NCBI GenBank assembly: GCA_012112355.1
Contig: GCA_012112355.1_3028.1
DNA length: 64,000 nucleotides
Origin: a phage
Direction: 5' to 3' (one strand)
A program made the translations under genes and the position numbers. Below are positions 1 through 64,000 of the stretch, one piece after another. How positions within the stretch are numbered: position 1 is the first letter of the stretch; every line of letters begins with the position of its first letter. Below the pieces are notes generated by a model. It did no database searches, was not told the DNA's origin, and saw nothing but the letters and a program-made list of their open reading frames with translations.

Positions 1-588
1 AGATTGATTCAGGAATTTAGATTCATCGTAGTTACTAAATCCAGAAACTTGTTTAACTTTCAGTACAAAGTTAGCACCTTCCCACGGACAAGTTACATCA
101 ACCGGAGTTTCGCCCATTTCAACATCAACCGCAATCATCGCGTTGATTTTATCCCAGATTTTCTTACCGAAACGATATTTAAATACTTTACCTTCGTTTT
201 CTGGAGCAGCTGGGTCTTTTACAACAAGAATGTTAGCCCAGTAAGAAGTTTTACGTTTAACAAGACCGTATTCTTTATTGTCAGTGTTGTACAAATCATT
301 TTTATTGATGTACTGACATACTGGACAAGAATCGTAATCACCGTGGGTGGATGAACAGTTTTCAATATACCATTTACCATTTTTCTTGAAACCGTGATTT
401 ACAAGAATTGCGAATGGTGCTTGTTCATCATTTTTAGACGGAAGAAAACGAATTACTGCTTGACCGTTACCCGCATTGTCGAGTTTCAGTTTCCACTCGC
501 CTTTATCTTCAGAAGAAAAACCACCTTTATTTCCAGCCAGTTTAGCCATTTGCGCAGCGAGTTCAGCAGTAGATTTACGTTTAAACAT
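1..588 (-). CDS. 32: ssDNA-binding protein gp32, N-terminal ~195 codons; 3' end runs off the window start
   Basis: Manual reverse translation from ATG near 588 gives [17 protein letters not shown]...[12 protein letters not shown]..., the T4 gp32 N-terminus and zinc-binding core. Open at the window edge, so absent from the ORF track. Confidence 0.85.
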
Positions 589-688
589 TTTTATTTCCTT
601 TTTTAATTTAATTAACAGTTGGTGCTATGACGATGTATGACCTCATAGCTGGTCAGTGAGATAATTATAATTTATTTATAATAAGCAA
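589..688 (-). promoter_or_regulatory. gene 32 5' leader: A/U-rich UUAAA-repeat translational operator region plus a TATAAATA late-promoter motif (revcomp near 673-680)
   Basis: mRNA-sense sequence upstream of the ATG reads ttaattaaattaaaaaaggaaataaaa-ATG; T4 gp32 autoregulates translation at such a site. Confidence 0.45.
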
Positions 689-1342
689 TTAATACTTACA
701 AGATTTCACAGTTTCAATAAAAACTTTTTTAGCTTCCTGTGAATCGATATTTAAAATTTTTCTATAAGCTTTTAACTTTATAGAATAATTGTTCCAAACT
801 AAATTATTAGTCTGTTCATCATGTTTATCAATTATATTTAAAAACGAATCAAGCAAGATAAACGTCTCAAACGAAATTATGTTCGATTGCAGAAGTTTAA
901 AAATATAACTTGATTGAACTTTTGGATTATACTCAAAGATTTCTTTAAAAGCAGAAACTTCAACTTTTTTACTAAAATAGTAAATATTGCGAATATCTTC
1001 TTCAAACTTAAATTTAATTTGTTTTAAGCGTCCGATATATTCACGATAAAACACAAGTGCATCAGCGTCAGAGATGTCACCAATCCAAGCATCTTGGTTA
1101 GCAACAAGATTGCTTATAAAAATTAAAGCAAGTTCCTTTAATTTATATTTTTCTGATAACTTCTGGAAAAAATACTTATCCCTTCGCTTTTGATAAGCGG
1201 CATCAGACACCCGCATGCACCAATTATACTTAATTACATCATACTTTCCATTCATATGTTGTTTTATCATTAAGTATAATTTATAAACTGATTTACCATC
1301 AATATATCTTTCACCACCAGCAGGCATGCGGAGTTTAATCAT
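689..1342 (-). CDS. 59: helicase-loading protein gp59
   Basis: 217 aa, MIKLRMPAGGERYIDGKSVYKLYLMIKQHMNGKYDV... matches T4 gp59 in length and sequence; lies upstream of gene 32 as in T4. Confidence 0.9.
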   Translation of the reverse strand: MIKLRMPAGGERYIDGKSVYKLYLMIKQHMNGKYDVIKYNWCMRVSDAAYQKRRDKYFFQKLSEKYKLKELALIFISNLVANQDAWIGDISDADALVFYREYIGRLKQIKFKFEEDIRNIYYFSKKVEVSAFKEIFEYNPKVQSSYIFKLLQSNIISFETFILLDSFLNIIDKHDEQTNNLVWNNYSIKLKAYRKILNIDSQEAKKVFIETVKSCKY

Positions 1343-1677
1343 AGTAGAAAATCTAATGTATTAGTTTTTTCACAACGAACAACAGAAGGACGTAAAAGAT
1401 TTTCGTCAATAGCTTCTGACTGAATTTTTTCAATTATACCCGAAGGAATAAATTTAGCAAATTGAGTTTCAGGAATAGAATTTTCTTCTAAGAATGCTGT
1501 TGTAGCTTCAAGATAACTCATTCCAAATTCTTCTACCATTTTTTCAATAATAAATCCATTTTCTTGACGATCGAGAAGCTTTGCTATTTCATCCTTTTCT
1601 TTCTTGATTGAAAGTTCTTTTTCTGAAAGACCGGTCTCATCGACCGGACGAATATCATTTAGAGAAAACTGTGTCAT
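1339..1677 (-). CDS. 33: late transcription co-activator gp33
   Basis: Track ORF 1339..1686; from the internal Met the product MTQFSLNDIRPVDETGLSEKELSIKKEKDEIAKLL is 112 aa as in T4 gp33. Stop overlaps the gene 59 start. Confidence 0.85.
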   Translation of the reverse strand: MTQFSLNDIRPVDETGLSEKELSIKKEKDEIAKLLDRQENGFIIEKMVEEFGMSYLEATTAFLEENSIPETQFAKFIPSGIIEKIQSEAIDENLLRPSVVRCEKTNTLDFLL

Positions 1678-1924
1678 AAAGTTCAACTACCTCTTCAGTT
1701 TCAGCTTCAAACACATCACGGTTATCTTTATGATACAAAGCTAATAGACGATTAAACATCTTACCATCAACGCCAAGTTCATCTTTAGCACGAATTCGAA
1801 TATCTTTAATCAGTTCATTATAACCGGAAATTTTCAGTTTATGATCAGATGCTTCTTTAATAAATTTAGCCAAGTCTTCGCCATGGATAGCTTCATCAAA
1901 TTTAACCATTTCTTTTTTAGCCAT
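1655..1924 (-). CDS. dsbA: dsDNA-binding protein DsbA
   Basis: 89 aa, MAKKEMVKFDEAIHGEDLAKFIKEASDHKLKISGYNELIKD; T4 DsbA size and position between rnh and 33. Confidence 0.85.
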   Translation of the reverse strand: MAKKEMVKFDEAIHGEDLAKFIKEASDHKLKISGYNELIKDIRIRAKDELGVDGKMFNRLLALYHKDNRDVFEAETEEVVELYDTVFSK

Positions 1925-1932
1925 TATTCACC

Positions 1933-2850
1933 TCAAAATTCATTAATGCTATTAGTTAATTTAGAAAGACCCGCTTTTACAAAATATGAATAAATTTTGC
2001 CACGCGGTGGTAATTTATATGAATTATAGTAATTCACAATGTTTGAAGCAATATTATCAGGAATATAATCAAAATCAATTAGAACTAAATTTTCTTTATA
2101 ACGATTATATTCAGATTCTGTGAGAAGCACCTTAGCTTGCTCACGGTCATTAGCAATAGCTTCAACGATTGAAGTTTTCATTGAAGGAGTTCGTTCACCT
2201 TCAACTCTGGTAAACCAAAAGTCAGATCGTACTTTAACTGAAGCAACGTTATCCTTTTTGTCGCCTTTAAGGATTTTAGTCATACAGTCAATTTCAGCAG
2301 AACCGCTTTTAATTTTAACCCATTTCTTGTGCATCGGTGACCATTGCTTAACATTTGGGTATTTGTGAAGCTGTGTAAAGTCACCATCCGACGAAATGAT
2401 TAAAATCTTATGTCCTTCTAAAGAGAACTTTTTAACAAGAACAGCAATGTGGTCATCTGCTTCATACTTATCAATATCCATAACAATGTATGGCATATAA
2501 GCTTTTAATTCATCTATAACTTTATGGCTGGATTCAAAATAACCTTCCCAGTCCCAAGTAGATTCTTCTCGTGCTTTTCCACGGTTTTTCTTATAATAAT
2601 AGGCGAAATCACGACGCCAATATCCAGATTTCGCGTTATCAATACACAGTACAATTTTAGTGTATCCAAGCGTTTTTGCTTTTTTGACATTAAACTTAAT
2701 TGAGTTCAATATCAAATGACGAACCATTGATAAATTAATTTTTTCTTTATCTGGGAAGTTTACTAAAGCAGTTGAAAGCGCAATTTGACTAAAGTCAATA
2801 AAGCAAATTCCTTCTTTGTAATCTTCATCCAGCATCATTTCTAAATCCAT
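1933..2850 (-). CDS. rnh: RNase H (5'-3' exonuclease / flap endonuclease)
   Basis: Track ORF 1933..2865; from the internal Met (MDLEMMLDEDYKEG...) the product is 305 aa as in T4 RNase H. Confidence 0.9.
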   Translation of the reverse strand: MDLEMMLDEDYKEGICFIDFSQIALSTALVNFPDKEKINLSMVRHLILNSIKFNVKKAKTLGYTKIVLCIDNAKSGYWRRDFAYYYKKNRGKAREESTWDWEGYFESSHKVIDELKAYMPYIVMDIDKYEADDHIAVLVKKFSLEGHKILIISSDGDFTQLHKYPNVKQWSPMHKKWVKIKSGSAEIDCMTKILKGDKKDNVASVKVRSDFWFTRVEGERTPSMKTSIVEAIANDREQAKVLLTESEYNRYKENLVLIDFDYIPDNIASNIVNYYNSYKLPPRGKIYSYFVKAGLSKLTNSINEF

Positions 2851-2912
2851 ATGAACCTCGTTCAATTAGTGAGATTTCTATTATATACCATCCAAATCTT
2901 AAAGTAAACAAG

Positions 2913-2920
2913 TATAAATA
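2913..2920 (+). promoter_or_regulatory. T4-type late promoter core TATAAATA upstream of gene 34
   Basis: Exact TATAAATA about 35 nt upstream of the gene 34 ATG at 2955. Confidence 0.5.
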
Positions 2921-2954
2921 CTTATTATTGAAAACACAATAGGAGCCCGGGAGA

Positions 2955-5900
2955 ATGGCCGAGATTAAAAGAAAGTTCAGAGCAGAAGACGGTCTGGACG
3001 CAGGTGGTGATAAAATAATCAACGTAGCTTTAGCTGATCGTACCGTAGGAACTGACGGTGTTAACGTTGATTACTTAATTCAAGAAAACACAGTTCAACA
3101 ATATGATCCAACTCGTGGATATTTAAAAGATTTTGTAATCATTTATGATAACCGCTTTTGGGCTGCTATAAATGATATTCCAAAACCAGCAGGAGCTTTT
3201 AATAGCGGACGCTGGAGAGCATTACGTACCGATGCTAACTGGATTACGGTTTCATCTGGTTCATATCAATTAAAATCTGGTGAAGCTATTTCGGTTAACA
3301 CTGCAGCTGGAAATGACATCACGTTTACTTTACCATCTACTCCAATTGATGGTGATACTATCGTTCTCCAAGATATTGGAGGAAAACCTGGAGTTAACCA
3401 AGTTTTAATTGTAGCTCCAGTGCAAAGTATTGTAAACTTTAGAGGTGAACAAGTACGTTCAGTACTAATGACTCATCCAAAGTCACAGCTAGTTTTAATT
3501 TTTAGTAATCGTCTGTGGCAAATGTATGTTGCTGATTATAGTAGAGAAGCTATAGTTGTAACACCAGCGAATACTTATCAAGCGCAATCCAACGATTTTA
3601 TCGTACGTAGATTTACTTCTGCTGCACCAATTAATATTAAACTTCCGAGATTTGCTAATCATGGCGATATTATTAATTTCGTCGATTTGGATAAATTAAA
3701 TCCTCTTTATCATACAATTGTTACTACATACGATGAAACGACTTCAGTACAAGAAGTTGGAACTCATTCCATTGAAGGCCGTACATCAATTGACGGTTTC
3801 TTGATGTTTGATGATAATGAGAAATTGTGGAGATTGTTTGACGGGGATAGTAAAGCACGTTTACGCGTTATAACAACTAATTCTAATATTCGTCCAAATG
3901 AAGAAGTTATGGTATTTGGTGCGAATAACGGAACAGCTCAGACAATTGAACTTCAGCTTCCGACTGATATTTCTGTTGGTGATACTGTTAAAATTTCCAT
4001 GAATTACATGAGAAAAGGACAAACAGTTAAAATCAAAGCTGCCGGTGAAGATAAAATTGCTTCTTCGGTTCAATTGTTGCAATTCCCAAAACGCTCAGAA
4101 TATCCACCTGAAGCTGAATGGGTTACAGTTCAAGAATTAGTTTTTAACGGTGAAACTAATTATGTTCCAGTTTTACAACTTGCTTATATAGAAGATTCTG
4201 ATGGAAAATACTGGGTTGTGCAACAAAATGTTCCAACCGTAGAAAGAGTAGACTCTTTAAATGATTCTACTAGAGCAAGATTAGGCGTAATAGCTTTAGC
4301 TACACAAGCTCAAGCTAATGTCGATTTAGAAAATTCTCCACAAAAAGAATTAGCAATTACTCCAGAAACGTTAGCTAATCGTACTGCTACTGAAACTCGT
4401 AGAGGTATTGCAAGAATAGCAACTACTGCCCAAGTGAATCAGAACACCACATTCTCTTTTGCAGATGACCTTATCATTACTCCTAAAAAGCTGAATGAAA
4501 GAACTGCTACAGAAACTCGCAGAGGTGTCGCAGAAATTGCTACACAACAGGAAACTAATACAGGTACTGATGATACTACAATCATCACTCCTAAAAAGCT
4601 TCAAGCTCGTCAAGGTTCTGAATCATTATCTGGTATTGTAACTTTTGTATCTACTGCAGGTGCTACTCCGGCTTCTAGCCGCGAATTAAATGGTACCAAC
4701 GTTTATAATAAAAACACTAATAATTTAGTTGTTTCACCTAAAGCTTTGGATCAGTATAAAGCTACTCCAACGCAACAAGGTGCAGTAATTTTAGCAGTTG
4801 AAAGTGAAGTAATTGCTGGACAAAGTCAGCAAGGATGGGCAAATGCTGTTGTAACGCCAGAAACGTTACATAAAAAGACATCAACTGATGGAAGAATTGG
4901 TTTAATTGAAATTGCTACGCAAAGTGAAGTTAATACAGGAACTGATTATACTCGTGCAGTCACTCCTAAAACTTTAAATGACCGTAGAGCAACTGAAAGT
5001 TTAAGTGGTATAGCTGAAATTGCTACACAAGTTGAATTCGACGCAGGCGTCGACGATACTCGTATCTCTACACCATTAAAAATTAAAACCAGATTTAATA
5101 GTACTGATCGTACTTCTGTTGTTGCTCTATCTGGATTAGTTGAATCAGGAACTCTCTGGGACCATTATACCCTTAATATTCTTGAAGCAAATGAGACACA
5201 ACGTGGTACACTTCGTGTAGCTACACAAGTTGAAGCTGCTGCAGGAACACTAGATAATGTTTTAATAACTCCTAAAAAGCTTTTAGGTACTAAATCTACT
5301 GAAGCACAGGAAGGTGTTATTAAAGTTGCAACTCAGTCTGAAACTGTGACTGGAACGTCGGCAAATACTGCTGTATCTCCAAAAAATTTAAAATGGATTG
5401 TGCAGAGTGAACCTACTTGGGCAGCTACTACTGCAATAAGAGGTTTTGTTAAAACTTCATCCGGTTCTATTACATTCGTTGGTAATGATACAGTTGGTTC
5501 AACACAACCTTTAGAATCATATGAAAAAAATAGCTATGCTATATCTCCATATGAATTAAACCGTGTACTTGCTAACTATTTGCCATTGAAAGCTAAAGCC
5601 GTAGATAGTAATTTATTGGATGGTCTAGATTCATCTCAGTTCATTCGTAGGGACATTGCACAGACGGTTAATGGTTCACTAACCTTAACCCAACAAACGA
5701 ATCTGAGTGCCCCTCTTGTATCATCTAGTACTGCTACGTTCGGTGGATCAGTTTCAGCAAATAGTACATTAACTATTTCTAATACTGGAACGACTTCTTC
5801 TCGATTTACATTTGAGAAAGGTCCTGCTTCTGGTAGTAATGCTGATTCTGCATTGTATGTTCGTGTATGGGGTAATAAGTACAGCGGCGGTTCTGATGTA

Positions 5901-6827
5901 ACTCGTGCAACGATTATAGAATTCTCTGATGCTACCGGCTCTCATTTCTATTCTCAAAGAGATACGTCAAATAATGTGTTGTTCAACATTTCAGGTACGA
6001 TGCAATCAGTCAACGCTAACGTTCGTGGTGTTCTGAACGTTACAGGTGTCTCAACGTTTAATAGTTCAGTTACAGCCAATGGTGAATTCATTAGCAAGTC
6101 TGCAAATGCTTTCAGAGCAATAAACGGTGATTATGGATTCTTTATCAGGAATGATGGCGGCAGCACATATTTTATGCTTACTGCATCCGGTGATCAGACC
6201 GGTGGATTTAATGGATTACGTCCATTATCAATTAATAATCAATCCGGTCAGATTACAATTGGTGAAGGCTTAATCATTGCCAAAGGTGCTACTATAAATT
6301 CTGGCGGTTTGACTGTTAACTCGAGAATTCGTTCTCAGGGTACTAAAACATCTGATTTATATACCCGTGCGCCAACATCTGATACTGTAGGATTCTGGTC
6401 AATTGATATTAACGATTCAGCCACTTATAACCAGTTCCCAGGTTATTTTAAAATGGTTGAAAAAACTAATGAAGTGACTGGGCTTCCATACTTAGAACGT
6501 GGCGAAGAAGTTAAATCTCCTGGTACATTGACTCAGTTTGGTAATACACTTGATTCGCTTTACCAAGATTGGATTACTTATCCAACGACGCCAGAAGCGC
6601 GTACCACTCGCTGGACCCGTACATGGCAGAAAACTAAAAACTCTTGGTCAAGTTTTGTTCAGGTATTTGACGGAGGTAACCCTCCTCAACCATCTGATAT
6701 TGGCGCTTTACCATCTGATAATGCTACAATGGGGAATCTTACTATTCGTGATTTCTTACGAATTGGTAATGTTCGCATTATTCCTGACCCAGTGAATAAA
6801 ACTGTTAAATTTGAATGGGTTGAATAA
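2955..6827 (+). CDS. 34: long tail fibre proximal subunit gp34
   Basis: 1290 aa (T4 gp34 is 1289); MAEIKRKFRAEDGLDAGGDKIINVALADRTVGTDGVNVDYL N-terminus; repeated ETRRG-IAEIATQ motifs typical of gp34. Confidence 0.9.
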   Translation: MAEIKRKFRAEDGLDAGGDKIINVALADRTVGTDGVNVDYLIQENTVQQYDPTRGYLKDFVIIYDNRFWAAINDIPKPAGAFNSGRWRALRTDANWITVSSGSYQLKSGEAISVNTAAGNDITFTLPSTPIDGDTIVLQDIGGKPGVNQVLIVAPVQSIVNFRGEQVRSVLMTHPKSQLVLIFSNRLWQMYVADYSREAIVVTPANTYQAQSNDFIVRRFTSAAPINIKLPRFANHGDIINFVDLDKLNPLYHTIVTTYDETTSVQEVGTHSIEGRTSIDGFLMFDDNEKLWRLFDGDSKARLRVITTNSNIRPNEEVMVFGANNGTAQTIELQLPTDISVGDTVKISMNYMRKGQTVKIKAAGEDKIASSVQLLQFPKRSEYPPEAEWVTVQELVFNGETNYVPVLQLAYIEDSDGKYWVVQQNVPTVERVDSLNDSTRARLGVIALATQAQANVDLENSPQKELAITPETLANRTATETRRGIARIATTAQVNQNTTFSFADDLIITPKKLNERTATETRRGVAEIATQQETNTGTDDTTIITPKKLQARQGSESLSGIVTFVSTAGATPASSRELNGTNVYNKNTNNLVVSPKALDQYKATPTQQGAVILAVESEVIAGQSQQGWANAVVTPETLHKKTSTDGRIGLIEIATQSEVNTGTDYTRAVTPKTLNDRRATESLSGIAEIATQVEFDAGVDDTRISTPLKIKTRFNSTDRTSVVALSGLVESGTLWDHYTLNILEANETQRGTLRVATQVEAAAGTLDNVLITPKKLLGTKSTEAQEGVIKVATQSETVTGTSANTAVSPKNLKWIVQSEPTWAATTAIRGFVKTSSGSITFVGNDTVGSTQPLESYEKNSYAISPYELNRVLANYLPLKAKAVDSNLLDGLDSSQFIRRDIAQTVNGSLTLTQQTNLSAPLVSSSTATFGGSVSANSTLTISNTGTTSSRFTFEKGPASGSNADSALYVRVWGNKYSGGSDVTRATIIEFSDATGSHFYSQRDTSNNVLFNISGTMQSVNANVRGVLNVTGVSTFNSSVTANGEFISKSANAFRAINGDYGFFIRNDGGSTYFMLTASGDQTGGFNGLRPLSINNQSGQITIGEGLIIAKGATINSGGLTVNSRIRSQGTKTSDLYTRAPTSDTVGFWSIDINDSATYNQFPGYFKMVEKTNEVTGLPYLERGEEVKSPGTLTQFGNTLDSLYQDWITYPTTPEARTTRWTRTWQKTKNSWSSFVQVFDGGNPPQPSDIGALPSDNATMGNLTIRDFLRIGNVRIIPDPVNKTVKFEWVE

Positions 6828-6835
6828 GAGGTATT

Positions 6836-7951
6836 ATGGAAAAATTTATGACAGAGTTTGGACAAGGATATGTCCAAACGCCGTTTTTATCGGAAAGCAA
6901 TTCAGTAAGATATAAAATAAGCATAGCGGGTTCTTGCCCGCTTTCTACAGCAGGACCATACGTTAAATTTCAGGATAATCCTGTAGGAAATCAAACATTT
7001 AGCGCAGGCCTTCATTTAAGAGTTTTTGACCCTTCCACCGGAGCATTAGTTGATAGTAAATCATATGCTTTTTCGACTTCAAATGATACTACATCAGCTG
7101 CCTTTGTTAGTTTCATGAATTCTTTGACGAATAACAGACTTGTTGCTATATTAACTAGTGGAAAGGTTAATTTTCCTCCTGAAGTAGTATCTTGGTTAAG
7201 AACCGCAGGAACGTCTGCCTTTCCATCTGACTCTATATTGTCAAGATTTGACGTATCATATGCTGCTTTTTATACTTCTTCTAAAAGAGCTATCGCATTA
7301 GAGCATGTTAAATTAAGTAATAGAAAAAGCACAGATGATTATCAAACTATTTTAGATGTTGTATTTGACAGTTTAGAAGACGTAGGAGCTACCGGGTTTC
7401 CAAGAAGAACGTATGAAAGTGTTGAGCAATTTATGTCAGCCGTTGGTGGAACTAATAACGAAATTGCGCGTCTACCAACTTCAGCTGCTATAAGTAAATT
7501 ATCTGATTATAATTTAATTCCTGGAGATGTTCTTTATCTTAAAGCCCAGTTATATGCTGATGCTGATTTACTTGCTCTTGGAACTACAAATATATCTATC
7601 CGTTTTTATAATGCATCTAACGGATATATTTCTTCAACACAAGCTGAATTTACTGGGCAAGCTGGGTCATGGGAATTAAAGGAAGATTATGTAGTTGTTC
7701 CAGAAAATGCAGTAGGATTTACGATATATGCACAGAGAACTGCTCAAGCGGGACAAGGCGGTATGCGAAATTTAAGCTTTTCTGAAGTATCAAGAAACGG
7801 CGGCATTTCAAAACCTGCTGAATTTGGCGTCAATGGTATTCGTGTTAATTATATCTGTGAATCTGCTTCACCTCCGGATATAATGGTACTTCCTACACAA
7901 GCATCGTCTAAAACTGGTAAAGTGTTTGGGCAAGAATTTAGAGAAGTATAA
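6836..7951 (+). CDS. 35: long tail fibre hinge connector gp35
   Basis: 371 aa directly after gene 34; size and position of T4 gp35 (372 aa). Confidence 0.8.
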   Translation: MEKFMTEFGQGYVQTPFLSESNSVRYKISIAGSCPLSTAGPYVKFQDNPVGNQTFSAGLHLRVFDPSTGALVDSKSYAFSTSNDTTSAAFVSFMNSLTNNRLVAILTSGKVNFPPEVVSWLRTAGTSAFPSDSILSRFDVSYAAFYTSSKRAIALEHVKLSNRKSTDDYQTILDVVFDSLEDVGATGFPRRTYESVEQFMSAVGGTNNEIARLPTSAAISKLSDYNLIPGDVLYLKAQLYADADLLALGTTNISIRFYNASNGYISSTQAEFTGQAGSWELKEDYVVVPENAVGFTIYAQRTAQAGQGGMRNLSFSEVSRNGGISKPAEFGVNGIRVNYICESASPPDIMVLPTQASSKTGKVFGQEFREV

Positions 7952-7956
7952 ATTGA

Positions 7957-7979
7957 GGGAGCCTTCGGGTTCCCTTTTT
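7957..7979 (+). terminator. stem-loop (gggagcc-ttcg-ggttccc) followed by a T-run after gene 35
   Basis: Inverted repeat with UUCG loop and ctttttc tail immediately 3' of the gene 35 stop. Confidence 0.5.
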
Positions 7980-7982
7980 CTT

Positions 7983-7990
7983 TATAAATA
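7983..7990 (+). promoter_or_regulatory. T4-type late promoter core TATAAATA upstream of gene 36
   Basis: Exact TATAAATA about 24 nt upstream of the gene 36 ATG at 8014. Confidence 0.5.
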
Positions 7991-8013
7991 CTATTAAAAT
8001 AAAGGGGCATACA

Positions 8014-8676
8014 ATGGCTGATTTAAAAGTAGGTTCAACAACCGGAGGCTCTGTCATTTGGCATCAAGGAAATTTTCCATTGAATCCAGCCGGTGACGAT
8101 GTACTCTATAAATCATTTAAAATATATTCAGAATATAATAAACCGCAAGCTGCTGATAACGATTTCGTTTCTAAAGCTAATGGTGGTACTTACGCCGCGA
8201 CTGTTCGATTTAATGGAGGAGTACATGTTCCTACTATAGGTAGTAGTCAACAGTGCGGTGTTTATCCAGGTAACGGTGATGCAGCTACCTTTGCTATGGC
8301 AAATATTGACATCGTTTCGTGGAATGGTATTGGTTTTAAATCATCACAAGGTTCAGCAGACCGAACTGTTGTAATTAATGCACGTAATGGTGATATTAGT
8401 ACAAAAGGCGTTATGACAGCAGTAGGTCAAATAAGAAGTAATGCAGTTGCTCCTGTAGCAGCAAATGACCTTACTCGAAAAGATTATGTTGATGGAGCAA
8501 TAAATACTGTTACGGCAAATGCGGATTCTAGAGTTTTCCGTAAAGGAGACACTATGACTGGAAACTTAACCGCACCAAACTTTTTCTCGCAGAATCCTGC
8601 ATCTCAACCTTCACACGTTCCACGATTTGACCAAATCGTAATTAAGGATTCTGTTCAAGATTTCGGCTATTATTAA
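8014..8676 (+). CDS. 36: long tail fibre distal connector gp36
   Basis: 220 aa (T4 gp36 is 221), MADLKVGSTTGGSVIWHQGNFPLNPAGDDVLYKSFKIY, between genes 35 and 37. Confidence 0.85.
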   Translation: MADLKVGSTTGGSVIWHQGNFPLNPAGDDVLYKSFKIYSEYNKPQAADNDFVSKANGGTYAATVRFNGGVHVPTIGSSQQCGVYPGNGDAATFAMANIDIVSWNGIGFKSSQGSADRTVVINARNGDISTKGVMTAVGQIRSNAVAPVAANDLTRKDYVDGAINTVTANADSRVFRKGDTMTGNLTAPNFFSQNPASQPSHVPRFDQIVIKDSVQDFGYY

Positions 8677-8684
8677 GAGGACTT

Positions 8685-11600
8685 ATGGCTACTTTAAAAC
8701 AAATACAATTTAAAAGAAGCAAAACCGCAGGTGCACGTCCTGCTGCTTCAGTATTAGCCGAAGGTGAATTGGCTATAAACTTAAAAGATAGAACAATTTT
8801 TACTAAAGATGATTCAGGAAATATCATCGATTTAAGCATTTCTACTGGTGGTAATATCAGTGGAAATATAACTCAAACTGGAGATTATTTACAGAACGGT
8901 ACATATAATCTCAATGGAAATCAGTTTGTTTATGCAGGAAAATATATTGAATTTTTACCTAAAACAGCTGGTAATGGTGCGTGGGCAAATCAACACCTAA
9001 ATAAAGCTCCTATCTTTACAGATTTAAGTTCAACTACTTCTGTTTCAGAATACCATCCGCTGATTAAACAACGCTATAAAGATGGAACTTTTTCTGCTGG
9101 TACATTAGTAAACGAAGGTAGTTTTAAATTCCATTATATTGATGAAACCGGGACTTCAAAATACTGGACTTTTAATCGAAACGGTAATTTCATCGTAGAT
9201 TCTGGTAGTATTGAAGTTCGTGCTGGTAATATTTCCGCTTCAGGCAATATTAACTCTGCTAATGGTATTATCACCGGTCCTGAAATTGTTACTAAAAATA
9301 TTAATTTCAGTACAAAAACATTTGTAGCTAATGCTAACATTGGATATGATTGGGTTTCTTTACCTACTTGGGTTTATAACCCACCGGCTGATGGTTCTGA
9401 TAATACTACTAACGGTTTAAACTATTTGCGTAAATTGCGTGCATCAAGTGCATCAAGTATTTTCCATGAAATTGCTGATTGTCGAAAAGGCAAGCCACAA
9501 GAAATTTCTTGGTGGACAGGTGTAGGCCCGGAATCTTTCCAATGGGCGTTTGATACCTCCGGTCGTATTACTGCAGGTAAATCTATTTCGGTAGGTCTTC
9601 CTGATAATGGTACAAATGGACGTTATCCTTTAGATTCTGCGATTTCTATAGGTATTGCAATTGGTGATAACGACACCGGTATTAAATGGGTCCGCGACGG
9701 TGTTATTGATTTCATGGCTAACGGTATTTCATCTGCTACTATTTTGAATAACGGTATTAACAGTACTAAAAAATTGATGGTCGGTTATAGTCGAGATTCC
9801 GGTTCTACTTGGGATTACCCAAATAACAACCAAGCAATGTTTACTGCGCGTACCGATGTTGATGGTAATAATAACGGCGATGGACAGACTCATATCGGTT
9901 ATAGCAGCAATGCCAAGATGTATCACTATTTCCGTGGTACAGGTCGTATGTCCGTTAATATGGGCGATGGACTTCTTGTTGAGCCTGGCATTTTGGATAT
10001 TAAAACTGGTTCAAATTCGTTAAATTTGCGTGCTGATGGTACCATAGCTTCTGTTCAAACGTTAAAACTTAATAATGGATTATATTTTAATGGTGATGGA
10101 ACTAATGCTTCTCTAGTTTTTAAAGCAGCTTCAGGTATTGATGGCACTAAGCAAATCATGTGGGAAGGCGGTACACGAGCAGGTCAGAATAAGAGTTATG
10201 TAACTGTTAAAGCATGGGGTAATTCATTTAACGCATCCGGCGATCGTAATCGTGAAACAGTTTTTGAAGTTAGTGACGGGCAAGGATATTATTTTTATTC
10301 ACAGCGTATGGCTCCAAGTGGCTCTGAAACTACTGGGCCTGTTGTAACCCAGTTCAATGGACAAGTTAATGCTAGAGGAAGTATTATTACTGACGGAAGT
10401 TTTAAAGTTAATGGATTAAGCACTTTAGTCGGTAATGTTACTATGTCTAACGGTTTGTTTGTCCAAGGTGGTTCTTCTATTACTGGACAAGTTAAAATTG
10501 GTGGAACAGCTGATGCATTAAGAATTTGGAATGCTGAATACGGGGCTATTTTCCGTCGTTCTGAAGCGGCATTGCATATTATCCCGACTCCTAAAGATGC
10601 TGGAGAATCAGGTGGAATAAGCAATCTCCGTCCATTAAGTATTAGTCTTAATAATGGTATGGTACAAATGCGCCATTCTGTCACGTTAGGCGATGATGGC
10701 GCTGGCGGTAATATGATTACTGTGGACAATGATAACAAACTTGTTGTTGTTACTAGTCATAGTCGTATTTCTCCTAATTACCGTATGCAGGTAGGACAAG
10801 CAGCTTATATTGATGCTGAATGTACTGACACCGTTCGCCCGGCCGGCGCAGGCTCTTTTGCTTCCCAAAATAATGAAAATGTCCGTGCTCCGTTCTATAT
10901 GAATATTAATAGAACTGATACTAGCACATATGTTCCTATTTTAAAACAGCGATATGTTCAAGGTAACAGCTGTTATTCGTTAGGCACTTTAATTAATGGT
11001 GGTAACTTTAGAGTTCATTATCATGAAGGTGGAGACGGAAGCTCAACAGGCGCAGTTATAAAAGATTTAGGCTGGGAATTTAACAAAAACGGTGATTTTT
11101 ACTCTCCTGGTAAATTAGGTGCTGGTGCGGTTCGTATTGGTACTGACGGTAATATCACGGGCGGTTCATTACCTAACTTTGCTAACTTGAACTTGACATT
11201 AGACCGTAAAGTCAATACCCGAATGGTTTCTTATTCAGGTACTGGCGGTTGGTATAAATTAGCCACTGTAACAATGCCACAATCCACTTCAACCGTCACA
11301 TTCGAAATTGCTGGTGGTAATGGATATAATGTCAACATCCCACACCAATGCGTTACTTCGAAAATCGTTTTAAGAACTTCGAACAATAACCCGAAAGGTA
11401 TTAACGCTGTTGTTTGGTCGATGGATACCGATCAGGGTATTAAGAATGTTGCAACGGTTAATACATCAGGCGATGTTTATGACATCTATGTAAACGTTGG
11501 TACTTATGCTCAGGCGTTAGCAGTTTCTTATTATGCTACTCCTAATGCTACCATTAATCAGATATTTGCAACGGACCAACCGGGTGCAACAGAAACTGCG

Positions 11601-12656
11601 GTTGAACTTCCTGAGACGGCTATTCAAGGACAGGTTGCTAGTGTTCTGAACAACTTGGCTCCTACCCCTAACGGTGTGAAGCGTTATGAAGCCGATTCTG
11701 AAATAGCTATTAATAGCCAAACCGGTATTCGTATCAGAAGCAATGCCGATAAAACTGGTTCTGTGGCTACAATGTTACGAAATGACGGTGGCAGTTTTTA
11801 TATTCTGTTTACAGATAAAAATGCCACCGATGGCGCAGCAACTGTTAATGGTGATTGGAATAGTAAACGTCCTTTCGCAATTAACTTAACAACCGGCGAA
11901 GTGATGATGAATAATGGCATAGCTGTTCGCAGCGCTGCTTTATTCTATAATAGCATAAACGTCAAAGATAATGGTTCTATTAACTTTGATAAATCAGGTG
12001 CTAACCCGAGAAATATGAGAATATTTCATGCTGGCGATGCTTCTCGCGGTAACCGTATTGAAATTGCCGATGAAACTAACTATATTGCTTACTTTGAAAA
12101 AACTCCAGGTGGAGCTAACCGCTTTGTAGTAAATAATGCTACTGTAGCTGGTATTAATCAAACAAATTCATTTGGTATTAATATCAATAACGCACTTGGT
12201 GGAAATAGTATAGCATTTGGTGATAGCGATACTGGTATTAAGCAAAATGGCGATGGATTATTAGACATATATGCGAACAGCGTACAAGTATTCCGTTTCC
12301 AAAACGGTGATTTGTACTCATATAAAAATATAAATGCTCCAAACGTTTATATTCGTTCTGATATTCGCTTAAAATCTAATTTCAAACCTATCGAAAATGC
12401 ACTTGATAAAGTTGAAAAACTCAATGGTGTCATTTATGATAAAGCTGAATACATCGGTGGAGAGGCAATTGAAACTGAAGCGGGTATTGTAGCTCAAACG
12501 TTACAAGACGTTTTACCAGAAGCCGTCCGTGAAACAGAAGACAGCAAGGGTAATAAAATACTCACTGTTTCTTCTCAAGCCCAGATTGCTCTTCTGGTTG
12601 AAGCTGTGAAAACGCTTTCTTCTCGTGTAAAAGAACTTGAATCTAAACTTATGTAA
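8685..12656 (+). CDS. 37: long tail fibre distal subunit gp37, T2/T6-like long form with a C-terminal intramolecular-chaperone-like domain
   Basis: 1323 aa; [46 protein letters not shown] N-terminus as in gp37; internal repeats; C-terminal tail contains SDIRLK...VKELESKLM. Confidence 0.9.
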   Translation: [1323 protein letters not shown]

Positions 12657-12657
12657 A

Positions 12658-12675
12658 AGAGGGCTTCGGCCCTCT
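12658..12675 (+). other. RNA stem-loop with UUCG tetraloop (agagggc-ttcg-gccctct) between genes 37 and 38
   Basis: Perfect inverted repeat in the 30-nt 37-38 intergenic spacer; no T-run, so more likely a stabilising or processing hairpin than a strong terminator. Confidence 0.45.
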
Positions 12676-12686
12676 AAGGATTTTTA

Positions 12687-13472
12687 ATGGCAATTGTAGG
12701 TGTTCCTGGCTGGATTGGTGAATCTGCCGTGAATGAAACTGGACAACGTTGGATGGATGCTGCAATGAGAGCAGTCCGTGTTTCAGTTCCCGGTTGGATG
12801 AGCTCAATGGCCGGACAATCTAAAGAAGTATATTATAGCATTGGTGCTAGTAATTCTTATAATAAAGATACATTAATAAACTGGATAAAAGCCCAAGGCA
12901 GTACTCCTGTTGTTATTACTATTACAGGAAATATTGTTTCTCGATCTACTGGTGTTCCATGCTTAGATTTTCCTAGCTCATTAACTAATGCATACGTGAC
13001 ACTTAATATCAATTCAGGAGTGCATGTTTGGGGCCGTGGCGGGAATGGCGGAAATAACTCTGCCGGTGGAGCAGGAGGAACTGCAATAAATAATGGAATT
13101 GGAACTAGATTGCGTATTAACAACAATGGTGTTATCGCAGGAGGCGGTGGCGGCGGTGGAGGCGGATATTATTCTCCTTTTTCACAAATGAAATTGACTT
13201 TTGGCGGTGGCGGCGGTCGTCCATTTGGTGCTGCTGGCGGGTCTGCTAATATGGAACAGGGCGCTACTGCTGGTACTATTTCTGCACCTGGTAAAGGGTC
13301 TGTCAATGGTATCTATAATGGCGGGAATGGCGGTGATGCTGGTGCCGCAGGTGGTAAATGTAATATTCGTGGGCAAGGATCAGAATATAACGGCGGCGCG
13401 GCCGGTAAAGCTGTTACTGGTAATGCTCCAACTTGGACTAAGGTTGGTACAATATATGGTTCAAGAGTATAA
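12687..13472 (+). CDS. 38: receptor-recognising tail fibre adhesin gp38 (T2-type, glycine-rich)
   Basis: 261 aa, MAIVGVPGWIGESAVNETGQRWMDAAM...; poly-Gly blocks (GGGGGGGGGYY, FGGGGGRPFGAAGG) separating variable segments, as in T2/K3/Ox2 gp38. Confidence 0.85.
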   Translation: MAIVGVPGWIGESAVNETGQRWMDAAMRAVRVSVPGWMSSMAGQSKEVYYSIGASNSYNKDTLINWIKAQGSTPVVITITGNIVSRSTGVPCLDFPSSLTNAYVTLNINSGVHVWGRGGNGGNNSAGGAGGTAINNGIGTRLRINNNGVIAGGGGGGGGGYYSPFSQMKLTFGGGGGRPFGAAGGSANMEQGATAGTISAPGKGSVNGIYNGGNGGDAGAAGGKCNIRGQGSEYNGGAAGKAVTGNAPTWTKVGTIYGSRV

Positions 13473-13504
13473 TTTTTGAATAAATATCCTTAAAAGGAGG
13501 GTCT

Positions 13505-14161
13505 ATGGCAGCACCTAGAATATCATTTTCGCCCTCTGATATTCTATTTGGTGTTCTAGATCGCTTGTTCAAAGATAACGCTACTGGGAAGGTTCTTGCT
13601 TCCCGGGTAGCTGTCGTAATTCTTTTATTTATGATGGCGATTGTTTGGTATAGGGGAGATAGTTTCTTTGAGTACTATAAGCAATCAAAGTATGAAACAT
13701 ACAGTGAAATTATTGAAAAGGAAAGAAATGCACGCTTTGAATCTGTCGCCCTGGAACAACTCCAGATAGTTCATATATCATCTGAGGCAGACTTTAGTGC
13801 GGTGTATTCTTTCCGCCCTAAAAACTTAAACTATTTTGTTGATATTATAGCATACGAAGGAAGATTACCTTCAACAATAACTGAAAAATCACTTGGAGGA
13901 TATCCTGTTGATAAAACTATGGATGAATATATAGTTCATTTAAATGGACGTCATTATTATTCTGACTCAAAATTTGCTTTTTTACCAACTAAAAAGCCTA
14001 CTCCCGAAATAAACTACATGTACAGTTGTCCATATTTTAATTTGGATAATATCTATGCTGGAACGATAACCATGTACTGGTATAGAAATGATCATATAAG
14101 TAATGACCGCCTTGAATCAATATGCGCTCAGGCGGCCAGAATATTAGGAAGGGCTAAATAA
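13505..14161 (+). CDS. t: holin t
   Basis: 218 aa as T4 T; MAAPRISFSPSDILFGVLDRLFKDNATGKVLASRVAVVILLFMMAIVWY with a single N-terminal TM segment and a large periplasmic domain. Confidence 0.9.
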   Translation: MAAPRISFSPSDILFGVLDRLFKDNATGKVLASRVAVVILLFMMAIVWYRGDSFFEYYKQSKYETYSEIIEKERNARFESVALEQLQIVHISSEADFSAVYSFRPKNLNYFVDIIAYEGRLPSTITEKSLGGYPVDKTMDEYIVHLNGRHYYSDSKFAFLPTKKPTPEINYMYSCPYFNLDNIYAGTITMYWYRNDHISNDRLESICAQAARILGRAK

Positions 14162-14434
14162 TTATTTGTTCGTATACATCTCTAGATATCGATATACACC
14201 CTCAAAACCCTCGTTGAATTCGTCGATGAGGGTTTTCTTATCTTCTTGAGTTAATTCAGAAACAATTTTACGGAATGAATTCTGATTTAATTTTCTACCT
14301 TCATGCGTTACTCCAATCTCATTCAGAAATGCAATAAAATTAGCACGATTCTCAACAATATCTTCTCTGGAAAATTTAATCAAAATAGACGCAACAGTAA
14401 TAATTTCACGAACTGTATCAATGTTTTTATTCAT
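14162..14434 (-). CDS. asiA: anti-sigma-70 factor AsiA
   Basis: 90 aa, MNKNIDTVREIITVASILIKFSREDIVENRANFIAFLNEIGVTHEGRKLNQNSFRKIVSELTQEDKKTLIDEFNEGFEGVYRYLEMYTNK; T4 AsiA. Confidence 0.9.
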   Translation of the reverse strand: MNKNIDTVREIITVASILIKFSREDIVENRANFIAFLNEIGVTHEGRKLNQNSFRKIVSELTQEDKKTLIDEFNEGFEGVYRYLEMYTNK

Positions 14435-14446
14435 TAACTATACCAC

Positions 14447-14599
14447 TCAATTAGTTGACTTTGTTATAATATCATCAGACGCTTGATTTGTAAACTGGTC
14501 TGTGTTATTTTCTTCAAAAATTTTTTCTACGAATTCCTTGAACGACTTACGTTCCTGAGCTACATTATGCTCGATTACTTTTTCAAGATTATGACTCAT
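14447..14599 (-). CDS. hypothetical small protein (~50 aa), below ORF-track cutoff
   Basis: Manual translation MSHNLEKVIEHNVAQERKSFKEFVEKIFEENNTDQFTNQASDDIITKSTN from an ATG overlapping the arn stop; fills the asiA-arn gap. Coordinates approximate. Confidence 0.3.
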   Translation of the reverse strand: MSHNLEKVIEHNVAQERKSFKEFVEKIFEENNTDQFTNQASDDIITKSTN

Positions 14600-14874
14600 T
14601 CGAAATAATCTTCAATTTCATAATCATGGACGTAAATCATTATAGTTTTTAATACATCATCAATACTTTTTCCTGGAGCTGGAATTACGTAGAAATATCC
14701 TGCTTTTGAGAGGTCTTTATAAGTTCCAATCAAGAAATCATTATTCTCAAGATGTAGTTCTTCAACTAATTCATTAACAATTGAATGGTATAGGTTTGGT
14801 AGAAACTTATATAGCTTTTCTAGAATATCAATTTTGATTGTGTATTGAACCACGGATTGAGAATCAATAATCAT
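14596..14874 (-). CDS. arn: anti-restriction (anti-McrBC) protein Arn
   Basis: 92 aa, MIIDSQSVVQYTIKIDILEKLYKFLPNLYHSIV...; size and position of T4 Arn next to asiA. Confidence 0.75.
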   Translation of the reverse strand: MIIDSQSVVQYTIKIDILEKLYKFLPNLYHSIVNELVEELHLENNDFLIGTYKDLSKAGYFYVIPAPGKSIDDVLKTIMIYVHDYEIEDYFE

Positions 14875-14957
14875 AGACCTTCCCCTTATGTTTCTGTTTG
14901 CGATTAGATTCTTTAAACGCTTTCTTCTTATCCTTATGAACAGAAGCTTTATTAAAA

Positions 14958-15176
14958 TTATGTTTTGCGACTAAATTGTTCATAGTGCTGAATTACCTCT
15001 CTCAAACATTTGCATGTGAATGAAAACTTTTTAGCTACACCACATTCAAATATATGTTCTCTTAAATCGTGTGTATCCGTATATCCCATCTCAACAATAA
15101 AATGCCGTATTAGATTTTTATCTTTATCATTGAGAGAATTAAAATAATCAGATTTTGAATTAATTTCCCTGGCCAA
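14958..15176 (-). CDS. hypothetical early protein (arn.1-like position)
   Basis: 72-aa ORF in a tightly packed same-strand array between arn and motA. Confidence 0.45.
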   Translation of the reverse strand: MAREINSKSDYFNSLNDKDKNLIRHFIVEMGYTDTHDLREHIFECGVAKKFSFTCKCLREVIQHYEQFSRKT

Positions 15177-15456
15177 ATTGAATCACCTTCAGTTGACGTT
15201 TTAATTCTTTTATCATTTCTTCGTTCATCGCAATATAAAGATCGCGTAAAGCAGGTTTTAGCATGTCATTTATTATAGAACTAAATGGACATACATAATC
15301 TTTTCCTACGAGCTTTTTGGTGAATTCCATATCACAGAACTTAAATCCCGGCTCATTGGTATAAATTCCCCAATTAGTTGACATCATTTTATTGGCATAT
15401 TCTAGTGCCTGGATTTGATTCATAATTCCATCAATTTGAAACTTTTTAATATTCAT
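15160..15456 (-). CDS. hypothetical early protein
   Basis: 98-aa ORF; start overlaps the stop of the upstream ORF (coupled array). Confidence 0.5.
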   Translation of the reverse strand: MNIKKFQIDGIMNQIQALEYANKMMSTNWGIYTNEPGFKFCDMEFTKKLVGKDYVCPFSSIINDMLKPALRDLYIAMNEEMIKELKRQLKVIQFGQGN

Positions 15457-15917
15457 TAGTAAAGGTCCTCAGAGTAAAGTTCTTTTTCATTACCACCACG
15501 TTCAATACGTACTTGTCCAGCGTAAGTTGCAATAATCATTGCTTCTTCACGTGTCCAATAATTACTATATTGGTCAATAAACCCTTGGTCATCATCACAA
15601 ACTTGTTGAGTAACTAATTGAGGTTTAACTACATCTAAAACTTCTGCCATATCTTTAGAATAATGACGAGCACCTGGAATAATAAGAGTTCGTCCATCTT
15701 TTAATTTAAAACGGTTGGCTGCGCAGACAATTCGTCGTTGATACTTTTGGTTTTCATCCCAATACAGAGTCTGCCAACAGATTTCAGGAACTTCGTCTAA
15801 AACATTTTGTTCTGTATATTCACCACCGTAAGAAGCTAATTTAGCAGCCAGACTTTCCGGAGTCTCACGCGACAAAGCTTTATCTAACAGAGCTAAACGT
15901 TCTTTAAAAGTTTTCAT
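15456..15917 (-). CDS. hypothetical early protein
   Basis: 153-aa ORF with stop/start overlap on both sides. Confidence 0.5.
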
Positions 15918-16243
15918 TTAAACCATTCCTTAATACGTTGCCAAATAGATTTTTGTGCTTGTTTATTTACACCAATCGAACGAATAACCGGTTGTGACTG
16001 CTGATATTCTTTATAATCTTCTTTATAGATTTCGTAAGCTGCATCAACAAATGAACTGATCGCTGCCATGTAGTTTTTACGAAGGCCAAATGGCGCGTCA
16101 TTATTTTCACGAATAACCGTATATTGGCCTGCTTTAATCTTTACGATAGTTCCAAGATAAGCTCCATGATACCAGATGTCCCAACCCTCTTGGGTAGGTT
16201 CTGCACAACGACGAAGTTCATTAACAATTTCTAACTTGTTCAT
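15914..16243 (-). CDS. hypothetical early protein
   Basis: 109-aa ORF directly downstream of motA in the same orientation. Confidence 0.5.
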
Positions 16244-16253
16244 TATTTATTCC

Positions 16254-16889
16254 TCACAGTTCAGATGCTACAGTGATTACTGCTTCAATGTTTTCTACCG
16301 AGCGTTTAATGTCAAGATACACATTACCGTTTTTAGCGATTTTACATGACATTCCGATGTCAGTAAATTTCTGAATATGATGTTCCATCATTTTGTATCC
16401 AAAAATTCGCATGTTTCCATTGTTGTTAATTTCAAAATTACGAATTCCGTGAGTGCGTTTTTCTAAAATGGCAAGATAATTACTACGATAAGTTTCAACC
16501 TTTTTAAGAACAAATCCATTTTCATCTAAAAGTTTTAACATGAGGTCTTTATCTTCTTCCATATCGGAAGTAATCTCGCGAGCTTTACGAGTTGCTCGTT
16601 TTTTCAGTAGTTCCGGAGCATTTTCCTGTGCATATAAAGTTGCTGCATTTGAAATAATATCCTGAGCTTCACCAGTAATGATTAATCCATCACCAGATTT
16701 CTCCACCAGGCCTTTTTTAATCAATACCCCAATATTACTATTAACTACTGCGTTACCTAAATCTGGATGCACCTCACGAACTTCTGCAGCTGTAATGAAA
16801 TCTTTCTTAGCAATAGTAATTAAAATCGCAGCAGTTTTTTCATTCAGAACATCGTTAGAAGCTTTGATGATGTAAGTTACTTTAGACAT
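16254..16889 (-). CDS. motA: middle-promoter transcription activator MotA
   Basis: 211 aa, MSKVTYIIKASNDVLNEKTAAILITIAKKDFITAAEVREVHPDLGNAV...; T4 MotA size and sequence. Confidence 0.9.
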   Translation of the reverse strand: MSKVTYIIKASNDVLNEKTAAILITIAKKDFITAAEVREVHPDLGNAVVNSNIGVLIKKGLVEKSGDGLIITGEAQDIISNAATLYAQENAPELLKKRATRKAREITSDMEEDKDLMLKLLDENGFVLKKVETYRSNYLAILEKRTHGIRNFEINNNGNMRIFGYKMMEHHIQKFTDIGMSCKIAKNGNVYLDIKRSVENIEAVITVASEL

Positions 16890-16930
16890 TTTCTAATCTC
16901 CGTAATTCTGTATCAGTAGTTGATAGTTGT

Positions 16931-16960
16931 ATAGTACCACAGTATGCTTTGGTTGTAAAC
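16931..16960 (-). promoter_or_regulatory. T4-type early (sigma70) promoter upstream of motA: -35 GTTTAC, 18-nt spacer, TGG-TACTAT -10
   Basis: Minus-strand sense reads GTTTAC-aaccaaagcatactgtgg-TACTAT; member of a repeated promoter family in this window. Confidence 0.5.
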
Positions 16961-16990
16961 CGTTTTATGAAAAAATTTTTGAAATAAAAA

Positions 16991-17012
16991 AGGGAGAGCC
17001 GAGGCTCTCCCT
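16991..17012 (-). terminator. GC-rich hairpin (agggagagcc gaggctctccct) downstream of the small ORF after gene 52
   Basis: Perfect inverted repeat between the motA.1-like ORF and the motA promoter. Confidence 0.45.
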
Positions 17013-17016
17013 AAAA

Positions 17017-17166
17017 TTACTGCATGACTGTGATAACTGTCATGATAACACGTTGAATGCCGAACGCAAGAAGACCTCCTGCTACGGCTGGAACAACACC
17101 TACCCCCGCTAGTAAAATGCCGCCAGATACTAATGCAGCGCTTGTAATACCAATGAATGGACTCAT
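17017..17166 (-). CDS. small hydrophobic membrane protein (~49 aa), motA.1-like position
   Basis: Manual translation MSPFIGITSAALVSGGILLAGVGVVPAVAGGLLAFGIQRVIMTVITVMQ; ATG overlaps the gene 52 stop. Below track cutoff. Confidence 0.45.
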   Translation of the reverse strand: MSPFIGITSAALVSGGILLAGVGVVPAVAGGLLAFGIQRVIMTVITVMQ

Positions 17167-18491
17167 TTGATTTCCTCTAAATCTTTAGTGTATTCTGTAA
17201 CTACATCAGTAGTTTTCCAATATTCGTTTTCTTCTTTTTTAGCTTTAGCTTCTTCAGCAAGTTTCTTTGCTTCATCAGAAGTCATATGAAAAATATTCAT
17301 TCCAACTAGTTTATCAACATAAGAAGAATACATCTCAATTTTAGAAAGTTCTTCGGTCAGTTCTTTACGAGTTTTACCCTGTACAACAATTTCACCTGAA
17401 ATTACTTTCTTAATGAAATGCGCCTTGGCAAAGGCTAAACGAAATGCTGATTCAGTTTCTTTGATTTTGTTATCAATTCGTTTTTGGACATAAGTTTTAC
17501 GAACTTCAACGAAGTCTTTGATTAAATCAACTACGTTATCGTAAACTTGTAGCTTTCCTTTCTCATTAATAACGGTAATATTTTGGGAACGACGCTCAAT
17601 CAACCCGAAGTCTTTCATAATTTTTGCATGGCGTTCTTCTTCATTATCGCTCAAAGAATATTCTTTACGGAATTTAACTTTAAAGCCAAAGCCATGCTCA
17701 CCACAAGCATCATCCCACGTAATGAAGCCTTTATCTTCAAGTGGGTCTAAGATTTTACTCACATAAGTTTCACGATCATACTTATACGGAATCTCAGTGA
17801 TATGCATTTGAGTTCGTGAAGTAAACTTGTATGTTCCACGAATTTCATATTGCCCATCAATCTCAACGACTTCACCACGAAATTCTGGGAATTCTACCTT
17901 CGGTTTAGTTACTTTCTTTCCTTGAAGAGCTTGCAGTACAGCTTTCTTGACAGAAGAAACACTATGAGGAAGAATGTAAGTTGCATAACCAGTTGCAATA
18001 CCGGAAACACCATTAAGAAGAACAGTAGGAATAATAGGCAAATAGAAAGCAGGCGGAATGTGTTCTTTATCTTGATGTACTGGAGCATATTCAGTATCTT
18101 TATATACGTTATAGAAATTTTTACTTACACGAGCAAAAATATAACGACTAGCTGCTGCCTTTTGGACAGTACGAGAACCGAAGTTTCCTTGACCATCTAA
18201 CAAAGGAAAGTTATTATTCCAAGTATTAGCCATCAAAGCCCCTGCATCTTGTGCAGAGTTTTCACCATGGTGATATCCAAGGTCCGCTACACCACCTGCA
18301 ATAGAAGCAAGTTTGTGAAACTTATCTTTATTTCCTCGTGCCAAATCAAGAGCTCGAGCAATAACAAATCGTTGAACTGGCTTAAATCCATCAATCATAT
18401 TTGGAATAGCACGATTTTCAACCGTGTACATAGCATAAGCCAATGCTTCATTATCAATGATACTTTTTAAATCGCGATTATTCAGTTGCAT
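17163..18491 (-). CDS. 52: DNA topoisomerase II medium subunit gp52 (GyrA-like)
   Basis: 442 aa as T4 gp52; MQLNNRDLKSIIDNEALAYAMYTVENRAIPNMIDGFKPVQRFV. Confidence 0.9.
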   Translation of the reverse strand: MQLNNRDLKSIIDNEALAYAMYTVENRAIPNMIDGFKPVQRFVIARALDLARGNKDKFHKLASIAGGVADLGYHHGENSAQDAGALMANTWNNNFPLLDGQGNFGSRTVQKAAASRYIFARVSKNFYNVYKDTEYAPVHQDKEHIPPAFYLPIIPTVLLNGVSGIATGYATYILPHSVSSVKKAVLQALQGKKVTKPKVEFPEFRGEVVEIDGQYEIRGTYKFTSRTQMHITEIPYKYDRETYVSKILDPLEDKGFITWDDACGEHGFGFKVKFRKEYSLSDNEEERHAKIMKDFGLIERRSQNITVINEKGKLQVYDNVVDLIKDFVEVRKTYVQKRIDNKIKETESAFRLAFAKAHFIKKVISGEIVVQGKTRKELTEELSKIEMYSSYVDKLVGMNIFHMTSDEAKKLAEEAKAKKEENEYWKTTDVVTEYTKDLEEIK

Positions 18492-18495
18492 AAAT

Positions 18496-18636
18496 TTACC
18501 ATACTAGTGAATGTAGTGCCATAATAACATCAGAAATGAAAAGCACGACTTGAATCAATCCGAACATTACTCCATAATATAGTGCTACTAATAAAGTAGC
18601 AAGGGCTAATGAATAGCCCAAGATTTTCTTAATCAT
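18496..18636 (-). CDS. small membrane protein (~46 aa), 52.1-like position
   Basis: Manual translation MIKKILGYSLALATLLVALYYGVMFGLIQVVLFISDVIMALHSLVW; below track cutoff. Confidence 0.4.
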   Translation of the reverse strand: MIKKILGYSLALATLLVALYYGVMFGLIQVVLFISDVIMALHSLVW

Positions 18637-18787
18637 TAGTAGATAACAACACAAATGTTAAATATGCACACATACCCTGAGCTAAAGCTTGCGAAAACAC
18701 ACTGCTAGCATCGATACAGATAGTTAAAACACATGCTACTATCCAACAAATAAATGAAATAACTCCTAATAATTTTGCAATATTCAT
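18629..18787 (-). CDS. ac: acriflavine-resistance membrane protein Ac
   Basis: Manual translation MNIAKLLGVISFICWIVACVLTICIDASSVFSQALAQGMCAYLTFVLLSTND (~52 aa); size and position of T4 ac immediately after stp. Confidence 0.6.
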   Translation of the reverse strand: MNIAKLLGVISFICWIVACVLTICIDASSVFSQALAQGMCAYLTFVLLSTND

Positions 18788-18794
18788 ATTTTCC

Positions 18795-18875
18795 TCACTG
18801 GCGTCCGAAGACGCCTTTAGTTTTAAGATTATTACGATAGAACTGCATCACGTGTTCGTTGTGGAAATTACTCAT
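18795..18875 (-). CDS. stp: Stp peptide (26 aa), known modulator of host EcoprrI restriction and the PrrC anticodon nuclease
   Basis: Manual translation [26 protein letters not shown], identical to the T4 Stp peptide as I recall it; start overlaps the ndd stop (TAATG). Confidence 0.8.
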
Positions 18876-19333
18876 TAATATGCCTGCAAAACGAATTTAA
18901 AGTTATCAGCCAACATACGGTTCATTTCTTCAAGTGTTTGATACTCGGAATGATGATTACGGGTAAACGCCAAAGCTAACTGACCTTTACCAAATCCTGT
19001 CGTCAGAGGTTTCATCTTAGAAGCAGGCAGATAAAATACTGTGTATACCATATTGTTATTTGCAATAGTACGTGCAAGCTGAGACCGACGTTGACGAATA
19101 TGACTTAGAACTGCACTGAATCCTTGCTTAGAACGCTGATTACCTACATAAAATCGTGCAGACACACATGGATTACTAAATGGACGACCATCTAATTTAC
19201 TTACTAAAAAGTAAAATCCAGGTTTAGACAAAATGTCTTTGTGTGGAGTTCCCAAAAACCACTCACCGCCCTTGATTGTACCAATAACAGTAGCGCCTGC
19301 ATCATTTAGATCAGTAACAGCCATATATTTCAT
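18875..19333 (-). CDS. ndd: nucleoid disruption protein Ndd
   Basis: Track ORF 18875..19381; from the internal Met ([42 protein letters not shown]...) ~152 aa, matching T4 Ndd. Confidence 0.85.
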
Positions 19334-19393
19334 TTTAATTTCCTCTAAATTATTTTCTACTCCAAGGCCGCATGAATACATACGGCCGATAAA

Positions 19394-19609
19394 TTAATCG
19401 TCGCAGTCGACGCTCAATTCCCAGAATTCTTCTACGGTATAAGTTTCAGTATCATTTTCAATACAGAAACGTTCATTACTATTATTTGCTAAAGTAGCAT
19501 TAACTGTCGGTTTCTCGCTAGTGCTCTTAAGAGGTGAAATACGAATTAACTGATCACCATTATCTAAACAGAAAATTTCACCAACTTTTACATCTTTAAA
19601 ACTTTTCAT
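19394..19609 (-). CDS. hypothetical protein (ndd.1-like position)
   Basis: 71-aa acidic ORF directly upstream of ndd on the same strand. Confidence 0.45.
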   Translation of the reverse strand: MKSFKDVKVGEIFCLDNGDQLIRISPLKSTSEKPTVNATLANNSNERFCIENDTETYTVEEFWELSVDCDD

Positions 19610-19724
19610 AATTCACCTCAAGGAGTATAAAATCCAAATGCAGTTGTTGACCATCCCATCCAATATGGGAAATTTGCACCAATGTAAAACATGAGAATAT
19701 AAAACCAACCACTCAGCAAATTCA

Positions 19725-19922
19725 TCATTTTACACCATTCCAAATTGTTTCAACCACAGATTTTAAACCATTTTGATGAATATCCATTCCGACTACCGCC
19801 ATCAAATAGATTCCAACTACAACTGAACCTAAGGCAAAAATCAGCATGAAAATGAATAAAGCCGGAAAAATATTATCGAAAAACCATTCAATAAATGTAA
19901 AAGCACTACGTTTACGCTTCAT
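19725..19922 (-). CDS. small membrane protein
   Basis: Track ORF 19725..19943; likely start at the internal ATG (MKRKRSAFTFIEWFFDNIFPALFIFMLIFALGSVVVGIYLMAVVGM...) preceded by ttcctc (GAGGAA on minus). Confidence 0.45.
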   Translation of the reverse strand: MKRKRSAFTFIEWFFDNIFPALFIFMLIFALGSVVVGIYLMAVVGMDIHQNGLKSVVETIWNGVK

Positions 19923-19929
19923 ATTTTCC

Positions 19930-20043
19930 TCACATAAATCCAAAATAAGCGTTTAATACATCAATCATTAAAACGATTGGGAATATACTCAAAACTATTA
20001 GTATTATAACTACATTCCATATAGCTTTAATAATCTTTTTCAT
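19930..20043 (-). CDS. small membrane peptide (~37 aa)
   Basis: Track ORF 19930..20178 is probably over-extended: an early-promoter-like element lies inside it. The internal-ATG product is MKKIIKAIWNVVIILIVLSIFPIVLMIDVLNAYFGFM with an upstream GGAGG. Confidence 0.4.
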   Translation of the reverse strand: MKKIIKAIWNVVIILIVLSIFPIVLMIDVLNAYFGFM

Positions 20044-20071
20044 TTTCTGTTCCTCCGTAGTTGATAGGGTA

Positions 20072-20102
20072 ATAGTACCACGGAAGAACAGTCTTGTAAA
20101 CA
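20072..20102 (-). promoter_or_regulatory. T4-type early promoter (GTTTAC, 18-nt spacer, TGG-TACTAT)
   Basis: Minus-strand sense GTTTAC-aagactgttcttccgtgg-TACTAT; same family as the motA promoter. Confidence 0.45.
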
Positions 20103-20286
20103 ACTTTTTTAAAAATATTCGTAATAAATGTGAATACCAACTACTACCGCTGAAACCTGTGCAACCCACCACGCACAAGCAATAAGTACAGAATTCAAAA
20201 TTTTCATAATAACCTCATCACAAAAGTAAATGTTAAACAAATTACTGGAATACTAATTAACCAAACAAAACACCACCATAATGAAC

Positions 20287-20562
20287 TCATAGCTCAATCT
20301 CAGCGATTTTCATTTCATTACTATTAATAGCCTCTTTAAGACTATCTGAAAGAATTACATTCCAGTGGTCATTCATATGACCATTAACTAAGCGTGTAAT
20401 TTCTTCAGGAGTTGAAAAATAAGGCTGATCAGACTCCCAATGCGATAATCCTAAGCGAGTATAAATCATGCCTTCATCATCGCTCGAATATTCAACTGAC
20501 ACAAACTCATCAGTTATTTTATGTTTAGCGTAATAAAATTTAAATTTCATTTTATTCTCCAA
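20287..20562 (-). CDS. hypothetical protein
   Basis: 91-aa ORF upstream of denB with its own early-type promoter. Confidence 0.5.
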   Translation of the reverse strand: MENKMKFKFYYAKHKITDEFVSVEYSSDDEGMIYTRLGLSHWESDQPYFSTPEEITRLVNGHMNDHWNVILSDSLKEAINSNEMKIAEIEL

Positions 20563-20587
20563 ATCCGTATCAGTAGTTGATAGTTGT

Positions 20588-20617
20588 ATAGTACCACGGT
20601 CCTTGTGGTATGTAAAC
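20588..20617 (-). promoter_or_regulatory. T4-type early promoter
   Basis: GTTTAC-ataccacaaggaccgtgg-TACTAT on the minus strand; flanks are near-identical to the 16931 and 48154 copies. Confidence 0.45.
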
Positions 20618-20634
20618 CGTTTTGTGAAAAAATT

Positions 20635-21192
20635 TTAAATGGAAAGATACCATCCGTTGTAGTTGCTTTTTCTTACAACCTTACGAAGGTCTTCTCTGTC
20701 ACCGATGAACTTCGGAGTGTACTGGATGACACCTGGATGAATTTCTTTAGTGTTGAATATAATTATACAGTCAGCGACTTGATGATTTAGAATGGGCCCT
20801 AAATTTATTCCAGAACCATATGGATACTCTCCGCTGCATCCCGTTGTTACCGAAATCCAACGCGAGTCAGTTTGATGTGTTTTGACTTCTACACGAAGCC
20901 CGCAATATTTTGGATGCGCTAAAACATCCCATGCATACGTGTACGGATCATCGACATTTTCTTGGCCTTTATTGACATATCCGCTTAGCCAATCTGCCAC
21001 AAAAAACTCTGCGTACACAGCGATACGGCATCTTTCGATAACTTCTGCTTTATCCTGGTTCGGGTTTTGTTTTAAAGAGTATCTTGCTGTATCAGCAATT
21101 TTGACCTTCATTTCACTAGTCAAGTCACTGTTCGATAGGGTAAATGTCGGAATCTGAAATAGTCTCTGTAAACCCGGATTCGTTTTCTGCAT
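20635..21192 (-). CDS. denB: endonuclease IV DenB (dC-specific ssDNA endonuclease)
   Basis: 185 aa, same size as T4 DenB, and located next to rIIB as in T4. Confidence 0.75.
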   Translation of the reverse strand: MQKTNPGLQRLFQIPTFTLSNSDLTSEMKVKIADTARYSLKQNPNQDKAEVIERCRIAVYAEFFVADWLSGYVNKGQENVDDPYTYAWDVLAHPKYCGLRVEVKTHQTDSRWISVTTGCSGEYPYGSGINLGPILNHQVADCIIIFNTKEIHPGVIQYTPKFIGDREDLRKVVRKSNYNGWYLSI

Positions 21193-21255
21193 TTAAACTT
21201 TCCTTTATGTCGGAATCATAATTTCTCTTAAAACAAAAGGGCCGAAGCCCTTATT

Positions 21256-21450
21256 TTATTTGAATTGTGCGATTCTTTTCTCTAGACACTCAGCATAAGA
21301 TTTCATTGAGATGAACTGCGAAAGTAGCAGTTCTTGCTCAACTGCGTTAACTGTTAGAAACTTTGCGCTTTCTAAAAATTTGCTCAGTGCATTAATTTTG
21401 AGCATTAATTGATCGTATTCTTCTTTTACTCGTGCTTGATAACCTAACAT
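21256..21450 (-). CDS. hypothetical small protein
   Basis: 64-aa ORF between rIIB and denB, flanked by two GCCGAAGC hairpins. Confidence 0.45.
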   Translation of the reverse strand: MLGYQARVKEEYDQLMLKINALSKFLESAKFLTVNAVEQELLLSQFISMKSYAECLEKRIAQFK

Positions 21451-21482
21451 AATTTTCCTTAATATGATAAGGGCCGAAGCCC

Positions 21483-22421
21483 TTATTTAAATTGTTCAGT
21501 AACGTCTTCAACTACTTCGTATTGGCAGGTACGCATTTTAGCATCGTTGTAATCAATCGGAATTGATACTACATCGCGTGGATGTACTTTAACTTTTACA
21601 ACTCGGCTGGTTGAACCACCGAAGTGACGAATATAAGATTTAGAACACACATGCAGACCACGAGAACAAGTTTGTGTATCATCGTCATTCACACGAGTAC
21701 GCGGCATTTTAACTACTTTACCCGGACTGTTATCAAAGGTGTTTGAGTGACAGTCAAAGTAATTGCTGCGAACTACTTTCCAAGCATAGAAGTAACCATC
21801 TTCTGTAATTTCAATATCGTTTGCTACCAAGAAATCAAAGAGTCGAGATACCGCTTTTTGGCTTGGGTTTTCCAGCAGATTTTCCAAGAACGGAAAATAA
21901 AATTCAAAGTTTTCGCCTTTTTCCATCGAGTCAAGAATACGATCAACCAAACCAGACCGCAATTCGATATTTTGATAGAACAAGCTTCCACCTTCAATTC
22001 GAACATCGCCGGAAATATATTTTTCAACAGCACGGCGAACATTAATTTTTTGTGCAGCTTCTTCCAGCTTATCCGCTACAAGCAGATTAAGAATTTCCTG
22101 GAAGTTTGAATGAGTATTAGGAGTTGCGTTATAAGTTACACCGTCAACAGTAATTGAAATGAATTTTTTAGATGCATTCCAAATAATGTCAGATTTAGCA
22201 ACTGGAGCAATAACTGCATCGCTATTAACTTTAATTGTAATATCACCGCTAATAGTAACTTTAGAGCGTTTAGCTTCTTCAGCATTTTTCAAAACACGAC
22301 GAATTGTGTCAACCGATACACCTTGCCAATCAGCCAATTCCTGTTGGGTGTAATTACCACTTGAATACAGCTTAACAATTTCAGCTTGTTCGTTTTTGGT
22401 CAGGCATTTAATATTGTACAT
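21483..22421 (-). CDS. rIIB: rIIB protein
   Basis: 312 aa as T4 rIIB; MYNIKCLTKNEQAEIVKLYSSGNYTQQELADWQGVSVDTIRRVLKN. Confidence 0.9.
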   Translation of the reverse strand: MYNIKCLTKNEQAEIVKLYSSGNYTQQELADWQGVSVDTIRRVLKNAEEAKRSKVTISGDITIKVNSDAVIAPVAKSDIIWNASKKFISITVDGVTYNATPNTHSNFQEILNLLVADKLEEAAQKINVRRAVEKYISGDVRIEGGSLFYQNIELRSGLVDRILDSMEKGENFEFYFPFLENLLENPSQKAVSRLFDFLVANDIEITEDGYFYAWKVVRSNYFDCHSNTFDNSPGKVVKMPRTRVNDDDTQTCSRGLHVCSKSYIRHFGGSTSRVVKVKVHPRDVVSIPIDYNDAKMRTCQYEVVEDVTEQFK

Positions 22422-22432
22422 AATTTTCCTTA

Positions 22433-24610
22433 TTAGGCCGCAAGGGCCTTCATAGTTTTAGCGATTTGGGAAACTTCATCATCACTTAAAGAGTTGCGAT
22501 AACCGATGAAGTCGGAAACAATACGGAATTTCTTGGTAAACTCAGCAACCATTTTATCACTATTTTTTGAAGCATTACGTGATAATTCATCAAAGAGATT
22601 AGTTACTGTCCAGATATCATGACCGATGGTATCTTTTCCACCATTGAAATACACACCGCGTAATGAACTAACCATATTACCAAGTCGTGTATATTCTTCA
22701 GAAACTTCATCTGTACTGAAGTACTTCATCATAAAATCTAGTTCAGGATACTTGATAATTTTATCAATATATCGTTGAGCTGAACTTGAATAACCTACAT
22801 ACTTATCATAATCTACATCATCAAAAGCATCTACATATAAATCACGTAAAGCTTCAAAAATACATTGGCACTGACCAAGCTCTTTTACCTTTTTCTGCAA
22901 AAGCGGACGAATAACATAAAATTCATTAATGCCAATAAGATTAGCCATACGAATCAAAATATTCATAGATGGATGACAAAGCGATGTAGTACCATCCATA
23001 GAGAAAATATCAGAACGATGCATATACGCTACATACCCAGTAATTTCATCTGCTTCTGATGTGAGCGTAAATAATTCCTCTTTTTCCCAGCGCCCGTCTT
23101 TAATTTCAAACTTAAATGCTGTAGCAGCTTTAGGACGAGGAGCTTTACTTTTAACTATCTTTGGAATATAGCTTTTAACTAAAGCTTCAATTTCTGACAA
23201 ATAATGAATGTTAACTTCATCACTTTCAAACATCGCCATAATATCAGGAAGCAAATCAATCTGCGATTCTACTTCTGGATTAATAAACAGAAGGCGTTCG
23301 TTGTGATGAATATTCAAAGTGTTATTAAATTCACTATCATCTAACGCATGTGCTAATCCACGGACAATATTAACACGATTTTTAATATTATCAATAACGA
23401 TATTAATTTTTGTTGCATTAATACCAAACAGACGATAACTTGATGCAACGGCTGAAGTTTCATGACTTTGCTTAATGCGCTTCAGTCGAGGGTCAAGATT
23501 TACTTCATACACAACTCCTGCATTGCATAACTTACTATCAGGTTCAAACATGCTCTGCATTTTCTTATATGACAGATTTTTAGTCGTGAATTTGACTGAA
23601 TTACTAATCATATAATCTCGAGCAGAATACCCCATCTTCATCAATTCACGATATGTATGACGAGGAGATGTAGATTCTTTAAATCGTTTTACATCTTCAT
23701 TAAATGCTTTCTCACTGAGTTCTTTAACTCGTTCAATGATATTTTTACGAGTGCGATCATCTAGTGAAAGAGCCTCGCGAGATGGAGCAATATCAAGTGA
23801 ACCCATTGGAAACTTAATGTAATTCACTTCATTGCGAATGCTTAGCCAGTTACGGTCTCTAATAACACCATCGATAGGATAAACAATACCGCCATAGATA
23901 GCATATAATCCACCACGATCAGGCCAGTATCTTTCTGGATTTACACCATAATAATCATCAAAATCAGGAAAATAATCAATTTCGCGGTCAAGACCATTAA
24001 TGATAGCCAAATCTTTGAACGGTCGCATGATATAAGAAACTTCATAAGCAAAGTTTCTAAAGTCTTTTTCTTCAACTGGAACTACGATTTCAATACCAGT
24101 TTTATCATCTGGACCCATTTCTTTTACGAATGTAGGTTTAATCTGTGGGCCATCACCATCCATGTAAGCTACATAACCACGAATTTCACCTTTATGATAA
24201 GAAGTAATACTAAATGTATCAGTATAACTAAACGGAGATTTAGAACCTAACCCAAATCCGCCAATGAAATCGTTAGATTCAGCCTTAGATGAACTGAAGT
24301 ATGAATTATACAAACCAGGAGAATTATCATCACCCTGAATATCAAAATCACTCATACCCGGACCAAAATCTCGACAAACAAATCGTGGATCTAATCGTCC
24401 TGGAACTTGAATGATAAATTTTTCAGGATTTCCATTAAGTGCATGAGCATCAATCATGTTAGTAATCAATTCACGGACTACTGCGCGAATCTTGTTTGTA
24501 TACAAATCAGATGATAGAATTTTAAATACTTTAGGATTTGCTGCGATGCTAAATGCTTTTGATTTAGAACCATTACCAAGAATTGTTTCTTTTTCAGTGG
24601 TGATAATCAT
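22433..24610 (-). CDS. rIIA: rIIA protein (GHKL-ATPase-like N-terminus)
   Basis: 725 aa as T4 rIIA; [56 protein letters not shown]. Confidence 0.9.
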
Positions 24611-24620
24611 AATTTCCTCA

Positions 24621-24824
24621 TTAATTCATATTACGTTTAATAACTTCAGCAACTTCTAGTAGTTCATCTTTAGTTGCGGTGTCGGATTGAATTTTATCTC
24701 TAATATCCTTAAAGCGGTTTTTAAATTCTTCGGCTTCTCCCATATCGAAAAAGCGTTGAATGATTCTATATTCTCGATGAACTGCTTTATCAAAAAGTTC
24801 TAAATTTACTTTATATGATTTCAT
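24621..24824 (-). CDS. hypothetical protein (rIIA.1-like position)
   Basis: 67-aa ORF immediately upstream of rIIA with an early-type promoter. Confidence 0.5.
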
Positions 24825-24849
24825 TCCAATATCCTCATTTGCCCAATTA

Positions 24850-24879
24850 ATTATACCACATCCTTGTGGTAAAGTAAAC
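24850..24879 (-). promoter_or_regulatory. T4-type early promoter (GTTTAC, 18 nt, TGG-TATAAT) inside the 3' end of gene 39
   Basis: Minus-strand sense GTTTAC-tttaccacaaggatgtgg-TATAAT. Confidence 0.45.
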
Positions 24880-26699
24880 TACTGGCTCATCCATTCTTTA
24901 CGAAGGTCAGCATTATCTCCCATGAGCATTTCAAAAAGCTCTTTCCAGTTCTCAGGAAGTTTAACAACATCATATACCGGATTTTGAATCATCTCACGAT
25001 ATTCAGATTTTTCCAAAGAGCCAAGTCCCTTAATATAACGGATGCTATGTTTAGGTAGAGCATCTTTAGCACTCTCATATTCAGCGACTGTATAAAACCA
25101 TTCTTGTTTTTTACCGACCTGAGCGATGATTACAGGAGTTTTGACAAAGCGAATTCTTCCTTGCTCAAACAATTCTGGCCAATTACTAAAAAATCCGAGC
25201 AGAGAAGGATAAATGCTTCCTAGACCATCATGGTCAGCATCAGTCATAATAGCGATATTATGATAATTCAAGTTTTCAGCTTTTTCACCGAGAACTAATC
25301 CAGTGATTGCGCAAATATCAAATAGTTCTTTGTTTTTAAGCATATCTGCATAAGACATACCCCAACTGTTGAGAACTTTACCACGTAATGGATAACCACC
25401 ATGAAGTTCTTTATCACGAACATCAATAAGATATCCGATAGCAGAATCACCCTCAGTCAAGAAAAGAGTAGTGTCAGCATCTTTACCGCAAAGATTCGCT
25501 TTGATATGTTTATGAACCTTAGCTTTAGAAGCCTTTTTAGCTGCTTTAGTTTCTGCTGCTTTTTCTGCCGCCAATTTACGAGCCAAAGCAGCTTCGATAA
25601 TCGGCATTAGAATTGCTTCATTATTTAGAATAGCGCGTGAAATCTTTTTAGCATCAAGTTGAATATGACTACGGATTTCACCAAATGGAGAAGTCAAACG
25701 CTCTTTAGTTTGAGAATCAAATCGCATGTTTTTCATATCACGAACAAACATAACGATAGTCAAACATTCTTTGACACGTGCTTTAGTTACATCAATTTTG
25801 AACTTACGTTTGATTTGTGGAATAAGGTCTTCACAAATATCATCCATAACACAGTCAATGTGATGGCCACCATTCTTAGTGTGAATGTTATTGACGTACG
25901 TCAACTGACGAAAACCATCCGGTGAACGACCAACCGCAATAGAACAATTTTCTTGTTCTTGAACAATAGCATGTTCATCATACTGTCGTGCATATTTCTT
26001 AAAATTGCCCTGAACCTTTTTACCATTAAAGGTAAATTGAATATCAGGATAAACAACAGCAAGTGTTTGGAGACGATCTAGTGTAATGTCAAGATAAACT
26101 TGGGACAGCTCATTAGTTTCAAATGACATAAAATCAGGAATGAAAGTAACACGGGTTCCTTTCCATTTTCCAGGAATATCTTCCCATGATTTATTTTCCA
26201 TGCCGTTTGAACAACGAACTACAATATTATTTTGACCATCACCAGTTTCACCGACAAACATCACAGAAAAAATGTTTGTCAAACTAGAACCAACACCATT
26301 CATACCGCCAGTGACGCGTTCTTTATCATCACCGAAGTTACCACCCGCTTTTGGAATAGTCCAAGCAGCAACTGGACCAGGAATTTCTTCACCGGTAGGT
26401 GTTTTAACCATCGCTTGTGGAATACCGCGACCGTTATCTTCAACTGTTACCTGATTATTTTTAATGGTAACATTAATTTTATTCGCGAATTTAAACTTAG
26501 TACGAATACCTTCATCGACTGAGTTATCGATAATTTCATCAATAAGCTTAACAAGACCAGGTACATACTGAACACTTTCCCATTTACCAAACAGAAAGCG
26601 CTCATGCATTTCATTAGCAGAAGAGCCAATGTACATGCCACTACGCTTTTTGATATGTTCAATATCGCTCAGAATTTTAATTTCATTCTTAATCATCAC
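24879..26699 (-). CDS. 39: DNA topoisomerase II large subunit (GyrB-like), single uninterrupted ORF equivalent to T4 genes 39 plus 60
   Basis: 606 aa; MMIKNEIKILSDIEHIKKRSGMYIGSS N-terminus. T4 splits this into gp39 and gp60 with a translational bypass; here it is one continuous ORF. Confidence 0.85.
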   Translation of the reverse strand: MMIKNEIKILSDIEHIKKRSGMYIGSSANEMHERFLFGKWESVQYVPGLVKLIDEIIDNSVDEGIRTKFKFANKINVTIKNNQVTVEDNGRGIPQAMVKTPTGEEIPGPVAAWTIPKAGGNFGDDKERVTGGMNGVGSSLTNIFSVMFVGETGDGQNNIVVRCSNGMENKSWEDIPGKWKGTRVTFIPDFMSFETNELSQVYLDITLDRLQTLAVVYPDIQFTFNGKKVQGNFKKYARQYDEHAIVQEQENCSIAVGRSPDGFRQLTYVNNIHTKNGGHHIDCVMDDICEDLIPQIKRKFKIDVTKARVKECLTIVMFVRDMKNMRFDSQTKERLTSPFGEIRSHIQLDAKKISRAILNNEAILMPIIEAALARKLAAEKAAETKAAKKASKAKVHKHIKANLCGKDADTTLFLTEGDSAIGYLIDVRDKELHGGYPLRGKVLNSWGMSYADMLKNKELFDICAITGLVLGEKAENLNYHNIAIMTDADHDGLGSIYPSLLGFFSNWPELFEQGRIRFVKTPVIIAQVGKKQEWFYTVAEYESAKDALPKHSIRYIKGLGSLEKSEYREMIQNPVYDVVKLPENWKELFEMLMGDNADLRKEWMSQ

Positions 26700-26765
26700 T
26701 TATCCTCGTTTGGTTTCGGGAATATTATACTCCGGTAATCATAAAGCTAAAGGCCCGAAGGCCTT

Positions 26766-27035
26766 TTATTTAAAACGAATAGTTGAATCCTTAAAGAACA
26801 GCCCAGAACATACTGTTCCTTCTACTTTCTGCCCGGTAGGTCCAATAGCACGAAATCCAGTATGTTGGAAATCATTTTCAGAGCAACCGAACCAGTTATA
26901 TCCAGTGATTTCAATATTAGTAAAACCACTTGAAGACAAAACTTTAGTTGCATTATCAGCATCAGTACATCCTACTAAAAACACTGCTAATACTAATGCT
27001 GCGATAGAACGATTAATATATTTCATAATTTTCAC
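26766..27035 (-). CDS. predicted lipoprotein
   Basis: 89 aa; MKIMKYINRSIAALVLAVFLVGC signal peptide with lipobox. Confidence 0.55.
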   Translation of the reverse strand: MKIMKYINRSIAALVLAVFLVGCTDADNATKVLSSSGFTNIEITGYNWFGCSENDFQHTGFRAIGPTGQKVEGTVCSGLFFKDSTIRFK

Positions 27036-27403
27036 TTAAATTTAATGGCTTGAAGAAGACTAATAACTCTCAAGCGGCTTCTTTCATCTTTAACTGTAAA
27101 AGAAAGAGGATCGCCAGATTTCATAGTGATAGTGCATTCAAAATCAAAATCTTCTGTAACTTCTTCGAATAGGTCAAATTCTTCATCATAAATTAGAACA
27201 TTACTCTGAAAACTGTGAAGAATTTTTCCATCATTTCCAGATGCTGTACTAATCATTGTGACATTATTACCTTTCATATCTTCAACGATAAATTCGCTTG
27301 TAGATATTACATTACTAATAGAACCATTCCTATAAATAGCAGAAAATAGATATTTCTTTTCTTCACCTTCGCGAATGCGATATTTCTTACCGATTTTAAA
27401 CAT
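27032..27403 (-). CDS. hypothetical protein
   Basis: Track ORF 27032..27409 appears to begin at a GTG; the first ATG gives ~123 aa. Confidence 0.45.
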   Translation of the reverse strand: MFKIGKKYRIREGEEKKYLFSAIYRNGSISNVISTSEFIVEDMKGNNVTMISTASGNDGKILHSFQSNVLIYDEEFDLFEEVTEDFDFECTITMKSGDPLSFTVKDERSRLRVISLLQAIKFK

Positions 27404-27405
27404 AA

Positions 27406-27582
27406 TCACCCTTTAAGTAAGTCGTAAAATCCACCATTCACATGCTTAGGAGCAGAAGGCCGACGAGTAGACAGACGATGACATTTAGGGCAAACATCAT
27501 TTTCTCGTTCAGAAATCTTTTTAATTTTTTCATATTCATGCCCGCAATCTTCGGATTGGCATTTATAATCATACATTGGCAT
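27406..27582 (-). CDS. small zinc-ribbon protein (~58 aa)
   Basis: Manual translation MPMYDYKCQSEDCGHEYEKIKKISERENDVCPKCHRLSTRRPSAPKHVNGGFYDLLKG; CxxxxC...CPKC pairs. Below track cutoff; coordinates approximate. Confidence 0.45.
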   Translation of the reverse strand: MPMYDYKCQSEDCGHEYEKIKKISERENDVCPKCHRLSTRRPSAPKHVNGGFYDLLKG

Positions 27583-27584
27583 AA

Positions 27585-28010
27585 TTATTCCTTAAAATGT
27601 GCTTTCAACATCTGATACAAGGACCATGCCTGTTCATTATTTTCAATAGTAACTTTCATGACAGGAAATTCTGTGAAATCTTCTATTTGTTCTTGCTCTT
27701 TCTCTTCCTGCTCTTGCTCTTCGGCTGCCTGGTATGGATTTTCCACTTCATTAAAGAACTCAGCTTCGCTCGCTGAAAGCCAGATAAAATCTTCATCCAA
27801 AATATCTTTACCAGAAGATAACGCCAATTTTCCACTAGATGTCACAAGTTTAGTAGGACGACCAAGATAGTCAATATCTGTAACTCTAAAAGGTTCCATA
27901 CCTAAACGTCGTGCATAAATTCCGTTTTCAGTATGATATTTAATAAATTTTTCTTGAGCTTGTTTATTTTTAAATTGATACCATTTATTAACTTCAAATT
28001 TAATAGCCAT
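27585..28010 (-). CDS. hypothetical protein; size and position match T4 goF (comC-alpha)
   Basis: 141-aa ORF with an acidic [12 protein letters not shown] stretch; assignment by synteny and size only. Confidence 0.4.
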
Positions 28011-28225
28011 TAATAAATTTCCTTCCAGTAAGTTGTTCCATCTTCAGTAATTTCACGAAATACACCATAAATTGGTTGTTTATCACCGACTTTCTCATAC
28101 ACATAAACCGAAGTCAAGTGAGTAAACTTAACGGTATGTTCCTTTTGAACCACTACCAAATCTGGATCAAATAATACATCTTCAAATTCGTCATTAGTGC
28201 AATTCTGAACAATTTTACGTTTCAT
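28010..28225 (-). CDS. hypothetical protein; size and position match T4 cef
   Basis: 71-aa ORF, start overlapping the upstream stop; assignment by synteny and size only. Confidence 0.4.
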
Positions 28226-28238
28226 TACAATTTCCTCA

Positions 28239-28520
28239 TTAATTAAACAGTGGAGCGATACGTTTCAGAAGAGTAGCAGCACCTTTGGCGAATTTTACAT
28301 CATGAAAAACAGTTTCTTCTTCCGTTACAACACGAGCTTTAAAGTTTTCACAATCCCAATTTTTGCGAACAATCTTCAAAAGCTGCAGTAAATCTTTACA
28401 TTCAGCAATATCAATAACACATCCACGAGAATCTTCCATTATCGCACGATAACCATAAGCCATACCGTAATCGTTGAAAGATTGCTCGATGATAATTAAA
28501 TTTTCCATTTTATTCTCCAA
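28239..28520 (-). CDS. hypothetical protein
   Basis: 93-aa ORF preceded by a promoter-like repeat at 28530-28610. Confidence 0.45.
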   Translation of the reverse strand: MENKMENLIIIEQSFNDYGMAYGYRAIMEDSRGCVIDIAECKDLLQLLKIVRKNWDCENFKARVVTEEETVFHDVKFAKGAATLLKRIAPLFN

Positions 28521-28615
28521 GTTGTTTTCTGTATCAGTAGTTGATATTGATATAGTACCATAATCAACTACTGATGTATATAGTTTTATGAAAAAATTTT
28601 AAACTTTATGCAAAT

Positions 28616-29035
28616 TTATGCTAAAGCTGCTTCGCACCATTTTTTAATTTGGAATTCAGGAACTACCATGAACTGGCCTGCAAAAACAATATTGTAGAGC
28701 TTGACACCATCTTCTACCCAACGGTCCGAAATAAAACCAGCGACTTGATTCGTTGTCCATGGAGTTCCATCTGTTGCTGCCGCAATTGTGAATTTATGGT
28801 CTTTTACAACTAAAACTGAAGAACAAAGTTTCCATTTAAATGCGCTTTCTTCTGGCTCAATGAACTGACTTGAGACATAACCAATGTTACCATCAGCGTC
28901 ACGAACTTTAACCTCGTTACGACCAAAAACTGGATCACTTACAGAAAGAACTTCAACCAGCTTTCCTGCAACTTTAGAACGAGAAGCAACGGATACATAT
29001 ACGTAATCACCAGTAGAGAGATTTACAATATTCAT
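28616..29035 (-). CDS. paralog 1 of a three-member family (motB-region position)
   Basis: 139 aa; shares the C-terminal motif FISDRWVEDGVKLYNIVFAGQFMVVPE with the two ORFs upstream. Confidence 0.5.
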   Translation of the reverse strand: MNIVNLSTGDYVYVSVASRSKVAGKLVEVLSVSDPVFGRNEVKVRDADGNIGYVSSQFIEPEESAFKWKLCSSVLVVKDHKFTIAAATDGTPWTTNQVAGFISDRWVEDGVKLYNIVFAGQFMVVPEFQIKKWCEAALA

Positions 29036-29044
29036 AATAATTCC

Positions 29045-29521
29045 TTAAGCTTTACGAGGAGAAGCATAACGAGTGATTTCAGATTCTTCAACAACCCGGA
29101 AGTCACCTAAGAATACGATATTGTATAGCTTTTTACCGTCTTCAATCCATTGGTCTGTGATGAAGCCACACATCCTATCAGTTTTACTTGGACCAGCGAA
29201 ATCATCAATATAATCGAATTCTTCATCAGTTACAAATTCAACGCCTTTACACAACGCCCATTTAAATTGTGCATTAGACTCAGTGGATTCAACTTCTTCA
29301 ACAGAAGTAAAATGAGAGCTAACACGAGTTTCCAGAAATTTAGGACTTACGTAAGCGTACTGAGTTTCAGTTTTTCCAGAACTAGGAATGATTCGAACTT
29401 TAACTTCTTTAACACGACCAGTACCATTAGTACGAAGTCCTACCACTTCAACTAGACGACCTGCAGCTTTAGAACGAGATGCAGATGATACACGCTTAAT
29501 TTCACCAATATTAATAATCAT
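29045..29521 (-). CDS. paralog 2 of the same family
   Basis: 158 aa; FITDQWIEDGKKLYNIVFLGDFRVVEE; N-terminal SASRSKAAGRLVEV similar to paralog 1 (SVASRSKVAGKLVEV). Confidence 0.5.
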   Translation of the reverse strand: MIINIGEIKRVSSASRSKAAGRLVEVVGLRTNGTGRVKEVKVRIIPSSGKTETQYAYVSPKFLETRVSSHFTSVEEVESTESNAQFKWALCKGVEFVTDEEFDYIDDFAGPSKTDRMCGFITDQWIEDGKKLYNIVFLGDFRVVEESEITRYASPRKA

Positions 29522-29565
29522 AGTTATCTCTCACTTGTTAAAAAGATTTTATACTCCACGGAACC

Positions 29566-29595
29566 ATTATACTCTGGTCCCAAGAGTTTGTAAAC
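29566..29595 (-). promoter_or_regulatory. T4-type early promoter (GTTTAC, 18 nt, TATAAT)
   Basis: Minus-strand sense GTTTAC-aaactcttgggaccagag-TATAAT upstream of paralog 2. Confidence 0.4.
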
Positions 29596-30032
29596 TAGCT
29601 TACACGAACATTAATCACTGCGCTGCGAGGAACTACAGAGTACTCTCCAGCATGAACTACGTTCAGAAGTTCAACACCATCTTCAATCCACTGATCAGTC
29701 ACCCATCCACCCACAGGATTCGCGAATGGACGACGAATATAAACTGCCTTACACAGCAGATCAGTTGGATCTTCAGGTTTTTCAATTTCTGTCAATAGAC
29801 TAAAATCTTTTTCATAAATAATAAGCGGTGATACCATTCCATAATAGTTTCTAATTTCAATATACATCATACCGATAAGAATTCCGCTATTAACACTAAT
29901 AACAGTAAAAGGATATCCGCCAGTTAAACCAAGAAGTTCACAAAACTTATTATGAGCTGTATTAGACAGTACCGAAAAATTCTTAATTTCATCAAATTTT
30001 TTCAATTGATAAACAGCATTATTTTTAATCAT
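29595..30032 (-). CDS. paralog 3 of the same family
   Basis: 145 aa; C-terminal WVTDQWIEDGVELLNVVHAGEYSVVPR. Confidence 0.5.
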   Translation of the reverse strand: MIKNNAVYQLKKFDEIKNFSVLSNTAHNKFCELLGLTGGYPFTVISVNSGILIGMMYIEIRNYYGMVSPLIIYEKDFSLLTEIEKPEDPTDLLCKAVYIRRPFANPVGGWVTDQWIEDGVELLNVVHAGEYSVVPRSAVINVRVS

Positions 30033-30042
30033 AATTTTCTCT

Positions 30043-30555
30043 TTAATCTAAGGTAATAAAGCCTTTTAATTCGGCATGGGATTTACGGAACATTACTTGG
30101 TGCCCGCCAATGATAACTTGATCATCTGGCACTTCATAAATCGCAATGTACATTCCACGTTCTTTTAAGTCTTCACGCTCTTCTCGAGTGAACCATCTCA
30201 TCATATCATATTCGCTAGAGAAAGCAAAATGATATAATGCAATAAACCACAATGGAATATAATTTTCAATTCGTGAATAATCTTTATTCCATTTAGTTTT
30301 AATAACATCATTAGCATTTTCAACTAATAACTTATCATCGTGTGGAATAGGAATACTTTCATGACTTTCATAATTATCGCTATGATGATGAAATGATGAT
30401 GAATTAATACCACAAAATTTTAACCAAGTTCGAGTTTTCATAGAATCAAATCCACGATAAGGAGTCGATTGGACGCATAACTCTTGCCTAATTTTCATTA
30501 TACCACTATCATCATTTAGCGCATTAAATGATGATTCAACACGATAAATTTTCAT
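30043..30555 (-). CDS. hypothetical protein (dexA.1-like position)
   Basis: 170-aa ORF upstream of dexA. Confidence 0.45.
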   Translation of the reverse strand: MKIYRVESSFNALNDDSGIMKIRQELCVQSTPYRGFDSMKTRTWLKFCGINSSSFHHHSDNYESHESIPIPHDDKLLVENANDVIKTKWNKDYSRIENYIPLWFIALYHFAFSSEYDMMRWFTREEREDLKERGMYIAIYEVPDDQVIIGGHQVMFRKSHAELKGFITLD

Positions 30556-30582
30556 TTTATTATCCTCAGTAGCTATGGTGTT

Positions 30583-30612
30583 ATAGTACCATAACTAACC
30601 GAGGAAGTAAAC
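30583..30612 (-). promoter_or_regulatory. T4-type early promoter
   Basis: GTTTAC-ttcctcggttagttatgg-TACTAT on the minus strand upstream of the 170-aa ORF. Confidence 0.45.
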
Positions 30613-30618
30613 AACTTT

Positions 30619-31302
30619 TTATCGTTTTGTTGGAAGAGACAGAGGATCGCATTCTTCCTCTGATGGAGCGTCTTCAAGACCCATAGCATAGCGCAAAGCA
30701 TACTTCATCATCAGGATGTCTTTCGCACAGTCATGAATGGAATCATGCGCAACGAATCCATTTAAAGTTCCCTTTGGAAGAGGACACGTGGTCATATCAC
30801 GAACAAGTAGAAGTGCTTCAATTCTAGTACGAATGTCGCGTTGATTCCAGAATTTACATGGTTCTAACTTAAATGTGTCAAGCTCATTCTCAGAAACGCC
30901 GTTAAGACGTTGAATATCGCGAATGAGATCGACTAAAATTGGAAAATCAAACGACATTCCACGGCACCAGCCTTGAGATTTCCAAGGATCGATATTATGC
31001 GCATTGATGTAATCATTAAATTTTGCAATACCATCGATAGTGCTTACATCTTCATCGGATGGTGCAATATTTTTTCTAGCTTCAGGAGATTGATTCTTCC
31101 ACCATTCAATAGTGCTTTTAGTAAAAAGACGATGTCCTTTTTGGCTTTTTAAATCAAATTTGATTTTAATGCCACGTGAAACTAATTCATCAAATGTTTC
31201 AACAACTTCCGGGTTAGGGTCAAAAGCAATTACAGCCAAATCAATAACAGCTGCTTTTTCACCGCTTCCCATTGTTTCAAAATCTATAATAAAATCAAAC
31301 AT
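30619..31302 (-). CDS. dexA: exonuclease A (DnaQ-like 3'-5' exonuclease)
   Basis: 227 aa as T4 DexA; MFDFIIDFETMGSGEKAAVIDLAVIAF (DxE exonuclease motif). Confidence 0.85.
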   Translation of the reverse strand: MFDFIIDFETMGSGEKAAVIDLAVIAFDPNPEVVETFDELVSRGIKIKFDLKSQKGHRLFTKSTIEWWKNQSPEARKNIAPSDEDVSTIDGIAKFNDYINAHNIDPWKSQGWCRGMSFDFPILVDLIRDIQRLNGVSENELDTFKLEPCKFWNQRDIRTRIEALLLVRDMTTCPLPKGTLNGFVAHDSIHDCAKDILMMKYALRYAMGLEDAPSEEECDPLSLPTKR

Positions 31303-31559
31303 TAAACTTTCCTCGCTAAATCGCGAATTTGGCCTACAGTATAGTCTTGAATATAAACTTTATTAATAGGCTCATCAATAAATTTTGCCATAGATTCAAT
31401 ATCTTTTTGTATCTCTTTAAGACTGTATACTATCTTTGAAGCTTTTTCGCGAATAGTAATATTTTCAGGACCTGGATTTTCTTCAATGACAGCTTTAACA
31501 TTTGTCATAAGAGATTTAAACTGGTACCAACTCAACTCAATCATTAATAATCGCCTCAT
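31302..31559 (-). CDS. hypothetical protein, member of a tandem ~85-aa array
   Basis: 85 aa; similar in size and residue pattern to the next ORF (Q-F..L....I.E....K....L.EI..D....F....K..I.DY..G.I..L). Confidence 0.45.
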   Translation of the reverse strand: MRRLLMIELSWYQFKSLMTNVKAVIEENPGPENITIREKASKIVYSLKEIQKDIESMAKFIDEPINKVYIQDYTVGQIRDLARKV

Positions 31560-31797
31560 AAAGATAGCTAATTTCGCCTAAAACGTAATCATTGATTGTA
31601 ACAGTTTTCACTTCACCGCAAAAGAATTCTAACGCAATTAAATCTCGTTCAATTTCTTCTAATTGAAGCATCAACTTATTAGATTCAATTTTTACAGTTT
31701 CACGATTTTTACCATGAGCAATTTCATAAATTTCGCTCACTTTATCTTGAAGCAGATAAAACTGATCTTTAGTTATTTCCACGAATAGCTTCCTCAA
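31537..31797 (-). CDS. hypothetical protein, member of a tandem ~85-aa array
   Basis: 86 aa; overlaps its neighbours by 20-30 nt. Confidence 0.45.
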   Translation of the reverse strand: MRKLFVEITKDQFYLLQDKVSEIYEIAHGKNRETVKIESNKLMLQLEEIERDLIALEFFCGEVKTVTINDYVLGEISYLYEAIIND

Positions 31798-32029
31798 ATT
31801 TAATTAGTAATTTACAGACACTTTCATCTAGTGTAATTACCGTATCTGTATTACTGTGATATGATTGTTTTTCAATTCGTTTAATTGCTAATATAGTATC
31901 ACTTATAAGATAAAGCTTATGAAGGAGCTCAGCTCCTGTTACCATAACATCGAGATTATCTTGCTTATTAGTATGCTTCCTTATACCATCTATTAGACGA
32001 TTTAAATATTTTGAATTGATGTTAATCAT
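31769..32029 (-). CDS. hypothetical protein, third ~86-aa ORF of the array
   Basis: 86 aa directly downstream of dda. Confidence 0.4.
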   Translation of the reverse strand: MININSKYLNRLIDGIRKHTNKQDNLDVMVTGAELLHKLYLISDTILAIKRIEKQSYHSNTDTVITLDESVCKLLIKFEEAIRGNN

Positions 32030-32035
32030 ATAGCC

Positions 32036-33355
32036 TCACACATAAAACACATCATAACGACCACGTGTTACACCAACATAAAGAAGTTGTTGAGCTAGTT
32101 CAGCATCTGCATAATGAATACAAGGCGTATAAATGAAAGCACGGTCTACAGACATACCCTGAGCTTTATGGAATGTTGATGCAGGAAGTGCTTTCACTTT
32201 ACTAAACTGTGATTTAGCATCCCAAAAATCACTCCACGGAGCTTTTCCGCCTTTGTTCCAATTTTTATAAGTTTCTGCCGTTTTACCTAAAAATAGGTTA
32301 AACTTATATAGCTCTTCATCAGATGAAATTATTTTAATCTTTTCACGATAATATTCATCATCGCCATAAGTTTCTACTGTTAAATCCCAATGACGAATTA
32401 AGTATTCTCCAGGAACACCACGAGCTTTAACAAAGGTTGATGTATACTCTGCTTCTATAATACGAACTAATTGTCCATTATTAAAAATAATTTCTGACAC
32501 AGGCTTTCCATCAATTTTATATGTTTTAATTAATGGTTCCTGCATTACAATAATTTCACCGACAATAAAATCTTTATCAGTTTCAAAAATCTTTTTACGA
32601 ATAATGCTATTTAACTTGTCAACAGATTTATTCGTAAATGCCATTACGCGATTTTCAAACAAATCATCTAAAGATTTGACGATTGAAAAATAATTTACCA
32701 TAAAATCGCGTAAAGCGGTATCACCAGTAAATCCACGTACTCCATGCCCGTCAACAACTTTATCATAAATCCACTTACCGTTACGAACGTCAGTAGCTAC
32801 ATCAATAATAGGAGCATTACTGCGTTTAACTTCAGTGAGTTCACACTGATAAAAATCTTTATGCGTAAAGAATGGACTGATATAAGCAGTATTTTCTCCT
32901 GGGTCAACAGGTCTAATTTGCTTATTATCACCTATTCCAATTATAGTACACCACGGCGGGATAGTTGAAAGCAGAATTTTAAATAGCTTTCTATCATACA
33001 TTGACACTTCATCGCAGATTAATACTCTGCATTTAGCTAAATCTGGTACTTCCTTCTGCTCAAAGAGGACATTTTCTTCATATGTTACCGGGTTAATTTT
33101 GAGAATACTGTGAATAGTACTCGCTTCTTTCCCTGATAGTTTTGAAAGAATCTTTTTAGCTGCATGAGTAGGAGCTGCTAAAATAATGCCAGTTTCGCCC
33201 GTAGATATTAAGGCTTCAATGATGAACTTAGTAAGAGTAGTCTTACCAGTACCAGCAGGTCCATTAATAGTTACATGATGTTTCTTTTCTTTAATAGCCC
33301 TCATAACAATGTTAAAGGCATTTTTCTGGCCTTCAGTCAAATCATCAAATGTCAT
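32036..33355 (-). CDS. dda: DNA helicase Dda (SF1B)
   Basis: 439 aa as T4 Dda; MTFDDLTEGQKNAFNIVMRAIKEKKHHVTINGPAGTGKTT (Walker A). Confidence 0.9.
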   Translation of the reverse strand: MTFDDLTEGQKNAFNIVMRAIKEKKHHVTINGPAGTGKTTLTKFIIEALISTGETGIILAAPTHAAKKILSKLSGKEASTIHSILKINPVTYEENVLFEQKEVPDLAKCRVLICDEVSMYDRKLFKILLSTIPPWCTIIGIGDNKQIRPVDPGENTAYISPFFTHKDFYQCELTEVKRSNAPIIDVATDVRNGKWIYDKVVDGHGVRGFTGDTALRDFMVNYFSIVKSLDDLFENRVMAFTNKSVDKLNSIIRKKIFETDKDFIVGEIIVMQEPLIKTYKIDGKPVSEIIFNNGQLVRIIEAEYTSTFVKARGVPGEYLIRHWDLTVETYGDDEYYREKIKIISSDEELYKFNLFLGKTAETYKNWNKGGKAPWSDFWDAKSQFSKVKALPASTFHKAQGMSVDRAFIYTPCIHYADAELAQQLLYVGVTRGRYDVFYV

Positions 33356-33663
33356 CGTAAATTCCCTGCAATTGGTATACTAACAATACGCCCAGTATCT
33401 AAAATTCGCCGATATAATCTTTGTGTGTCTACATCAGGCTTAACATGTTTAACTTCTATTTTATTAAACCAAAACTTGCGTGGAGTCTCAACTAATCTTG
33501 GAATTCCCTTACCTAAAGCTAATCGATACTGCTCTTTAAGAGTAGTAAATACTTTATCAGCAATATTCCATTCAAAAAATACAGCAGGACGATGTTCATC
33601 AAGTGGAACTGGCGCCGTAAATCCGTCTTTGTCTCGGTAAACTATCACATATACATAAACCAT
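33352..33663 (-). CDS. hypothetical protein (dda.1-like position)
   Basis: 103-aa ORF whose stop overlaps the dda start. Confidence 0.5.
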   Translation of the reverse strand: MVYVYVIVYRDKDGFTAPVPLDEHRPAVFFEWNIADKVFTTLKEQYRLALGKGIPRLVETPRKFWFNKIEVKHVKPDVDTQRLYRRILDTGRIVSIPIAGNLR

Positions 33664-33664
33664 A

Positions 33665-34420
33665 TTATCCTCGGATAAGTTTAAAAATTGAACAATTTAG
33701 CGGGTATCCTCTTTTCAGTTTAAGTTTATCAATAAAAGACAAGTTTTGATACCGCTCTACACCTTGAATAATTTTATCACACATATCATATTGCATTTCT
33801 GCTTCTGACAACTTTTTCACAATTTTCCAATCCGAGCCTTTAAGAAGAACGTTCAGTTTAACAACTTCAGCGCCTTCTGCTATGCGAGAACCATCAATAC
33901 GAGCTTTAAGTGCTATAATTCTTAGCTTAATGTCAGAGGTCTGTTTTGATTTAGAAAGCTGAGAAATGTGTTCAATTCGGTTTTCACGTTTTTTCTGTAT
34001 AGCTTTAATTTGATTATAAGTCTTTTTGATTTTAGCCCATTTCTTTTCATCTAAATTTAGTTTATGAACTTTTTTCGCAGATGAACGACCAATTCGCAAA
34101 GCAAACAAATCACGTTTTTCAATTAACTCCTCTAAAGTATAATCAGAACGAAATGTATTATACTTTTTCTTTACTGCAATAACATTCCCTTTAATGTATC
34201 CAACGTTATTATCAAAACGTTCTAATGATAATTTCTCTCCTTCAATACGATTATCAAAAGGTTCTCCCGAGTAAGCACAAACTTTTTGATCTAAAATGTT
34301 CTTAATGTAATTGAAGTCTAAGTTAAAATCTTTAGAACGTCTTTTTGCAGATGCCTGAGTATGCTCTAAACGACGTTTAATTTTACGAATTTGGTTATTA
34401 GACATATTATGCAGTTTCAT
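33665..34420 (-). CDS. srd: probable Srd
   Basis: 251-aa basic protein between the modA block and dda; assignment mainly by synteny and size. Confidence 0.5.
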   Translation of the reverse strand: MKLHNMSNNQIRKIKRRLEHTQASAKRRSKDFNLDFNYIKNILDQKVCAYSGEPFDNRIEGEKLSLERFDNNVGYIKGNVIAVKKKYNTFRSDYTLEELIEKRDLFALRIGRSSAKKVHKLNLDEKKWAKIKKTYNQIKAIQKKRENRIEHISQLSKSKQTSDIKLRIIALKARIDGSRIAEGAEVVKLNVLLKGSDWKIVKKLSEAEMQYDMCDKIIQGVERYQNLSFIDKLKLKRGYPLNCSIFKLIRG

Positions 34421-34456
34421 ATTTTTATCACATCTTACGGACGGTTAACTACTTAT

Positions 34457-34486
34457 ACTATAACATTTTTACTTTAACTTGTAAAC
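34457..34486 (-). promoter_or_regulatory. T4-type early promoter upstream of srd
   Basis: GTTTAC-aagttaaagtaaaaatgt-TATAGT on the minus strand. Confidence 0.45.
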
Positions 34487-34542
34487 AATTTTATGAAAAA
34501 TGCTTTAAAAATTTCATGGTATAATGAATCTAAGTCCTTCCA

Positions 34543-35145
34543 TTATAGATTAAATCCTTCAAAATCAAGAGTATAGATAGTGTATGTTGAATACTTTTTG
34601 TACTCATATCTATCTGCAATTCTAAATACACTTCCAGCTGGTATCATTACTTCTTGTTCATCTGAAACTAATTCCATATTACGATAACGATGGCTATCCG
34701 GAAACTTAAAGTTTGGATTGTATTCTTTACAGCGTAGAGCTTTTATAGCATACTCCTGGAAATTGAATACCATAGGAGCTTTGAATTCAAAAATAACCTG
34801 TGTGTTATACTCTAAACCGGAAGCAAAATGTAGAGCTATATTTTTATCATATGAAGCTGATACGACTTTATCAAATGTAATAATATCAATTCCTTGATTT
34901 AACACCTGCTTAGTCTCGACTGGAACACCTCTCCAAAGAGGTTTATCGTTTGGAACCAAACGAGATTTGATTATTTCATTTAACCAAGTATGGTCATCTG
35001 GCTTATTAGTAATACAATGAATTAAAAGTTCAATTTCAGATAAATTAAACCCTTCAGAAAGTAATTCTTCACGAATAGAAGCACGCACCGATGCATCCAT
35101 TGATTTTATTTTAAAATCTTTTAGTTGCATTACTGAGTATTTCAT
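34543..35145 (-). CDS. modA: ADP-ribosyltransferase ModA
   Basis: 200 aa as T4 ModA; contains the EQEVMIP glutamate motif typical of R-S-E ADP-ribosyltransferases. Confidence 0.7.
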   Translation of the reverse strand: MKYSVMQLKDFKIKSMDASVRASIREELLSEGFNLSEIELLIHCITNKPDDHTWLNEIIKSRLVPNDKPLWRGVPVETKQVLNQGIDIITFDKVVSASYDKNIALHFASGLEYNTQVIFEFKAPMVFNFQEYAIKALRCKEYNPNFKFPDSHRYRNMELVSDEQEVMIPAGSVFRIADRYEYKKYSTYTIYTLDFEGFNL

Positions 35146-35765
35146 TCAACTACCTCAATATCATAAACTTTAAATGTTCCAAATGAATCGTGTAATTTTT
35201 CTTTTGAAATAGAAGTTATTTTATACTTTCCAATTGGAATCATCCATTCTTGTTCATGCACAATCATCATTAAGTTATCAGTTCTTTCTGAATCTAACCC
35301 ATCAGTATCTTCATACGTGTACTTAAACTCAGTATTAGGAGAAGAAAGTATAATATCGCTGATATGGTCAGAATAATTAAAAGCTTTATCAGTTTTTAAA
35401 CGAAGTATTGTTTCAGTGAAATATTCAGCATAAGAAAAAGAACACGCTGTATGCAAACTAGTAGTAAATGAATCTACCCTGTTCGTTGAAAACACTTCTC
35501 CAACCTGTAAATCTTTAATAAGTTCTTTTGTCGATTTTGATATACCACGATATAATTGATAAGGCGATTTAGTTAAATGCTTTTTAATGATTTTATTCAA
35601 CTGTCTGTGAAGAGCTTCATTCTTTTTGGCTTCCATACATTGCCAAAGAACAGACTGCTCAAAGTCAGTAAATTTTTCACAGACTTTTTTATACATATCA
35701 TATTGAAAATCAACGCTTTCAGCTTTTATAGATAACTGTTCAACATCTGCAGGATTAATAATCAT
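35142..35765 (-). CDS. modB: ADP-ribosyltransferase ModB
   Basis: 207 aa as T4 ModB; EQEWMIP motif; tandem with modA with overlapping stop/start. Confidence 0.7.
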   Translation of the reverse strand: MIINPADVEQLSIKAESVDFQYDMYKKVCEKFTDFEQSVLWQCMEAKKNEALHRQLNKIIKKHLTKSPYQLYRGISKSTKELIKDLQVGEVFSTNRVDSFTTSLHTACSFSYAEYFTETILRLKTDKAFNYSDHISDIILSSPNTEFKYTYEDTDGLDSERTDNLMMIVHEQEWMIPIGKYKITSISKEKLHDSFGTFKVYDIEVVE

Positions 35766-35791
35766 GATAGCCTCCGTATACTTCAGAAGCT

Positions 35792-35821
35792 ATCATATCA
35801 TCGTTAGAAAGGAAAGTAAAC
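35792..35821 (-). promoter_or_regulatory. T4-type early promoter upstream of modB
   Basis: GTTTAC-tttcctttctaacgatga-TATGAT on the minus strand. Confidence 0.4.
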
Positions 35822-35832
35822 AACTTTTTGAA

Positions 35833-36015
35833 TTATTTTGCCCAGGGAGCCCAAGGCGGAGGGTCAAGATGGTATGAAGCTAGTTCTTCTAGAAGAGCAT
35901 CTGGGGCTTCAATTCCATAATTCTGTAATACTATACGGTACTCTTTCTTATAATCACTAGAATCATTCTGGTTATTCGTAGAATGATTATCTTCTAACAT
36001 CTCAAATAAATCCAT
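35833..36015 (-). CDS. hypothetical small acidic protein
   Basis: 60-aa ORF, start overlapping the upstream stop. Confidence 0.4.
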   Translation of the reverse strand: MDLFEMLEDNHSTNNQNDSSDYKKEYRIVLQNYGIEAPDALLEELASYHLDPPPWAPWAK

Positions 36016-36023
36016 ATTAATTC

Positions 36024-36494
36024 CTAGCGATAAAAACCAAAGTGACGATTAGCTTCAATGATCTTTCTTTCTTCTTCGGACATTCTCCAGCGTAGTCCAA
36101 CATCAAAATGAGCCCAGACCATCCTAACAAATGCATTTATATCTTTAATATCTTCAATAATGAATGTTTTACTTTTAGAAGGTTGACTCGCTAATTTAAC
36201 TTTATCGTCTTCAAACATGTCAAAAAGACCATATTCATGAGCTCTTTTATAGCCTTTAATAGTTAAAGCTTCAGAAGAAGAAAATGGTGAATCTGTATTC
36301 TGCAAAATATCTTCAGTATGCTTTATAATTAGAATAACATTTTCTGGATATTTTCTTTCTTTTATATCTTTAATTAAAATATCCGGATTTTCTGCTAAAG
36401 GAATAATTAACGAGCATTTTTTATCAAGTGTATTTACTGATTTACCTTCTTTAGACATAAATTCTATTGAATATAATTTTGCTACTTCAATCAT
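36024..36494 (-). CDS. hypothetical protein (mrh/srh region)
   Basis: 156-aa ORF. Confidence 0.45.
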
Positions 36495-36651
36495 GTGATT
36501 TCCTTTTGCCTACTAATGGACCGTCAGGAATTTTGTTTTCCTGAATGTATTTCTCATTTTCTTCCATCATTTTACTACCGATTTTAAGAAGCAAATCCAT
36601 TGCTTCATTTGCTTTAGCCTTTGCCTCTTCTAACGTCATATCTTTGGTCAT
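36487..36651 (-). CDS. hypothetical small protein (~54 aa), below track cutoff
   Basis: Manual translation [54 protein letters not shown]; stop overlaps the next ATG. Coordinates approximate. Confidence 0.3.
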
Positions 36652-36851
36652 GATTTATCACCATAGATGTCTCTCATCAATTTAAGCGCTGAGCGTTCTA
36701 ATTTCTTTTCTTTCTCAGCACTAATCATTGATTTTATCCATTCTTCTGACTCGTTCTGCATTTCTTTATTTGCCTGTTCAACCCAACCATCATCAATATA
36801 CATTGAGTTTGGTCTATTGAACCATTCAAGCATTTTCTTCAGAACTTTCAT
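36648..36851 (-). CDS. hypothetical small protein
   Basis: 67-aa ORF. Confidence 0.4.
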
Positions 36852-37323
36852 TTGTTTTACCTAAAACGATAGTATGGACAGAGTCAAATTCATGAATTTT
36901 TAGCAAATTAGGATTTAAATTATTCCATAAAGAGGTAATAAAATATGATAGCGCACTTTCGTCCGTAATTATAAATTTATTTCCTTTATCTATTTTCCAA
37001 TCATATATTGAATCGTATGAATAGAAGGATAACGGTTTATTATTATAGTATGCTTCAGCAACATCAATATAGTTAGATTTAGTAAATGCTTGAATTGCCA
37101 TAAATGGAGAATTTTGTACAGTTTCAATAATTCCGATCTTTTTAAGTTTTATTTCAACATCTTCTGGAACTGGCATTGAAATAAAATCTTCTACTAGATA
37201 CATGTCATTGTCATATCTTTTATCAATCATTACTGCTACTGTAATTGGAACATCCTTGACAAACGCCATACTAATACTATTGATAGACATTTCAAACAAA
37301 ATCGCTTCCATAATTTTCCTCAA
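36826..37323 (-). CDS. hypothetical protein
   Basis: 165-aa ORF. Confidence 0.45.
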
Positions 37324-37661
37324 TCACAAGATGTAGATGAACAACTAGAATCACAAGAACTTCCACATGAATCGCCCGTCCATACATGAACAGGAACATT
37401 AGTATCATATGAATCAGAACTAGACTGTGTATTCTGTGCATTAGATGATGTAGTAGGTACTGACCAGCGCCAAGGATTTTTATAATATTCTTGGGCTTCT
37501 TCATAAGTCATAGTAACTGCTTCTACTGTTCCATCTCCCATATAAACATACTCAACTACAGTTAAAGGAAGGTAGTCATTTGAAATAGGAACTACACCTT
37601 CTCCCGGAGTTGTAGAGAAAAAATCTGTAAAGAAATTTTTAAACCAATTAAATATAAACAT
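37320..37661 (-). CDS. hypothetical protein with hydrophobic N-terminus and Ser/Cys-rich C-terminal tail
   Basis: 113 aa; ends ...[20 protein letters not shown] (six Cys in the last 17 residues). Confidence 0.45.
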
Positions 37662-37867
37662 TACAAAAAGCCTCTTTTGAATTCGACTTGCTTATCGCCA
37701 TAATCATATCGAATCTCTGCATTAAATTCGACAGAACCATCTGCGTACATCATAAATGAATGCACAACAACTTCTGTGGACCATGGCTGCAGTTCATATT
37801 TCTTCATTACATGCCGTGAAATGATAATATCTAAATCTTCATTTGGTTTAATCCAACGATTTAACAT
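37661..37867 (-). CDS. hypothetical small protein
   Basis: 68-aa ORF; its stop overlaps the start of the Cys-rich ORF. Confidence 0.4.
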   Translation of the reverse strand: MLNRWIKPNEDLDIIISRHVMKKYELQPWSTEVVVHSFMMYADGSVEFNAEIRYDYGDKQVEFKRGFL

Positions 37868-37937
37868 AGTGCTCTCCTCTATAAGATAATTCTATTATAC
37901 CACACTCATTTTGATATGTAAACTGCAAAAACGAAAA

Positions 37938-37959
37938 AAGGAACCCCGAAGGATTCCTT
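37938..37959 (-). terminator. hairpin (aaggaacc-ccgaagg-attcctt) downstream of soc
   Basis: Inverted repeat immediately 3' of the soc stop on the minus strand. Confidence 0.45.
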
Positions 37960-37964
37960 AAATT

Positions 37965-38222
37965 TTAACCACCAATACCTGGAGTTGGCGTAACAGTCCA
38001 AAGACCTTCATTAGCAGTGATCCATTCAGTACGCTGATTTTCTTCATATACTGTAGAATATGCTGCTTTTTCAGAAGGAAATGTCTGATAATGAGCACCA
38101 GAAATTTTGTGAACATCAGAATAAAGAGGGAAAGCTACAGAAATTTCTTTACCCTGAATTGTACCACCATCAACTGCTTGGTCAAATGTTTTAATATTAA
38201 CATAACCGCGAGTACTAGCCAT
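37965..38222 (-). CDS. soc: small outer capsid protein Soc
   Basis: 85 aa; MASTRGYVNIKTF...EISVAFPLYSDVHKISGAHYQTFPSEKAAYSTVYEENQRTEWI, matching T4 Soc. Confidence 0.9.
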   Translation of the reverse strand: MASTRGYVNIKTFDQAVDGGTIQGKEISVAFPLYSDVHKISGAHYQTFPSEKAAYSTVYEENQRTEWITANEGLWTVTPTPGIGG

Positions 38223-38238
38223 GTAATTCTCCTTTTAT

Positions 38239-38448
38239 TTAAATTACATGATTATTTATAATAAATTCTCGCGGAACGTTAAAATATCCGATTTTAGTTA
38301 ATATAACAACATCACCGTTAATAATTACCGGAGAATAATCTTCTGGAGTGTTAAATTTCCAATGGGATCTAATATTATATCCATCAGAACCAAATGCTCG
38401 AGTAGCCGGTCTCCCGGCTTTTTGCCACGCGTAGAAATCAAATTTCAT
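38239..38448 (-). CDS. hypothetical small protein
   Basis: 69-aa ORF between gene 56 and soc. Confidence 0.4.
   Translation of the reverse strand: MKFDFYAWQKAGRPATRAFGSDGYNIRSHWKFNTPEDYSPVIINGDVVILTKIGYFNVPREFIINNHVI
38253..38260 (-). promoter_or_regulatory. late promoter TATAAATA for soc
   Basis: Plus-strand tatttata = TATAAATA on the minus strand, about 30 nt upstream of the soc ATG. Confidence 0.5.
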
Positions 38449-38639
38449 TTTGAATGCTCTATAATTAATTTTAAAGCTTCTTCACTGACAAAAATTTCGT
38501 CAGGACCTTCTATAACTTCAACCATACGAAGTTGATTAGTTAAGAGCTCACATACGAGCTCCTTGTTATAATCTTTAAATAGCTGGTCAATACGTTTCTT
38601 ATGGGCTTTCTTAAGCTGACGCTTATTTAAACGAGCCAT
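38445..38639 (-). CDS. hypothetical small basic protein
   Basis: 64-aa ORF with stop/start overlaps on both sides. Confidence 0.4.
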   Translation of the reverse strand: MARLNKRQLKKAHKKRIDQLFKDYNKELVCELLTNQLRMVEVIEGPDEIFVSEEALKLIIEHSK

Positions 38640-39157
38640 TAATAACCTCGGTCTTGACGAGCGAAGTTTTCAGCATTTTTCAGGTAATAAAGTTTAAAGA
38701 TTTCTTCAGCCGACATTCCAAGAGCAATAAATTTATTCATGAAAAAGTGAAATTGGTCAATCAGTTCAAATTTAATTTCAAGCTGATCTTCAGGAGATAA
38801 GTCTTGAATTTTCTTGGATTGCATTTCAGAATAACGTTTCTTCCAAGGTTTCCATACAGCAGAAGCTTCTTTTTCACCATTACTCATACCACCAAGAGAA
38901 GTATATAGCTCGCGAGTTTCGTCTGCGATATAATCGTCTTGGTTTCGCAGCCAAGCAAGAACTTCTCCTGCAGTTTCAAGTGAATCAGGATGACGATTTG
39001 TTTCTGGTTTATCATTAGCCAAACGAATCTGTAAATGCCGCTGCATGTCAAGCATAACCTGCAATGGGTCAATACTGTGCATAATATACTCAGCATATGC
39101 ACGATTTGCTTTATCAACACCTTCGATCAAATGAGCACATTCATTAAAGTGAGCCAT
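38639..39157 (-). CDS. 56: dCTP pyrophosphatase gp56 (MazG-like)
   Basis: Track ORF 38639..39250 is over-extended; from the internal Met (MAHFNECAHLIEGVDKA...LQVMLDMQR...EIFKLYYLKNAENFARQDRGY) ~172 aa, matching T4 gp56. Confidence 0.85.
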   Translation of the reverse strand: MAHFNECAHLIEGVDKANRAYAEYIMHSIDPLQVMLDMQRHLQIRLANDKPETNRHPDSLETAGEVLAWLRNQDDYIADETRELYTSLGGMSNGEKEASAVWKPWKKRYSEMQSKKIQDLSPEDQLEIKFELIDQFHFFMNKFIALGMSAEEIFKLYYLKNAENFARQDRGY

Positions 39158-39228
39158 TATTTTTCCTTTCAATTCATGGGTTAGTAGATTAATTATACAA
39201 TAAATATATAAAGCAATAAGGAGGACAT

Positions 39229-39429
39229 ATGGTACAAAAATTAATGGCACTTGTTAATGCCATAAAAGGTAATAAAAAACGTATAGCTTTTACTATTTCT
39301 GCTATGGTAGGAATTTTACTCTGGAACTTTATTTTATCACCAATTGCAATTGCGCATGGTGTTAATATTCCAGTAGTTACTCTTGATACATTTGTAGATT
39401 TAGCATTTGCTTTAGTTGGGTTGATTTAA
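39229..39429 (+). CDS. hypothetical small membrane protein, the only plus-strand ORF in the minus-strand early region
   Basis: 66 aa, two hydrophobic segments; AAGGAGG seven nt upstream of the ATG; stop overlaps the gene 61 stop on the other strand. Confidence 0.45.
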   Translation: MVQKLMALVNAIKGNKKRIAFTISAMVGILLWNFILSPIAIAHGVNIPVVTLDTFVDLAFALVGLI

Positions 39430-40454
39430 ATCTTAGCATATTTAGATAGCCGCATTTTAGCCATCAACCCCTGGGCAATATTATTTTTCATATATTCCAT
39501 AATTTGTTCAGGGGTTGCACCTTCCTTTCTAATCATATCATTAACATCTTTAGATTTCCAGGGAGATTTATCCCAAAACATAATCCTTTCTCCTGCATCA
39601 ACTAATTTAGTCATTCGTTTGATAGTGTCAGGGTGACGAGGTTCATTATCTAAAACCCACACTCGTCTATCTTTAAATGGAACAACTTCTAGGTCTAATT
39701 GACCACCCGTAATAGCTATACCATTTTCAATAAAAAGTGAATCTATAGGTCCTTCTAGAACATATACATCACCATCTTTAACTCGTTCGACTCCATATAT
39801 TTTTGTTGCCTCAGGATAAGCTTTAATGGTGATATATTTTTGAGGAGCATCTTTCTTTAATGCACGTCCTTGAAAAGACTCAGCTTTTCCATTAGCATTA
39901 TAAATTGGAATAACAAGACGAGGCTCAGAAATTTCCTTTTTGTATGTTCCTGGTGCTATGCTATTAACTAATTTAGGCCATTCGGTTGTAAACCAAAGAT
40001 ATTTCCATTTATCATTTGGAATACAACGAGCTTTTACATATTTTATAATTGGATGGTCTTCCGCCAGTTTATCTAATCTAACACATGACGGAAGAGATTT
40101 AATTATTTTCTTCTCAGGTTGTTTAGGAAGTTCTTTAGGTTTTTCTACTGGACGACTTTTACCTTTTTCTTTTCTTATTTCAAAGATATACTCACGATAT
40201 AAATCGGGTTCAAACTCCTTTAAATATATTCCGATTGGTGCATGATAGTTACAGTTATAACAATGAATATTTCCTTCATTATTATCACCATAATACCATC
40301 CACGAGCTTTATTCTGGTCGGTTTTTGAATCTCCACAAACAGGGCATCTAAACCGCAATTTAAAAGTTGAACTATTATTTACTTGTGTGAATTTAGGTAA
40401 ATGAGTTAATGCACGGTATGCAAACTCATTATCAATCCAAGGTATTGATGACAT
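39426..40454 (-). CDS. 61: DNA primase gp61
   Basis: 342 aa as T4 gp61; N-terminal zinc-binding CPVCGDS...CYNC followed by a TOPRIM region. Confidence 0.9.
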   Translation of the reverse strand: MSSIPWIDNEFAYRALTHLPKFTQVNNSSTFKLRFRCPVCGDSKTDQNKARGWYYGDNNEGNIHCYNCNYHAPIGIYLKEFEPDLYREYIFEIRKEKGKSRPVEKPKELPKQPEKKIIKSLPSCVRLDKLAEDHPIIKYVKARCIPNDKWKYLWFTTEWPKLVNSIAPGTYKKEISEPRLVIPIYNANGKAESFQGRALKKDAPQKYITIKAYPEATKIYGVERVKDGDVYVLEGPIDSLFIENGIAITGGQLDLEVVPFKDRRVWVLDNEPRHPDTIKRMTKLVDAGERIMFWDKSPWKSKDVNDMIRKEGATPEQIMEYMKNNIAQGLMAKMRLSKYAKI

Positions 40455-40456
40455 TT

Positions 40457-40621
40457 TTACTCTTCTTTTTCTTTAGATTCCTCTTTTTTCTTTTTAGGAA
40501 TCTGTTCAGGACCTTTATTTACTACAGCGCCTGACGTTGTTCCAGTAGAGATATTTTCAGGATTACCACCTGAATCTCCAGCGACTATATCTTCTTTGAT
40601 AAATTCTTTATATGTTTTCAT
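40457..40621 (-). CDS. hypothetical small acidic protein (~54 aa), below track cutoff
   Basis: Manual translation MKTYKEFIKEDIVAGDSGGNPENISTGTTSGAVVNKGPEQIPKKKKEESKEKEE; its ATG lies inside repeat copy A. Coordinates approximate. Confidence 0.3.
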   Translation of the reverse strand: MKTYKEFIKEDIVAGDSGGNPENISTGTTSGAVVNKGPEQIPKKKKEESKEKEE

Positions 40622-40667
40622 ATTAACCTCTATTCATAAAAGCATTAAAAATTTGGTCATCAATAGA
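40619..40667 (-). repeat. direct repeat copy A (~49 bp) spanning a stop/start junction
   Basis: catattaa(c)ctctattcataaaagcattaaaaatttggtcatcaataga; one mismatch against the copy at 40977-41025. Confidence 0.6.
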
Positions 40668-40979
40668 TGGCGCAGTAATATTTTCTGCATCATTTAGCAA
40701 ATCATTAATTTCATCAGATAGCATAACACATGTACCTTTATTTCCTGTAATTGTTACTGCACAATTACGAACGTTTTCTTTATCAAATTTTAGGTTAATA
40801 TTTTCGTAGTGAAAATCCTTTAATGCCGAATATATCTTTAAAATGAAATTGTCTTTTACTACAATAAACCCAACCTCACTATTAAAACGCGGTTCATGGA
40901 AACTGTAATAAACCTTTTCATCTATGAAATCGTATGAAATTTTTTCCATTTTTAAATATGAAAATTCAGAACTATACAT
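40623..40979 (-). CDS. hypothetical protein (61.1-like position), paralog of the next ORF
   Basis: 118 aa; ends SIDDQIFNAFMNRG; has one VVKDN-FILKIY unit. Confidence 0.5.
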   Translation of the reverse strand: MYSSEFSYLKMEKISYDFIDEKVYYSFHEPRFNSEVGFIVVKDNFILKIYSALKDFHYENINLKFDKENVRNCAVTITGNKGTCVMLSDEINDLLNDAENITAPSIDDQIFNAFMNRG

Positions 40980-41025
40980 ATTAATCTCTATTCATAAAAG
41001 CATTAAAAATTTGGTCATCAATAGA
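40977..41025 (-). repeat. direct repeat copy B (~49 bp)
   Basis: catattaa(t)ctctattcataaaagcattaaaaatttggtcatcaataga; encodes the last 14 codons of the 210-aa ORF plus TAATATG. Confidence 0.6.
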
Positions 41026-41613
41026 AACATTTACTTTAGGCTGTTCTTCAAACGGTAATTCATATCCACATATTACAATTTTGTGATCGATACCAAAATA
41101 CACAGAAGCAATATTATTAATATTATTTTCAGTGAAATCTAAATCAACATCAATATCTTTTTGACTAACGCTCAAAGGATAATTAATACGAATAATTCGA
41201 TTATCTTTAACAAAGATTCCACCGACATACTCTGTGCTGCGTTTAAAGTTTACACGTTTCCTAAATGAAAAATATTCAGGTTCTTTATGGGCTCGACTCA
41301 TAGGGCTTAAAGTGTATTCCGAATATGAAATATCAAATCCTACACCTTCAATATGAGCCAAAGTGTCATGATTAAACCAATTATAATCGTATGCCAAATC
41401 CATTAAATTGTAATATGTGAAAGGCACCGGATTAACATCATATGTTGTACCTTTAAAATCTGCCCAGGCAACGATTTCGTTATCTTTAACAATTACAAAA
41501 ATTGTGCCAATAAGATATCCACGGTTATTTTCATCAGGCGTTATATTATAACATTGTGCATCAGGAAATTTACCGTATTTAAACGGTGGATTTTTGTGCA
41601 TATAATAAATCAT
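40981..41613 (-). CDS. hypothetical protein (61.2-like position)
   Basis: 210 aa; two VKDN-containing units (FVIVKDNEIVAW, GIFVKDNRIIRINY); ends SIDDQIFNAFMNRD. Confidence 0.5.
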   Translation of the reverse strand: MIYYMHKNPPFKYGKFPDAQCYNITPDENNRGYLIGTIFVIVKDNEIVAWADFKGTTYDVNPVPFTYYNLMDLAYDYNWFNHDTLAHIEGVGFDISYSEYTLSPMSRAHKEPEYFSFRKRVNFKRSTEYVGGIFVKDNRIIRINYPLSVSQKDIDVDLDFTENNINNIASVYFGIDHKIVICGYELPFEEQPKVNVSIDDQIFNAFMNRD

Positions 41614-41614
41614 A

Positions 41615-41908
41615 TTATTCGCCTGTGATTTCGGTTACGATATTTTTGTTATTAAAGTTTTTATCGCAATACAGAACATAATTATACTGCATTACACCAC
41701 CAGACTTAAGTTGTTTTTGCACTTCAGCTTTCATTTCAGGACGATCGCGCTCAACGATATTCATAATATCCGCTTCAATTTGAGTTTCAACTTCAGTCTG
41801 ATCTGCAGTCATAGACCATTCACACAAATCTTTATCATATCCTGCCATAGCAGGCTGAGCAGCACAAGAAGCCAAAGTAAAAATTGTAGCAAAAATAAAT
41901 TTTTTCAT
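41615..41908 (-). CDS. sp: periplasmic Spackle protein Sp
   Basis: 97 aa as T4 Sp; MKKFIFATIFTLASCAAQPAMA signal peptide. Confidence 0.8.
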   Translation of the reverse strand: MKKFIFATIFTLASCAAQPAMAGYDKDLCEWSMTADQTEVETQIEADIMNIVERDRPEMKAEVQKQLKSGGVMQYNYVLYCDKNFNNKNIVTEITGE

Positions 41909-41968
41909 GATAATCTCCTCAGTAGTTTATGTTTATATAGTATCTCAATTTCCAACAAAAGTAAACAG

Positions 41969-42280
41969 TTATTTTAAAATTTCTGCGTAATCACATGTTA
42001 CAAACTGTTTCTCTAGCTTGACGATTTTACGAAAGTATCTTTTGCATTGGCGAATCTGCCTCTTCGTAGGACGTACAGCAAACTTAATAAATTCCACTCG
42101 ACCAAATGGAGGACTTTCTTCTGCTGGAATATCTAACACCAATTCCCACGTATCTGCAATAAGTGCTTTGAATTGAGTATTTTTCCTGACGTTATACGGA
42201 GTAGGTTTAAATAAAACAATATGCATATTATCCTCGGCAATCCACTTCGCACACTTTCTTGTCATCAATGAAAGCTTCAA
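41969..42280 (-). CDS. hypothetical basic protein (61.4-like position)
   Basis: 103-aa ORF between dmd and sp. Confidence 0.45.
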   Translation of the reverse strand: MKLSLMTRKCAKWIAEDNMHIVLFKPTPYNVRKNTQFKALIADTWELVLDIPAEESPPFGRVEFIKFAVRPTKRQIRQCKRYFRKIVKLEKQFVTCDYAEILK

Positions 42281-42410
42281 CTAATGCTTTATTAACTTCA
42301 GCATATTGAGTAGTAGCCCATTGAACGTCATCTTTCATCATTGTGATTTCTTTAGTAAACATACTTTCGTTCTTAAACCACCCCATAAAAACTACTTTTA
42401 CCAATTCCAT
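42228..42410 (-). CDS. dmd: Dmd, discriminator of mRNA degradation (antitoxin against RnlA/LsoA)
   Basis: 60 aa, MELVKVVFMGWFKNESMFTKEITMMKDDVQWATTQYAEVNKALVEAFIDDKKVCEVDCRG; matches T4 Dmd. Confidence 0.85.
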   Translation of the reverse strand: MELVKVVFMGWFKNESMFTKEITMMKDDVQWATTQYAEVNKALVEAFIDDKKVCEVDCRG

Positions 42411-42439
42411 AACAATCTCCTCATTTAACCAACAAGACT

Positions 42440-42469
42440 ACTATACCATAGTCTTGTCAGCTTGTAAAC
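42440..42469 (-). promoter_or_regulatory. T4-type early promoter upstream of dmd
   Basis: GTTTAC-aagctgacaagactatgg-TATAGT on the minus strand. Confidence 0.45.
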
Positions 42470-43896
42470 TAAAATTTTAATTCATTCGCCAAAGCATCTA
42501 ACTGAGCTCGAGTGGATTCATTTCTTTGATAGCGATTCTGCTCAGCCTGAATCTGTTGTGAACCTGCTACTTCACTCACTTCAGTTGGAGTAGAATCTTG
42601 TTCAATTTCTACCCATTTTTGGTTTCCTTTTTGAACACCCATCAAAAACTTATTCCACTTATTCTTATCACCATATCGTGATTTGATTTGCTTAATGAGT
42701 TGCTGTTCAGCAGCTGCTAGCTCCTCGGTTTCAATGACCGCAAGCATAAAATCAGCTGTTGCTGGAAGACCAGCAGATTCTGCGATATCACTCATGTTAA
42801 CATCAGAAGAGTCCCAAGCTTGTTTACCGACCTGTGCTGCAGTCCAAAGAACAGTTTCGGTTTCAACAGCAAGAGCACGCAATTCCTCTGCAATAGCTTT
42901 AACAGTTGCGTAACTATTTTCTGAATAAACTCTAATGCGGCAAGATTTACAAATACCTAGATAGTCGACAATAATGATTGTTGGAACAAAATTCTTTTTG
43001 AGCTTCAATTCATTCAAGAGAGACCTGAATGTGTTAGCATCTGCCCCACCAGTAGGGTACTGTTTAACAATTAAACGACCGAGAGTAGATTTCTCACGCC
43101 ATTTTTCCATTTTTCCTTTATACTCAGCGTAAGAAATATGCCCATCATCAATGTCATCAAGAGAAACATCGAGCATATTAGCGTCAATACGTTTAGCACA
43201 GACTTCTTCTGCCATTTCCATGGAGATATAAAGAACGTTATGTCCAAGCTGTAAATAATCTGCTGCTAATGAACACAATCCTAATGATTTACCAACGTTA
43301 ACGCCAGCCATTAAAACGTTCAGTGTTCCAGTTTCAGCTCCGCCTTTAGTAATTTTGTTTAGAATTCTGAGTTTAAATGGAACCTTACGAGCTTTATTCA
43401 TATAAGATAGCCAACGTGCTTCATAGTCATCCATCCAATCATGGCCAACGTAGCTATCAAATGAAATTGATAATGCTTGTCGCATGATGTCAGGAATAGC
43501 ACCAACATCCGGCATTTTCTTATTTCGTTTTTCCGGAGGAAGCTCAGCATTAGTTTGAATTTCGATTATTTTAGACGTAGCATTAAACATCGCCCTTTGC
43601 TGAACATATTTTTCTGTTTCTTTTACTAACCAGCTGTGGTCTTCCGGAGAATCAGCCAGTTTTGAAATAAGTGTTTTTACACCAGAATATTCTGTTTCAG
43701 TAAATGAACTATTTTCTAATGCAACATTTAACGCATTAATAGATGGAACGCTATGATACTCATTAACATGAGATTTAATTAATTTGAATGTATTTTTAGC
43801 TGGACCACTTTCAAAATATTCTGAATCCATATATGGCCAAACTTTTGAAAAATAAGCTTGATCAAATATGAGATGAGAAAGAATAATTTCTACCAC
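42469..43896 (-). CDS. 41: replicative DNA helicase gp41 (DnaB-like)
   Basis: 475 aa as T4 gp41; MVEIILSHLIFDQAYFSKVWPYMDSEYF; Walker A GVNVGKS. Confidence 0.9.
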   Translation of the reverse strand: MVEIILSHLIFDQAYFSKVWPYMDSEYFESGPAKNTFKLIKSHVNEYHSVPSINALNVALENSSFTETEYSGVKTLISKLADSPEDHSWLVKETEKYVQQRAMFNATSKIIEIQTNAELPPEKRNKKMPDVGAIPDIMRQALSISFDSYVGHDWMDDYEARWLSYMNKARKVPFKLRILNKITKGGAETGTLNVLMAGVNVGKSLGLCSLAADYLQLGHNVLYISMEMAEEVCAKRIDANMLDVSLDDIDDGHISYAEYKGKMEKWREKSTLGRLIVKQYPTGGADANTFRSLLNELKLKKNFVPTIIIVDYLGICKSCRIRVYSENSYATVKAIAEELRALAVETETVLWTAAQVGKQAWDSSDVNMSDIAESAGLPATADFMLAVIETEELAAAEQQLIKQIKSRYGDKNKWNKFLMGVQKGNQKWVEIEQDSTPTEVSEVAGSQQIQAEQNRYQRNESTRAQLDALANELKF

Positions 43897-43905
43897 ACTT
43901 ACTCC

Positions 43906-44268
43906 TTAAAAGAATTTAAATTTTTTCTTTGACCTTTTATTAAATGCATCTTGCAGTTGCATTGTAATACATTTTTCTACATGAGGAGCTAACTCAGCTT
44001 TTCTTTCTTGGTCAAGAACAGCAAAGTCCATTACAACCTTTCCATCAACCCAATCCAGTTTTGTTACATACACAATGTGTGTAGAACCATCTTCTAGTTT
44101 AATGACAATCTCCTGGATAACATTTTCCATAGCGGATTTAATTATCTTAAGAGATTCATTAAAAAGACGTTCTTTTCTTTCTTCTTCCCCCTCCGAAGAG
44201 GGGGATTCATCGATAATTTCTAGATCTAAATCTAAATCATCTTTATTCATTAAATTCTTCCATATCAC
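43906..44268 (-). CDS. 40: head vertex assembly chaperone gp40
   Basis: ~114-120 aa ORF between uvsX and 41 as in T4. Confidence 0.65.
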   Translation of the reverse strand: MIWKNLMNKDDLDLDLEIIDESPSSEGEEERKERLFNESLKIIKSAMENVIQEIVIKLEDGSTHIVYVTKLDWVDGKVVMDFAVLDQERKAELAPHVEKCITMQLQDAFNKRSKKKFKFF

Positions 44269-45424
44269 TTAACTGCTCGAGGTCAGTTTCTAAATCAGCA
44301 GCTGATTTACTTTTACTTTCTGGAGATTTAAATTTTTCAACCTTTGAGTTAATCAATTCATCAACTTCAGCTTCAACAATTTCATTACTATCAATAGCAC
44401 CTAACTGATAAGCACGTTTAATAGCATCTCGGAATGGTTGATGCTTAAATAAAGGACCCCAGAATGTAGTGCAGTTGGTATCTTTTGCACGCCAAGATTT
44501 TTCTTCGCGAACCATCTCGCCGGTTTCTTCATCAAGAAATTCACGAGCATACCAGCCATTTTTAGGTTTTACCACGAATCCTAATTCTAGAGCCATATCT
44601 AACAATCCAGAATAAGGATCGATACCACCGTCAAATTTAACATCAATAAAGAATTTACTTTTTTCTTTAACGGTACGAGATTTTTCTACATTTAGAACAA
44701 ATTGATACCCCTGAAGATCAGAACCATCTTTAATTTGACGTTTACCGATAATGAATACAGTATCAGCCGAATACATTACGCCTGTACCACCTGTCATCAC
44801 GGTTTTACTAAACATTTCAATGGTTTCAATTGTATGGTTAACCGCAACGCACGGAATATTTTTAATGCTAAAATAAGGAGTAACAATACGGAATAATGAC
44901 TTCAGTGATTTAGCACGAGTCATATCTGCCACAGATTTTTCATTCAAGGCATCTTCAGTTTCTTTCTTAGAAGCCATATTACCAATTGAGTCGATGAATA
45001 CAATAACCTTTTCACCACGCTCAATAGCTTCAAGCTGGTTCACCATATCAATTTTCAGCTGTTCAACTGACTGAATCGGCGTATGAATTACTCGTTCCGG
45101 GTCAACTCCCATGGATCGCAAATAAGCTGGAGTAATACCAAATTCGCTATCATAGAATAGACAAACCGCGTCAGGATATTTGTTTAAATATGCCGCAACC
45201 ATAGTCAAAGACATATTTGATTTAAAGTGTTTAGAAGGCCCTGCGAAAATAGTTAAACCAGACTGCATACCGCCATCAATCGCACCAGAAATAGCGATAT
45301 TAAGCATTGGGATTTTTGTACGGATTACATCCTTTTCATTAAAGAATTTAGATGTAGTCAGTTCAGCAGTCATTTTAGAAGTGGAAGCTTTAATCAAACG
45401 GGATTTTAAATCTGCAATAGACAT
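44243..45424 (-). CDS. uvsX: recombinase UvsX (RecA-like)
   Basis: 393 aa; MSIADLKSRLIKASTSKMTAELTTSKFFNEKDVIRTKIPMLNIAISG...GPSKHFKS (Walker A). Confidence 0.9.
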   Translation of the reverse strand: MSIADLKSRLIKASTSKMTAELTTSKFFNEKDVIRTKIPMLNIAISGAIDGGMQSGLTIFAGPSKHFKSNMSLTMVAAYLNKYPDAVCLFYDSEFGITPAYLRSMGVDPERVIHTPIQSVEQLKIDMVNQLEAIERGEKVIVFIDSIGNMASKKETEDALNEKSVADMTRAKSLKSLFRIVTPYFSIKNIPCVAVNHTIETIEMFSKTVMTGGTGVMYSADTVFIIGKRQIKDGSDLQGYQFVLNVEKSRTVKEKSKFFIDVKFDGGIDPYSGLLDMALELGFVVKPKNGWYAREFLDEETGEMVREEKSWRAKDTNCTTFWGPLFKHQPFRDAIKRAYQLGAIDSNEIVEAEVDELINSKVEKFKSPESKSKSAADLETDLEQLSDMEEFNE

Positions 45425-45501
45425 TCATTTTTTCCATAGGCATCATTATATTTTCCTCACTGGTTAAAGATAGAGTAATTATAACACAATAAATTTAGGC
45501 A

Positions 45502-46350
45502 TTAATCAACTGCTATCGGATGAATAGCATTAAACTTATGAAATGCTTCTGATTTTTCTTTGCGCGAAACACACATGCGAAGAACCTTTAATGGCTCGTC
45601 TTCTTCACCCAACGATTTTCGTTTTTCAATATTCGATGTTTTCCAACGAGCTTGCTCTGGAAACTCTCTATTGATTTGCTCGAGCGCTCTATTATGTTTA
45701 GAATTACTACGAATTGAACTGCACCCGCCAGGAGCTTGTGCTTTTCCAGATACAACCAGATATTTGAACAAGGCCAAATGCGGATAACCTTGATTAATTA
45801 AATTGAGAAATGCATACATATCTTCGCATAAATCAATTTTTCCATACCCAATTTGTTCTGTCGTAAGTTTTCCGAGGTCATACCATGTATTCGTGAATCC
45901 ATATGAATTTTCACGATAATTACCCCAAGATGAAGTAATTTTAAAAATAGGTAGACGAGCATGGCCATGATAATACCCACAATCCATGGCATCCTCAACA
46001 TATTGAATCAATTCATAGAACTGTTCACGGGTTAATTGATTGACTTTATCTACACAACGACGGTCATCTCTTTTTCGCATTGAACTCATACGAATAGTAG
46101 TATCATCGTCAATCATCCAGATTCGTTGACCTGCATACATATCAGTAATTGCTTTACGAGTACCAGCAATTCCATTTACATCGTCAGGAATAGTTATAAT
46201 TTTAGCTCTAGACCCATAGGCATCATAATAAGCTTTTTCTTCATGTTCACGCACTACAATATGGGGTTCATAATTAGTCGGAAACATATCAAGGGCAGAA
46301 ACTGCCCCGACACGCTGATAACTTGGAATTACGAATTGAATCATTTCCAC
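45502..46350 (-). CDS. DNA glucosyltransferase at the bgt locus; probably the T2/T6-type beta-glucosyl-HMC-alpha-glucosyltransferase rather than T4 beta-gt
   Basis: 282 aa between uvsX and 42. T4 beta-gt is 351 aa with a different N-terminus, so this is not T4 beta-gt; family assignment is by position and size. Confidence 0.5.
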   Translation of the reverse strand: MEMIQFVIPSYQRVGAVSALDMFPTNYEPHIVVREHEEKAYYDAYGSRAKIITIPDDVNGIAGTRKAITDMYAGQRIWMIDDDTTIRMSSMRKRDDRRCVDKVNQLTREQFYELIQYVEDAMDCGYYHGHARLPIFKITSSWGNYRENSYGFTNTWYDLGKLTTEQIGYGKIDLCEDMYAFLNLINQGYPHLALFKYLVVSGKAQAPGGCSSIRSNSKHNRALEQINREFPEQARWKTSNIEKRKSLGEEDEPLKVLRMCVSRKEKSEAFHKFNAIHPIAVD

Positions 46351-47081
46351 TCACCTTTATAGTCTTTTTTCACAATATGAGTTTCGCCAGTATTCCACCA
46401 ATGATCAACCAAGTAAAAATGACGAGAATATACATGAAGACTTCCAACATTCCATATAATAGAACCTGCTTTATACTGACGAGTTGAATCGCCTGCATTC
46501 AAATCAGATACTAATTTATCTAATACGTATTTTTGCCATGCATAATCATTACGGAATCCGAAGACCACGTCATTTGAGCGCATGCTTACTACTGCATTGA
46601 CTTTCTTATCACGAATCAGGTACTGTACTGTATTAGTACACATGAAATCTGACATACCATCTTTATTGTAGTCAAATTGCATGGATGGACGAGTATAAAT
46701 CATGATACCACGCCGAGAATCAGGATTTTGACCAAGTTCAGCTAAACACATATCATACTGGGCATAGTTATCTTCTGACCAAATAGCCCAACCATAATTC
46801 GAGTTAATTTCGCCTTTAGAAGATGCTACCTGCTGCCAAATCTTTGGTGTTTCACCTGGAATATCTTTAACAAACAAGCTCTTAGATTTATACCATTCAA
46901 GTTCGCGCTGAATGTATTCATCATTAAGAGCACCAAAAATAAACGGTTCATCTGCTACAAATGATGCGCCAATAATTTCAATAGTTTTAACACCAGTTTT
47001 ATCAACTACGAAATCTTTTTCTTTTAATGCAAGCCCCAAATGAAGACGGATTTCTTCAACTGTCATAGAGTCACTAATCAT
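46341..47081 (-). CDS. 42: dCMP hydroxymethylase gp42
   Basis: 246 aa as T4 gp42; thymidylate-synthase-like fold. Confidence 0.85.
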   Translation of the reverse strand: MISDSMTVEEIRLHLGLALKEKDFVVDKTGVKTIEIIGASFVADEPFIFGALNDEYIQRELEWYKSKSLFVKDIPGETPKIWQQVASSKGEINSNYGWAIWSEDNYAQYDMCLAELGQNPDSRRGIMIYTRPSMQFDYNKDGMSDFMCTNTVQYLIRDKKVNAVVSMRSNDVVFGFRNDYAWQKYVLDKLVSDLNAGDSTRQYKAGSIIWNVGSLHVYSRHFYLVDHWWNTGETHIVKKDYKGEWK

Positions 47082-47085
47082 TTAA

Positions 47086-47238
47086 ACCTCAATTGATACA
47101 TTCATATTTAACTTGTAACAGTAATAAACCCCAACCTAAAATAATAGTTGGAATCATAAGAGGAACCGTTACACTATAGTATATACTTATTATAATCATC
47201 AAGATTAAAAGCAACACTGTTATAATTTTGCTTTTCAT
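47086..47238 (-). CDS. small membrane peptide (~49 aa), below track cutoff
   Basis: Manual translation MKSKIITVLLLILMIIISIYYSVTVPLMIPTIILGWGLLLLQVKYECIN; coordinates approximate (my hand indexing and the track disagree by 1 nt here). Confidence 0.3.
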
Positions 47239-47486
47239 TCCTTCTCTCTGATGATAATTACCTGATTTGGTTGTGCAGACTTTTTAGTTTCACCCGCAAT
47301 TGACCAAATAAATGTAATAAACCAACCAATAATTGACCAGTTAAACAGTAAAGATGTGAAAAAGATTCCTACTGTCGATTTTGACCCACGCATCAAAGCA
47401 ATAAACCATGGAAGCATGTATATAATAATAGCCAACACACCTGAAACTAAAACCATAAAAATTGAACCTGCTACTAAAGTTTCCAT
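47235..47486 (-). CDS. imm: superinfection immunity protein Imm
   Basis: 83 aa as T4 Imm; METLVAGSIFMVLVSGVLAIIIYMLPWFIALMRGSKSTVGIFFTSLLFNWSIIGWFITFIWSIAGE. Confidence 0.85.
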   Translation of the reverse strand: METLVAGSIFMVLVSGVLAIIIYMLPWFIALMRGSKSTVGIFFTSLLFNWSIIGWFITFIWSIAGETKKSAQPNQVIIIREKE

Positions 47487-47493
47487 ATTTTCC

Positions 47494-47874
47494 TCACTTA
47501 GTCAAATTTTTTACGCATGAATTATAAGAATTCACTACATACTCCATCGGAGCATTTTTACCAGTACGCCATTGGTAATTATTGGCCCAATTAGCCCAAA
47601 GCTCGGCGCAGTAGTTTTCAATTTTTTCTTCGCGTGTAATTACATCCGAATTACGATATGCTTGAGCAGATTCATCTGGACGAATAGCTTCGTCAAAATT
47701 CGCCTGCATTTGTTCGACTGTTTGCTTTGGAGCTTCTTTATAACACTTGACATTAGGATTATAAAATTTGCTTGAACAGTTTACAATTTTTCCTGCATCA
47801 GACTGATTTACTACCGGTCCTTGAGCTACACAACCAGTAAGACCTAATGCAATAACCAAAATAGCGATTTTCAT
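47494..47874 (-). CDS. predicted lipoprotein
   Basis: 126 aa; MKIAILVIALGLTGC lipobox; four further Cys. Confidence 0.55.
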   Translation of the reverse strand: MKIAILVIALGLTGCVAQGPVVNQSDAGKIVNCSSKFYNPNVKCYKEAPKQTVEQMQANFDEAIRPDESAQAYRNSDVITREEKIENYCAELWANWANNYQWRTGKNAPMEYVVNSYNSCVKNLTK

Positions 47875-47884
47875 AATAATTTCC

Positions 47885-48121
47885 TCAAATGCAAGTAGTA
47901 ATTACTCCAGTAGTGCTTATGCAGGTATTACCCATTTGCACACCTAAAGATCCATTTGTATTCACATGAAGATTATCATCAATTTTAACTGATATTTTAC
48001 CATTAGTGTGAATAACAGTGCTAGATTCAATCACAGGTTGAGTATCATTTTCAACACTAACAAATGGAACTGCTGCTAATGCAACTAAACAAACTGCTAA
48101 GCATCCCATAACAATTTTCAT
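47885..48121 (-). CDS. predicted secreted small protein
   Basis: Track ORF 47885..48175; likely start at the internal ATG (MKIVMGCLAVCLVALAAVPFVSVEN signal-like N-terminus), because a promoter element overlaps the N-terminal extension. Confidence 0.45.
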   Translation of the reverse strand: MKIVMGCLAVCLVALAAVPFVSVENDTQPVIESSTVIHTNGKISVKIDDNLHVNTNGSLGVQMGNTCISTTGVITTCI

Positions 48122-48153
48122 TTTATTCTCCAAATCCGTATTAGTTGATAGTT

Positions 48154-48183
48154 GTATAGTACCATGGAAGAACATTCTTGTAA
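48154..48183 (-). promoter_or_regulatory. T4-type early promoter
   Basis: GTTTAC-aagaatgttcttccatgg-TACTAT on the minus strand. Confidence 0.45.
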
Positions 48184-48271
48184 ACAGTTTTGTGAAAATT
48201 TTTTAGGGAATTCTAAATGTCCAGAATCATCTGTTTTTCATAAGTATAGATTTATATTACTTGTATGAAAA

Positions 48272-48289
48272 AGGGACCCGGAGGTCCCT
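48272..48289 (-). terminator. hairpin (agggacc-cggag-gtccct) downstream of gene 43
   Basis: Inverted repeat just 3' of the gene 43 stop on the minus strand. Confidence 0.45.
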
Positions 48290-48301
48290 AGATTTATTCT
48301 A

Positions 48302-50998
48302 TCAGCCAAACAGGAAGTCTAACGAAGCTTTTTCTTCATAGTCCATACCAGCCGATTCACACATGCCCGCAAGCGGTTTAACAAACGATTTTTGGAACAA
48401 AGTTGAGTAGTCAATCCAAGACAGTACGTCAGAACGAATTTCTTTTGGAAGTTCTGTACCCGACGGCCAAGCAATGCATTTGTCACCAAATGGATTTCCT
48501 TCACGCAATGGAAGAACCATTACTTTATTTCCATCCAAAATTGGAGCTACACCTAAACCGCTAACAGCTCGACGATAAGTTAGCACACCACGAATATGGA
48601 ACGGACATTTAAATCCTGGCCAACCTTTATCATCATATTTCGCTATATCGTTCGCAGTTTTTACTTCAGCAATAACTTTATAGTCAAGTTGACGATATTC
48701 TTTCTCGAAGTTCTTGTAATATTCTTGGACAGACTCTTCACCTTCCTGAAGAATACGACGAATACTTTCTTCGAGAGCTTCTTGGACCGCTTTAGGCGTT
48801 GAACTCTGCTGAGTTTCCATACCCATGATTTTTAGATGTGGTTCAGCAAAACGCTTATCTTCCATATCATAAACGTTCAGAGCATAACGCTTTTTCGCTT
48901 TCCAAAATCCACCAACGCCCTTTGAACCAAGTGGAGGGCAAGAAATAGCTTCACGGTCCATATGCATCAGATGCTCGCGGTTATTCATATAATCACATAA
49001 CTCACGATATGCAACATCAATCATAGGTTCCATCTTTTTCTTACCGAACTGATTCATGAATTCAACTAAATCGTTCTGCTCTTTGAATCGGTCAAGACCA
49101 ACTTTTTCAATAACTTTATCTACACAAACATATACCGAATCAGTATCACCTGCTGCAATGAAATCTTCGCCATTAGTTCCGCATACTTTATTCAGATATT
49201 CATTAATTTTACGAGCAATCCACTGAATACCAACTTGGCCGAAAATTGTGATAGCAGTAGCATTTCGCAAATCATAGTAACGGAAATGAATATTACCAAG
49301 AGCACCATAAAGACTGTTAATAAGAATTTTACGGTTCAGCTGATTTGTGTTAGCAAGTGTAGCTGCTTTTTCACATTCTTCGATCAGACTATTAAGAACA
49401 GATTCAGTGTAATTCGATAATTCATTTAAGAAATCATCACTGAACTTAACATATCGTTCAACTTCAGGTTTAGTTGAACAAGACCCTGCGCCTTTCATAA
49501 TAATCTTTTTAATAGCTTCGGCATTCATTTCTTCAGCGAACATTTTCTTTTTCCAATCTTTACGCTGGAAAAATACTTTAGCGATTTCCTTTGGAATGAT
49601 ACCTTCTTGATGCTTATCATACATCCATCCATTCGGAGAACAAGAATATTCATCACTTGGTTTAGGAGCTGTTCCTGCGATATATTCATGAATTGGATGA
49701 ACTTTAAACTGACCACGAATAGTCTCAGGACTAATGTTAACCTGACGAATAATGCTCGGATACAGAGACGTCAAGTCAAAACTCATAATATATCGACGAG
49801 CAATTGGTTTAGGTTCAAACACAAATGCACCCGGAAAACTCTGTTTAACATGCGAACCTTGTTGAGGAATAACTTTATGTTCACCTTTCAATGAGTTAAA
49901 AATAATAGCATCCCAGGTTTTAATAGGACTCATTACGCCAGAAAAAGGCATTTTAGCGTAATAAGACATACTTAAAACTAGATCGATAAACCCGCGAATT
50001 TTATCAATTGCTTGAACTGATTCTACGTCAATGATGTTATAACTAATGTATCGTTGATGATTAGTCTCACGAAGTTTATTAATAGGACCGTCGTATGGTA
50101 ATTTACCTTTTTTGGTTTCATGCTGAGCAACTGATTCCAAAGAGAATGACGGCAAATTAGTAAATGCGAATTTCTTATACAAATCTAAATAATCAAGAAT
50201 AGATACGCCATCAATAGAATAAATTTCTTTGCTACCGTACATATTTTGGATAAGTTTAGATTTTACTCGACCGATTGGAGAGAAGCGTTTCATACTACGT
50301 TCACCGAGAACCATTTTAACGCGATTCATGATATACGGAACGTCAAATCCCTCAATATTCCAACCAGTAAAAATAGCAGGTCGTTTCTGTTCCCAAAGAT
50401 TAATATATTCCATGAGCATATCACGCTCATTATCGAATGGCATATAAATTACTCGGTCAAGAATTTCTTGAGGAACTTCATCACCACCTTCACAGTCAAG
50501 CTTAGCAGCTAACTTTGCATCCCATTTTGATACTGAACCATACATTGAATTCAAAAGGTCGAAAACATAAAAACGATCATCAATTGAATCGTAATGAGTG
50601 ATAGCATCAATTTCATATTCAGCTTTCATTGGGTCCGGAAATTTATCACCAGTAACCTCAATGTCGCAGTTAGCTACACGAACAAATTTTCGGTCATAAA
50701 CAATTTCTGAACCATACGTATCACTGATATAAGCGAGTTTAAAATCGTTCATACCGAGAGCTTCGAGACCGATGTCTTCCATTCGCTTCATCCAATCTCG
50801 AGCATCTTTCATTGATGGAAATTTTTGAGGAGCGCAGTTTTTACCATAGATGTCTTTGTATTTTGACTCTTCCTTACAATGCCTAAACATAGTCGGAAGA
50901 TATTCTACTTCACGAGTACGTTCCTTTCCGTTTTCATCAATATAACGTTCAACAATGTTATTTCCAACTGTTTCGATAGAGATATAAAATTCTTTCAT
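48302..50998 (-). CDS. 43: DNA polymerase gp43 (family B)
   Basis: 898 aa as T4 gp43; MKEFYISIETVGNNIVERYIDENGKERTREVEYLPTMFRHCKEESKYKDIYG. Confidence 0.95.
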   Translation of the reverse strand: MKEFYISIETVGNNIVERYIDENGKERTREVEYLPTMFRHCKEESKYKDIYGKNCAPQKFPSMKDARDWMKRMEDIGLEALGMNDFKLAYISDTYGSEIVYDRKFVRVANCDIEVTGDKFPDPMKAEYEIDAITHYDSIDDRFYVFDLLNSMYGSVSKWDAKLAAKLDCEGGDEVPQEILDRVIYMPFDNERDMLMEYINLWEQKRPAIFTGWNIEGFDVPYIMNRVKMVLGERSMKRFSPIGRVKSKLIQNMYGSKEIYSIDGVSILDYLDLYKKFAFTNLPSFSLESVAQHETKKGKLPYDGPINKLRETNHQRYISYNIIDVESVQAIDKIRGFIDLVLSMSYYAKMPFSGVMSPIKTWDAIIFNSLKGEHKVIPQQGSHVKQSFPGAFVFEPKPIARRYIMSFDLTSLYPSIIRQVNISPETIRGQFKVHPIHEYIAGTAPKPSDEYSCSPNGWMYDKHQEGIIPKEIAKVFFQRKDWKKKMFAEEMNAEAIKKIIMKGAGSCSTKPEVERYVKFSDDFLNELSNYTESVLNSLIEECEKAATLANTNQLNRKILINSLYGALGNIHFRYYDLRNATAITIFGQVGIQWIARKINEYLNKVCGTNGEDFIAAGDTDSVYVCVDKVIEKVGLDRFKEQNDLVEFMNQFGKKKMEPMIDVAYRELCDYMNNREHLMHMDREAISCPPLGSKGVGGFWKAKKRYALNVYDMEDKRFAEPHLKIMGMETQQSSTPKAVQEALEESIRRILQEGEESVQEYYKNFEKEYRQLDYKVIAEVKTANDIAKYDDKGWPGFKCPFHIRGVLTYRRAVSGLGVAPILDGNKVMVLPLREGNPFGDKCIAWPSGTELPKEIRSDVLSWIDYSTLFQKSFVKPLAGMCESAGMDYEEKASLDFLFG

Positions 50999-50999
50999 A

Positions 51000-51045
51000 G
51001 ATATTCCTTAGTTTATAGCCCGAGTTATTAGGCTCTTGATATATT
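51000..51045 (-). promoter_or_regulatory. gene 43 translational operator hairpin plus Shine-Dalgarno
   Basis: mRNA-sense aagagcc-uaauaa-cucgggcu-auaaacuaaggaauaucu-AUG, matching the T4 gp43 autoregulatory operator as I recall it. Confidence 0.5.
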
Positions 51046-51056
51046 ATACTCCAAAT

Positions 51057-51074
51057 AAGGGGCCGAAGCCCCTT
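51057..51074 (-). terminator. hairpin (aaggggc-cgaa-gcccctt) between the 43.1-like ORF and gene 43
   Basis: GCCGAAGC-type stem-loop (UUCG tetraloop in the minus-strand transcript). Confidence 0.45.
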
Positions 51075-51078
51075 TGCT

Positions 51079-51315
51079 TTAAATTTCTACTGTACAACGC
51101 GATATAACGGACTTGCCATCTTTATTTGTGGTTTTGATAATCGCATGAAATGCGCGTTGGCGTGGGTAAACTAATCGTTGGAATTCTTTTTGGAATTCTA
51201 TTTGTTTATCTTCCGGGAGATCAAAAACCAGTTGGGTAGAAGACAGACCATATGTTTGTTTTAGATTTTCGAATATTAGAAAAGCTTCGGTAAACTGAAT
51301 CTCTGATTGTGTCAT
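51079..51315 (-). CDS. hypothetical protein between regA and gene 43
   Basis: Track ORF 51079..51366 overlaps regA by 40 nt; the internal ATG (MTQSEIQFTEAFLIFENLKQ...) gives ~78 aa. Confidence 0.4.
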   Translation of the reverse strand: MTQSEIQFTEAFLIFENLKQTYGLSSTQLVFDLPEDKQIEFQKEFQRLVYPRQRAFHAIIKTTNKDGKSVISRCTVEI

Positions 51316-51325
51316 ATAATTTACC

Positions 51326-51694
51326 TTAATTACCAATCGTATATTTAGGAACGAGTTTCCATTCATGTTTTTGTTTAAAAGAAATAACTCGGAAGTTATT
51401 AGTTAAATCTTTCATAAAAGTTCTTTGACCAGGAACGATTTCAATCAGTCCCCAATCTTCTAACAGCCATGCAATCGAATCACGACGAACTTCATCTTCT
51501 TCTGTCATTTCAACTTGACGGCCATCCATACGAAGCATTTCTTTAAAATGAACGATATAGTATAGTCCTTTTTTCTGAAGAATATGACAGGACTGATACA
51601 GAACTTTATCTTTATTATTAGCAATTCCCATACGAGTCAAAGTTTCTTTTACTTTCAGAAAATCTTCAGGTTTTTTAAGAGTAATTTCAATCAT
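51326..51694 (-). CDS. regA: translational repressor RegA
   Basis: 122 aa as T4 RegA; MIEITLKKPEDFLKVKETLTRMGIANNKDKVLYQSCHILQKKGLYYIVHFKEM. Confidence 0.9.
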   Translation of the reverse strand: MIEITLKKPEDFLKVKETLTRMGIANNKDKVLYQSCHILQKKGLYYIVHFKEMLRMDGRQVEMTEEDEVRRDSIAWLLEDWGLIEIVPGQRTFMKDLTNNFRVISFKQKHEWKLVPKYTIGN

Positions 51695-51695
51695 T

Positions 51696-52259
51696 TTACC
51701 ATTCCAATGCTAGTTTTTTGAGTTGTTTCTGTTCTTTTACGTTCTTAGTCACTTCTTTCAAAAAATCATCCGTGACTAATCCTTTAAGTTCTTTTAATAC
51801 TAAAGGTAGTTTTCCATTTTTAGTAAGAATTGATTTATAGTTAATTGCATCATTTGTATTAACTTGATACCGCTTAGCAAGTAACTTAATAATCAATACT
51901 TCGGTGGAATCTTCGACTAGTTTTGCCCATTTACCATATCTTTTACCACGAGGAACTGCAGCCATCAGATAATTAAAATGGGCTTCATCACTTAAACCTG
52001 ATCCAATTAAATTCATAGCATATACAGCTGGCATGCACTCTGGAAATTGTGATAATGCATTTTCGACCATGAATTTTGAATAATCTTTTTGAGCAATAGA
52101 GCATTTAGTTTTATTATTAATAGCTCCAATTATTTCAAAAAATTCATTTTCAGCTTTTTCTTTAAAAGAATCAGCAGCGGATTGGACAGCTGTCCAATCT
52201 TTTGAATACCAAGCAACTTGATGCTCGTTTAATTGAATATCATCTTCAAATAAGCTCAT
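51696..52259 (-). CDS. 62: clamp loader small subunit gp62
   Basis: 187 aa as T4 gp62; start coupled to the gene 44 stop. Confidence 0.85.
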
Positions 52260-52260
52260 A

Positions 52261-53235
52261 TCACTTCCACTGCATTTCGCATGCTAATTGAATGAAAAGA
52301 TAAACTAAATGTAATTCAGTGTTAGCTGCAATTCCATGATACTGATTATTTTCACCAACAATTTCGTACATACGAATAATACTTTGTGGAGTTACACGTG
52401 AATAGATTTCTTCGGCAAGTTTACCCACGAACCACGAATAATCAGCTGCATATTTTGGTGCTAAAGCTCTGAGTTGTTTAACATCTTTATTTTTGAGAGA
52501 CTCAAGAACATCATCAATAGCACCACGATCGTTAGTAACCAGTGATAAAATACCAGCATCCAAAACACCTTTAGATGAATAACTATCGAGCTCGCCAATA
52601 GTTTTACGAAAATCAGGAAAATTCTTTTTAACCAAAGCTGCTACAACTTTCATATCAGCTATAGCAATACCTTCATGTTTACAGATTTCAGTCAATCGAC
52701 GAATCATCTGCTTCATCATTTCAATTTTATCTTCATCGGTCGGTTGACCGAACGTAATAACTCGGCAGCGTGACTGAAGTGGTTTAATAATACCATCAAT
52801 ATTGTTAGCAGTAATAATAATACTACAGTTCGAACTATAAGCTTCCATAAAGGAACGAAGATGTCGCTGAGACTCTGCTAGCCCTGAACGGTCAAATTCA
52901 TCAATAACGATTACTTTTTGACGACCATCAAATGAAGCTGCACTAGCAAAATTAGTCAAAGGACCACGAACGAAATCAATTTTACAGTCTGATCCATTCA
53001 CAAACATCATATCAGCATTTACATCATGACACAATGCTTTTGCTACAGTTGTTTTACCTGTTCCTGGAGAAGGAGAATGAAGAATAATATGTGGAATTTT
53101 ACCTTTACTTGTAATAGATTTAAAGGTTTCTTTATCAAAGGCGGGAAGAATACATTCATCGATAGTAGATGGACGATATTTCTGTTCAAGAATGTGTTCT
53201 TTTTCATTTACGGTAATCATAATTTCCTCATTCAA
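52261..53235 (-). CDS. 44: clamp loader ATPase gp44 (AAA+)
   Basis: 324 aa; Walker [11 protein letters not shown]; T4 gp44. Confidence 0.9.
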
Positions 53236-53254
53236 GTTTTAGTGTAAATTATAA

Positions 53255-53268
53255 AGGGCCGAAGCCCT
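53255..53268 (-). terminator. hairpin (agggc-cgaa-gccct) between genes 45 and 44
   Basis: GCCGAAGC stem-loop in the 36-nt 45-44 spacer. Confidence 0.45.
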
Positions 53269-53271
53269 CTA

Positions 53272-53958
53272 TTAAAAATCGTGGGTAGAATCAGCTTCAA
53301 GAGCTACTACATAATTCGCGTGTTCACCTTCAAATTTAGCAGCACCTTGTTTACCTTTTGCCCAGAGCAGAAGTTTATAATTTCCTGGTTGCATTTTCAT
53401 ATTTGCCATATTGATAATGAAATTAAATGTATTTTCACCATCATAATCACCAAGAGTCAAAGAATATTTAACACGGGTAAGAGCAGAATCTTCTACTTTA
53501 TTAAAACCGTTAATTACGATTTTACCTTCTTTTACCGTGATAGCAATTGTATCAATCTGCAGACCACGAGATACACGCAACAGCTGTTGAAGGTCTTCAG
53601 CTTTAATTTCAGTAACAACAGATGCTACCGGGAATGGAATTGGTTTATTAGGAGCAACTACTGTACTCGGATCGGCTGCTGGCCAAAAAATTGTTGAACG
53701 GGCATCAGCAATTTTAATATTACCATCTTCTGACTGGGAAATTTCTGCATCGTCATTAACTAGAGACAGAATACCGAGAAAACCGTTCAAATCGTAAATC
53801 GCTACATCAAAATCAATAGTGTCAGAAATATTTGCTTCCGCATAAGTTGTACCATTAACTGCGCGAGTCATAATAAATTGACCGGATTTAAGCATAATAC
53901 CAGAGTTAATAGTAGCGAAATTTTTAAGCAGAGCAGTAGTATCTTTAGACAGTTTCAT
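53272..53958 (-). CDS. 45: sliding clamp gp45
   Basis: 228 aa as T4 gp45; MKLSKDTTALLKNFATINSGIMLKSGQFIMTRAVNGTTYAEANISD. Confidence 0.9.
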   Translation of the reverse strand: MKLSKDTTALLKNFATINSGIMLKSGQFIMTRAVNGTTYAEANISDTIDFDVAIYDLNGFLGILSLVNDDAEISQSEDGNIKIADARSTIFWPAADPSTVVAPNKPIPFPVASVVTEIKAEDLQQLLRVSRGLQIDTIAITVKEGKIVINGFNKVEDSALTRVKYSLTLGDYDGENTFNFIINMANMKMQPGNYKLLLWAKGKQGAAKFEGEHANYVVALEADSTHDF

Positions 53959-54013
53959 GTAATTTCCTTCAATTCAAATGAGATTTAATTTTATAACTAA
54001 TTTAATAAAGCAA

Positions 54014-54403
54014 TTAACGATTAAAATCAGCCGCAATTGTTTCCGCAACAATTTGTGCAGCAACAATTAGGCGTTCATCTGCATTACCGCAATAATCATC
54101 TTCAAGGCGTTCACCACATGAAGTCATAATAAATTTAGCACCGGCGTTTAGAGATTCTGTAGTATGTTTGCGCATTAGTTCAATCCATTTATTACTTACT
54201 TCACGATCGATAGCTTCATAATACGCATGACGAGCAGGTGCAGATTTAATTTTGTTCTGAATAACTTCCATTGCGTTATCAGAAAGAGACAAAACCCATG
54301 CTCGACGGATTTTATTTTGGTTTTGTGGATTTGATTCAGAACGCACGTGTTTTGGCTGAATATCTTTTACATCAACAGTATAATTCACAGTAATTTTAGT
54401 CAT
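54014..54403 (-). CDS. rpbA: RNA polymerase-binding protein RpbA
   Basis: 129 aa as T4 RpbA; position upstream of gene 45. Confidence 0.75.
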
Positions 54404-54412
54404 AATACACCT

Positions 54413-54601
54413 TTAGTCATAATAATCAGTAACAGTCCAAGCTTCATTTCTATTGGACATTATTTTTGTATATTCTGCTTTAAATGCATTCCTAAGCATA
54501 GATTCAGTAACTATATGCTCTTCATTAGAAAAATTATTTCTCAGAATATATCGTTTTATTTCAGGAATAGTTAATAGATGCTGTCCAGTTGAATATTCCA
54601 T
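54413..54601 (-). CDS. hypothetical protein (45.2-like)
   Basis: 62-aa ORF between gene 46 and rpbA. Confidence 0.5.
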   Translation of the reverse strand: MEYSTGQHLLTIPEIKRYILRNNFSNEEHIVTESMLRNAFKAEYTKIMSNRNEAWTVTDYYD

Positions 54602-54618
54602 GTTTTTCCTCCATAGAG

Positions 54619-54642
54619 ATTATACTCTAATAAATTAAAGCA
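54619..54642 (-). promoter_or_regulatory. middle (MotA-dependent) promoter: MotA box TGCTTTA, 11-nt spacer, TATAAT
   Basis: Minus-strand sense attaTGCTTTAatttattagagTATAAT upstream of the 45.2-like ORF. Confidence 0.45.
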
Positions 54643-54656
54643 TAATCTCTTATAAA

Positions 54657-56339
54657 TTAAACCATTACAGTAAATCGACCAACTTTCTTCATTTGAAGAT
54701 GCTGACCGTATGCTTGCGGGTCATGGTCTCTATGTGAAATAACAAAAACATTAGTATTTTTTAAACTATCTAAAATAGTTGAAATAGCTTTTACACCTTC
54801 AACGTCGGTCGCTGAATCAAAAACTTCATCAAGAATTAGTGTGTTTATTTTAACACCTGAAACTTTTTCAGCAATATCACGCCAAGTAAATAAAAGAGCA
54901 ATATCAATTCGTGCTTTTTCACCTTGACTAAATGAAGCATAACTAAAATCTTCACGACCACGGGATTTAATTGTCTCATTAAATTCTTCATCTAATGTAA
55001 ACACATAATCCGCTTCCATTATTTTAAGATAATGGTTAATCTGCTTATTAAATAATGGAATGTACTTTTTAATAATAGCACCTTTAATACCAGAATCTTT
55101 GAGCATGTCAGTCAAAATTCCTCTGTGGTATTTTTCCATTACTAAATTAGTTTTTGTCTTAACAATTTTATCAAGTTCTTCTTGAAGCAGTGCTATTTCA
55201 TCAGCATGGTCAATAAACTCGGATGATGCTTTTTCTATAGCTGCTTTAACTTTTTTAGCTTTATCTACCGTCGTGATTAGAGATTGCTTTTTATTGCGAA
55301 TATCATTTGCCAACGTCTGCTGGGTTTTAATATTATCTCGGTATTCATCAACAAGAACTTTTAAATTATCACGATGTGTTGAAAGCTGTTCAAATGAATG
55401 CGTGCATTCAGAAACTTTATCTTTAATTTTAGAAACAACTTTATCACCGGAACTTAATTGTGACAAACAGGTTGGACATAATCCACCTTCGTGATACATA
55501 TTAATGACTTTATTATACGAATCAATTTTCGATTTAATTAAAAATGCTTCTTGACCGATTTTATTAAATGCATCAGTCGGGTCTTCATCCAAAACAATAT
55601 TAACTAATCTTTCGTTAGCTTCTTCTATTTCCGATTTTAGCGTTCTAGCTTCTTTTGCCAAATCATCATACATATTTTGAAGACGTGTAAGGTTGTCACC
55701 CGTTAATTTTTTCTGGCGTTCAACGTTATCATTATATATTTTAATTTGTTGGATAATACTATCTTTTTTAACATCAAGCACTTGGTTTTGTGAATTTAAT
55801 TCACGTATTAGTGCTTTATTAAGCTTATCCATTTCAGCTAATGTTCCTACCTCAAGCAGGTCTTCCACAAGCTTTCTTCGCGCAGGGGTCGACAAACCCA
55901 TGAAAGGGGTATACCCTGCTGTACCAAGGACAACAATCTGCTTGAAACTGGCATATGACATTCCGATAAGCTGTTCAAATTCTGCTTGGAAATCTTTACT
56001 GCTGGCAGATTCATTAAGACGTGTACCGTTAACGGTGATTTCGAAAACGTTTGGTTTTTGTCCTCTTTTGATATAGTACTTTTTCTCATCATATTCCATC
56101 CACAGTTCAACTAAAAGTTCTTTCTTATTTGTGCTGTTTATTAATTGACCTTTCTTTACATCACGAAATGGCTTACCAAAAAGCCCAAATGTGATGGCTT
56201 CTAACATAGTAGACTTACCACCGCCATTTCGTCCAGTAATAAGAGTTTTTTGAACCTTATCTAGTTGAATGTCAATAGGATTTCCACCTACTGACATTAT
56301 ATTTTGATACCTAACTCGGTTTAGTTTAAAATTCTTCAC
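54657..56339 (-). CDS. 46: recombination nuclease subunit gp46 (Rad50/SbcC-like ATPase)
   Basis: 560 aa as T4 gp46; Walker A GRNGGGKST; coiled-coil centre with CPTC hook. Confidence 0.9.
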   Translation of the reverse strand: MKNFKLNRVRYQNIMSVGGNPIDIQLDKVQKTLITGRNGGGKSTMLEAITFGLFGKPFRDVKKGQLINSTNKKELLVELWMEYDEKKYYIKRGQKPNVFEITVNGTRLNESASSKDFQAEFEQLIGMSYASFKQIVVLGTAGYTPFMGLSTPARRKLVEDLLEVGTLAEMDKLNKALIRELNSQNQVLDVKKDSIIQQIKIYNDNVERQKKLTGDNLTRLQNMYDDLAKEARTLKSEIEEANERLVNIVLDEDPTDAFNKIGQEAFLIKSKIDSYNKVINMYHEGGLCPTCLSQLSSGDKVVSKIKDKVSECTHSFEQLSTHRDNLKVLVDEYRDNIKTQQTLANDIRNKKQSLITTVDKAKKVKAAIEKASSEFIDHADEIALLQEELDKIVKTKTNLVMEKYHRGILTDMLKDSGIKGAIIKKYIPLFNKQINHYLKIMEADYVFTLDEEFNETIKSRGREDFSYASFSQGEKARIDIALLFTWRDIAEKVSGVKINTLILDEVFDSATDVEGVKAISTILDSLKNTNVFVISHRDHDPQAYGQHLQMKKVGRFTVMV

Positions 56340-56599
56340 AAAAGATTCCTTTTAATGTATCTTTTAGACCATTCTATCATATCATCATAATCTAAAAAGT
56401 ATTCATCAAATTCAGCCATGCAAACAACACCTTGTGCTGTTTTTGATGTAATATAAATTATTCCAACATATCTAGAATCTTCTTCGGTATAATCAATGTT
56501 TGCTATGAATTCATCATTAATGTCAAATGTCGAAAACTTCACAGTATGCATCCTTAATACAAGATACAGCCATATCTCGTAATGATTTAGGTGTGTCAT
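56336..56599 (-). CDS. hypothetical protein (46.1-like)
   Basis: 87-aa ORF between genes 47 and 46. Confidence 0.45.
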   Translation of the reverse strand: MTHLNHYEIWLYLVLRMHTVKFSTFDINDEFIANIDYTEEDSRYVGIIYITSKTAQGVVCMAEFDEYFLDYDDMIEWSKRYIKRNLL

Positions 56600-56786
56600 T
56601 ATCTAAAATGTTGAAGTTAAAAGATACAGCCCAGTCAGTGCAGACTGTAACCTTTTTAATACAATTATCTTCAACCTCTAGCGGTTCAAACCAATATTCA
56701 ATAATTTCTTTATGACCAATATCATCTTTTACTTCGCATTCAAAATGCTGACTCATCATAACATTTTTAAATTCATCAAAAGTCAT
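56523..56786 (-). CDS. hypothetical protein (46.2-like)
   Basis: 87-aa ORF; overlaps the neighbouring ORF by ~75 nt, so the true start may be internal. Confidence 0.4.
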   Translation of the reverse strand: MTFDEFKNVMMSQHFECEVKDDIGHKEIIEYWFEPLEVEDNCIKKVTVCTDWAVSFNFNILDNDTPKSLRDMAVSCIKDAYCEVFDI

Positions 56787-57802
56787 TGTGTTGCCTCTAC
56801 ATATAGCTGATTTGCATATTGAATAAGTGCTTCACGGTCAGAATCAGTGATGTCTGGAATTGCATTAATGTATTCTTCCATCAATGTCTGAAGCGATTGA
56901 ACTTCAACCTCTTCGCTGTCATCTGACTCGACAGAGTTATCAATCTTTGACACAACTCGTAACGAATGCACAACTTTTTCTAGTTCAGATTCGAACTTCG
57001 TTAGATTTTTGTCTACTTCAGTTACTATAACACGTACTGATAGATTTGTAAAATCTTTATAGTCAATTTTTCCTTTAAATGGATAATGAATTCTACGATG
57101 CCAGGTAGTATTGTTTGGAATAAATTCCATTCGTTCTGTTTCTGTATCAAACATCCAGAACCCACGAGGGTCATTCTCGTCACCTGCAGTTAGTGTCCAT
57201 GGTGTCCCAATATATCTGACGTTTGCAGCCTCAGAAATAGTATGGAAGTGACCAGACCACACTTCTTTATAAGTCTTAAGGAAATCAGGTTCAAGACCGT
57301 GAGATTTCATTCCTTTATAAAAATAAAATCCATTCAGTTCCCAGTGACCAACACAAAAAGAAGCAGATGAAGTTTTGATGTGCTCAAGAATTTCACCAGT
57401 ATTTTCTTCACACATCCAAGGAATTAAATCAATTAAACATCCGTCAAAATCTACTGTTGTAGGCTTATCATATACTTTAACATTGGGATATTTAGCCAAA
57501 AGCTCAGTAGAAGCATTTGGATGCATTACATTTTTGTAGTGGAGATCGTGATTTCCTACAATAGTATGTAATGTGATTCCAGCATCATCAAGCATTTGAA
57601 CTATTTCGCGAGCGAACTCCATAGTTTTATGCGTGATTGCTTTTCGCACATCAAAAATATCGCCGTATTGAATCCATGTAGTAATTCCATTTTTCTTAGA
57701 ATATTCTATTGCTTGTTTAATTCCATCAATTTGAATACCGCGAATCCACTCATCATCAGCTTTAACGCCTAAATGCCAATCACCTAAATTTAAAATTTTC
57801 AT
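56783..57802 (-). CDS. 47: recombination nuclease subunit gp47 (Mre11/SbcD-like)
   Basis: 339 aa as T4 gp47; MKILNLGDWHLG phosphoesterase motif. Confidence 0.9.
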   Translation of the reverse strand: MKILNLGDWHLGVKADDEWIRGIQIDGIKQAIEYSKKNGITTWIQYGDIFDVRKAITHKTMEFAREIVQMLDDAGITLHTIVGNHDLHYKNVMHPNASTELLAKYPNVKVYDKPTTVDFDGCLIDLIPWMCEENTGEILEHIKTSSASFCVGHWELNGFYFYKGMKSHGLEPDFLKTYKEVWSGHFHTISEAANVRYIGTPWTLTAGDENDPRGFWMFDTETERMEFIPNNTTWHRRIHYPFKGKIDYKDFTNLSVRVIVTEVDKNLTKFESELEKVVHSLRVVSKIDNSVESDDSEEVEVQSLQTLMEEYINAIPDITDSDREALIQYANQLYVEATQ

Positions 57803-57961
57803 ATATCAAGAACCGTCATTGAAATGCAAAATAAAATTATTGAAATAAATCCATCTGGAGTGCTAAAGAACCCAATCCAACATGCTCTAGTGAATAGATA
57901 AAATGCAAGAAAAAGTATCACATATCCAAGAAATATCATTATATCAAACTCCGTATAAAGC

Positions 57962-57979
57962 TAAAGGGCCGAAGCCCTT
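57962..57979 (-). terminator. hairpin (aaagggc-cgaa-gcccttt) downstream of a-gt
   Basis: GCCGAAGC stem-loop followed by a T-rich run, overlapping the a-gt stop. Confidence 0.45.
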
Positions 57980-59181
57980 TATTTTGTAATAATGTCAAAT
58001 TGCTCTTTAAAGCAGAAGCTTGAATCTTGATGCTGATACAAAAATTCATACGCTTTTTCTCGCTCACGGTCATAAAGAGCTCGGTCAGATGACAGTTCTT
58101 TAATACGCTCGAATGTTGATTCCATATCATTTTCATCAAACCAAACGATACCGCTATCATGCGAAATTAGCGGAGTATTATCAACACGGAATTTTAAATT
58201 TTCGCCAGTAGATTTCCAAAATACCGGAATTGTTCCACATGCACCAAGCTCGAGATGAGTATATTCTAAAGAGCGCTGTAGATATTTTTTATCCAACTTA
58301 CTCAACTGATAACCAAATCCGGATTTACTCATACGTTCAAGCATTTCGCTATTTACATAACGGTCAAGAATTTGCGTTGGCAAATTAGGAGCAATTTTAA
58401 TTTGGTCTACTTGATGAAGACGATAATACTCGTATGGAATTCCTTTTTCTTTAATAGGAATGAACGCTGGAGAACGTTCCAGACCTTCCATAATAGTACT
58501 TAGTCCTGCAGGTTTAAGATGTTTTTCATGAAAATCAAACATCTGATAAAAACCTTTCCATGTAGTCGTACGACCAATCCAACGGTTGATATTCATGTTA
58601 ATTTCAGAAACATCTTTCCAGTAAGTTGACCGAACCTTCGCAATATCCATAGGAGGCTGAAAGTTATATACTGTCGGTGCTTCTTCAATATCATCAAACA
58701 GAGAAACAGTTTCTGGATACCATTCTTTCATCAGAACTTTATTAAAATCACCATTATCAGAATGGCTAAAAATAACATCAGCTCGACGAACAGTTTCTTC
58801 TAATCCCAAATTTCGACGCAAAGAAAGAGAAGAATGGTCATGCTGATAAACTACAACACGAACCGAAGGTTTAATGTTATCAATAATTTTTTTATAGTTA
58901 TTAATAGTGTCTTCTTCAACCGAAGTAGCAGGAACTGAATTGATAATTAGAATATCACAATCATTTACCAGCTTAAGTGTTTTATCATATTCTTTTGCCA
59001 ATAAAACCGGAATTGAAAATGATTTATAATCATGCGCGCAATTACGAGTAAATGATTTATCTTTAGCATAAACCAAAGTCACTTCATGACCATTTTTAAT
59101 AAACCAATCACGTTGCTCGAGTGAGAATTTTGTTACACCACAACCTTCAAGACCTCGAGCCATAAAAATACATACTTTCAT
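57979..59181 (-). CDS. a-gt: DNA alpha-glucosyltransferase
   Basis: 400 aa as T4 alpha-gt; MKVCIFMARGLEGCGVTKFSLEQRDWFIKNGHEVTLVYAKDKSF. Confidence 0.85.
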   Translation of the reverse strand: MKVCIFMARGLEGCGVTKFSLEQRDWFIKNGHEVTLVYAKDKSFTRNCAHDYKSFSIPVLLAKEYDKTLKLVNDCDILIINSVPATSVEEDTINNYKKIIDNIKPSVRVVVYQHDHSSLSLRRNLGLEETVRRADVIFSHSDNGDFNKVLMKEWYPETVSLFDDIEEAPTVYNFQPPMDIAKVRSTYWKDVSEINMNINRWIGRTTTWKGFYQMFDFHEKHLKPAGLSTIMEGLERSPAFIPIKEKGIPYEYYRLHQVDQIKIAPNLPTQILDRYVNSEMLERMSKSGFGYQLSKLDKKYLQRSLEYTHLELGACGTIPVFWKSTGENLKFRVDNTPLISHDSGIVWFDENDMESTFERIKELSSDRALYDREREKAYEFLYQHQDSSFCFKEQFDIITK

Positions 59182-59205
59182 TTAATATCCTCTTTGTTTT
59201 GGTTT

Positions 59206-59230
59206 ATTTTACCAAAAATTTATAAAGCAA
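59206..59230 (-). promoter_or_regulatory. middle promoter upstream of a-gt: MotA box TTGCTTTA, 11 nt, TAAAAT
   Basis: Minus-strand sense tatTGCTTTAtaaatttttggTAAAAT about 25 nt upstream of the a-gt ATG. Confidence 0.4.
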
Positions 59231-59232
59231 TA

Positions 59233-59250
59233 TAGGAGCCGAAGCTCCTA
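59233..59250 (-). terminator. hairpin (taggagc-cgaa-gctccta)
   Basis: GCCGAAGC-type stem-loop upstream of the a-gt promoter. Confidence 0.4.
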
Positions 59251-59421
59251 TCCGCATAATACGCCATACAGAGGCTCGTTAGAACTTTTAAATTTTATGC
59301 GCTTATATTTTATAGTTCCTTCTGCTTTAGCTTTATCATGAGACTCTTTAAAGCGTCTCATCATTTCCTCTTTAGAGGAACGAATTTTATTATAATCTAT
59401 TTCAGAAGTCTGGGTGTTCAT
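59248..59421 (-). CDS. hypothetical small basic protein (~57 aa), below track cutoff
   Basis: Manual translation MNTQTSEIDYNKIRSSKEEMMRRFKESHDKAKAEGTIKYKRIKFKSSNEPLYGVLCG; coordinates approximate. Confidence 0.3.
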   Translation of the reverse strand: MNTQTSEIDYNKIRSSKEEMMRRFKESHDKAKAEGTIKYKRIKFKSSNEPLYGVLCG

Positions 59422-59424
59422 CTT

Positions 59425-59631
59425 TCATAACTGCCACCATTTTTTGACTTGATAAGAATCAACCCACACTTTCATGTTAGGGTCTGCTCTTACAATAGGA
59501 GGATTAACTTCTTTAATTGAACTATCATGGTATTCTTTTTCAGAAATTTTCACACAAAGATGACCATTCAAAGATTCAGTAAATCCTGCATTAATTTTAA
59601 GACGCTTGAATTTTACGTGTGTAAGCATCAA
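59425..59631 (-). CDS. hypothetical protein
   Basis: 68-aa ORF. Confidence 0.4.
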   Translation of the reverse strand: MMLTHVKFKRLKINAGFTESLNGHLCVKISEKEYHDSSIKEVNPPIVRADPNMKVWVDSYQVKKWWQL

Positions 59632-59914
59632 TCATATCCTCAATTTGCGATCTAGTAGTCTTCCAAAGAATACTGATGAGTTCATCGTTATATGGCTGTT
59701 TTAGAATATCCCGACTTTTCTTGATAGCATATTCGTATTGAGCAAAATTATTGTTTTCAGCTGCGATCTGAGCGTGCTTATAAAGACGATTCAGTTCGCG
59801 TTTGTTTTTAGACAATAACTTATTTGCTTTTCTTTCTGCTTCAAGACGGTTCTTTTCTTCAATAGAAGAAATAAGCTTTTCCACTTCATCATTAATTTCG
59901 GGTTTATCAGTCAT
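59597..59914 (-). CDS. hypothetical protein
   Basis: 105-aa ORF. Confidence 0.45.
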   Translation of the reverse strand: MTDKPEINDEVEKLISSIEEKNRLEAERKANKLLSKNKRELNRLYKHAQIAAENNNFAQYEYAIKKSRDILKQPYNDELISILWKTTRSQIEDMIDAYTRKIQAS

Positions 59915-59915
59915 A

Positions 59916-60134
59916 TTATTTCTCTAATATAAAATAAAAATCATCATCTGTTAAATGATACCGATAGTTTAATTCTACACCATTAGATTTAAAAGCGGTA
60001 TCATACGGATTTTCTGGATCAATATCAATGTCAAGAGCTAAAACTTCCCTAAGATACATTTTAAGTAAATAGGGAATAGCTTCAACTTCAGGTATTTCTT
60101 CCAAGAATCCGGAGAGGTTAATCGTTAGCCTCAT
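59916..60134 (-). CDS. hypothetical protein (55.1-like position)
   Basis: 72-aa ORF immediately downstream of gene 55. Confidence 0.45.
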
Positions 60135-60675
60135 ATAAAAAATCCAAACTAGGAGAATCGTCTACAACACTTTTCTTTTCAGCCCCCGGTGTTCTATAGG
60201 TTGATTCTTCGTAATGCGTCATTTTATCGTAGATGTCTTGAATAAAAGTTTCATCTACTAACGCAACCATATCGTCGTCACGACTGTCATAGACATTGTG
60301 AACGAAGTAACTATATTTCTTTGCAACTTCCTTACGTTCTTTTTTAATACGCTGGACGAATGCATTAAAACAAGCTTGAGTTATATACGCATGTGGGTTT
60401 TTATATTTCGTTTCATCAAAATTATGAAGCCCCTTAATAGAAGCTTCTATACCATCTGCAATCATTTCTTGTTTCCAAGACTGGGTGTATCCTGAAAAGT
60501 TGAAACGTTTAGATAAGCCTTCTGCAATAAGCATAATGGCTAATCCAATAGTATCATTTTGACGAACTACTTTATTTGGGTCTTTATTATTTGCTAATTC
60601 TGTTTTCCAATCAATAATAGCTTGTAAAAGCTCTTTATTGTTTACGTAATTATATTTAGGCTTAGTTTCTGACAT
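60118..60675 (-). CDS. 55: late-promoter sigma factor gp55
   Basis: Track ORF 60118..60681; from the internal Met ([44 protein letters not shown]) 185 aa as T4 gp55. Confidence 0.9.
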
Positions 60676-60753
60676 TTTCACCTCTTAGCTCAATTCATAG
60701 ATCTATTATATCATAATATTTGAAGATCTATCTTAAAGCATAGAGGATATCAG

Positions 60754-61023
60754 TTATCTAAGTAAACAGTATGCTTGGAATACTTTTTCCATCATCTTTT
60801 TAAATTCATGAATATCTATATAATGACTAGTTAAATCAGCATGATATAAAAAGTCTAAAAACTTTTCATGTGTACTAACATATTCGCTTTCATTTAATTC
60901 AGAAACATGGCTTTCCCAATATCCAACACCAGTCTTATTTGGGAAAAATGAAATTTTCATGTATTGGTCAACATAGAAAATGCCATAATTTTCAATAGTA
61001 ATAGAAATATTAATAAATTTCAT
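60754..61023 (-). CDS. hypothetical protein
   Basis: 89-aa ORF upstream of gene 55. Confidence 0.45.
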   Translation of the reverse strand: MKFINISITIENYGIFYVDQYMKISFFPNKTGVGYWESHVSELNESEYVSTHEKFLDFLYHADLTSHYIDIHEFKKMMEKVFQAYCLLR

Positions 61024-61235
61024 ACATTCATCAACTTAGCCGCTTCAAGAGCTGCATCTAGTGAATCAAATTGGTCAACATATTCAATCAATTCGCCATA
61101 ATTGGCATATAACCACCATTGGCTAAATTCATACTCAAAGATGAATCCATTTCCTTCAATTTGAGTTAAACCATTGCCGTTTGTATTTACTTCATATCCG
61201 GCAAGACGCAAATCGTTAATAAGAGCTTCGTTCAT
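61020..61235 (-). CDS. hypothetical small acidic protein
   Basis: 71-aa ORF with stop/start overlap. Confidence 0.45.
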   Translation of the reverse strand: MNEALINDLRLAGYEVNTNGNGLTQIEGNGFIFEYEFSQWWLYANYGELIEYVDQFDSLDAALEAAKLMNV

Positions 61236-61237
61236 AA

Positions 61238-61564
61238 TTATACCTTAGTAATTTTCAGGTCTGCAAATTTTTTCTTGCGTTGATTTTTCATGCGACGAAT
61301 AGTTTTATCGGAAATTTCATGCTTTTGATAAGCTTTAGATTCTACACCAAAAGCTTTAACATCAAATTCTGACAAGATATATTGAACCAGCAATTCACGG
61401 ACAGTATTGCGTCCAATCTTCTGATCATTCTGTTTCATCGTCTGATGAAGCTCTTTTTCCCATTTATCCAAAATTTGAGGAGTTACAATATCGCCTTTTT
61501 CTAGCAAAGAAATTACTTTATCATATGCGTAAGAATTAATGGCGTTTTTAATTTGAATAGTCAT
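61238..61564 (-). CDS. hypothetical protein
   Basis: 108-aa ORF. Confidence 0.45.
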   Translation of the reverse strand: MTIQIKNAINSYAYDKVISLLEKGDIVTPQILDKWEKELHQTMKQNDQKIGRNTVRELLVQYILSEFDVKAFGVESKAYQKHEISDKTIRRMKNQRKKKFADLKITKV

Positions 61565-61602
61565 ACATTATCCTCAATTACGTTAAAATTTTATTATCCA
61601 AA

Positions 61603-61618
61603 AAGGGCCGAAGCCCTT
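61603..61618 (-). terminator. hairpin (aagggc-cgaa-gccctt)
   Basis: GCCGAAGC stem-loop overlapping the stop of the 66-aa ORF. Confidence 0.4.
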
Positions 61619-61817
61619 AGCTAAACTTTTTGGCACCCTTCCAGCCTTCATACATCATTGCGGCTGATATTAATATTGCTCCTGAGCAACTTGAATATTT
61701 GTGATTCCAAAACCAGTTTAGAAAAACTTCATCATCAATACCTTGGGCTATCATATTTTCAAAGAACTGACGACGAGATTCGGCAATTCGTTGTGATAAT
61801 TTAGATTCAGGATTCAT
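61617..61817 (-). CDS. hypothetical small protein
   Basis: 66-aa ORF. Confidence 0.4.
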   Translation of the reverse strand: MNPESKLSQRIAESRRQFFENMIAQGIDDEVFLNWFWNHKYSSCSGAILISAAMMYEGWKGAKKFS

Positions 61818-62033
61818 TTAAATTTTCCAGTTACCATTTTCATCAATAAATTTAATCCAGTCATTTACTGACCACTTAGTTGTATCGCCTTTTGGAGTAA
61901 CATTTAAAGTGTATAACCCCTGCTTAAAAAGCATTCGTTTAATATTCATATTTTCCTCAGCTGTAACGATAACATTCGTTTGATTTGCGCTTAGCAACTC
62001 GTTGAGATGTATTATAATCAAAATCATCGTCAA
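61818..62033 (-). CDS. hypothetical small protein (start uncertain)
   Basis: 71-aa track ORF overlapping the next ORF by 77 nt; the true start may be the internal ATG near 61949. Confidence 0.3.
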   Translation of the reverse strand: MTMILIIIHLNELLSANQTNVIVTAEENMNIKRMLFKQGLYTLNVTPKGDTTKWSVNDWIKFIDENGNWKI

Positions 62034-62289
62034 TGTAAACTGATTTTTTCAACTTTCTTACTTCACCACGTAATTGGCGATTTAGCTCATCTTTAACTTC
62101 TGAATCAATACCTTTCATTCTACGCCATTTATCTGAGCGAAAAATGTTTTCAACCATATCTTTATGACTTACCCCATCAGGAGCTTTACGCTTTCCGAAA
62201 TAGTCATAATCACGCACTTTTAAGTCTTTACGACGATACGTTTTACCCATGGAGTTTAATTTCCTTAGCAACTGAACTAAATGCAGCAC
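61957..62289 (-). CDS. hypothetical basic protein
   Basis: 110-aa Lys/Arg-rich ORF. Confidence 0.4.
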   Translation of the reverse strand: MLHLVQLLRKLNSMGKTYRRKDLKVRDYDYFGKRKAPDGVSHKDMVENIFRSDKWRRMKGIDSEVKDELNRQLRGEVRKLKKSVYIDDDFDYNTSQRVAKRKSNECYRYS

Positions 62290-62425
62290 GATCGCAAATC
62301 ATGCGTTTATGTAACTTGAGTATAATATAGCAAACTTCAAAACTATTTACATGAGTAACACGAACAGCATTACCATTAATGAGATAATACTGTCCCTTTT
62401 TAATTTCTTTATCAACCACAACCAT
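62243..62425 (-). CDS. hypothetical small protein
   Basis: 60-aa ORF with an early-type promoter upstream. Confidence 0.4.
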   Translation of the reverse strand: MVVVDKEIKKGQYYLINGNAVRVTHVNSFEVCYIILKLHKRMICDRAAFSSVAKEIKLHG

Positions 62426-62455
62426 ATCAATTCCTCAAAGGTAATTCATGTGTTA

Positions 62456-62485
62456 ATAATACCACAGTTTGAGCTCGTTGTAAAC
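62456..62485 (-). promoter_or_regulatory. T4-type early promoter (GTTTAC, 18 nt, TGTGG-TATTAT)
   Basis: Minus-strand sense GTTTAC-aacgagctcaaactgtgg-TATTAT. Confidence 0.45.
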
Positions 62486-62583
62486 AACTTTGTGAAAATT
62501 ATTTTAGGGAATGATAAGAAGGGAACGATAGCTTAGAATGGTAATATACAGAATGTAAGAAAGAAAGGCCCAGAGGGCCCGTC

Positions 62584-62892
62584 TCAGTCTTCTATGATAT
62601 CTCTATCATATCCAAGTGAAATGAGAGTTTCTTTGAAGTGTTTAATGTTCTTTTGTCTAGAATCATTAATGAAAATGACTGGATAACGAATGTTAAGAGA
62701 TGTGAATCCAGCGCGTTTAGCAAGAGATACAATCAGCGGACGATCATACTCAATCTTACCATTATTTGTAAGAACTTTATAGAAAGTAAAAGGAGCATTG
62801 AGCTCCTTTAGAAGTTTTGTAACTGATTGACATCCAGGACAACGACCTACTTCATCTGGAATTCCATAGACTTCAATCTTGTTTTGTTTCAC
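62584..62892 (-). CDS. nrdH: glutaredoxin/thioredoxin-like redoxin NrdH
   Basis: 102 aa; CPGC redox motif; located next to nrdG/nrdD as in T4. Confidence 0.7.
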   Translation of the reverse strand: MKQNKIEVYGIPDEVGRCPGCQSVTKLLKELNAPFTFYKVLTNNGKIEYDRPLIVSLAKRAGFTSLNIRYPVIFINDSRQKNIKHFKETLISLGYDRDIIED

Positions 62893-62894
62893 AA

Positions 62895-63107
62895 CTATTC
62901 CTTACTAAGAGCAGCATTCAGCTTGTTAGTAATTTTATCTAGACGCTTATTGAACTCGCTAGAAGATAAGCCCTTTTCTGGAGAAATCAAACTAATCACG
63001 AAAAATATAGCAATAAAAGGAATAAGGAAAATAGCTCCAACTGCCATAAACAGAAAGAATGTTACAGTTGTAAGAAAATCAGCTAAACCTTTACGAAATT
63101 TATACAT
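62895..63107 (-). CDS. hypothetical small membrane protein
   Basis: 70 aa; long hydrophobic stretch TVTFFLFMAVGAIFLIPFIAIFFVISLI. Confidence 0.45.
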   Translation of the reverse strand: MYKFRKGLADFLTTVTFFLFMAVGAIFLIPFIAIFFVISLISPEKGLSSSEFNKRLDKITNKLNAALSKE

Positions 63108-63222
63108 ATTTTACCCTTAATTGATTAACCAAGCATTGATAAGCACTAAACTATATTGCGAATAAAATTCTGGACCAAAATGAAAAATCATATCATTTAT
63201 AGTATCCATAATGTAATTCAAT

Positions 63223-63693
63223 TTAATCATGTGTCCACACCCCATCGGTATTTGACCAAAGTCGCTGATTATCTGATCCTCGCCACAGCTTTTTGGTCGG
63301 AAGATTTTTCTCATACTTCCCATCAATAATAACATCAACATATTTAAGCATTTCTAGTTGTTTAATATCTTCAAACTTATATCCTGTCCACAACCAAATG
63401 CTTTTACTGGGATAAAGATTTTTTACTGTTTGAACGATGCAATGAATAACATCTCGGTTATCAGGATAGAGAGGGTCTCCTCCAGTTATAGTTAATCCTT
63501 CTATATAATCATTATTCAAACATTCAATTAATTGTTCTAGTGTTTCACCAGTGAATGGAATACCATTTCTAGCATTCCATGTTGATTTATTATAACACCC
63601 TTCACATTTATGCAAACAACCTGTAACGAAAAGAACGACCCTGCAACCAGGGCCATTCACAAAATCGCAAGGATAAAATCTATCATAATTCAT
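63223..63693 (-). CDS. nrdG: anaerobic ribonucleotide reductase activating protein NrdG (radical SAM)
   Basis: 156 aa as T4 NrdG; CLHKCEGC cluster motif. Confidence 0.9.
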   Translation of the reverse strand: MNYDRFYPCDFVNGPGCRVVLFVTGCLHKCEGCYNKSTWNARNGIPFTGETLEQLIECLNNDYIEGLTITGGDPLYPDNRDVIHCIVQTVKNLYPSKSIWLWTGYKFEDIKQLEMLKYVDVIIDGKYEKNLPTKKLWRGSDNQRLWSNTDGVWTHD

Positions 63694-64000
63694 TGGTGTT
63701 TAACCCTATGCATGATTTCTTTATTTTTACCGAGATTAAATCCGCGTTCGTTCGGATTTCCCAAATAACCACATGTTCTTCTTATTGTATTCATCTTTTT
63801 AGGATCAGTTTCTCCACAAATAGAACAAACAAATCCGTTTTCAGTAGGAGTCATTTCATGGGTGCTTCCGCATGTAAAACATTTATCTACTGGCATGTTA
63901 ACACCAAAATAATCTAAATGTTGTGCAGCATAATCCCACACGGCCTCAAGACCTTTTAAGTTATTTTTCATATCAGGAAGTTCAACATAAGAAATGTGAC
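63690..64000 (-). CDS. nrdD: anaerobic ribonucleoside-triphosphate reductase NrdD, C-terminal part; 5' end beyond the window
   Basis: C-terminus contains the Cys zinc ribbon (CFTCGS...CSICGE) and glycyl-radical motif RRTCGYLG. The track ORF start at 63971 is an internal Met. Confidence 0.85.
   Translation of the reverse strand, partial: HISYVELPDMKNNLKGLEAVWDYAAQHLDYFGVNMPVDKCFTCGSTHEMTPTENGFVCSICGETDPKKMNTIRRTCGYLGNPNERGFNLGKNKEIMHRVKHQ

Follow-up and report, generated by a model that had tools for sequence, protein, structure and literature searches.

A C-terminal Peptidase_S74-type module, predicted to act as a self-cleaving intramolecular chaperone, in the gp37 long tail fibre protein of a T2-like phage locus

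Introduction

The C-terminal domains of endosialidase, of the T5 protein pb1 and of MyRF trimerise and aid the folding of the triple β-helix upstream of them before a Ser-Lys dyad cuts the chain, and Ser-to-Ala or Lys-to-Ala changes abolish this cleavage (PMC8326128, PMC4690869). The dyad of MyRF (S587/K592) has been equated with that of the endosialidase endoNF (S911/K916) (PMC8326128). In phage S16 the last 113 residues of the long tail fibre protein gp37 autocleave, baring a docking surface for gp38 (PMC7917993), and three tryptophans of S16 gp38 plug into the gp37 tip (PMC6851490). Processing of gp37 followed by capping with gp38 is also stated for T2 and T6, citing Drexler et al. (1986) and with no enzyme named, in a paper which further describes a lock-and-key pairing, each gp37 C-terminal subtype occurring only with the gp38 N-terminal subtype that matches it (PMC3157838).

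Here we show that the C-terminus of a gp37 encoded upstream of a gp38 adhesin belongs to the Peptidase_S74 family, carries the residues of the Ser-Lys dyad and is nearly identical to that of T2. We conclude with high confidence that gp37 ends in a T2-like intramolecular chaperone of the S74 type (aa 1225–1323), from which autoproteolysis and gp38 docking would follow.

Results

The gene 37–38 locus

The DNA analysed (the window, a stretch of 64,000 nucleotides from a phage) is throughout a Tequatrovirus genome, positions 20000–44000 (24 kb) sharing ~96% identity with, for example, GiZh and vB_Eco_NR1. The features considered below are as follows.

6836–7951: gp35-like ORF in the position of gp35 (hinge protein), 371 aa
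8014–8676: gp36 (Pfam Phage_T4_gp36)
8685–12656, + strand: gene 37, long tail fibre distal subunit precursor, 1323 aa plus stop, between gp36 and gp38
8685–12356, + strand: predicted mature gp37, aa 1–1224, 131.0 kDa per chain (conserved Ser position and literature rule)
12159–12356, + strand: distal tip of mature gp37, probable gp38 docking platform, aa ~1159–1224 (alignments with T2 gp37 and 6F45_A)
12354–12359, + strand: predicted scissile bond R1224^S1225, codons CGT TCT (Ser alignment; cleavage position from the literature)
12357–12653, + strand: C-terminal intramolecular chaperone, predicted self-cleaving domain, aa 1225–1323, 99 aa, 10.8 kDa (Pfam, PDB profile, model, T2 identity)
12357–12530, + strand: Peptidase_S74 Pfam core, aa 1225–1282 (PF13884)
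12372–12374, + strand: codon AAA of K1230, predicted general base of the Ser-Lys dyad (invariant alignment column)
12573–12650, + strand: long C-terminal helix, aa ~1297–1322, predicted trimeric coiled-coil element (AF2 model; trimer by analogy)
12658–12675, + strand: intergenic hairpin AGAGGGC-TTCG-GCCCTCT (UUCG tetraloop), then T-rich AAGGATTTTT, between the gene 37 stop and the gene 38 ribosome-binding site
12687–13472, + strand: gene 38, T2/S16-type tail-fibre adhesin, 261 aa (Pfam GP38 and Gp38_N; PDB 6F45_D)
13505–14161: holin t, beyond gp38
Minus strand: asiA-like ORF, a neighbour of the tail-fibre genes

Translation of positions 12357–12656 (+ strand) gives S1225 (codon TCT, 12357–12359) to M1323 plus the stop codon, i.e. 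the C-terminus of gp37, a protein with a calculated full length of 141.8 kDa per chain. A module of ~98 residues had been placed here by the original prediction; its location holds, while its length becomes 99 aa counting the Ser, since the interval starts at the Ser codon and includes the stop. An antisense coding alternative at the module was dropped, as the opposite strand beneath it contains no ORF of at least 60 aa.

The ORF in the gp35 position displays a match of its own, aa 58–126 resembling Pfam ILEI (PF15711, interleukin-like EMT inducer/PANDER-type) with an E-value of 3.4e-8 (34.3 bits, cutoff 27).

Identity of the C-terminal module

The Pfam profile PF13884 (Peptidase_S74, ‘Chaperone of endosialidase’) matched gp37 aa 1225–1282 with an E-value of 2.4e-15 (57 bits, gathering cutoff 22) and over positions 1–58 of the 58 in the profile; judged by this match, the S74 resemblance of the gp37 tail is far beyond chance. 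To the module we aligned ten others assembled from phage genome records (Shigella phage ESh26, T6, Ox2, Salmonella SG1, Cronobacter, Klebsiella, Aeromonas and Vibrio T4-like phages, a Synechococcus cyanophage and a T5-like L-shaped fibre), the 11 sequences ranging over Tequatrovirus, Pseudotevenvirus, Slopekvirus, Aeromonas, Vibrio and cyanophage T4-like phages and a T5-like phage. Residues S1225, D1226 and K1230 were invariant in all 11 chaperone domains, as were the downstream motifs G..AQ and LPE.

The Ser-x4-Lys dyad of gp37 (S1225-D-I-R-L-K1230) has the pattern S-D-x-x-x-K. Its serine aligns with the catalytic Ser of S16, with S587 of MyRF (an Ala in the mutant 7DC3) and with residue 1 of the GA-1 chain 3GUD_A, and the equivalents of K1230 are MyRF K592, endoNF K916 and T5 K1269, the T5 pair S1264/K1269 having equal spacing. 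A search of the PDB with the alignment profile retrieved S16 gp37 (6F45_A, E-value 1e-20), the tail fibre 8JOV (1e-11), the ICA domain of MyRF (7DC3, 1e-10) and the GA-1 neck-appendage chaperone (3GUD_A). The module extends to the stop codon and is thus the extreme C-terminus of the fibre protein, and the segment directly upstream of it is homologous to the trimeric β-helix tip of S16 gp37 (6F45_A).

An AF2 monomer model of gp37 aa 1174–1323 gave the chaperone part a pLDDT of 71–90, with helix, hairpin and helix elements and a C-terminal helix of 26 residues (model residues 124–149, pLDDT about 80–90) that aligns with those of S16, 8JOV and MyRF. The fibre tip, which in homologues interdigitates among three chains, had a pLDDT below 50 in the monomer. 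Foldseek against the PDB returned the MyRF ICA structure 7DC3 as the best match (E-value 3e-6, probability 1.0, TM 0.51) and the endosialidase (endoNF) intramolecular chaperone 3GW6 as the second (E-value 0.014, probability 0.95), all remaining matches having E-values of at least 0.2. The fold of the predicted monomer, a mixed α/β part with a long C-terminal helix, is thus that of an intramolecular chaperone. With Pfam, the PDB profile and Foldseek in agreement, the original reading of the gp37 tail as an S74-type chaperone is borne out.

The downstream adhesin

The ORF at 12687–13472 matched Pfam GP38 (PF05268, E-value 5.5e-72) and Gp38_N (PF21721, 8e-18), as well as S16 gp38 (PDB 6F45_D, 3.7e-49), and its residues W9, W22 and W37 align with the S16 tryptophans. 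Its N-terminal ~55 aa are near-identical to those of T2 gp38, whereas the specificity domain is divergent. Tip and chaperone of gp37 are, like the N-domain of gp38, all of the T2 type, in keeping with the published subtype pairing, and these sequence comparisons confirm the predicted fibre as a T2/S16-type, adhesin-capped gp37–gp38 fibre whose subtype is specifically that of T2.

A conserved block around the gene 37–38 junction

The last 150 aa of gp37 are 100% identical to those of RB18, teqhal, FriedrichMiescher and vB_Eco_NR1, and 98.7% identical to those of T2. A nucleotide identity scan revealed one block of 88–100% identity (~12181–12840) with both flanks at 50–70%; it spans the tip and chaperone of gp37 as well as the hairpin, reaches ~50 codons into gene 38, and resembles a conserved cassette at the junction with hypervariable sequence on either side. 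No phage record covered more than 86% of genes 37–38, and the best-covering one was only 87.5% identical. The whole of gp37 is a new mosaic, near-identical to T2 only at the N-terminus, at aa ~700–780 and over the last 165 aa. The T2-type chaperone, whose 99 aa do not include the basic and aromatic C-terminal tail of the 113-aa T6/Ox2/S16-type modules, may represent a minimal form that travels as one recombination cassette with the tip, the hairpin and the gp38 attachment domain, but we consider this unlikely. If such a cassette were a functional exchange unit, divergent shafts and adhesin specificity domains could recombine freely on either side of it. On this reading the missing tail might also mean that release of the chaperone or loading of gp38 works by a different mechanism.

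The intergenic hairpin has a minimum free energy of -13.4 kcal/mol, and since its z-score against shuffles is only -1.2 it was recorded merely as a terminator-like site; the annotations of vB_Eco_NR1 and of Klebsiella phage Matisse list a ‘terminator’ in the corresponding region of genes 37–38. No T4 late promoter (TATAAATA) that might drive gene 38 was found between positions 7990 and 27331; matches to it across the window numbered five, below the ~10 expected by chance, and sigma-70-like sites occurred at chance level.

Discussion

Proposed assembly and competing explanations

By analogy with the homologues described above, the chaperone domains would trimerise via their C-terminal helices and so align three nascent gp37 chains in register, and the chaperone trimer would then nucleate folding of the interdigitated β-helical fibre tip. 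Correct folding of the tip would be followed by attack of S1225, with K1230 as its activator, on the R1224–S1225 bond in every chain, and departure of the 10.8-kDa chaperone fragments would expose a flat trimeric tip. On this tip one gp38 monomer would dock via its N-terminal three-helix domain with the three tryptophans, supplying receptor recognition. The order of folding, cutting, release and capping is expected from the mechanisms of the homologues and from the presence of an S16-like gp38 with three Trp. A folding-sensor or oxyanion-hole Arg from a neighbouring chain is known in endoNF (R897) and T5 (R1250). The basic residues upstream of S1225 in gp37 are R1204, K1214 and R1224, and the alignment of 11 sequences yielded no basic residue upstream of the Ser that was both aligned and conserved family-wide; family-wide variation directly before the Ser keeps such an alignment from identifying a sensor Arg. 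MyRF is without such an Arg contact from the stalk (PMC8326128).

Removal of the module might instead be the work of a separate host or phage protease, or the cut might need gp38, with no autoproteolysis involved. We found no paper testing autoproteolysis of a T2-type gp37, and the processing in T2 and T6 is cited without an enzyme; the paper on PP01 gp38 makes no mention of gp37 cleavage. Yet the Ser-Lys dyad is intact and invariant, the S74 profile is matched in full, T5 pb1 (PMC4690869) and MyRF (PMC8326128) cleave themselves when expressed alone in E. coli, and S16 gp37 is described as autocleaving (PMC7917993), all of which makes a separate protease extremely improbable. The chance is smaller still, close to nil, that the module is an inactive S74 relic which stays attached and caps the mature fibre in a structural or receptor-binding role; the analysis turned up nothing in favour of this. 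Its catalytic residues are conserved, 98 of its 99 residues are those of the T2 module, for which processing is reported (PMC3157838), and the adhesin with a docking domain encoded directly downstream needs a bare tip; in T5, moreover, an uncleaved chaperone blocks function (PMC4690869).

Self-cleavage by the S74 domain thus remains the preferred reading, and what is left to weigh is the bond. The original prediction had put the cut at the Ser-Asp junction (Ser1225^Asp1226), with the mature tip ending in ...NVYIRS. A precedent of a kind exists in phi29, the dissenting case, where the model, in weak density, assigns the Ser to the mature side (PMC4690869). The other homologues point elsewhere: S16 gp37 is cut at DLNVS^SDRRIKK (PMC7917993), T5 pb1 between Thr1263 and Ser1264, leaving a mature fibre without the Ser (PMC4690869), and MyRF between P586 and S587, as determined by mass spectrometry (PMC8326128), i.e. 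all three before the Ser. The site predicted for the fPS phages (DVYIR^SDGRLKI; PMC7917993) is nearly equal to the junction of the gp37 studied here, and the crystallised GA-1 chaperone chain 3GUD_A begins SDERHK, with the Ser as its first residue. A cut after the Ser is therefore very unlikely. Because the homologues checked cut N-terminal to the catalytic Ser, cleavage should by analogy take place at R1224^S1225, so that mature gp37 would end in ...NVYIR(1224), one residue earlier than first proposed, and a 99-aa, 10.8-kDa fragment would be freed. Drexler in 1986 reportedly put the portion removed from T2 gp37 at about 120 residues, a gel-based estimate which, on a protein of 140 kDa, would not tell 120 from 99 residues. 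As R1224 is itself a tryptic site, trypsin cannot show the native C-terminus.

Significance

The finding is correct but already known, and close homologues have firmly established how such a module works; since the processing of T2 and T6 gp37 is published and the S16 homologue has been structurally characterised, no new biological question arises. There are practical consequences. In annotation, virion gp37 should read aa 1–1224, and the product of gene 38 should be named a receptor-binding adhesin and not a T4-style assembly chaperone. For fibre expression or re-targeting, the chaperone domain would be needed for folding and would be absent from the product.

Comparison with known systems

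The nearest relative is T2 gp37 (X04442/LC348380, 1341 aa), which is 95% identical over the last 165 aa (aa 1159 onward) and whose chaperone differs in a single position (S1313 here, Ala in T2). The gene order 36-37-38-t is also the same in both. The body of T2 gp37, in contrast, is only about 55% identical, and aa ~1087–1158 are unalignable; with the gp37 body and the gp38 specificity domain both divergent, host receptor specificity probably differs from that of T2. The tip and S74 chaperone of S16 gp37 (PDB 6F45; Dunne et al., 2018) are homologous (6F45_A, E-value 8e-13 with the single sequence), although identity within the chaperone is only about 35–45%, that domain is 113 aa long as opposed to 99 here, and the junction is DLNVS^S as opposed to NVYIR^S.

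The gp37 proteins of T6, Ox2 and SG1 likewise bear S74 at the C-terminus (in T6 at aa 882–940 of 994, by Pfam), followed by a gp38 adhesin, and share the motif (D/N)VYIR^SD. Together with the T2 tip identity and the T2/S16-type gp38, this upholds the T2/T6-like adhesin architecture originally proposed. Their chaperones, however, are only about 42% identical, and at 113 aa they have an extra C-terminal tail (PFFTKIARKISNYFKF) that the T2 type is without. Two gp37 chaperone subtypes exist in Tequatrovirus, one of 113 aa with this basic and aromatic tail and the T2 type of 99 aa without it. The T2 type is closer to the modules of Cronobacter phage Cronuts (Pseudotevenvirus) and Enterobacter phage Nando (61–65%) than to that of T6 (42%). 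The fibre gene of Cronuts, which has the closest chaperone from outside Tequatrovirus, is followed by another ‘large distal tail fiber subunit’ gene and no gp38 adhesin, so that this type of chaperone is also used where the downstream genes are arranged differently.

In T4, gp37 has the same gene position and is homologous in its N-terminal and central fibre parts, including the Gp34_trimer domain, but it contains Collar and Phage_fiber domains and no S74, as the original prediction had it in stating that T4 gp37 lacks such a tail; the gp37 of the window has S74 and no Collar. Furthermore, T4 gp37 itself binds the receptor, and the gp38 of T4, an unrelated λ-Tfa-like protein, is an assembly chaperone that acts in trans, as does gp57A. 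The Gp34_trimer match in our gp37 (PF21446, aa 516–653, E-value 8e-9) has counterparts in the gp37 of T4, T6 and ESh26 and, on the profile evidence, reflects modules common to the proximal and distal half-fibres.

More remote systems, namely the K1F endosialidase endoNF (MEROPS S74), T5 pb1, GA-1 gp12 and the eukaryotic MyRF ICA, have in common with the module the Pfam family, the S-D-x-x-x-K dyad and the fold class, and their logic is the one proposed here: to trimerise, fold a β-helix, self-cleave and leave. Their clients differ, however, comprising a sialidase tailspike, a bullet-shaped tip and a transcription factor. In endoNF, T5 and GA-1 the end laid bare by cleavage either binds the receptor directly or constitutes the final product; in the fibre described here it would instead become the docking site for a separate, monomeric adhesin.

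Follow-up and report, generated by a model that had tools for sequence, protein, structure and literature searches.

By its sequence, the gene at positions 12687–13472 of the window (the whole 64,000-nucleotide stretch of phage DNA analysed here), on the plus strand, is a gene 38 encoding a T2/T6-type long-tail-fibre tip adhesin of 261 amino acids, unrelated to the T4 gp38 chaperone, and I strongly favour the E. coli nucleoside channel Tsx as the receptor of this phage. The overall explanation that I propose, and consider very probable, is that the glycine runs of the protein are structural, that its hypervariable segments form a Tsx-type set, that such sets are exchanged as a block, and that the glycine-codon repeats in the DNA are mainly a by-product. 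The gene identification and the biology given by the first-pass annotation are correct; this picture of gp38 was already known, and nothing found here departs from it.

The open reading frame begins with ATG, and its coordinates are exactly those at which the first-pass annotation had placed a gp38 adhesin. The product scores above the curated cut-offs of both T2/T6-type gp38 family models, with Gp38_N (PF21721; 8.2e-18, 64.6 bits against a cut-off of 25) covering residues 1–42 and GP38 (PF05268; 5.5e-72, 242.6 bits, cut-off 25) covering residues 47–261. Sequence matches in the PDB were obtained with gp38 from phage S16 (6F45_D, 3.7e-49) and from phage PP01 (9V85, 1.3e-33), and at the nucleotide level the gene is 99.9% identical to those of Bas39, teqhal and teqsoen. 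These domain and structure matches, together with the position of the gene in the order g36-g37-g38-t, bear out the adhesin identity.

Gene 38 adjoins a gene 37 whose product combines a C-terminal intramolecular chaperone with an S16/T2-type tip. This gene (8685..12656, plus strand; 1323 residues) encodes the distal half-fibre, the tip of which would carry gp38; it was recognised by a Pfam Peptidase_S74 domain, the C-terminal intramolecular chaperone, at residues 1225–1282 (nt 12357–12530) and by a match of its C-terminal 155 residues to S16 gp37 (6F45_A, 6.3e-12). The end of g37 is separated from the start of g38 by 30 nt, and the T holin gene (t, 13505–14161) follows 32 nt downstream of g38. 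The adjacency of gp37 and gp38 is not universal, as Krischvirus phages carry gp38 elsewhere, with the cassette at 88% amino acid identity; that gp38 lies away from gp37 in Krischvirus is also stated in a 2026 preprint. The g37-g38-t block is itself a mosaic, in which the gp37 shaft resembles that of Solly between 11187 and about 12100 and the region from 12187 onward resembles Bas39/NR1, and no full-length match to the block was found in 50,697 phage records.

A T4-type late-promoter motif (TATAAATA, 7983..7990, plus strand), recognised from the motif and the ORF map, lies just upstream of g36 (8014), and a second one lies just upstream of g34, at 2913. The motif at 7983 likely drives g36-g37-g38, and the two motifs would fit a late operon for the tail fibres. 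Downstream of the g37 stop codon and ahead of the ribosome-binding site of g38, folding predicts a 7-bp GC-rich hairpin with a UUCG loop (12658..12675, plus strand) of −13.4 kcal/mol, which is not significantly more stable than shuffled sequences (z-score only −1.17); the region gives a terminator-like match, and a terminator is annotated there in phage NR1. Searches of the window for Rfam families and tRNAs returned no match.

The name gp38 is shared with a different protein, the T4-type "distal long tail fibre assembly catalyst", a chaperone not found in virions, and this is the product name given in the GenBank records of teqhal, teqsoen, RB18 and T6. The T4 protein has in common with the window gene its name and its place between g37 and t, but it is unrelated in sequence (BLASTP E = 19, on which the chaperone reading was rejected at the sequence level), has 183 residues, matches no gp38 adhesin Pfam family and is not a virion component. 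Moreover, T4 gp37 lacks the S74 chaperone and carries Collar/Phage_fiber tip domains, whereas the window gp37 has S74; the T4 record itself states that the gp38 of the T2 subfamily is unrelated and is an adhesin. The S16 homolog of gp38 has furthermore been seen bound to the gp37 tip (6F45). That the window gene encodes an assembly catalyst is therefore vanishingly improbable, and the label in GenBank has been transferred from T4 gp38, to which the gene is unrelated. As an adhesin, the window gp38 would sit at the fibre tip of the virion and be needed for adsorption, by analogy with this S16 complex and with T6, in which g38 amber mutants are adsorption-defective.

An AlphaFold2 model of gp38, generated from a 29-sequence alignment, has a mean pLDDT of 86.5, with values above 90 in most blocks from residue 47 on; it is poor only in the attachment domain (pLDDT 32–56), which normally packs against gp37. 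A Foldseek search of the PDB with this model returned 9V85 (target-normalised TM 0.86, RMSD 2.5 Å) and 6F45_D (TM 0.77; overall range 0.73–0.86), with E-values of about 1e-19 to 1e-20, and no further PDB chain matched, all others having E above 2. The predicted model thus contains a helical attachment domain (at low confidence), a beta-helix and a polyglycine-II sandwich, the last of which is described for S16 gp38 in the CASP13 account. The S16 (PDB 6F45) and E. coli O157 phage PP01 (PDB 9V85) proteins resemble the window gp38 in the three-domain fold, the polyglycine-II sandwich and the docking on gp37, but are only about 44% identical and differ in their hypervariable loops; both adhesins bind OmpC and not Tsx.

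In the probable reading, gp38 is a monomer that acts as the adhesin at the end of the long tail fibre in a T6-like Tequatrovirus, anchored by an N-terminal domain of three helices that plugs into the tip of the gp37 trimer. As gp37 would fold with its own C-terminal S74 chaperone, a T4-style assembly role for gp38 should be superfluous. The runs of glycine would serve a structural purpose: as polyglycine-II helices they would build a "polyglycine sandwich" of three layers, at whose distal end the hypervariable loops are held.

In order to map these elements, column entropies were calculated over 104 sequences, namely the query and 103 full-length cluster representatives from a search of 5.8 billion proteins; the homologs are the top 120 hits, and the sample is biased toward relatives of the query. 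All coordinates that follow are on the plus strand. The N-terminal attachment domain (residues 1–46, 12687..12824) contains W9, W22 and W37, present in 100, 99 and 58 of the 104 homologs respectively. These correspond to the three tryptophans of S16 gp38 that dock into gp37 pockets (CASP13 account of the S16 structure), and all three are present here, suggesting by analogy that the domain docks on the gp37 trimer tip. It is followed by the N-terminal part of the beta-helix domain (residues 47–114, 12825..13028), modelled as beta strands with pLDDT 93–97.

In the C-terminal half, five conserved Gly blocks (GRMs) alternate with four variable segments (HVSs). GRM1 (WGRGGNGG, 13029..13052; mean entropy 0.40 bits) precedes HVS1 (residues 123–150, 13053..13136), which is only weakly variable (0.89 bits), its variability being confined to the first few residues while the remainder (INNGIGTRLRINNNG) is conserved. 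GRM2 (AGGGGGGGGG, 13137..13166; 0.51 bits) is predicted to form a long polyglycine-II helix equivalent to helix 3 of S16 gp38 (residues 151–158), and is followed by HVS2 (YYSPFSQMKLTF, residues 161–172, 13167..13202), a loop of T6/Tsx type and the most variable segment of the 104-sequence alignment (2.70 bits). GRM3 (GGGGGRPFG, 13203..13229; 0.23 bits), HVS3 (residues 182–211, 13230..13319; 1.90 bits), GRM4 (GGNGGDAGAAG, 13320..13352; 0.83 bits), HVS4 (GKCNIRGQGSEYN, 13353..13391; 2.17 bits) and GRM5 (GGAAGKAVTG, 13392..13421; 0.64 bits) complete the series, before conserved C-terminal strands (13422..13469; 0.88 bits, beta strands at residues 243–257) return to the beta-helix domain.

Mean entropy over the 104 sequences is 0.54 bits for the five GRMs, compared with 1.72 bits for the four HVSs (Mann-Whitney p = 2.6e-9). 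The segmental variability between the Gly blocks that the first-pass annotation expected of a gp38 alignment is thus present in these sequences, and its statement that these segments define the receptor is upheld both by this pattern and by the receptor assignments described below. The entropy pattern reproduces a published model of GRMs and HVSs (Trojet 2011; Lutz 2025; CASP13 account of the S16 structure). Within a clade of 14 Tsx-type genes the differences are almost all synonymous, which indicates that the loops are under purifying selection as long as the receptor class stays the same.

For the receptor itself, the closest comparison is with Bas39 (FriedrichMiescher), for which the BASEL supplementary table gives Tsx as the primary and the deep core of LPS as the terminal receptor. 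The window gp38 differs from that of Bas39 at a single residue, R86Q (nt 12943), which belongs to the beta-helix domain; the two proteins agree in every GRM and HVS. It is 99.6% identical at the amino acid level to gp38 of JK38, a phage assigned to Tsx by RB-TnSeq (2026 preprint). Bas39, teqhal, teqsoen and JK38 thus carry essentially the same allele, for which Tsx was identified by knockout plating in the case of Bas39. HVS2, HVS3 and HVS4 all fall in the cluster of the T6 type, with identities to T6 of 83, 77 and 85%, and an allele with the T6-type HVS2-HVS3-HVS4 set would be expected to bind Tsx.

The gp38 of T6, the classical Tsx adhesin, also has 261 residues, the same plan of GRMs and HVSs and the same HVS2, HVS3 and HVS4 types, with about 80% nucleotide identity from codon 150 onward. 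It differs elsewhere, the attachment domain being 65% and the beta-helix domain 34% identical, with 58% nucleotide identity before codon 149. This low identity outside HVS2-4 places the Tsx cassette on a different scaffold than in T6.

It could be argued that the window phage uses another primary receptor, such as OmpA, instead of or besides Tsx. A few substitutions can switch gp38, PST and T6 differing by three residues and Q206L in RB68 turning an OmpF into an OmpW adhesin, and relative to Bas39 the window phage has both R86Q and a different gp37 mosaic (1323 residues, against 1260 in Bas39), either of which could in principle modulate host range. Against this, all four HVSs and all GRMs are those of Bas39, R86Q is a beta-helix substitution remote from the distal loops, and Tsx was assigned experimentally twice, independently, for the near-identical Bas39 and JK38 alleles. 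I consider a different primary receptor improbable, and Tsx the receptor to be expected.

The glycine runs listed by the first-pass annotation are present, AGGGGGGGGGYY at residues 151–162 and FGGGGGRP at residues 172–179. Glycine makes up 60 of the 261 residues (23%), and 47 of the 131 residues between positions 115 and 245 (36%). The near-identical DNA tracts that it had described are equally real: GGCGGTGGCGGCGGT occurs exactly twice, at 13143–13157 in GRM2 and at 13203–13217 in GRM3, with an 87% copy at 13152–13166, and the 17-mer it quoted matches the first copy at 17 and the second at 16 of 17 positions. The segment that separates the two main tracts is HVS2, the most variable part of the protein. 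A second exact pair of 15-mers, TGGCGGGAATGGCGG, is shared by GRM1 and GRM4 (13037 and 13319), and both pairs are in frame, with spacings of 60 and 282 nt. Synonymous codons were permuted 1000 times without altering the protein or the codon usage; 5.2% of the permutations produced one exact repeat of 15 nt or more, and none of the 1000 produced two pairs. The DNA repeats thus modestly exceed what the Gly-rich protein forces, and they may not be a pure by-product, since the two exact 15-mers outdo the codon permutation.

These repeats are not maintained in relatives. In the 14 closest, the longest exact word that GRM2 has in common with GRM3 measures 6 to 15 nt, and a length of 15 is reached only in the query, Bas39 and A2. 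Four-fold sites have a nucleotide diversity of 0.31 within GRM codons, compared with 0.16 in the rest of the gene. Beyond the requirement for GGN codons the DNA of the GRMs therefore shows no conservation, a pattern that speaks against selection for recombinational homology; I propose that the repeats are chiefly a by-product of encoding glycine runs.

The tracts might alternatively be viewed as a trinucleotide-repeat contingency locus, in which slippage varies the length of the glycine runs to tune adsorption. The GRM2 run does vary from 4 to 10 residues among the 104 homologs, and Tandem Repeats Finder (TRF) places 2.9 copies of a repeat of 9-nt period at 13140–13165. Yet the glycine codons are mixed (23 GGT, 18 GGC, 14 GGA and 5 GGG) without a long pure repeat, the GRM2 run is exactly 9 glycines in 54 of the 104 homologs and the GRM3 run 5 glycines in 78, and the run lengths are identical in all 14 clade members. 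As packed polyglycine-II helices the runs would also be structurally constrained in length. Because of the mixed codons, the mostly constant lengths and this packing, the contingency-locus reading was rejected as very improbable.

A more serious proposal is the modular-shuffling hypothesis of Tetart and Krisch, according to which the GRM-coding repeats are selected recombination hot spots for shuffling single HVS modules; the first-pass annotation had likewise stated that the repeats permit segment swapping. The DNA comparisons bearing on this were drawn from named GenBank phages (a related-locus search of IMG/VR gave only 6 loci when run with the single protein; run with the 29-sequence alignment it gave only 3, all distant and partial, as the degenerate poly-Gly pattern saturates the scan). 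Several crossovers do lie in or beside GRMs. Sf24 is 99–100% identical to the window gene over gene nt 1–206 and 526–786 but 83% between, and its 3′ crossover falls between 13211 and 13214, inside the GRM3 repeat. In PinkRuby and Solly, near-identity gives way to divergence between 13151 and 13192 (GRM2/HVS2), as located by inspection of mismatch positions and not by likelihood segmentation. In the T6 group identity climbs from 52–58% to 78–80% at codons 147–149, at the HVS1/GRM2 edge. In RB18, Kelasse, L003 and L007, 94–97% identity is regained at codons 237–240, which makes GRM5 a recurrent 3′ boundary of the specificity cassette. An engineered CM8×EV240 recombinant exchanged only "HVS2 onwards" (2026 preprint), and when the near-identical T6 and PST were crossed, there were recombinants that had exchanged HVS2 alone or HVS3 alone. 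The two 15-nt exact repeats above the codon-permutation expectation also speak for this proposal.

However, other breakpoints lie at codons 24, 41–48 (the linker between attachment and beta-helix domains), 69, 85 and 103. About 5 of 12 well-supported breakpoints are in or beside a GRM and roughly 7 of 12 outside, with the GRMs making up roughly 18–30% of the gene depending on the margin; under the strict penalty used for likelihood segmentation, most relatives at 91–99% identity gave no breakpoints. Breakpoints are not clearly enriched in the GRMs. Modules were also typed at 70% identity and compared by four-gamete quartets and combination counts. The attachment domain and the HVS set reassort almost freely (18–35 quartets, and 42 combinations observed for 49 expected at random), whereas no incompatible quartet was found among HVS2, HVS3 and HVS4, and HVS2 and HVS3 occur in 31 combinations, close to the minimum of 27 and far from the 74 of random association. 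By this typing, HVS2-4 travel as one block in nature. Consistent with this, none of 14 recombinants from an RB5×RB32/33 cross had a crossover between GRM1 and GRM5 (Trojet et al.). The lack of conservation of the exact repeats among close relatives and the higher synonymous diversity of the GRMs weigh against the hypothesis as well. An apparent two-piece match to Sf25, resembling a segment swap, was discarded, the record having fragmented g37, g38 and t genes that are probably sequence errors.

Selected hot spots for single modules are, in my judgement, doubtful. Of the segment-swapping claim, what stands is that some crossovers use GRM3, the HVS1/GRM2 edge and GRM5, and that an "HVS2 onwards" swap can be engineered; the reshuffling of single HVSs in nature does not stand, about half of the breakpoints fall outside the GRMs, and the exact repeats are not conserved even in the closest clade. 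The GRMs look like occasional, not dedicated, crossover points. As regards block exchange, the main routes to a new host range would be point changes in the HVS loops and homologous recombination between T-even phages that infect the same cell, in which the HVS block moves as a whole or as part of a larger piece. The Gly-codon repeats offer short patches of homology (6–15 nt) that sometimes serve as crossover points.

A further property of the repeats was seen in relatives. Yersinia phage vB_YepM_ZN18 (L004) carries a perfect 51-nt tandem duplication comprising HVS2 and five Gly codons, and Yersinia phage PYps47T (L032) a perfect 54-nt tandem duplication of HVS2. Each is flanked by Gly-codon homology of 14–15 nt that the 3′ end of GRM2 shares with the 5′ end of GRM3. 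Because each unit carries the variants of the lineage it belongs to, and 56 further positions distinguish the two genes, the duplications arose independently. A tblastn search with the PYps47T protein shows no other such allele in the 812 phage records that match gp38; an 87-nt junction query also reports unduplicated genes as "100% covered", in two overlapping pieces. Deletions exist too: P0011, a singleton, has a 75-nt in-frame deletion, and the P0087 lineage, seen in JGI, ENA, NCBI and Logan data, a 144-nt in-frame deletion and a gp38 of 212 residues, the junctions of both lying in GGTGG or GCTGGTGG words. Engineered deletions of single GRMs or HVSs in T6 were not viable. With two independent HVS2 duplications and two deletion alleles, the Gly-codon repeats demonstrably mediate in-frame rearrangements, presumably by occasional unequal exchange or slippage that duplicates or deletes an HVS between two GRMs. 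With its exact repeats spaced by 60 nt, the window allele offers a substrate for such rearrangements, the predicted duplication and deletion products being of 60 nt (13143/13203) and 51 nt (13152/13203); it has itself no HVS duplication or deletion.

The two phages with HVS2 duplications were both isolated on Yersinia pseudotuberculosis; a literature search on ZN18 found nothing. Of 128 strains of this species PYps47T lysed 52, a smaller number than the 78–87 lysed by PYps14T, PYps15T and PYps32T, relatives that lack the duplication. Duplications of the His boxes in T4 gp37 reportedly extend host range to this same species. The two cases are alike in that short conserved flanking motifs mediate the tandem duplication of an adhesin specificity segment, in a Y. 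pseudotuberculosis context, but the T4 duplications affect the gp37 tip and arose under laboratory selection, whereas those in gp38 are natural alleles and absent from the window. By extension, unequal exchange at the GRM2/GRM3 repeats (13143/13203) might act as an "accordion", recurrently making adaptive HVS2 duplications and reciprocal deletions as host-range variants, with the excess of exact 15-mers due to intragenic conversion between GRMs and not to chance; I regard this as unlikely. The independent duplications in two Yersinia-isolated phages are a small side observation that may merit attention.

These results leave the established picture of gp38 unchanged. They temper the widely repeated shuffling idea, in that the HVSs are inherited together and the DNA of the GRMs is not specially conserved. 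As the main host-range determinant of T2/T6-like phages, gp38 is a target for receptor prediction and for the engineering of therapeutic phages, and for the window the useful outcome is a confident Tsx call together with mapped limits of the specificity cassette, from GRM2 to GRM5.

The window (1-64000) is a segment of a Tequatrovirus genome, extending from g34 at least as far as the rIIA/topoisomerase/dda region, and phages GiZh and S1P5QW are ∼96–97% identical to it. No tRNA gene and no match to an Rfam family was found in the 64,000 nucleotides. The T4-type late-promoter motif TATAAATA occurs only five times in the window, where ten copies would be expected by chance; two of the five lie immediately upstream of g34 and g36.

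Within gene 38 (12687-13472, + strand), which encodes the long-tail-fibre tip adhesin gp38, the specificity domain (13029-13421) forms a GC island, at 51.7% compared to 35.0% for the window, because of its GGN codons. The ORFs that consequently overlap here, at 13201-13479 (+), 12857-13126 (-) and 13182-13376 (-), are spurious. Further upstream, six substitutions, all synonymous, are clustered in the 13 nucleotides at 12893-12905 (codons 69–73). They are common to A2, PinkRuby, Solly and Sf24, and absent from both the window allele and that of phage Bas39; the cluster resembles a very short patch of conversion or a multi-nucleotide event. A GC-rich hairpin of 7 bp with a UUCG tetraloop (12658-12675) separates the stop codon of g37 from the Shine-Dalgarno sequence of g38. 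The annotation of phage NR1 calls it a terminator, but its stability is no greater than that of shuffled sequence (z = -1.17).

Length variation in gp38 was found in both directions. Two natural short alleles carry in-frame deletions whose junctions fall within Gly-codon words. The shorter, of 212 amino acids (within L031:1501-2668, Logan contig SRR25052219), is missing most of the sequence from the first hypervariable segment (HVS1) through the third glycine-rich motif (GRM3), and represents a recurrent lineage, in part from Salmonella assemblies; 3' of it on the same contig is a second ORF, of 170 amino acids, that also possesses the Gp38_N attachment domain. The other, of 234 amino acids (L030:318-1022), lacks HVS2 and GRM3. 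Perfect tandem duplications of HVS2 were identified in the Yersinia phages vB_YepM_ZN18 (51 nt; MN716856, L004:4978-5064) and PYps47T (54 nt; MT515755, L032:760-880), the sole such alleles among 812 phage records with gp38. Each is flanked by GRM2/GRM3 Gly-codon homology, and the two are independent events. Y. pseudotuberculosis was the isolation host in both cases, and PYps47T, for which the PYps paper describes merely "an insertion of 15 aa", lyses fewer strains of this species than its relatives without the duplication.

The Tsx-type cassette of hypervariable segments carried by the window allele is also present in a second genus, in gp38 of the Krischvirus phages GoldenSnicker (L012:1486-2265; 88% amino-acid identity) and Cognac (L015:1486-2262). 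In both, the gene lies amid small hypothetical genes, distant from gp37. A 2026 preprint likewise describes this cassette in Krischvirus.

The GenBank records MN895435, MN895436, MH553563 and MH550421 still label T2/T6-type gp38 adhesins "distal long tail fiber assembly catalyst", a function that belongs to the unrelated gp38 of T4. In the record of Shigella phage Sf25 (MF327009), g37, g38 and the holin gene t are each fragmented, with alternative start codons, a pattern that points to errors of sequencing or assembly and not to a biological cause.

Gene 37 itself (8685-12656), encoding the 1323-residue distal half-fibre protein gp37, was matched over its full length by none of 50,697 phage records; the best hit covers 88% of it, with 89% identity. 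Between 11187 and ∼12100 the shaft is near-identical to that of phage Solly, whereas the sequence starting at 12187 and continuing across g38 and t is identical to Bas39/NR1. Gene 37 of the window looks like a recent recombinant, in which a different shaft would have been joined to a Bas39-type tip and adhesin.

Follow-up and report, generated by a model that had tools for sequence, protein, structure and literature searches.

T4-type early promoters upstream of minus-strand genes in the genome of a Tequatrovirus phage

In the consensus of the early promoters of phage T4 (PMC1524935), GTTTAC occupies -36 to -31, the UP region is rich in A, and the sequence ahead of -12 is rich in G and T. These promoters have been termed 'uber UP/-35/TGn/-10' and compared with T7 PA1 and lambda PL, and P8.1 of T4 has been dissected by mutation (PMC2988021). 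Some of them are modulated by the T at -33 and by Alt ADP-ribosylation of alpha (PMC2988021, PMC1524935). MotA itself is made early, and its mRNA is cleaved by RegB inside the Shine-Dalgarno sequence (SD) (PMC2988021). Promoter-early stem-loops (PeSLs) have been described in RB49/phi1 and in T4/PST as ~100 bp of conserved sequence consisting of an AT-rich region, -35, -10, stem-loop, SD and ATG (PMC2839356, PMC4122927), with the form TTTACW-N17-TAYWAT in T4/PST (PMC4122927). Their stem-loops are viewed as terminators or attenuators, and recombination via the PeSL repeats is an already published hypothesis (PMC2839356, PMC4122927). An experimentally proven case is that of the late genes e, soc, 49 and I-TevI of T4: their late promoter sits within a hairpin, in its 5' arm or in its loop, with the SD or AUG in the 3' arm, and the ribosome-binding site (RBS) is accessible in the short transcript alone (PMC3014915).

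The window analysed here, a stretch of 64,000 nucleotides of phage DNA, has 96-97.6% nucleotide identity to Tequatrovirus genomes and is collinear with T4 from ~160 kb across the map origin to ~43 kb; on sequence grounds the source phage is a Tequatrovirus, a T4-like coliphage. The repeated elements in it are very probably early promoters of the UP/-35/TGn/-10 type, which would be read by sigma-70 RNA polymerase. This reading, already proposed in a first-pass annotation that listed 11 elements upstream of minus-strand genes, is borne out by positional orthology to T4, published T4 start sites, strand bias and a distance of 19-38 nt between transcription start site (TSS) and start codon.

The pattern GTTTAC-N10-22-TAYWAT matched 15 times in the window against 1.1 expected, a number reached in 0 of 100 shuffles, and in 14 of the 15 the match lay on the minus strand and the gap was 18 nt. 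A position weight matrix (PWM) built from the 11 listed sites gave 17 matches above the cut-off score of 10, all on the minus strand, against ~0.15 expected by chance. Absolute PWM scores are inflated because the matrix was trained on sites being scored; what checks it independently is agreement with the T4 start sites together with the strand bias. Site 37923 scored 6.0 but has an exact GTTTAC-N18-TATAAT, and with it the PWM search proposed in the first-pass annotation returned 18 minus-strand sites and no plus-strand site above 10 in the window; seven are additional to the list (2909, 14495, 28581, 37923, 41966, 57053 and 62040). A generic TTGACA/TATAAT scan of the window showed no enrichment (78 found, 81 expected), and the signal is therefore the T4-specific form. 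All 11 listed sites are real: each coordinate marks where, counted on the plus strand, a minus-strand -10 hexamer begins, and GTTTAC stands exactly 18 nt upstream of it; 10 of the 11 coordinates were exact, 48154 being really 48156. Their description as TGG-TA(C/T)(T/A)AT was slightly too narrow. TGG is present in 8 of 11, with GAG, TGT and TGA in the others, and three fall outside the hexamer pattern because of their -10 boxes, which are TACTAT (five), TATAAT (two), TATAGT (two), TATGAT (one) and TATTAT (one).

Sites are named by the coordinate of the G of GTTTAC (the equivalent position in 28581 and 57053), and ranges are given from -60 to +1. With this G at -36, the predicted promoters would begin with an A/T-rich UP element contacting the alpha C-terminal domains (about -57 to -41), continue with GTTTAC(A) as the -35 box and, after a spacer of 17 nt counted from TTTACA, with TAnnnT as a -10 box extended by TG(G), and start transcription ~7 nt past the -10 box. 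Exact GTTTAC at -36 to -31 is found in 16 of the 18 sites (ATATAC in 28581, TTTTAC in 57053), TAnnnT 17 nt after TTTACA in all 18, and TG at -15/-14 in 14. The A+T content from -64 to -37 is 74.6% compared with 65% for the whole window. The E. coli UP consensus is matched with at most three mismatches at 7 of 18 sites versus 1.8% of random positions, while an A/T-rich UP-like region is absent at a few (24879, 29595, 37923 and 42469). A near-consensus UP at -57 to -41 is likewise a property of full-UP sigma-70 promoters (E. coli rrnB P1 type; T7 A1, lambda PL), but the -35 box in the window is GTTTAC and not TTGACA. An SD and an ATG-started ORF follow 19-38 nt past the predicted TSS in 16 of 18 sites, and the SD contains GGAG in 10 of these 16; the other two, 57053 and 62040, lie within coding sequence without a nearby start codon. 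The genes served include rnh, asiA, motA, ndd.4, rIIA.1, motB, motB.2, srd, modB, mrh.2, sp, dmd and 55.6.

For each window promoter, T4 has a site at the orthologous position, with 74-100% ungapped identity, at least 84% in 17 of the 18, the lowest value (74%, site 48185) being due to a 3-nt indel. TSS-to-ATG distances are the same in window sites and T4 orthologues. Applied to the whole of T4, the window-derived PWM found 36 minus-strand and 0 plus-strand sites. The position of the G minus 36 reproduces Pe133295, a start named in the T4 record, and the primer-extension map units 35,662 (Pe35.3), 41,225 (Pe40.4) and 150,727 (Pe148.6) (PMC6024815); three of these four T4 sites have an orthologue in the window. 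T4 early promoters (PMC2988021, PMC1524935) and the window sites share GTTTAC at -36 to -31, the TGn-extended -10, the A/T-rich UP and the minus-strand orientation ahead of early genes, with a few nucleotide changes and no substantive difference, except that three window cassettes drive a small extra ORF lost by T4.

All 18 promoters are on the minus strand. The one upstream of rnh (2873..2933), detected by the PWM, is 100% identical to T4 G 150763 and orthologous to Pe148.6 (150763-36 = 150,727, PMC6024815). The one upstream of asiA (14459..14519) has GTTTAC-N18-TATTAT with TGn, is 99% identical to T4 G 161211 and has its ATG 25 nt past the predicted TSS; both lie outside the range covered by the first-pass annotation. 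The motA promoter (16924..16984) combines a full UP (1 mismatch), GTTTAC, TGG-TACTAT, the shared leader ATCAACTACTGATAC and the SD GGAG, and in Yersinia phage fPS-2 the homologous position carries the annotation 'predicted early promoter'. Directly upstream of it is an intrinsic terminator stem-loop (16991..17012, minus strand) with a 9-bp stem containing 6 GC pairs followed by TTTTTTATTT, and a terminator is annotated here in fPS-2. The promoter at 20065..20125 precedes the ndd.4 homologue (ATG 20043). The ORF overlying it had been suspected of over-extension, and rightly so, since this mechanical ORF (19930-20178) begins at TTG; in the close relative teqhal a 37-aa gene has its ATG at window position 20043 and the upstream gene ends at ~20109, and the core promoter is therefore intergenic. 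Next is a cassette at 20581..20641 (repeat families D1 and D11) upstream of ORF 20287-20550 (phrog_2390), the orthologous T4 cassette driving ndd.6. The rIIA.1 promoter (24843..24903) overlaps the 3' end of the fused gene 39/60 and consists of the core only, GTTTAC-N18-TATAAT with TGG and 8 UP mismatches, at 99% identity to T4 G 2458. The cassette at 28545..28605, upstream of ORF 28239-28508, belongs to family D1 and has the weak -35 ATATAC. The motB promoter (29559..29619) is also core only; these two sites, 24879 and 29595, which have nothing beyond the -35 and -10 boxes, scored 3.1 and -5.9 in leave-one-out PWM scoring, and it is mainly T4 orthology that argues for these two as probable promoters.

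Further along, the motB.2 promoter (30576..30636) is 99% identical to T4 G 8218 and is probably the orthologue of P8.1, taken from its name to be the 8.2-kb site. The srd promoter (34450..34510) has GTTTAC-N18-TATAGT and 3 UP mismatches and is 98% identical to T4 G 11851, and the modB promoter (35785..35845) is 100% identical to T4 G 13186. Upstream of mrh.2 (37887..37947; T4 orthologue G 15288) there is GTTTAC-N18-TATAAT with TGG and, just upstream, a terminator-like stem-loop with a T-run (GGAATCCTTCGGGGTTCCTTTTTT). The promoter of sp (spackle) at 41930..41990 is 100% identical to T4 G 20109, and that of dmd lies at 42433..42493. The cassette at 48149..48209 (families D1, D5 and D11) precedes ORF 47885-48121 (phrog_4189), and the same cassette drives imm.1 in T4. 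Inside gene 47, the promoter at 57017..57077 (PWM 10.4) is orthologous to Pe35.3, with 99% identity to T4 G 35698 (35698-36 = 35,662, PMC6024815); that at 62004..62064 corresponds to T4 G 41261 and is the Pe40.4 orthologue (41261-36 = 41,225, PMC6024815). Upstream of the 55.6 homologue, 62449..62509 has GTTTAC-N18-TATTAT with TGG, 2 UP mismatches and 95% identity to T4 G 41706.

The elements had been described as near-identical over ~70 bp, which is an overstatement for the 11 sites taken together: over 70 nt (-60 to +10) their mean pairwise identity is 49% (range 33-80%), compared with 27% for random 70-mers. It holds only for 16960, 20617 and 48185, which are 71-80% identical, more loosely for 20101 and 62485, and for 28581. 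The claim that several share downstream sequence was correct for such a subset, repeat family D1 comprising 6 copies, each 76 nt long and 61-84% identical to the reference (16904, 20045, 20561, 28525, 48129 and 62429). A promoter-discriminator-leader-RBS cassette is common to 16960, 20617, 28581 and 48185 and more loosely to 20101 and 62485; only five or six copies have a promoter-leader-RBS cassette at 60-84% identity. Conservation over ~100 bp, from the AT-rich region through SD and ATG and repeated in the genome, is confined to this subset (families D1, D5 and D11). The cassette was found at 3,960 places in 570 phage records, 7-8 per genome across the genus, and is annotated as 'predicted early promoter' in one of the 570.

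A sense-strand hairpin spanning the promoter, significant at z < -2.5 against a shuffled upstream arm, was found in 6 of 18 window promoters and 15 of 36 T4 promoters, with the sense strand favoured (15 vs 7). In the window these are 20101 (~20047-20091, spacer pairing with leader and SD, -22.7 kcal/mol, z -3.9), 28581 (-20.2 kcal/mol, z -4.9, the spacer repeating the leader as a perfect inverted copy of 13 bp), 29595 (-10 box in the loop, -21.5 kcal/mol, z -3.2), 30612 (spacer pairing with SD, -24 to -29 kcal/mol, z -6.3), 35821 (-10 region pairing with SD and AUG, -20.8 to -23.4 kcal/mol, z -3.7) and 42469 (-10 box in the loop, -18.9 kcal/mol, z -3.8), z thus ranging from -3.2 to -6.3. Sites 16960 and 37923 have an upstream terminator instead, and the other 10 have neither. 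In the six hairpins the 5' arm is the -35/-10 spacer and the 3' arm the leader, as in the published PeSL design, where the stem-loop often lies between -35 and -10 or over -10 and contains G-T pairs; the window cassettes also resemble PeSLs in being multi-copy, adjoining variable small ORFs and having the same order of elements. Unlike PeSLs, a significant spanning hairpin is present in only 6 of the 18, and 16960 and 37923 carry the upstream terminator.

Whereas the published view is termination or attenuation, the hairpins might tentatively be read as a translational gate, although we hold this to be somewhat improbable: in read-through RNA the spacer arm would pair with the leader or SD and block the downstream RBS, and transcripts from the nested promoter, without that arm, would be translated. 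Consistent with this, the SD pairs with nucleotides upstream of the TSS at 20101, 30612 and 35821 and in 9 of the 15 significant T4 hairpins, no U-run follows the stem in 5 of the 6 window hairpins (that of 29595 begins 9 nt past the stem), the sense strand is favoured and G-U pairs make up 15%. The same logic is established for T4 e, soc, 49 and I-TevI (PMC3014915), but those are late promoters with experimental proof, whereas a translational effect at the early promoters of the window is drawn from the T4 literature. Pairs of the 20101 hairpin are kept in 6 distinct relatives, with changes only of the C-G/U-G type, and in the T4 paralogue (57990) of the dmd site the stem is kept through two double-sided changes. 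Against a gate, the SD is outside half of the hairpins (28581, 29595 and 42469), close relatives show only one-sided changes and covariation no better than shuffles, a strong nested hairpin is present in only 2 of 9 RB69 sites, and a PeSL stem-loop lowered downstream expression in a reporter (PMC2839356).

It is unlikely that the elements are chiefly mobile or recombinogenic cassettes, PeSL-type linkers shuffling small genes by homologous exchange between copies, with promoter activity secondary. A role in recombination for the dispersed homology, pointed out in the first-pass annotation, is backed here only by mosaic sharing of modules: the spacer AAGAnTGTTCTTCC is common to 20101 and 48185, the leader to 16960, 20617, 28581 and 48185, and the RBS GGATTTGGAGAATAAAATG to 20617 and 48185, and at one same promoter relatives exchange TACCCTATC and ACAACTATC. 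Three ORFs missing from T4 directly follow cassettes, and mini-circles between PeSLs were demonstrated in RB49/phi1 (PMC2839356). However, each of the three T4/window junctions is a deletion whose endpoints lie in 6-8 nt repeats located in start-codon regions (AAATGAAA, AAAATT and ATGAAAAT), and T4 retains remnants of the ORF 3' ends; hence the junctions are not exchanges between two promoter copies. None of these three cassette-adjacent indels has its endpoints in two cassettes, and PeSL-to-PeSL exchange does not account for the local indels of the window against T4. A cassette adjoins just 3 of the 14 breaks in collinearity (rough binomial P ~0.09), others involve homing-endonuclease genes (mobA, segF, segA and mobB), and every copy precedes a gene, placed and oriented as a promoter would be.

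That the elements are instead MotA/AsiA-dependent middle or gp55 late promoters is extremely improbable. They do have a sigma-70-type -10 box, often with TGn, as have about half of T4 middle promoters (PMC2988021), but a MotA box (a/t)(a/t)(a/t)TGCTTtA centred at -30 in place of the -35 was found at 0 of 18 sites, the 17 matches to MotA box plus -10 in the window are all at other positions, all sites have the -35-type GTTTAC that is absent from middle promoters (PMC2988021), and TATAAATA is the -10 box of none.

The repeated elements of the window are very probably strong T4-like early promoters, a correct but ordinary assignment to an already known kind. By extension from the T4 literature they would be active early, recognised by unmodified E. 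coli sigma-70 RNA polymerase straight after DNA injection, and where the SD is GGAG, the target of the phage RegB nuclease, RegB would restrict expression to an early burst.

At each of the eleven coordinates where the first-pass annotation had placed an early promoter, GTTTAC was present in a constant register when the minus strand was read. Each listed position was the plus-strand coordinate at which the -10 hexamer starts, with the exception of 48154, which should read 48156; sites are named here by the position of the G of GTTTAC, or by the equivalent position for 28581 and 57053. In the window, GTTTAC-N10-22-TAYWAT gave 15 matches versus 1.1 expected, 14 of them on the minus strand with the boxes exactly 18 nt apart. 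The motif as originally worded was of the right kind but slightly narrow, as TGG is found in 8 of the 11 sites and three of the -10 boxes are TATAGT or TATGAT. The suggested search with a position weight matrix (PWM), built from the 11 sites and iterated, returned 16 minus-strand and no plus-strand sites, which scored 24-53 versus a maximum of 14.7 in shuffled windows, and a lower threshold brought in 57053 and 37923 to give 18 sites in total. When each site was left out of the matrix in turn, nine claimed sites scored 16-45, while 24879 and 29595, which have the core boxes alone, scored only 3.1 and -5.9. A generic TTGACA/TATAAT scan of the window showed no enrichment (78 found versus 81 expected), being uninformative in AT-rich DNA, and the signal is therefore the T4-specific form. 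The consensus of all 18 sites is ...aAaAa.tTTtcA.AaA.ttGTTTACAa....a....a.tgTGgTAttATA..., and the UP consensus of E. coli is matched with at most 3 mismatches at 7 of the 18 versus 1.8% of random positions. A minus-strand GTTTAC-N18-TACAAT at 3408-3437, equivalent to the interior of T4 rnh, fits the simple pattern with a PWM score below 4 and is likely a chance match or a very weak site.

BLAST showed the window to be collinear with T4 over a stretch that starts near 160.2 kb, crosses the map origin and ends near 42.9 kb, and a 6-kb piece is 96-97.6% identical to Tequatrovirus genomes, with topoisomerase gp52, MotA, DenB, rIIB and Ndd annotated in the matched stretch; an IMG/VR search with DenB gave only 8 loci. 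The flagged region is the classic minus-strand early region, running from asiA through motA, rIIB, rIIA, gene 39, motB, dda, modA/B and genes 41, 43 and 46/47 to nrdH. Applied to the complete T4 genome, the window-derived PWM found 36 sites, every one of them on the minus strand. With the G of GTTTAC set at -36, the predicted T4 start 133,295 is that of Pe133295, an early promoter named in the T4 record, and the starts 35,662, 41,225 and 150,727 are the published map units of Pe35.3, Pe40.4 and Pe148.6, obtained by primer extension (PMC6024815). All 18 window sites have a T4 positional orthologue with 74-100% ungapped identity, the value for 48185, lowered by a 3-nt indel, being the only one under 84%, and the distance from TSS to ATG equals that in T4. 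These promoters serve rnh, asiA, motA, ndd.4, rIIA.1, motB, motB.2, srd, modB, mrh.2, sp, dmd and 55.6. In the published T4 early consensus GTTTAC occupies -36 to -31, the UP region is A-rich and a GT-rich stretch precedes -12 (PMC1524935); the window sites fit it, and such promoters have been termed "uber UP/-35/TGn/-10" (PMC2988021). In Yersinia phage fPS-2 the homologous motA site is annotated "predicted early promoter" with a terminator before it. The window also holds MotA-box patterns, at positions other than these promoters. A plus-strand MotA-box-like TGCTTTA-N12-TATAAT at 34501-34525, with TGG preceding the -10 box, shares sequence with the UP element of the srd early promoter on the minus strand; it may be a middle promoter running divergently, antisense to modA, or have arisen by chance. 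The matched T4 start sites, the positional orthologues and the strand bias identify the elements as T4-type early promoters, so that the initial observation is a correct rediscovery of an already known class, a subset of which are cassettes of the PeSL (promoter-early stem-loop) type.

The description of these elements as ~70-bp and near-identical holds for the cassettes, a longer promoter-leader-RBS repeat at 16960, 20617, 28581 and 48185 and more loosely at 20101 and 62485, but not for the 11 sites together, whose mean pairwise identity over -60 to +10 is 49% (33-80%) versus 27% for random 70-mers. A 76-nt repeat family has six copies of 61-84% identity (16904, 20045, 20561, 28525, 48129 and 62429), and a 33-nt family covers SD, ATG and first codons at 20542, 28500 and 48113. 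These two repeat families and the low overall identity show a real cassette subfamily, extending about 110 nt from UP element to start codon, nested in a wider family with the promoter elements alone in common. The 96-nt motA cassette was found in 3,960 places in 570 phage records, 7-8 per genome, and the organisms listed with it are all T4-like phages of Escherichia, Shigella, Yersinia, Salmonella and allied hosts. The leader CAACTACTGA has only four exact copies, three in leaders and one inverted in the spacer of 28581, and relatives tolerate 3-nt indels inside the shared leader (CAACTACTGATAC, CAACTGATAC, CAACTAATAC); it is therefore not claimed as a discrete binding site or separate operator.

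From the T4 literature, the unmodified sigma-70 holoenzyme would contact these promoters through alpha-CTD/UP, region 4/-35, region 3/TGn and region 2/-10, and would out-compete host promoters. Some T4 early promoters are stimulated by Alt ADP-ribosylation of one alpha subunit (PMC2988021). GGAG is found in the SD of 10 of the 16 leaders with an ATG nearby, and RegB cleavage at GGAG in the SD has been demonstrated on motA mRNA in T4. A strong promoter combined with such cleavage would make the cassette encode a brief but strong burst of expression.

At six promoters (20101, 28581, 29595, 30612, 35821 and 42469) the spacer between -35 and -10 repeats the leader in inverted orientation, which nests the promoter inside a hairpin with the spacer as 5′ arm and the leader as 3′ arm. 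The region -36 to +55 folds there at about -20 to -29 kcal/mol, and relative to shuffled upstream arms the hairpin z is -3.2 to -6.3 versus -0.5 to +1.5 at the other twelve. In T4, z is below -2.5 at 15 of 36 promoters versus about 0.2 expected. The hairpins favour the sense strand (15 pass the threshold versus 7; the sense strand is more extreme in 14 of 16), and G-U makes up about 15% of their pairs. SD nucleotides are paired with pre-TSS nucleotides at 20101, 30612 and 35821 and in 9 of the 15 significant T4 hairpins. The PeSL design has been extended to T4/PST (PMC4122927) and its published stem-loop role is that of a terminator, whereas translational dependence on the promoter of the RNA is proposed here; no U-run was seen directly after the six window stems, one beginning 9 nt downstream at 29595. 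The 5′ arm of a nested hairpin would be present only in read-through RNA from upstream, and a still unproven reading is that the hairpins may block the ribosome-binding site specifically in such RNA, by the same logic as in e, soc, 49 and I-TevI (PMC3014915). Against this block, close relatives vary at the 20101 hairpin by one-sided C-G/U-G changes only, with covariation no better than in shuffles, and RB69, taken as an independent replicate, has strong hairpins at only 2 of 9 window-PWM matches in 50 kb; the PWM transfers poorly to RB69. With about 40% of Tequatrovirus early promoters nested in sense-strand hairpins (6 of 18 in the window, 15 of 36 in T4), it is a tentative and rather doubtful proposal that many of these would make translation of a small early gene depend on the source promoter of its RNA, as an early counterpart of the e/soc/49 switch, which in T4 concerns late genes, and not as a PeSL terminator.

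Collinearity with T4 is broken at 14 places by BLAST. Three of these are segments of about 200-235 bp (20320-20544, 28301-28498 and 47875-48107), each holding most of a small ORF of unknown function that directly follows a cassette and is deleted in T4: 20287-20550 (phrog_2390), 28239-28508 (phrog_3720) and 47885-48121 (phrog_4189). Their products are unrelated proteins of different PHROG families, and paralogy, which would have suggested a mobile gene, was rejected. What T4 retains behind the ndd.6 cassette is ATGAAA plus the final seven codons of the window ORF, the mini-ORF remnant MKIAEIEL before ndd.6; behind the cef cassette it retains a frameshifted 3′ remnant; and at imm.1 the ATGAAAAT of the cassette is joined to imm.1's own ATGAAAAT. 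At all three junctions the sequence shows T4 to be the deleted form. The deletions end in 6-8 nt repeats at ATGAAA-type start-codon regions rather than in two promoter copies. Cassettes share spacer, leader and RBS modules in a mosaic, and relatives swap TACCCTATC and ACAACTATC at one promoter, which lends indirect support to a plausible exchange of sequence between cassettes. The earlier remark that the repeats are dispersed homology for recombination thus fits a published hypothesis and these mosaics, but the local indels, with their start-codon microhomologies, do not demonstrate it.

Homing-endonuclease genes are involved in several of the remaining breaks. Differences from T4 lie at 24879-26699, 38260-38676, 39197-39218, 45412-46359 and 59172-59197. 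Genes 39 and 60 are fused and the mobA/60.1 insertion of T4 is absent, as are segF, dam and mobB, and a different 282-aa ORF (45502-46350) replaces segA and beta-gt. A 49-bp direct repeat, 98% identical, at 40619-40667 and 40977-41025 spans gene end, SD and ATG and brackets ORF 40623-40979 (118 aa, phrog_4122, C-terminus similar to the gp61.2 family, no T4 counterpart), an arrangement suggestive of a gene inserted or duplicated in tandem between repeated junctions. A second repeat family of GC stem-loops of the GGGCC-GAAG-CCC type, flanked by A and T runs (21222-21262, 21454-21494, 26741-26771, 57949-57989 and 61588-61628), comprises putative intrinsic terminators, of which some can be read from either strand; Mosig et al. 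1998 (cited in PMC2839356) noted the GGGC/GCCC motif at T4 deletion endpoints.

The suspicion that the ORF over 20072 is over-extended was borne out. The mechanical ORF 19930-20178 opens with TTG; in the relative teqhal a 37-aa gene is annotated with its ATG at window position 20043, the upstream gene ending at about 20109; and the predicted TSS at 20065 is followed downstream by GGAGG-N7-ATG. In T4 the annotated ndd.4 start at 166764 is merely 7 nt past the predicted TSS at 166771 and overlaps the SD (T4 166749-166771), and the equivalent codon is ACG in the window (20043-20065). Translation of ndd.4 probably begins at the ATG that lies 15 nt beyond the annotated one.

The outcome is a map of 18 predicted early transcription starts in this phage and the correction of at least one over-extended ORF call. 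Little is added to the biology, since T4 early promoters and their cassette-like stem-loop variants (PeSLs) are already described in T4 and relatives. The modest added value lies in the strand bias of the hairpins and their frequent overlap with the ribosome-binding site, and in T4 gene losses beside cassettes through start-codon microhomology rather than promoter-to-promoter exchange.

Follow-up and report, generated by a model that had tools for sequence, protein, structure and literature searches.

Gene content of the ndd-stp-ac-52.1-52-motA.1 early block in a T4-like phage, and Stp-like peptides in enterobacterial siphoviruses

Introduction

The anti-restriction peptide Stp of bacteriophage T4 is required for activation of the latent PrrC tRNA-Lys anticodon nuclease in prr+ E. 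coli, and by itself it suffices for this. Its target is the PrrC-associated type IC enzyme EcoprrI, whose restriction activity is inhibited; EcoR124I is also inhibited by Stp and type IA enzymes are not (PMC3014915; PMC12707154). Loss-of-function mutations cluster at residues 4-14 and activity resides in the N-terminal 18 residues, the C-terminal 8 residues being largely dispensable, and the cleaved tRNA is repaired by T4 polynucleotide kinase and RNA ligase 1 (PMC3014915; PMC12707154). The corresponding Pfam entry, PF08133, is described as the 'Anticodon nuclease activator family'. Stp follows the functional logic of other phage anti-restriction proteins, such as T7 Ocr and ArdA/ArdB, in that type I restriction is neutralised by a phage product made early, the comparison being one of mode of action and not of homology. 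Ocr and ArdA, both longer than 100 aa, mimic DNA. In contrast, Stp has 26 aa, is basic and is specific for type IC enzymes (PMC12707154).

The neighbouring T4 gene ac is known from a drug phenotype: the wild-type gene leads to acriflavine sensitivity and ac mutants are resistant (bioRxiv 10.1101/2025.06.30.662393; PMC13250531). According to a model in a 2025 preprint, which is based on structure prediction and phenotypes, Ac enters the membrane and blocks AcrAB-TolC efflux (bioRxiv 10.1101/2025.06.30.662393).

Here we analyze the corresponding region in a phage sequence (GenBank assembly GCA_012112355.1, contig GCA_012112355.1_3028.1), of which a stretch of 64,000 nucleotides, referred to as the window, was available. 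With a probability of about 0.95, the cluster represents the normal ndd-stp-ac-52.1-52-motA.1 block of early genes in a Tequatrovirus closely related to T4. We also report Stp-like peptides in phages outside the T4-like group.

Gene content and organization of the locus

Gene identities, conservation, selection and gene packing were observed directly in this analysis. The large ORFs of the window track the T4 map (long tail-fibre genes, t, motA, 52, rIIB, rIIA and the topoisomerase large subunit). Over the 2.8 kb surrounding the cluster, identity to Escherichia phage vB_EcoM_KAW1E185 is 99.3%, and RB3, RB14 and other Tequatrovirus genomes reach about 97%; at least 80% of this region is covered in 488 phage records. 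All cluster genes are located on the minus strand (Table 1), where the small ORFs flank two large genes, gene 52 and ndd. The RB14 and T4 records contain the series motA.1, 52, 52.1, ac, stp and ndd with matching order and sizes. Ndd itself shows 97% identity to its T4 counterpart and a full-length match to PF06591 (310.5 bits vs a cutoff of 25, E 2.5e-93). Five further tiny genes are found directly upstream of the cluster.

An earlier, sequence-only reading had described a dense cluster of tiny genes at 18496-19333 that the ORF track had missed. This span does hold 52.1, ac, stp and ndd, but the 49-aa motA.1 lies outside it, beyond gene 52. None of the four small genes is listed at the 60-aa cutoff, but the T4 and RB14 records do annotate them. 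As all four are already present in those records, the cluster holds no novelty; nothing in the window is new, and the genes have been part of the T4 reference annotation for decades.

Table 1. Features of the early-gene block and its surroundings (positions in the window)
Feature	Position	Strand	Remarks
motA.1	17017-17166	-	49 aa, Gly/Ala/Val-rich hydrophobic; 47/49 to T4 NP_049874
gene 52, DNA topoisomerase II medium subunit	17163-18491	-	442 aa; 99.5% to T4 gp52
52.1, predicted membrane peptide (DUF7396)	18496-18636	-	46 aa from ATG at 18636
ac, acridine-sensitivity determinant, membrane protein	18629-18787	-	52 aa
stp, soluble basic peptide	18795-18875	-	26 aa; 26/26 to T4 NP_049878
ndd, nucleoid disruption protein	18875-19333	-	152 aa; ATG preceded by GAGGAAATTAAA
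C(UUCG)G tetraloop hairpin GGCGUC-UUCG-GACGCC	18800-18815	-	last stp codons (GVFGR), ~15 nt upstream of ac start
Early-type promoter-like site (TTTACA, 17 nt, TACTAT, upstream TG)	20072-20100	-	candidate nearest upstream of cluster
Sister promoter-like copies	20588-20616 and 16931-16959	-	T4 early consensus match
Terminator-like hairpin AGGGAGAGCC-TCGG-CTCTCCCT then TTTTTTATTT	16991-17012	-	5 nt past motA.1 stop

Two alternative gene starts were considered and dropped. The first was a 168-aa extended ndd ORF starting at 19381; the 152-aa start has a GAGG Shine-Dalgarno sequence and fits T4 and RB14. The second was a 52-aa form of 52.1 with a TTG start at 18654, given up in favor of the 46-aa ATG form, which matches both its Pfam and its PHROG profile over their whole length.

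The genes are packed very tightly. The stop codon of ndd and the ATG of stp share bases (TAATG), the 52.1 ATG lies within the last codons of ac (8-nt overlap), the 52.1 stop is situated 4 nt ahead of the gene 52 ATG, and gene 52 in turn has a stop that overlaps the start of motA.1 (ATGA). A GAGGAAA Shine-Dalgarno sequence precedes ndd, ac and motA.1, and that of ac, GAGGAAAAT, overlaps the stp stop codon; upstream of the starts of stp and 52.1, no recognisable Shine-Dalgarno sequence was detected. The sequence-only reading had named a lack of ribosome-binding sites as a point that would refute the small ORFs; they are not refuted on this count, as each small gene has either a GAGG Shine-Dalgarno sequence (ac and motA.1) or a start that overlaps or abuts the upstream stop (stp and 52.1). 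Translationally coupled early genes of T4 typically show such a layout. The start/stop overlaps within this tight early operon suggest translational coupling, and, due to the tight packing, several of the small genes appear to be dependent on the upstream gene for their translation.

With regard to transcription, the site at 20072-20100 is the candidate promoter that would drive the cluster, judging from its match to the early consensus. A search of minus-strand positions 16000-21400 for a MotA-box middle promoter (TGCTTNA, spacer, TAnnnT) found none, so the promoter assignment amounts to a consensus match. The hairpin behind motA.1, a strong terminator-like element which has a 9-pair stem with 6 GC pairs and is followed by a T-run, probably marks where the early transcription unit running from ndd to motA.1 ends, and would act as its terminator. 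Minus-strand transcription would then begin at early promoters of the T4 type, near 20616 and 20100, and proceed to the putative terminator at 17012-16991. In T4, the transcripts of motA.1, 52.1, ac and stp have been classed as early (PMC9697503 Table S2, Class_Tx). Screening the entire window against Rfam with gathering thresholds gave no match, and ARAGORN found zero tRNA genes in the window.

Ac, gp52.1 and MotA.1 as predicted membrane peptides

The sequence-only reading had noted an Ac-like membrane protein of about 52 aa and two hydrophobic peptides of about 46 and 49 aa beside gene 52, all of which could be identified. The first is Ac, identical over 52/52 residues to the 52-aa RB14 Ac (ACP30905), which also has an equal position and an equal 8-nt overlap with 52.1; compared to the 51-aa T4 Ac (NP_049877), with which it shares 49 invariant columns, it has one Thr insertion near the C-terminus (STND vs SND). 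The other two correspond to gp52.1 and MotA.1 by alignment to T4. The window gp52.1 is identical to that of RB14 (46/46) and matches T4 gp52.1 (NP_049876) at 45/46 residues, differing by the conservative Thr14 (Ala14 in T4), and it occupies an equal position immediately upstream of gene 52. T4 MotA.1 differs by two conservative substitutions, the window peptide having G16 for S and V22 for L, and shares the ATGA overlap with the gene 52 stop and a like terminator downstream; as expected for this family, the window gene is located between gene 52 and motA.

Hydropathy supports all three as membrane peptides, with GRAVY values of 1.4-1.7 (MotA.1, 1.62). For Ac, the GRAVY of 1.42 and a best 19-residue window of 2.74 point to a small hydrophobic membrane protein by hydropathy calculation only. 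By analogy with T4, Ac would be a small inner-membrane protein that causes infected cells to accumulate acridines, by the preprint model via a block of AcrAB-TolC efflux. 52.1 and motA.1 are conserved predicted membrane peptides. In Gaprivervirus-like phages, gp52.1 is 87-89% identical to the window peptide, compared with only 69% for their gp52 and 60% for their Ndd. Recent transfer does not explain this conservation, because synonymous sites have diverged (dS 0.67-0.85); an important undiscovered role for 52.1 would be a weaker reading of the same observation.

It has to be considered whether Ac, 52.1 and motA.1 jointly form a membrane-remodelling set (acting, for example, on permeability, efflux or T4-stimulated phospholipid synthesis) instead of having independent roles, a proposal which we regard as unlikely. 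All three are predicted to be single- or double-pass hydrophobic peptides and are co-transcribed, with overlaps between ac and 52.1 and between 52 and motA.1. A viable T4 deletion mutant, sa-delta-9, in which 52.1, ac, stp, ndd, ndd.1-6 and denB are missing, no longer stimulates phosphatidylglycerol synthesis (PMC6071114), and Ac alone makes E. coli acriflavine-sensitive (bioRxiv 10.1101/2025.06.30.662393). However, the three genes differ in distribution: tblastn against 50,697 phage records detected 52.1 in 813 records from several T4-like genera, whereas ac (463 records) and motA.1 (422 records) were restricted to Tequatrovirus. Moreover, Gaprivervirus has a different small hydrophobic ORF in the ac position, T2 records have a truncated ac beside an intact 52.1, and no experiment ties 52.1 or motA.1 to a phenotype.

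Stp and the hairpin in its 3' codons

The peptide that the sequence-only reading had named as T4 Stp proved to be exactly that, as translation of the stp interval gives 26/26 identity to both T4 and RB14. The resemblance to T4 extends to the position between ndd and ac, the TAATG overlap and the C(UUCG)G hairpin formed by the final codons. Within codons 1-18, the T4 and window genes differ by two synonymous nucleotides that leave the protein no different, and the N-terminal 18 residues are kept as in T4. With a GRAVY of -1.03, Stp is a soluble basic peptide by hydropathy. Its description by the earlier reader as a trigger and modulator of a host restriction and anticodon-nuclease system agrees with the published role as type IC restriction inhibitor and PrrC trigger (PMC3014915; PMC12707154).

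We infer the biochemistry of all products of the cluster from T4 studies via sequence identity. Because the peptide is identical, the window Stp is expected to act like T4 Stp: it would block DNA restriction by binding to the type IC restriction-modification complex of the host (EcoprrI, EcoR124I), and in prr+ hosts this block would release the latent PrrC nuclease, leading to cleavage of tRNA-Lys. The cut tRNA-Lys would then be mended by the phage polynucleotide kinase and RNA ligase 1, by analogy with T4; the genes for these two enzymes, pnk and rnlA, are expected outside the window.

A different reading would see the stp locus chiefly as a structural element of the RNA or DNA, either a terminator or a stabilising hairpin, with the ORF being secondary. 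The GC-rich hairpin with its 6-bp stem has a T-rich tail on the plus strand and scores terminator-like there, and KAW1E185, G28 and G50 annotate a 'terminator' at this place and no stp gene; the terminator-like look on the plus strand explains such features in some genome records. RNA folding of the stp region gave an overall z-score of -1.14, with the UUCG hairpin as the sole robust element, present in both the MFE and centroid folds, and its sequence is conserved over several T4-like genera: T4 and RB14 have it, as do T4-likes at a greater distance, the loop being UUUG in Gaprivervirus. Against this reading, the hairpin spans just the last 6 of the 26 codons and is not followed by a T-run on the transcribed minus strand, whereas the N-terminal 18 codons are conserved as protein, with changes being synonymous, and T4 genetics has mapped Stp activity to the peptide (PMC3014915). 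The hairpin is also absent in T2, whose Stp has a different C-terminus, and in Kagunavirus, which retains the residues KGVFG with other codons. A primarily structural role for the locus is therefore very improbable. A dual role is possible, in which the Stp peptide is encoded together with a C(UUCG)G hairpin that stabilises the mRNA or modulates translation ahead of ac.

Evidence that the small ORFs are genes

A six-frame ORF list with a 20-aa minimum was compiled in place of the default track with its cutoff of 60 aa, and this rerun recovered all four small minus-strand ORFs. Short ORFs are abundant in the AT-rich DNA of this region (70 ORFs of at least 20 aa within 5 kb), so an ORF by itself is little proof of a gene. 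Four independent lines of evidence, namely families, selection, distribution and packing, show that the small ORFs are real genes. First, all four peptides match PHROG families over their full length, at E-values between 1e-21 and 1e-30: Stp matches phrog_6763 (E 4.4e-21) and PF08133 Nuclease_act (75.3 bits vs a cutoff of 25, profile positions 1-26/26), gp52.1 matches PF24129/DUF7396 (81.9 bits vs a cutoff of 27, positions 1-46/46) and phrog_3595, Ac matches phrog_2501 (E 3.7e-25), and MotA.1, for which the Pfam scan gave no family match, is covered by phrog_3487 (E 1.9e-30, positions 1-49/49).

Second, the dN/dS ratios of the small genes are about 0.05-0.26 overall, indicating purifying selection. 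The values are 0.07-0.11 for 52.1 (vs relatives with dS 0.4-0.85), 0.05-0.13 for motA.1 and 0.13-0.26, from few differences, for ac. In codons 1-18 of stp, zero non-synonymous changes were observed vs T4, T2 and Kagunavirus RP180, and in the comparison with RP180 6 of about 7.5 synonymous sites had changed. Third, tblastn of the small peptides gave between 422 and 818 positive phage records each (818 for stp), and the fourth line is the packing described above.

Expression of the small genes is supported by RNA data, to which genetics is added in the case of stp and ac, whereas 52.1 and motA.1 as genes are backed by conservation only. MotA.1, gp52.1, Ac and Stp are all 'NA', that is, undetected, in the T4 time-course proteome (PMC9697503 Table S2, Class_P), which is expected since the products are tiny or hydrophobic. 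The idea that these frames are open merely by chance, in intergenic DNA that is AT-rich, to which the abundance of short ORFs, the proteome result and the missing Shine-Dalgarno sequences of stp and 52.1 lend some color, is effectively refuted by the selection and family evidence, with the lowest dN/dS values occurring at substantial synonymous divergence for 52.1 and stp, and is further contradicted by ORFs of the same length in hundreds of phage records and by T4 mutant phenotypes for stp and ac (PMC3014915; bioRxiv 10.1101/2025.06.30.662393).

Annotation of the small genes in public records

To describe how stp is annotated, a sample of 27 T4-like matches was used, 23 of which were annotated records. 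The gene was named in only one of the 23, that of T2; three had an unnamed hypothetical protein only, and the remaining 19 had just the overlapping ndd, a 'terminator' or nothing at this place. Thus, stp is left out of most public T4-like annotations among the sampled records. The minimum gene length in Prodigal is 90 nt. With its 81 nt, stp falls below this limit, which would explain the missed calls.

The other small genes are affected by labels of a different kind. MotA.1 is often called a 'transcriptional regulator' in public records, which is implausible for a 49-aa hydrophobic peptide. The label 'acridine resistance protein' is sometimes attached to 52.1; for Ac this label is misleading, as it is the wild-type allele that gives sensitivity. 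In one record Ac is called a 'sugar ABC transporter permease'.

In this region, at least four real genes go unlisted under a 60-aa ORF cutoff, a finding whose value is in quality control only. The hidden genes include stp, a classic anti-restriction effector and abortive-infection trigger.

Stp-like peptides outside T4-like phages

Besides T4-like phages, tblastn with Stp also matched siphoviruses of 42-52 kb. The siphovirus loci contain intact ORFs of 25-27 aa starting at the aligned Met. Examples are 25-aa peptides in RP180 and Ro145clw (both Kagunavirus), a 26-aa peptide in PHB07 (Tlsvirus), and the peptides MSSHHNEHVMQLYRHNLKSHGRLGK in PH1062 (Nouzillyvirus), MSNWHNEHIMQWYRRRIKAITSSYEV in LPSTLL (Segzyvirus) and MINWHNEHIMQWYRRRIKAIIKSYEVQ in seszw (Skatevirus); a further example of a siphovirus variant is MSNWHNEHIMQWYRRRIKAITNSYEV. 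No gene annotation for the Stp-like ORF was present in any of the six siphovirus loci read. The peptides have the common core M-x-x-[FWH]-HNEH-[VI]-M-Q-[FWL]-[YH]-R-x-x-[LI]-K, and the family alignment has nine invariant residues, all of which are located in the N-terminal 18, the part that is functional according to T4 genetics.

A scan of IMG/VR yielded 59 loci, with an intact ORF in 56 of them (55 of 25-27 aa and one fused 74-aa ORF). Pooled pN/pS was 0.08 for the Tlsvirus-type clade and 0.12 for the Skatevirus-type clade, indicating purifying selection here as well; in both clades codons 1-18 are more constrained than codons 19-25, and AAGGAG or GAGG motifs occur upstream. For distant clades, tblastn E-values were weak in the large database (0.04-0.5), and the siphovirus case is therefore built on consistent ORF architecture and selection. 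Among bacterial and archaeal genomes, sampled at one per species, 37 pattern matches were obtained, none of which was confirmed at a tblastn E-value of 1e-3 or below, a threshold that is conservative for a 26-aa query. T4 Stp also weakly matches phrog_28068, a family without assigned function (E 5.5e-5); judging from this match, phrog_28068 may be where PHROGs holds the siphovirus form of Stp.

One Tlsvirus-type contig encodes, 470 nt downstream of the Stp-like ORF, a protein whose HAD phosphatase domain is of the PNKP type (PF25109, E 8e-22), and in the PHB07 record a 3'-phosphatase/5'-polynucleotide kinase is annotated 1.2 kb downstream. The adjoining PNKP-type gene hints at a linked tRNA-repair countermeasure.

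On this basis, Stp might be a horizontally spread, almost never annotated gene of 25-27 aa that is also present in unrelated enterobacterial siphoviruses (Kagunavirus, Tlsvirus, Nouzillyvirus, Skatevirus and Segzyvirus) and is not a T-even speciality, a view to which we give roughly even odds. Our coverage of the literature, including anti-defence catalogues and work on Drexlerviridae, was incomplete; no report of a spread of Stp homologues was found there, and we do not claim that it is unreported.

Implications

If the spread of Stp is true, peptide inhibition of type IC restriction would be common among coliphages and Salmonella phages, and triggering of PrrC-like nucleases would possibly be common too. 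If the siphovirus Stp-like peptides do inhibit type IC restriction, they would add to the determinants of host range known for many phages that are therapeutic candidates.

Conservation of small early genes

Among the small proteins encoded around gene 52, gp52.1 was strikingly well conserved in four related phage loci (L007 and L027-L029), with 87-89% identity versus 69% for the adjacent gp52 and 60% for Ndd. Synonymous sites of 52.1 have diverged in these comparisons (dN/dS of about 0.08), and gp52.1 is more constrained than the neighboring topoisomerase subunit. The T2 record retains an intact 52.1 next to an interrupted ac (see table), of which only a 13-aa remnant is annotated. Several public records designate 52.1 as an acridine resistance protein and many call motA.1 a transcriptional regulator, while Ac appears as a sugar ABC transporter permease in the IME537 record and a naphthalene 1,2-dioxygenase feature lies somewhere in the small-gene region of the Shinka record.

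A C(UUCG)G tetraloop hairpin encoded within stp is located immediately 5' of the ac ribosome-binding site. This hairpin is conserved in several T4-like genera but has been lost in T2, and it is absent from Kagunavirus although the amino acids that it encodes are retained there. In some GenBank records a terminator is annotated at this position and stp itself is omitted.

Organization of neighboring regions

The second dense run of tiny genes comprises equivalents of ndd.2 (35 aa), ndd.2a (65 aa), ndd.4 (37 aa), ndd.5 (32 aa), and ndd.6 (28 aa). Each of these five matched a PHROG family end to end, and a 60-aa cutoff would miss every one except ndd.2a. This layout differs from that of T4 and resembles that of RB14, with the long form of ndd.2a and no ndd.3. 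A T4-type early promoter and leader (GTTTACA...TGGTACTATAC AACTATCAACTAC...) was found in three near-repeat copies.

The topoisomerase II large subunit matched phrog_543 over its full length and phrog_7229 at residues 453-606. Because this single ORF spans both the gp39 and gp60 parts, the phage lacks the gene 39/60 split of T4, and presumably the gene 60 translational bypass is missing as well. The gp38-type adhesin that follows the long distal tail fiber gene matched phrog_2056 (host specificity), an arrangement that we take to resemble the T2 type rather than the shorter gp38 of T4.

Features identified in the window and in related phage loci
Feature	Location	Strand	Remarks
Distal tail fiber (1323 aa), then gp38-type adhesin (261 aa)	window 8685-13472	+	
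Promoter-leader copy	window 16905-16960	-	upstream of motA
gp52.1 (DUF7396, 46 aa)	window 18496-18636	-	compared with L007, L027-L029
C(UUCG)G hairpin	window 18800-18815	-	last codons of stp
Second tiny-gene run	window 19618-20290	-	upstream of ndd.1
Promoter-leader copy	window 20045-20100	-	upstream of ndd.4
Promoter-leader copy	window 20565-20635	-	upstream of 87-aa ORF 20287-20562
Topoisomerase II large subunit (606 aa)	window 24879-26699	-	gp39 and gp60 parts in one ORF
Interrupted ac	L006 1599-1754		T2 (NC_054931); stop codon after ~10 codons
Stp-like ORFs	L003, L004, L005 (each 2501-2578)		
Stp-like ORFs	L008 1501-1581; L009 1501-1581; L010 1501-1584		
Stp-like ORFs	L019-L068		IMG/VR
PNKP-type gene	L045 6550-7083		PF25109, E 8e-22; Stp-like ORF at 6001-6081
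PNKP-type gene	L008 2766-3054		pnk annotation in PHB07

Stp-like ORFs in siphoviruses

Intact Stp-like ORFs of 25-27 aa, which keep the N-terminal core HNEH[VI]MQ..R..[LI]K, were detected in siphoviruses unrelated to T4, namely members of Kagunavirus, Nouzillyvirus, Tlsvirus, Segzyvirus, and Skatevirus. They are preceded by Shine-Dalgarno motifs and are under purifying selection (pN/pS 0.08-0.12). None of the six siphovirus loci read had the ORF annotated as a gene. No Stp-like ORF was confirmed in bacterial reference genomes.

In Tlsvirus-type phages, a PNKP-type polynucleotide phosphatase/kinase gene lies 0.5-1.2 kb downstream of the Stp-like ORF, and this proximity suggests a linked tRNA-repair countermeasure similar to T4 Pnk.
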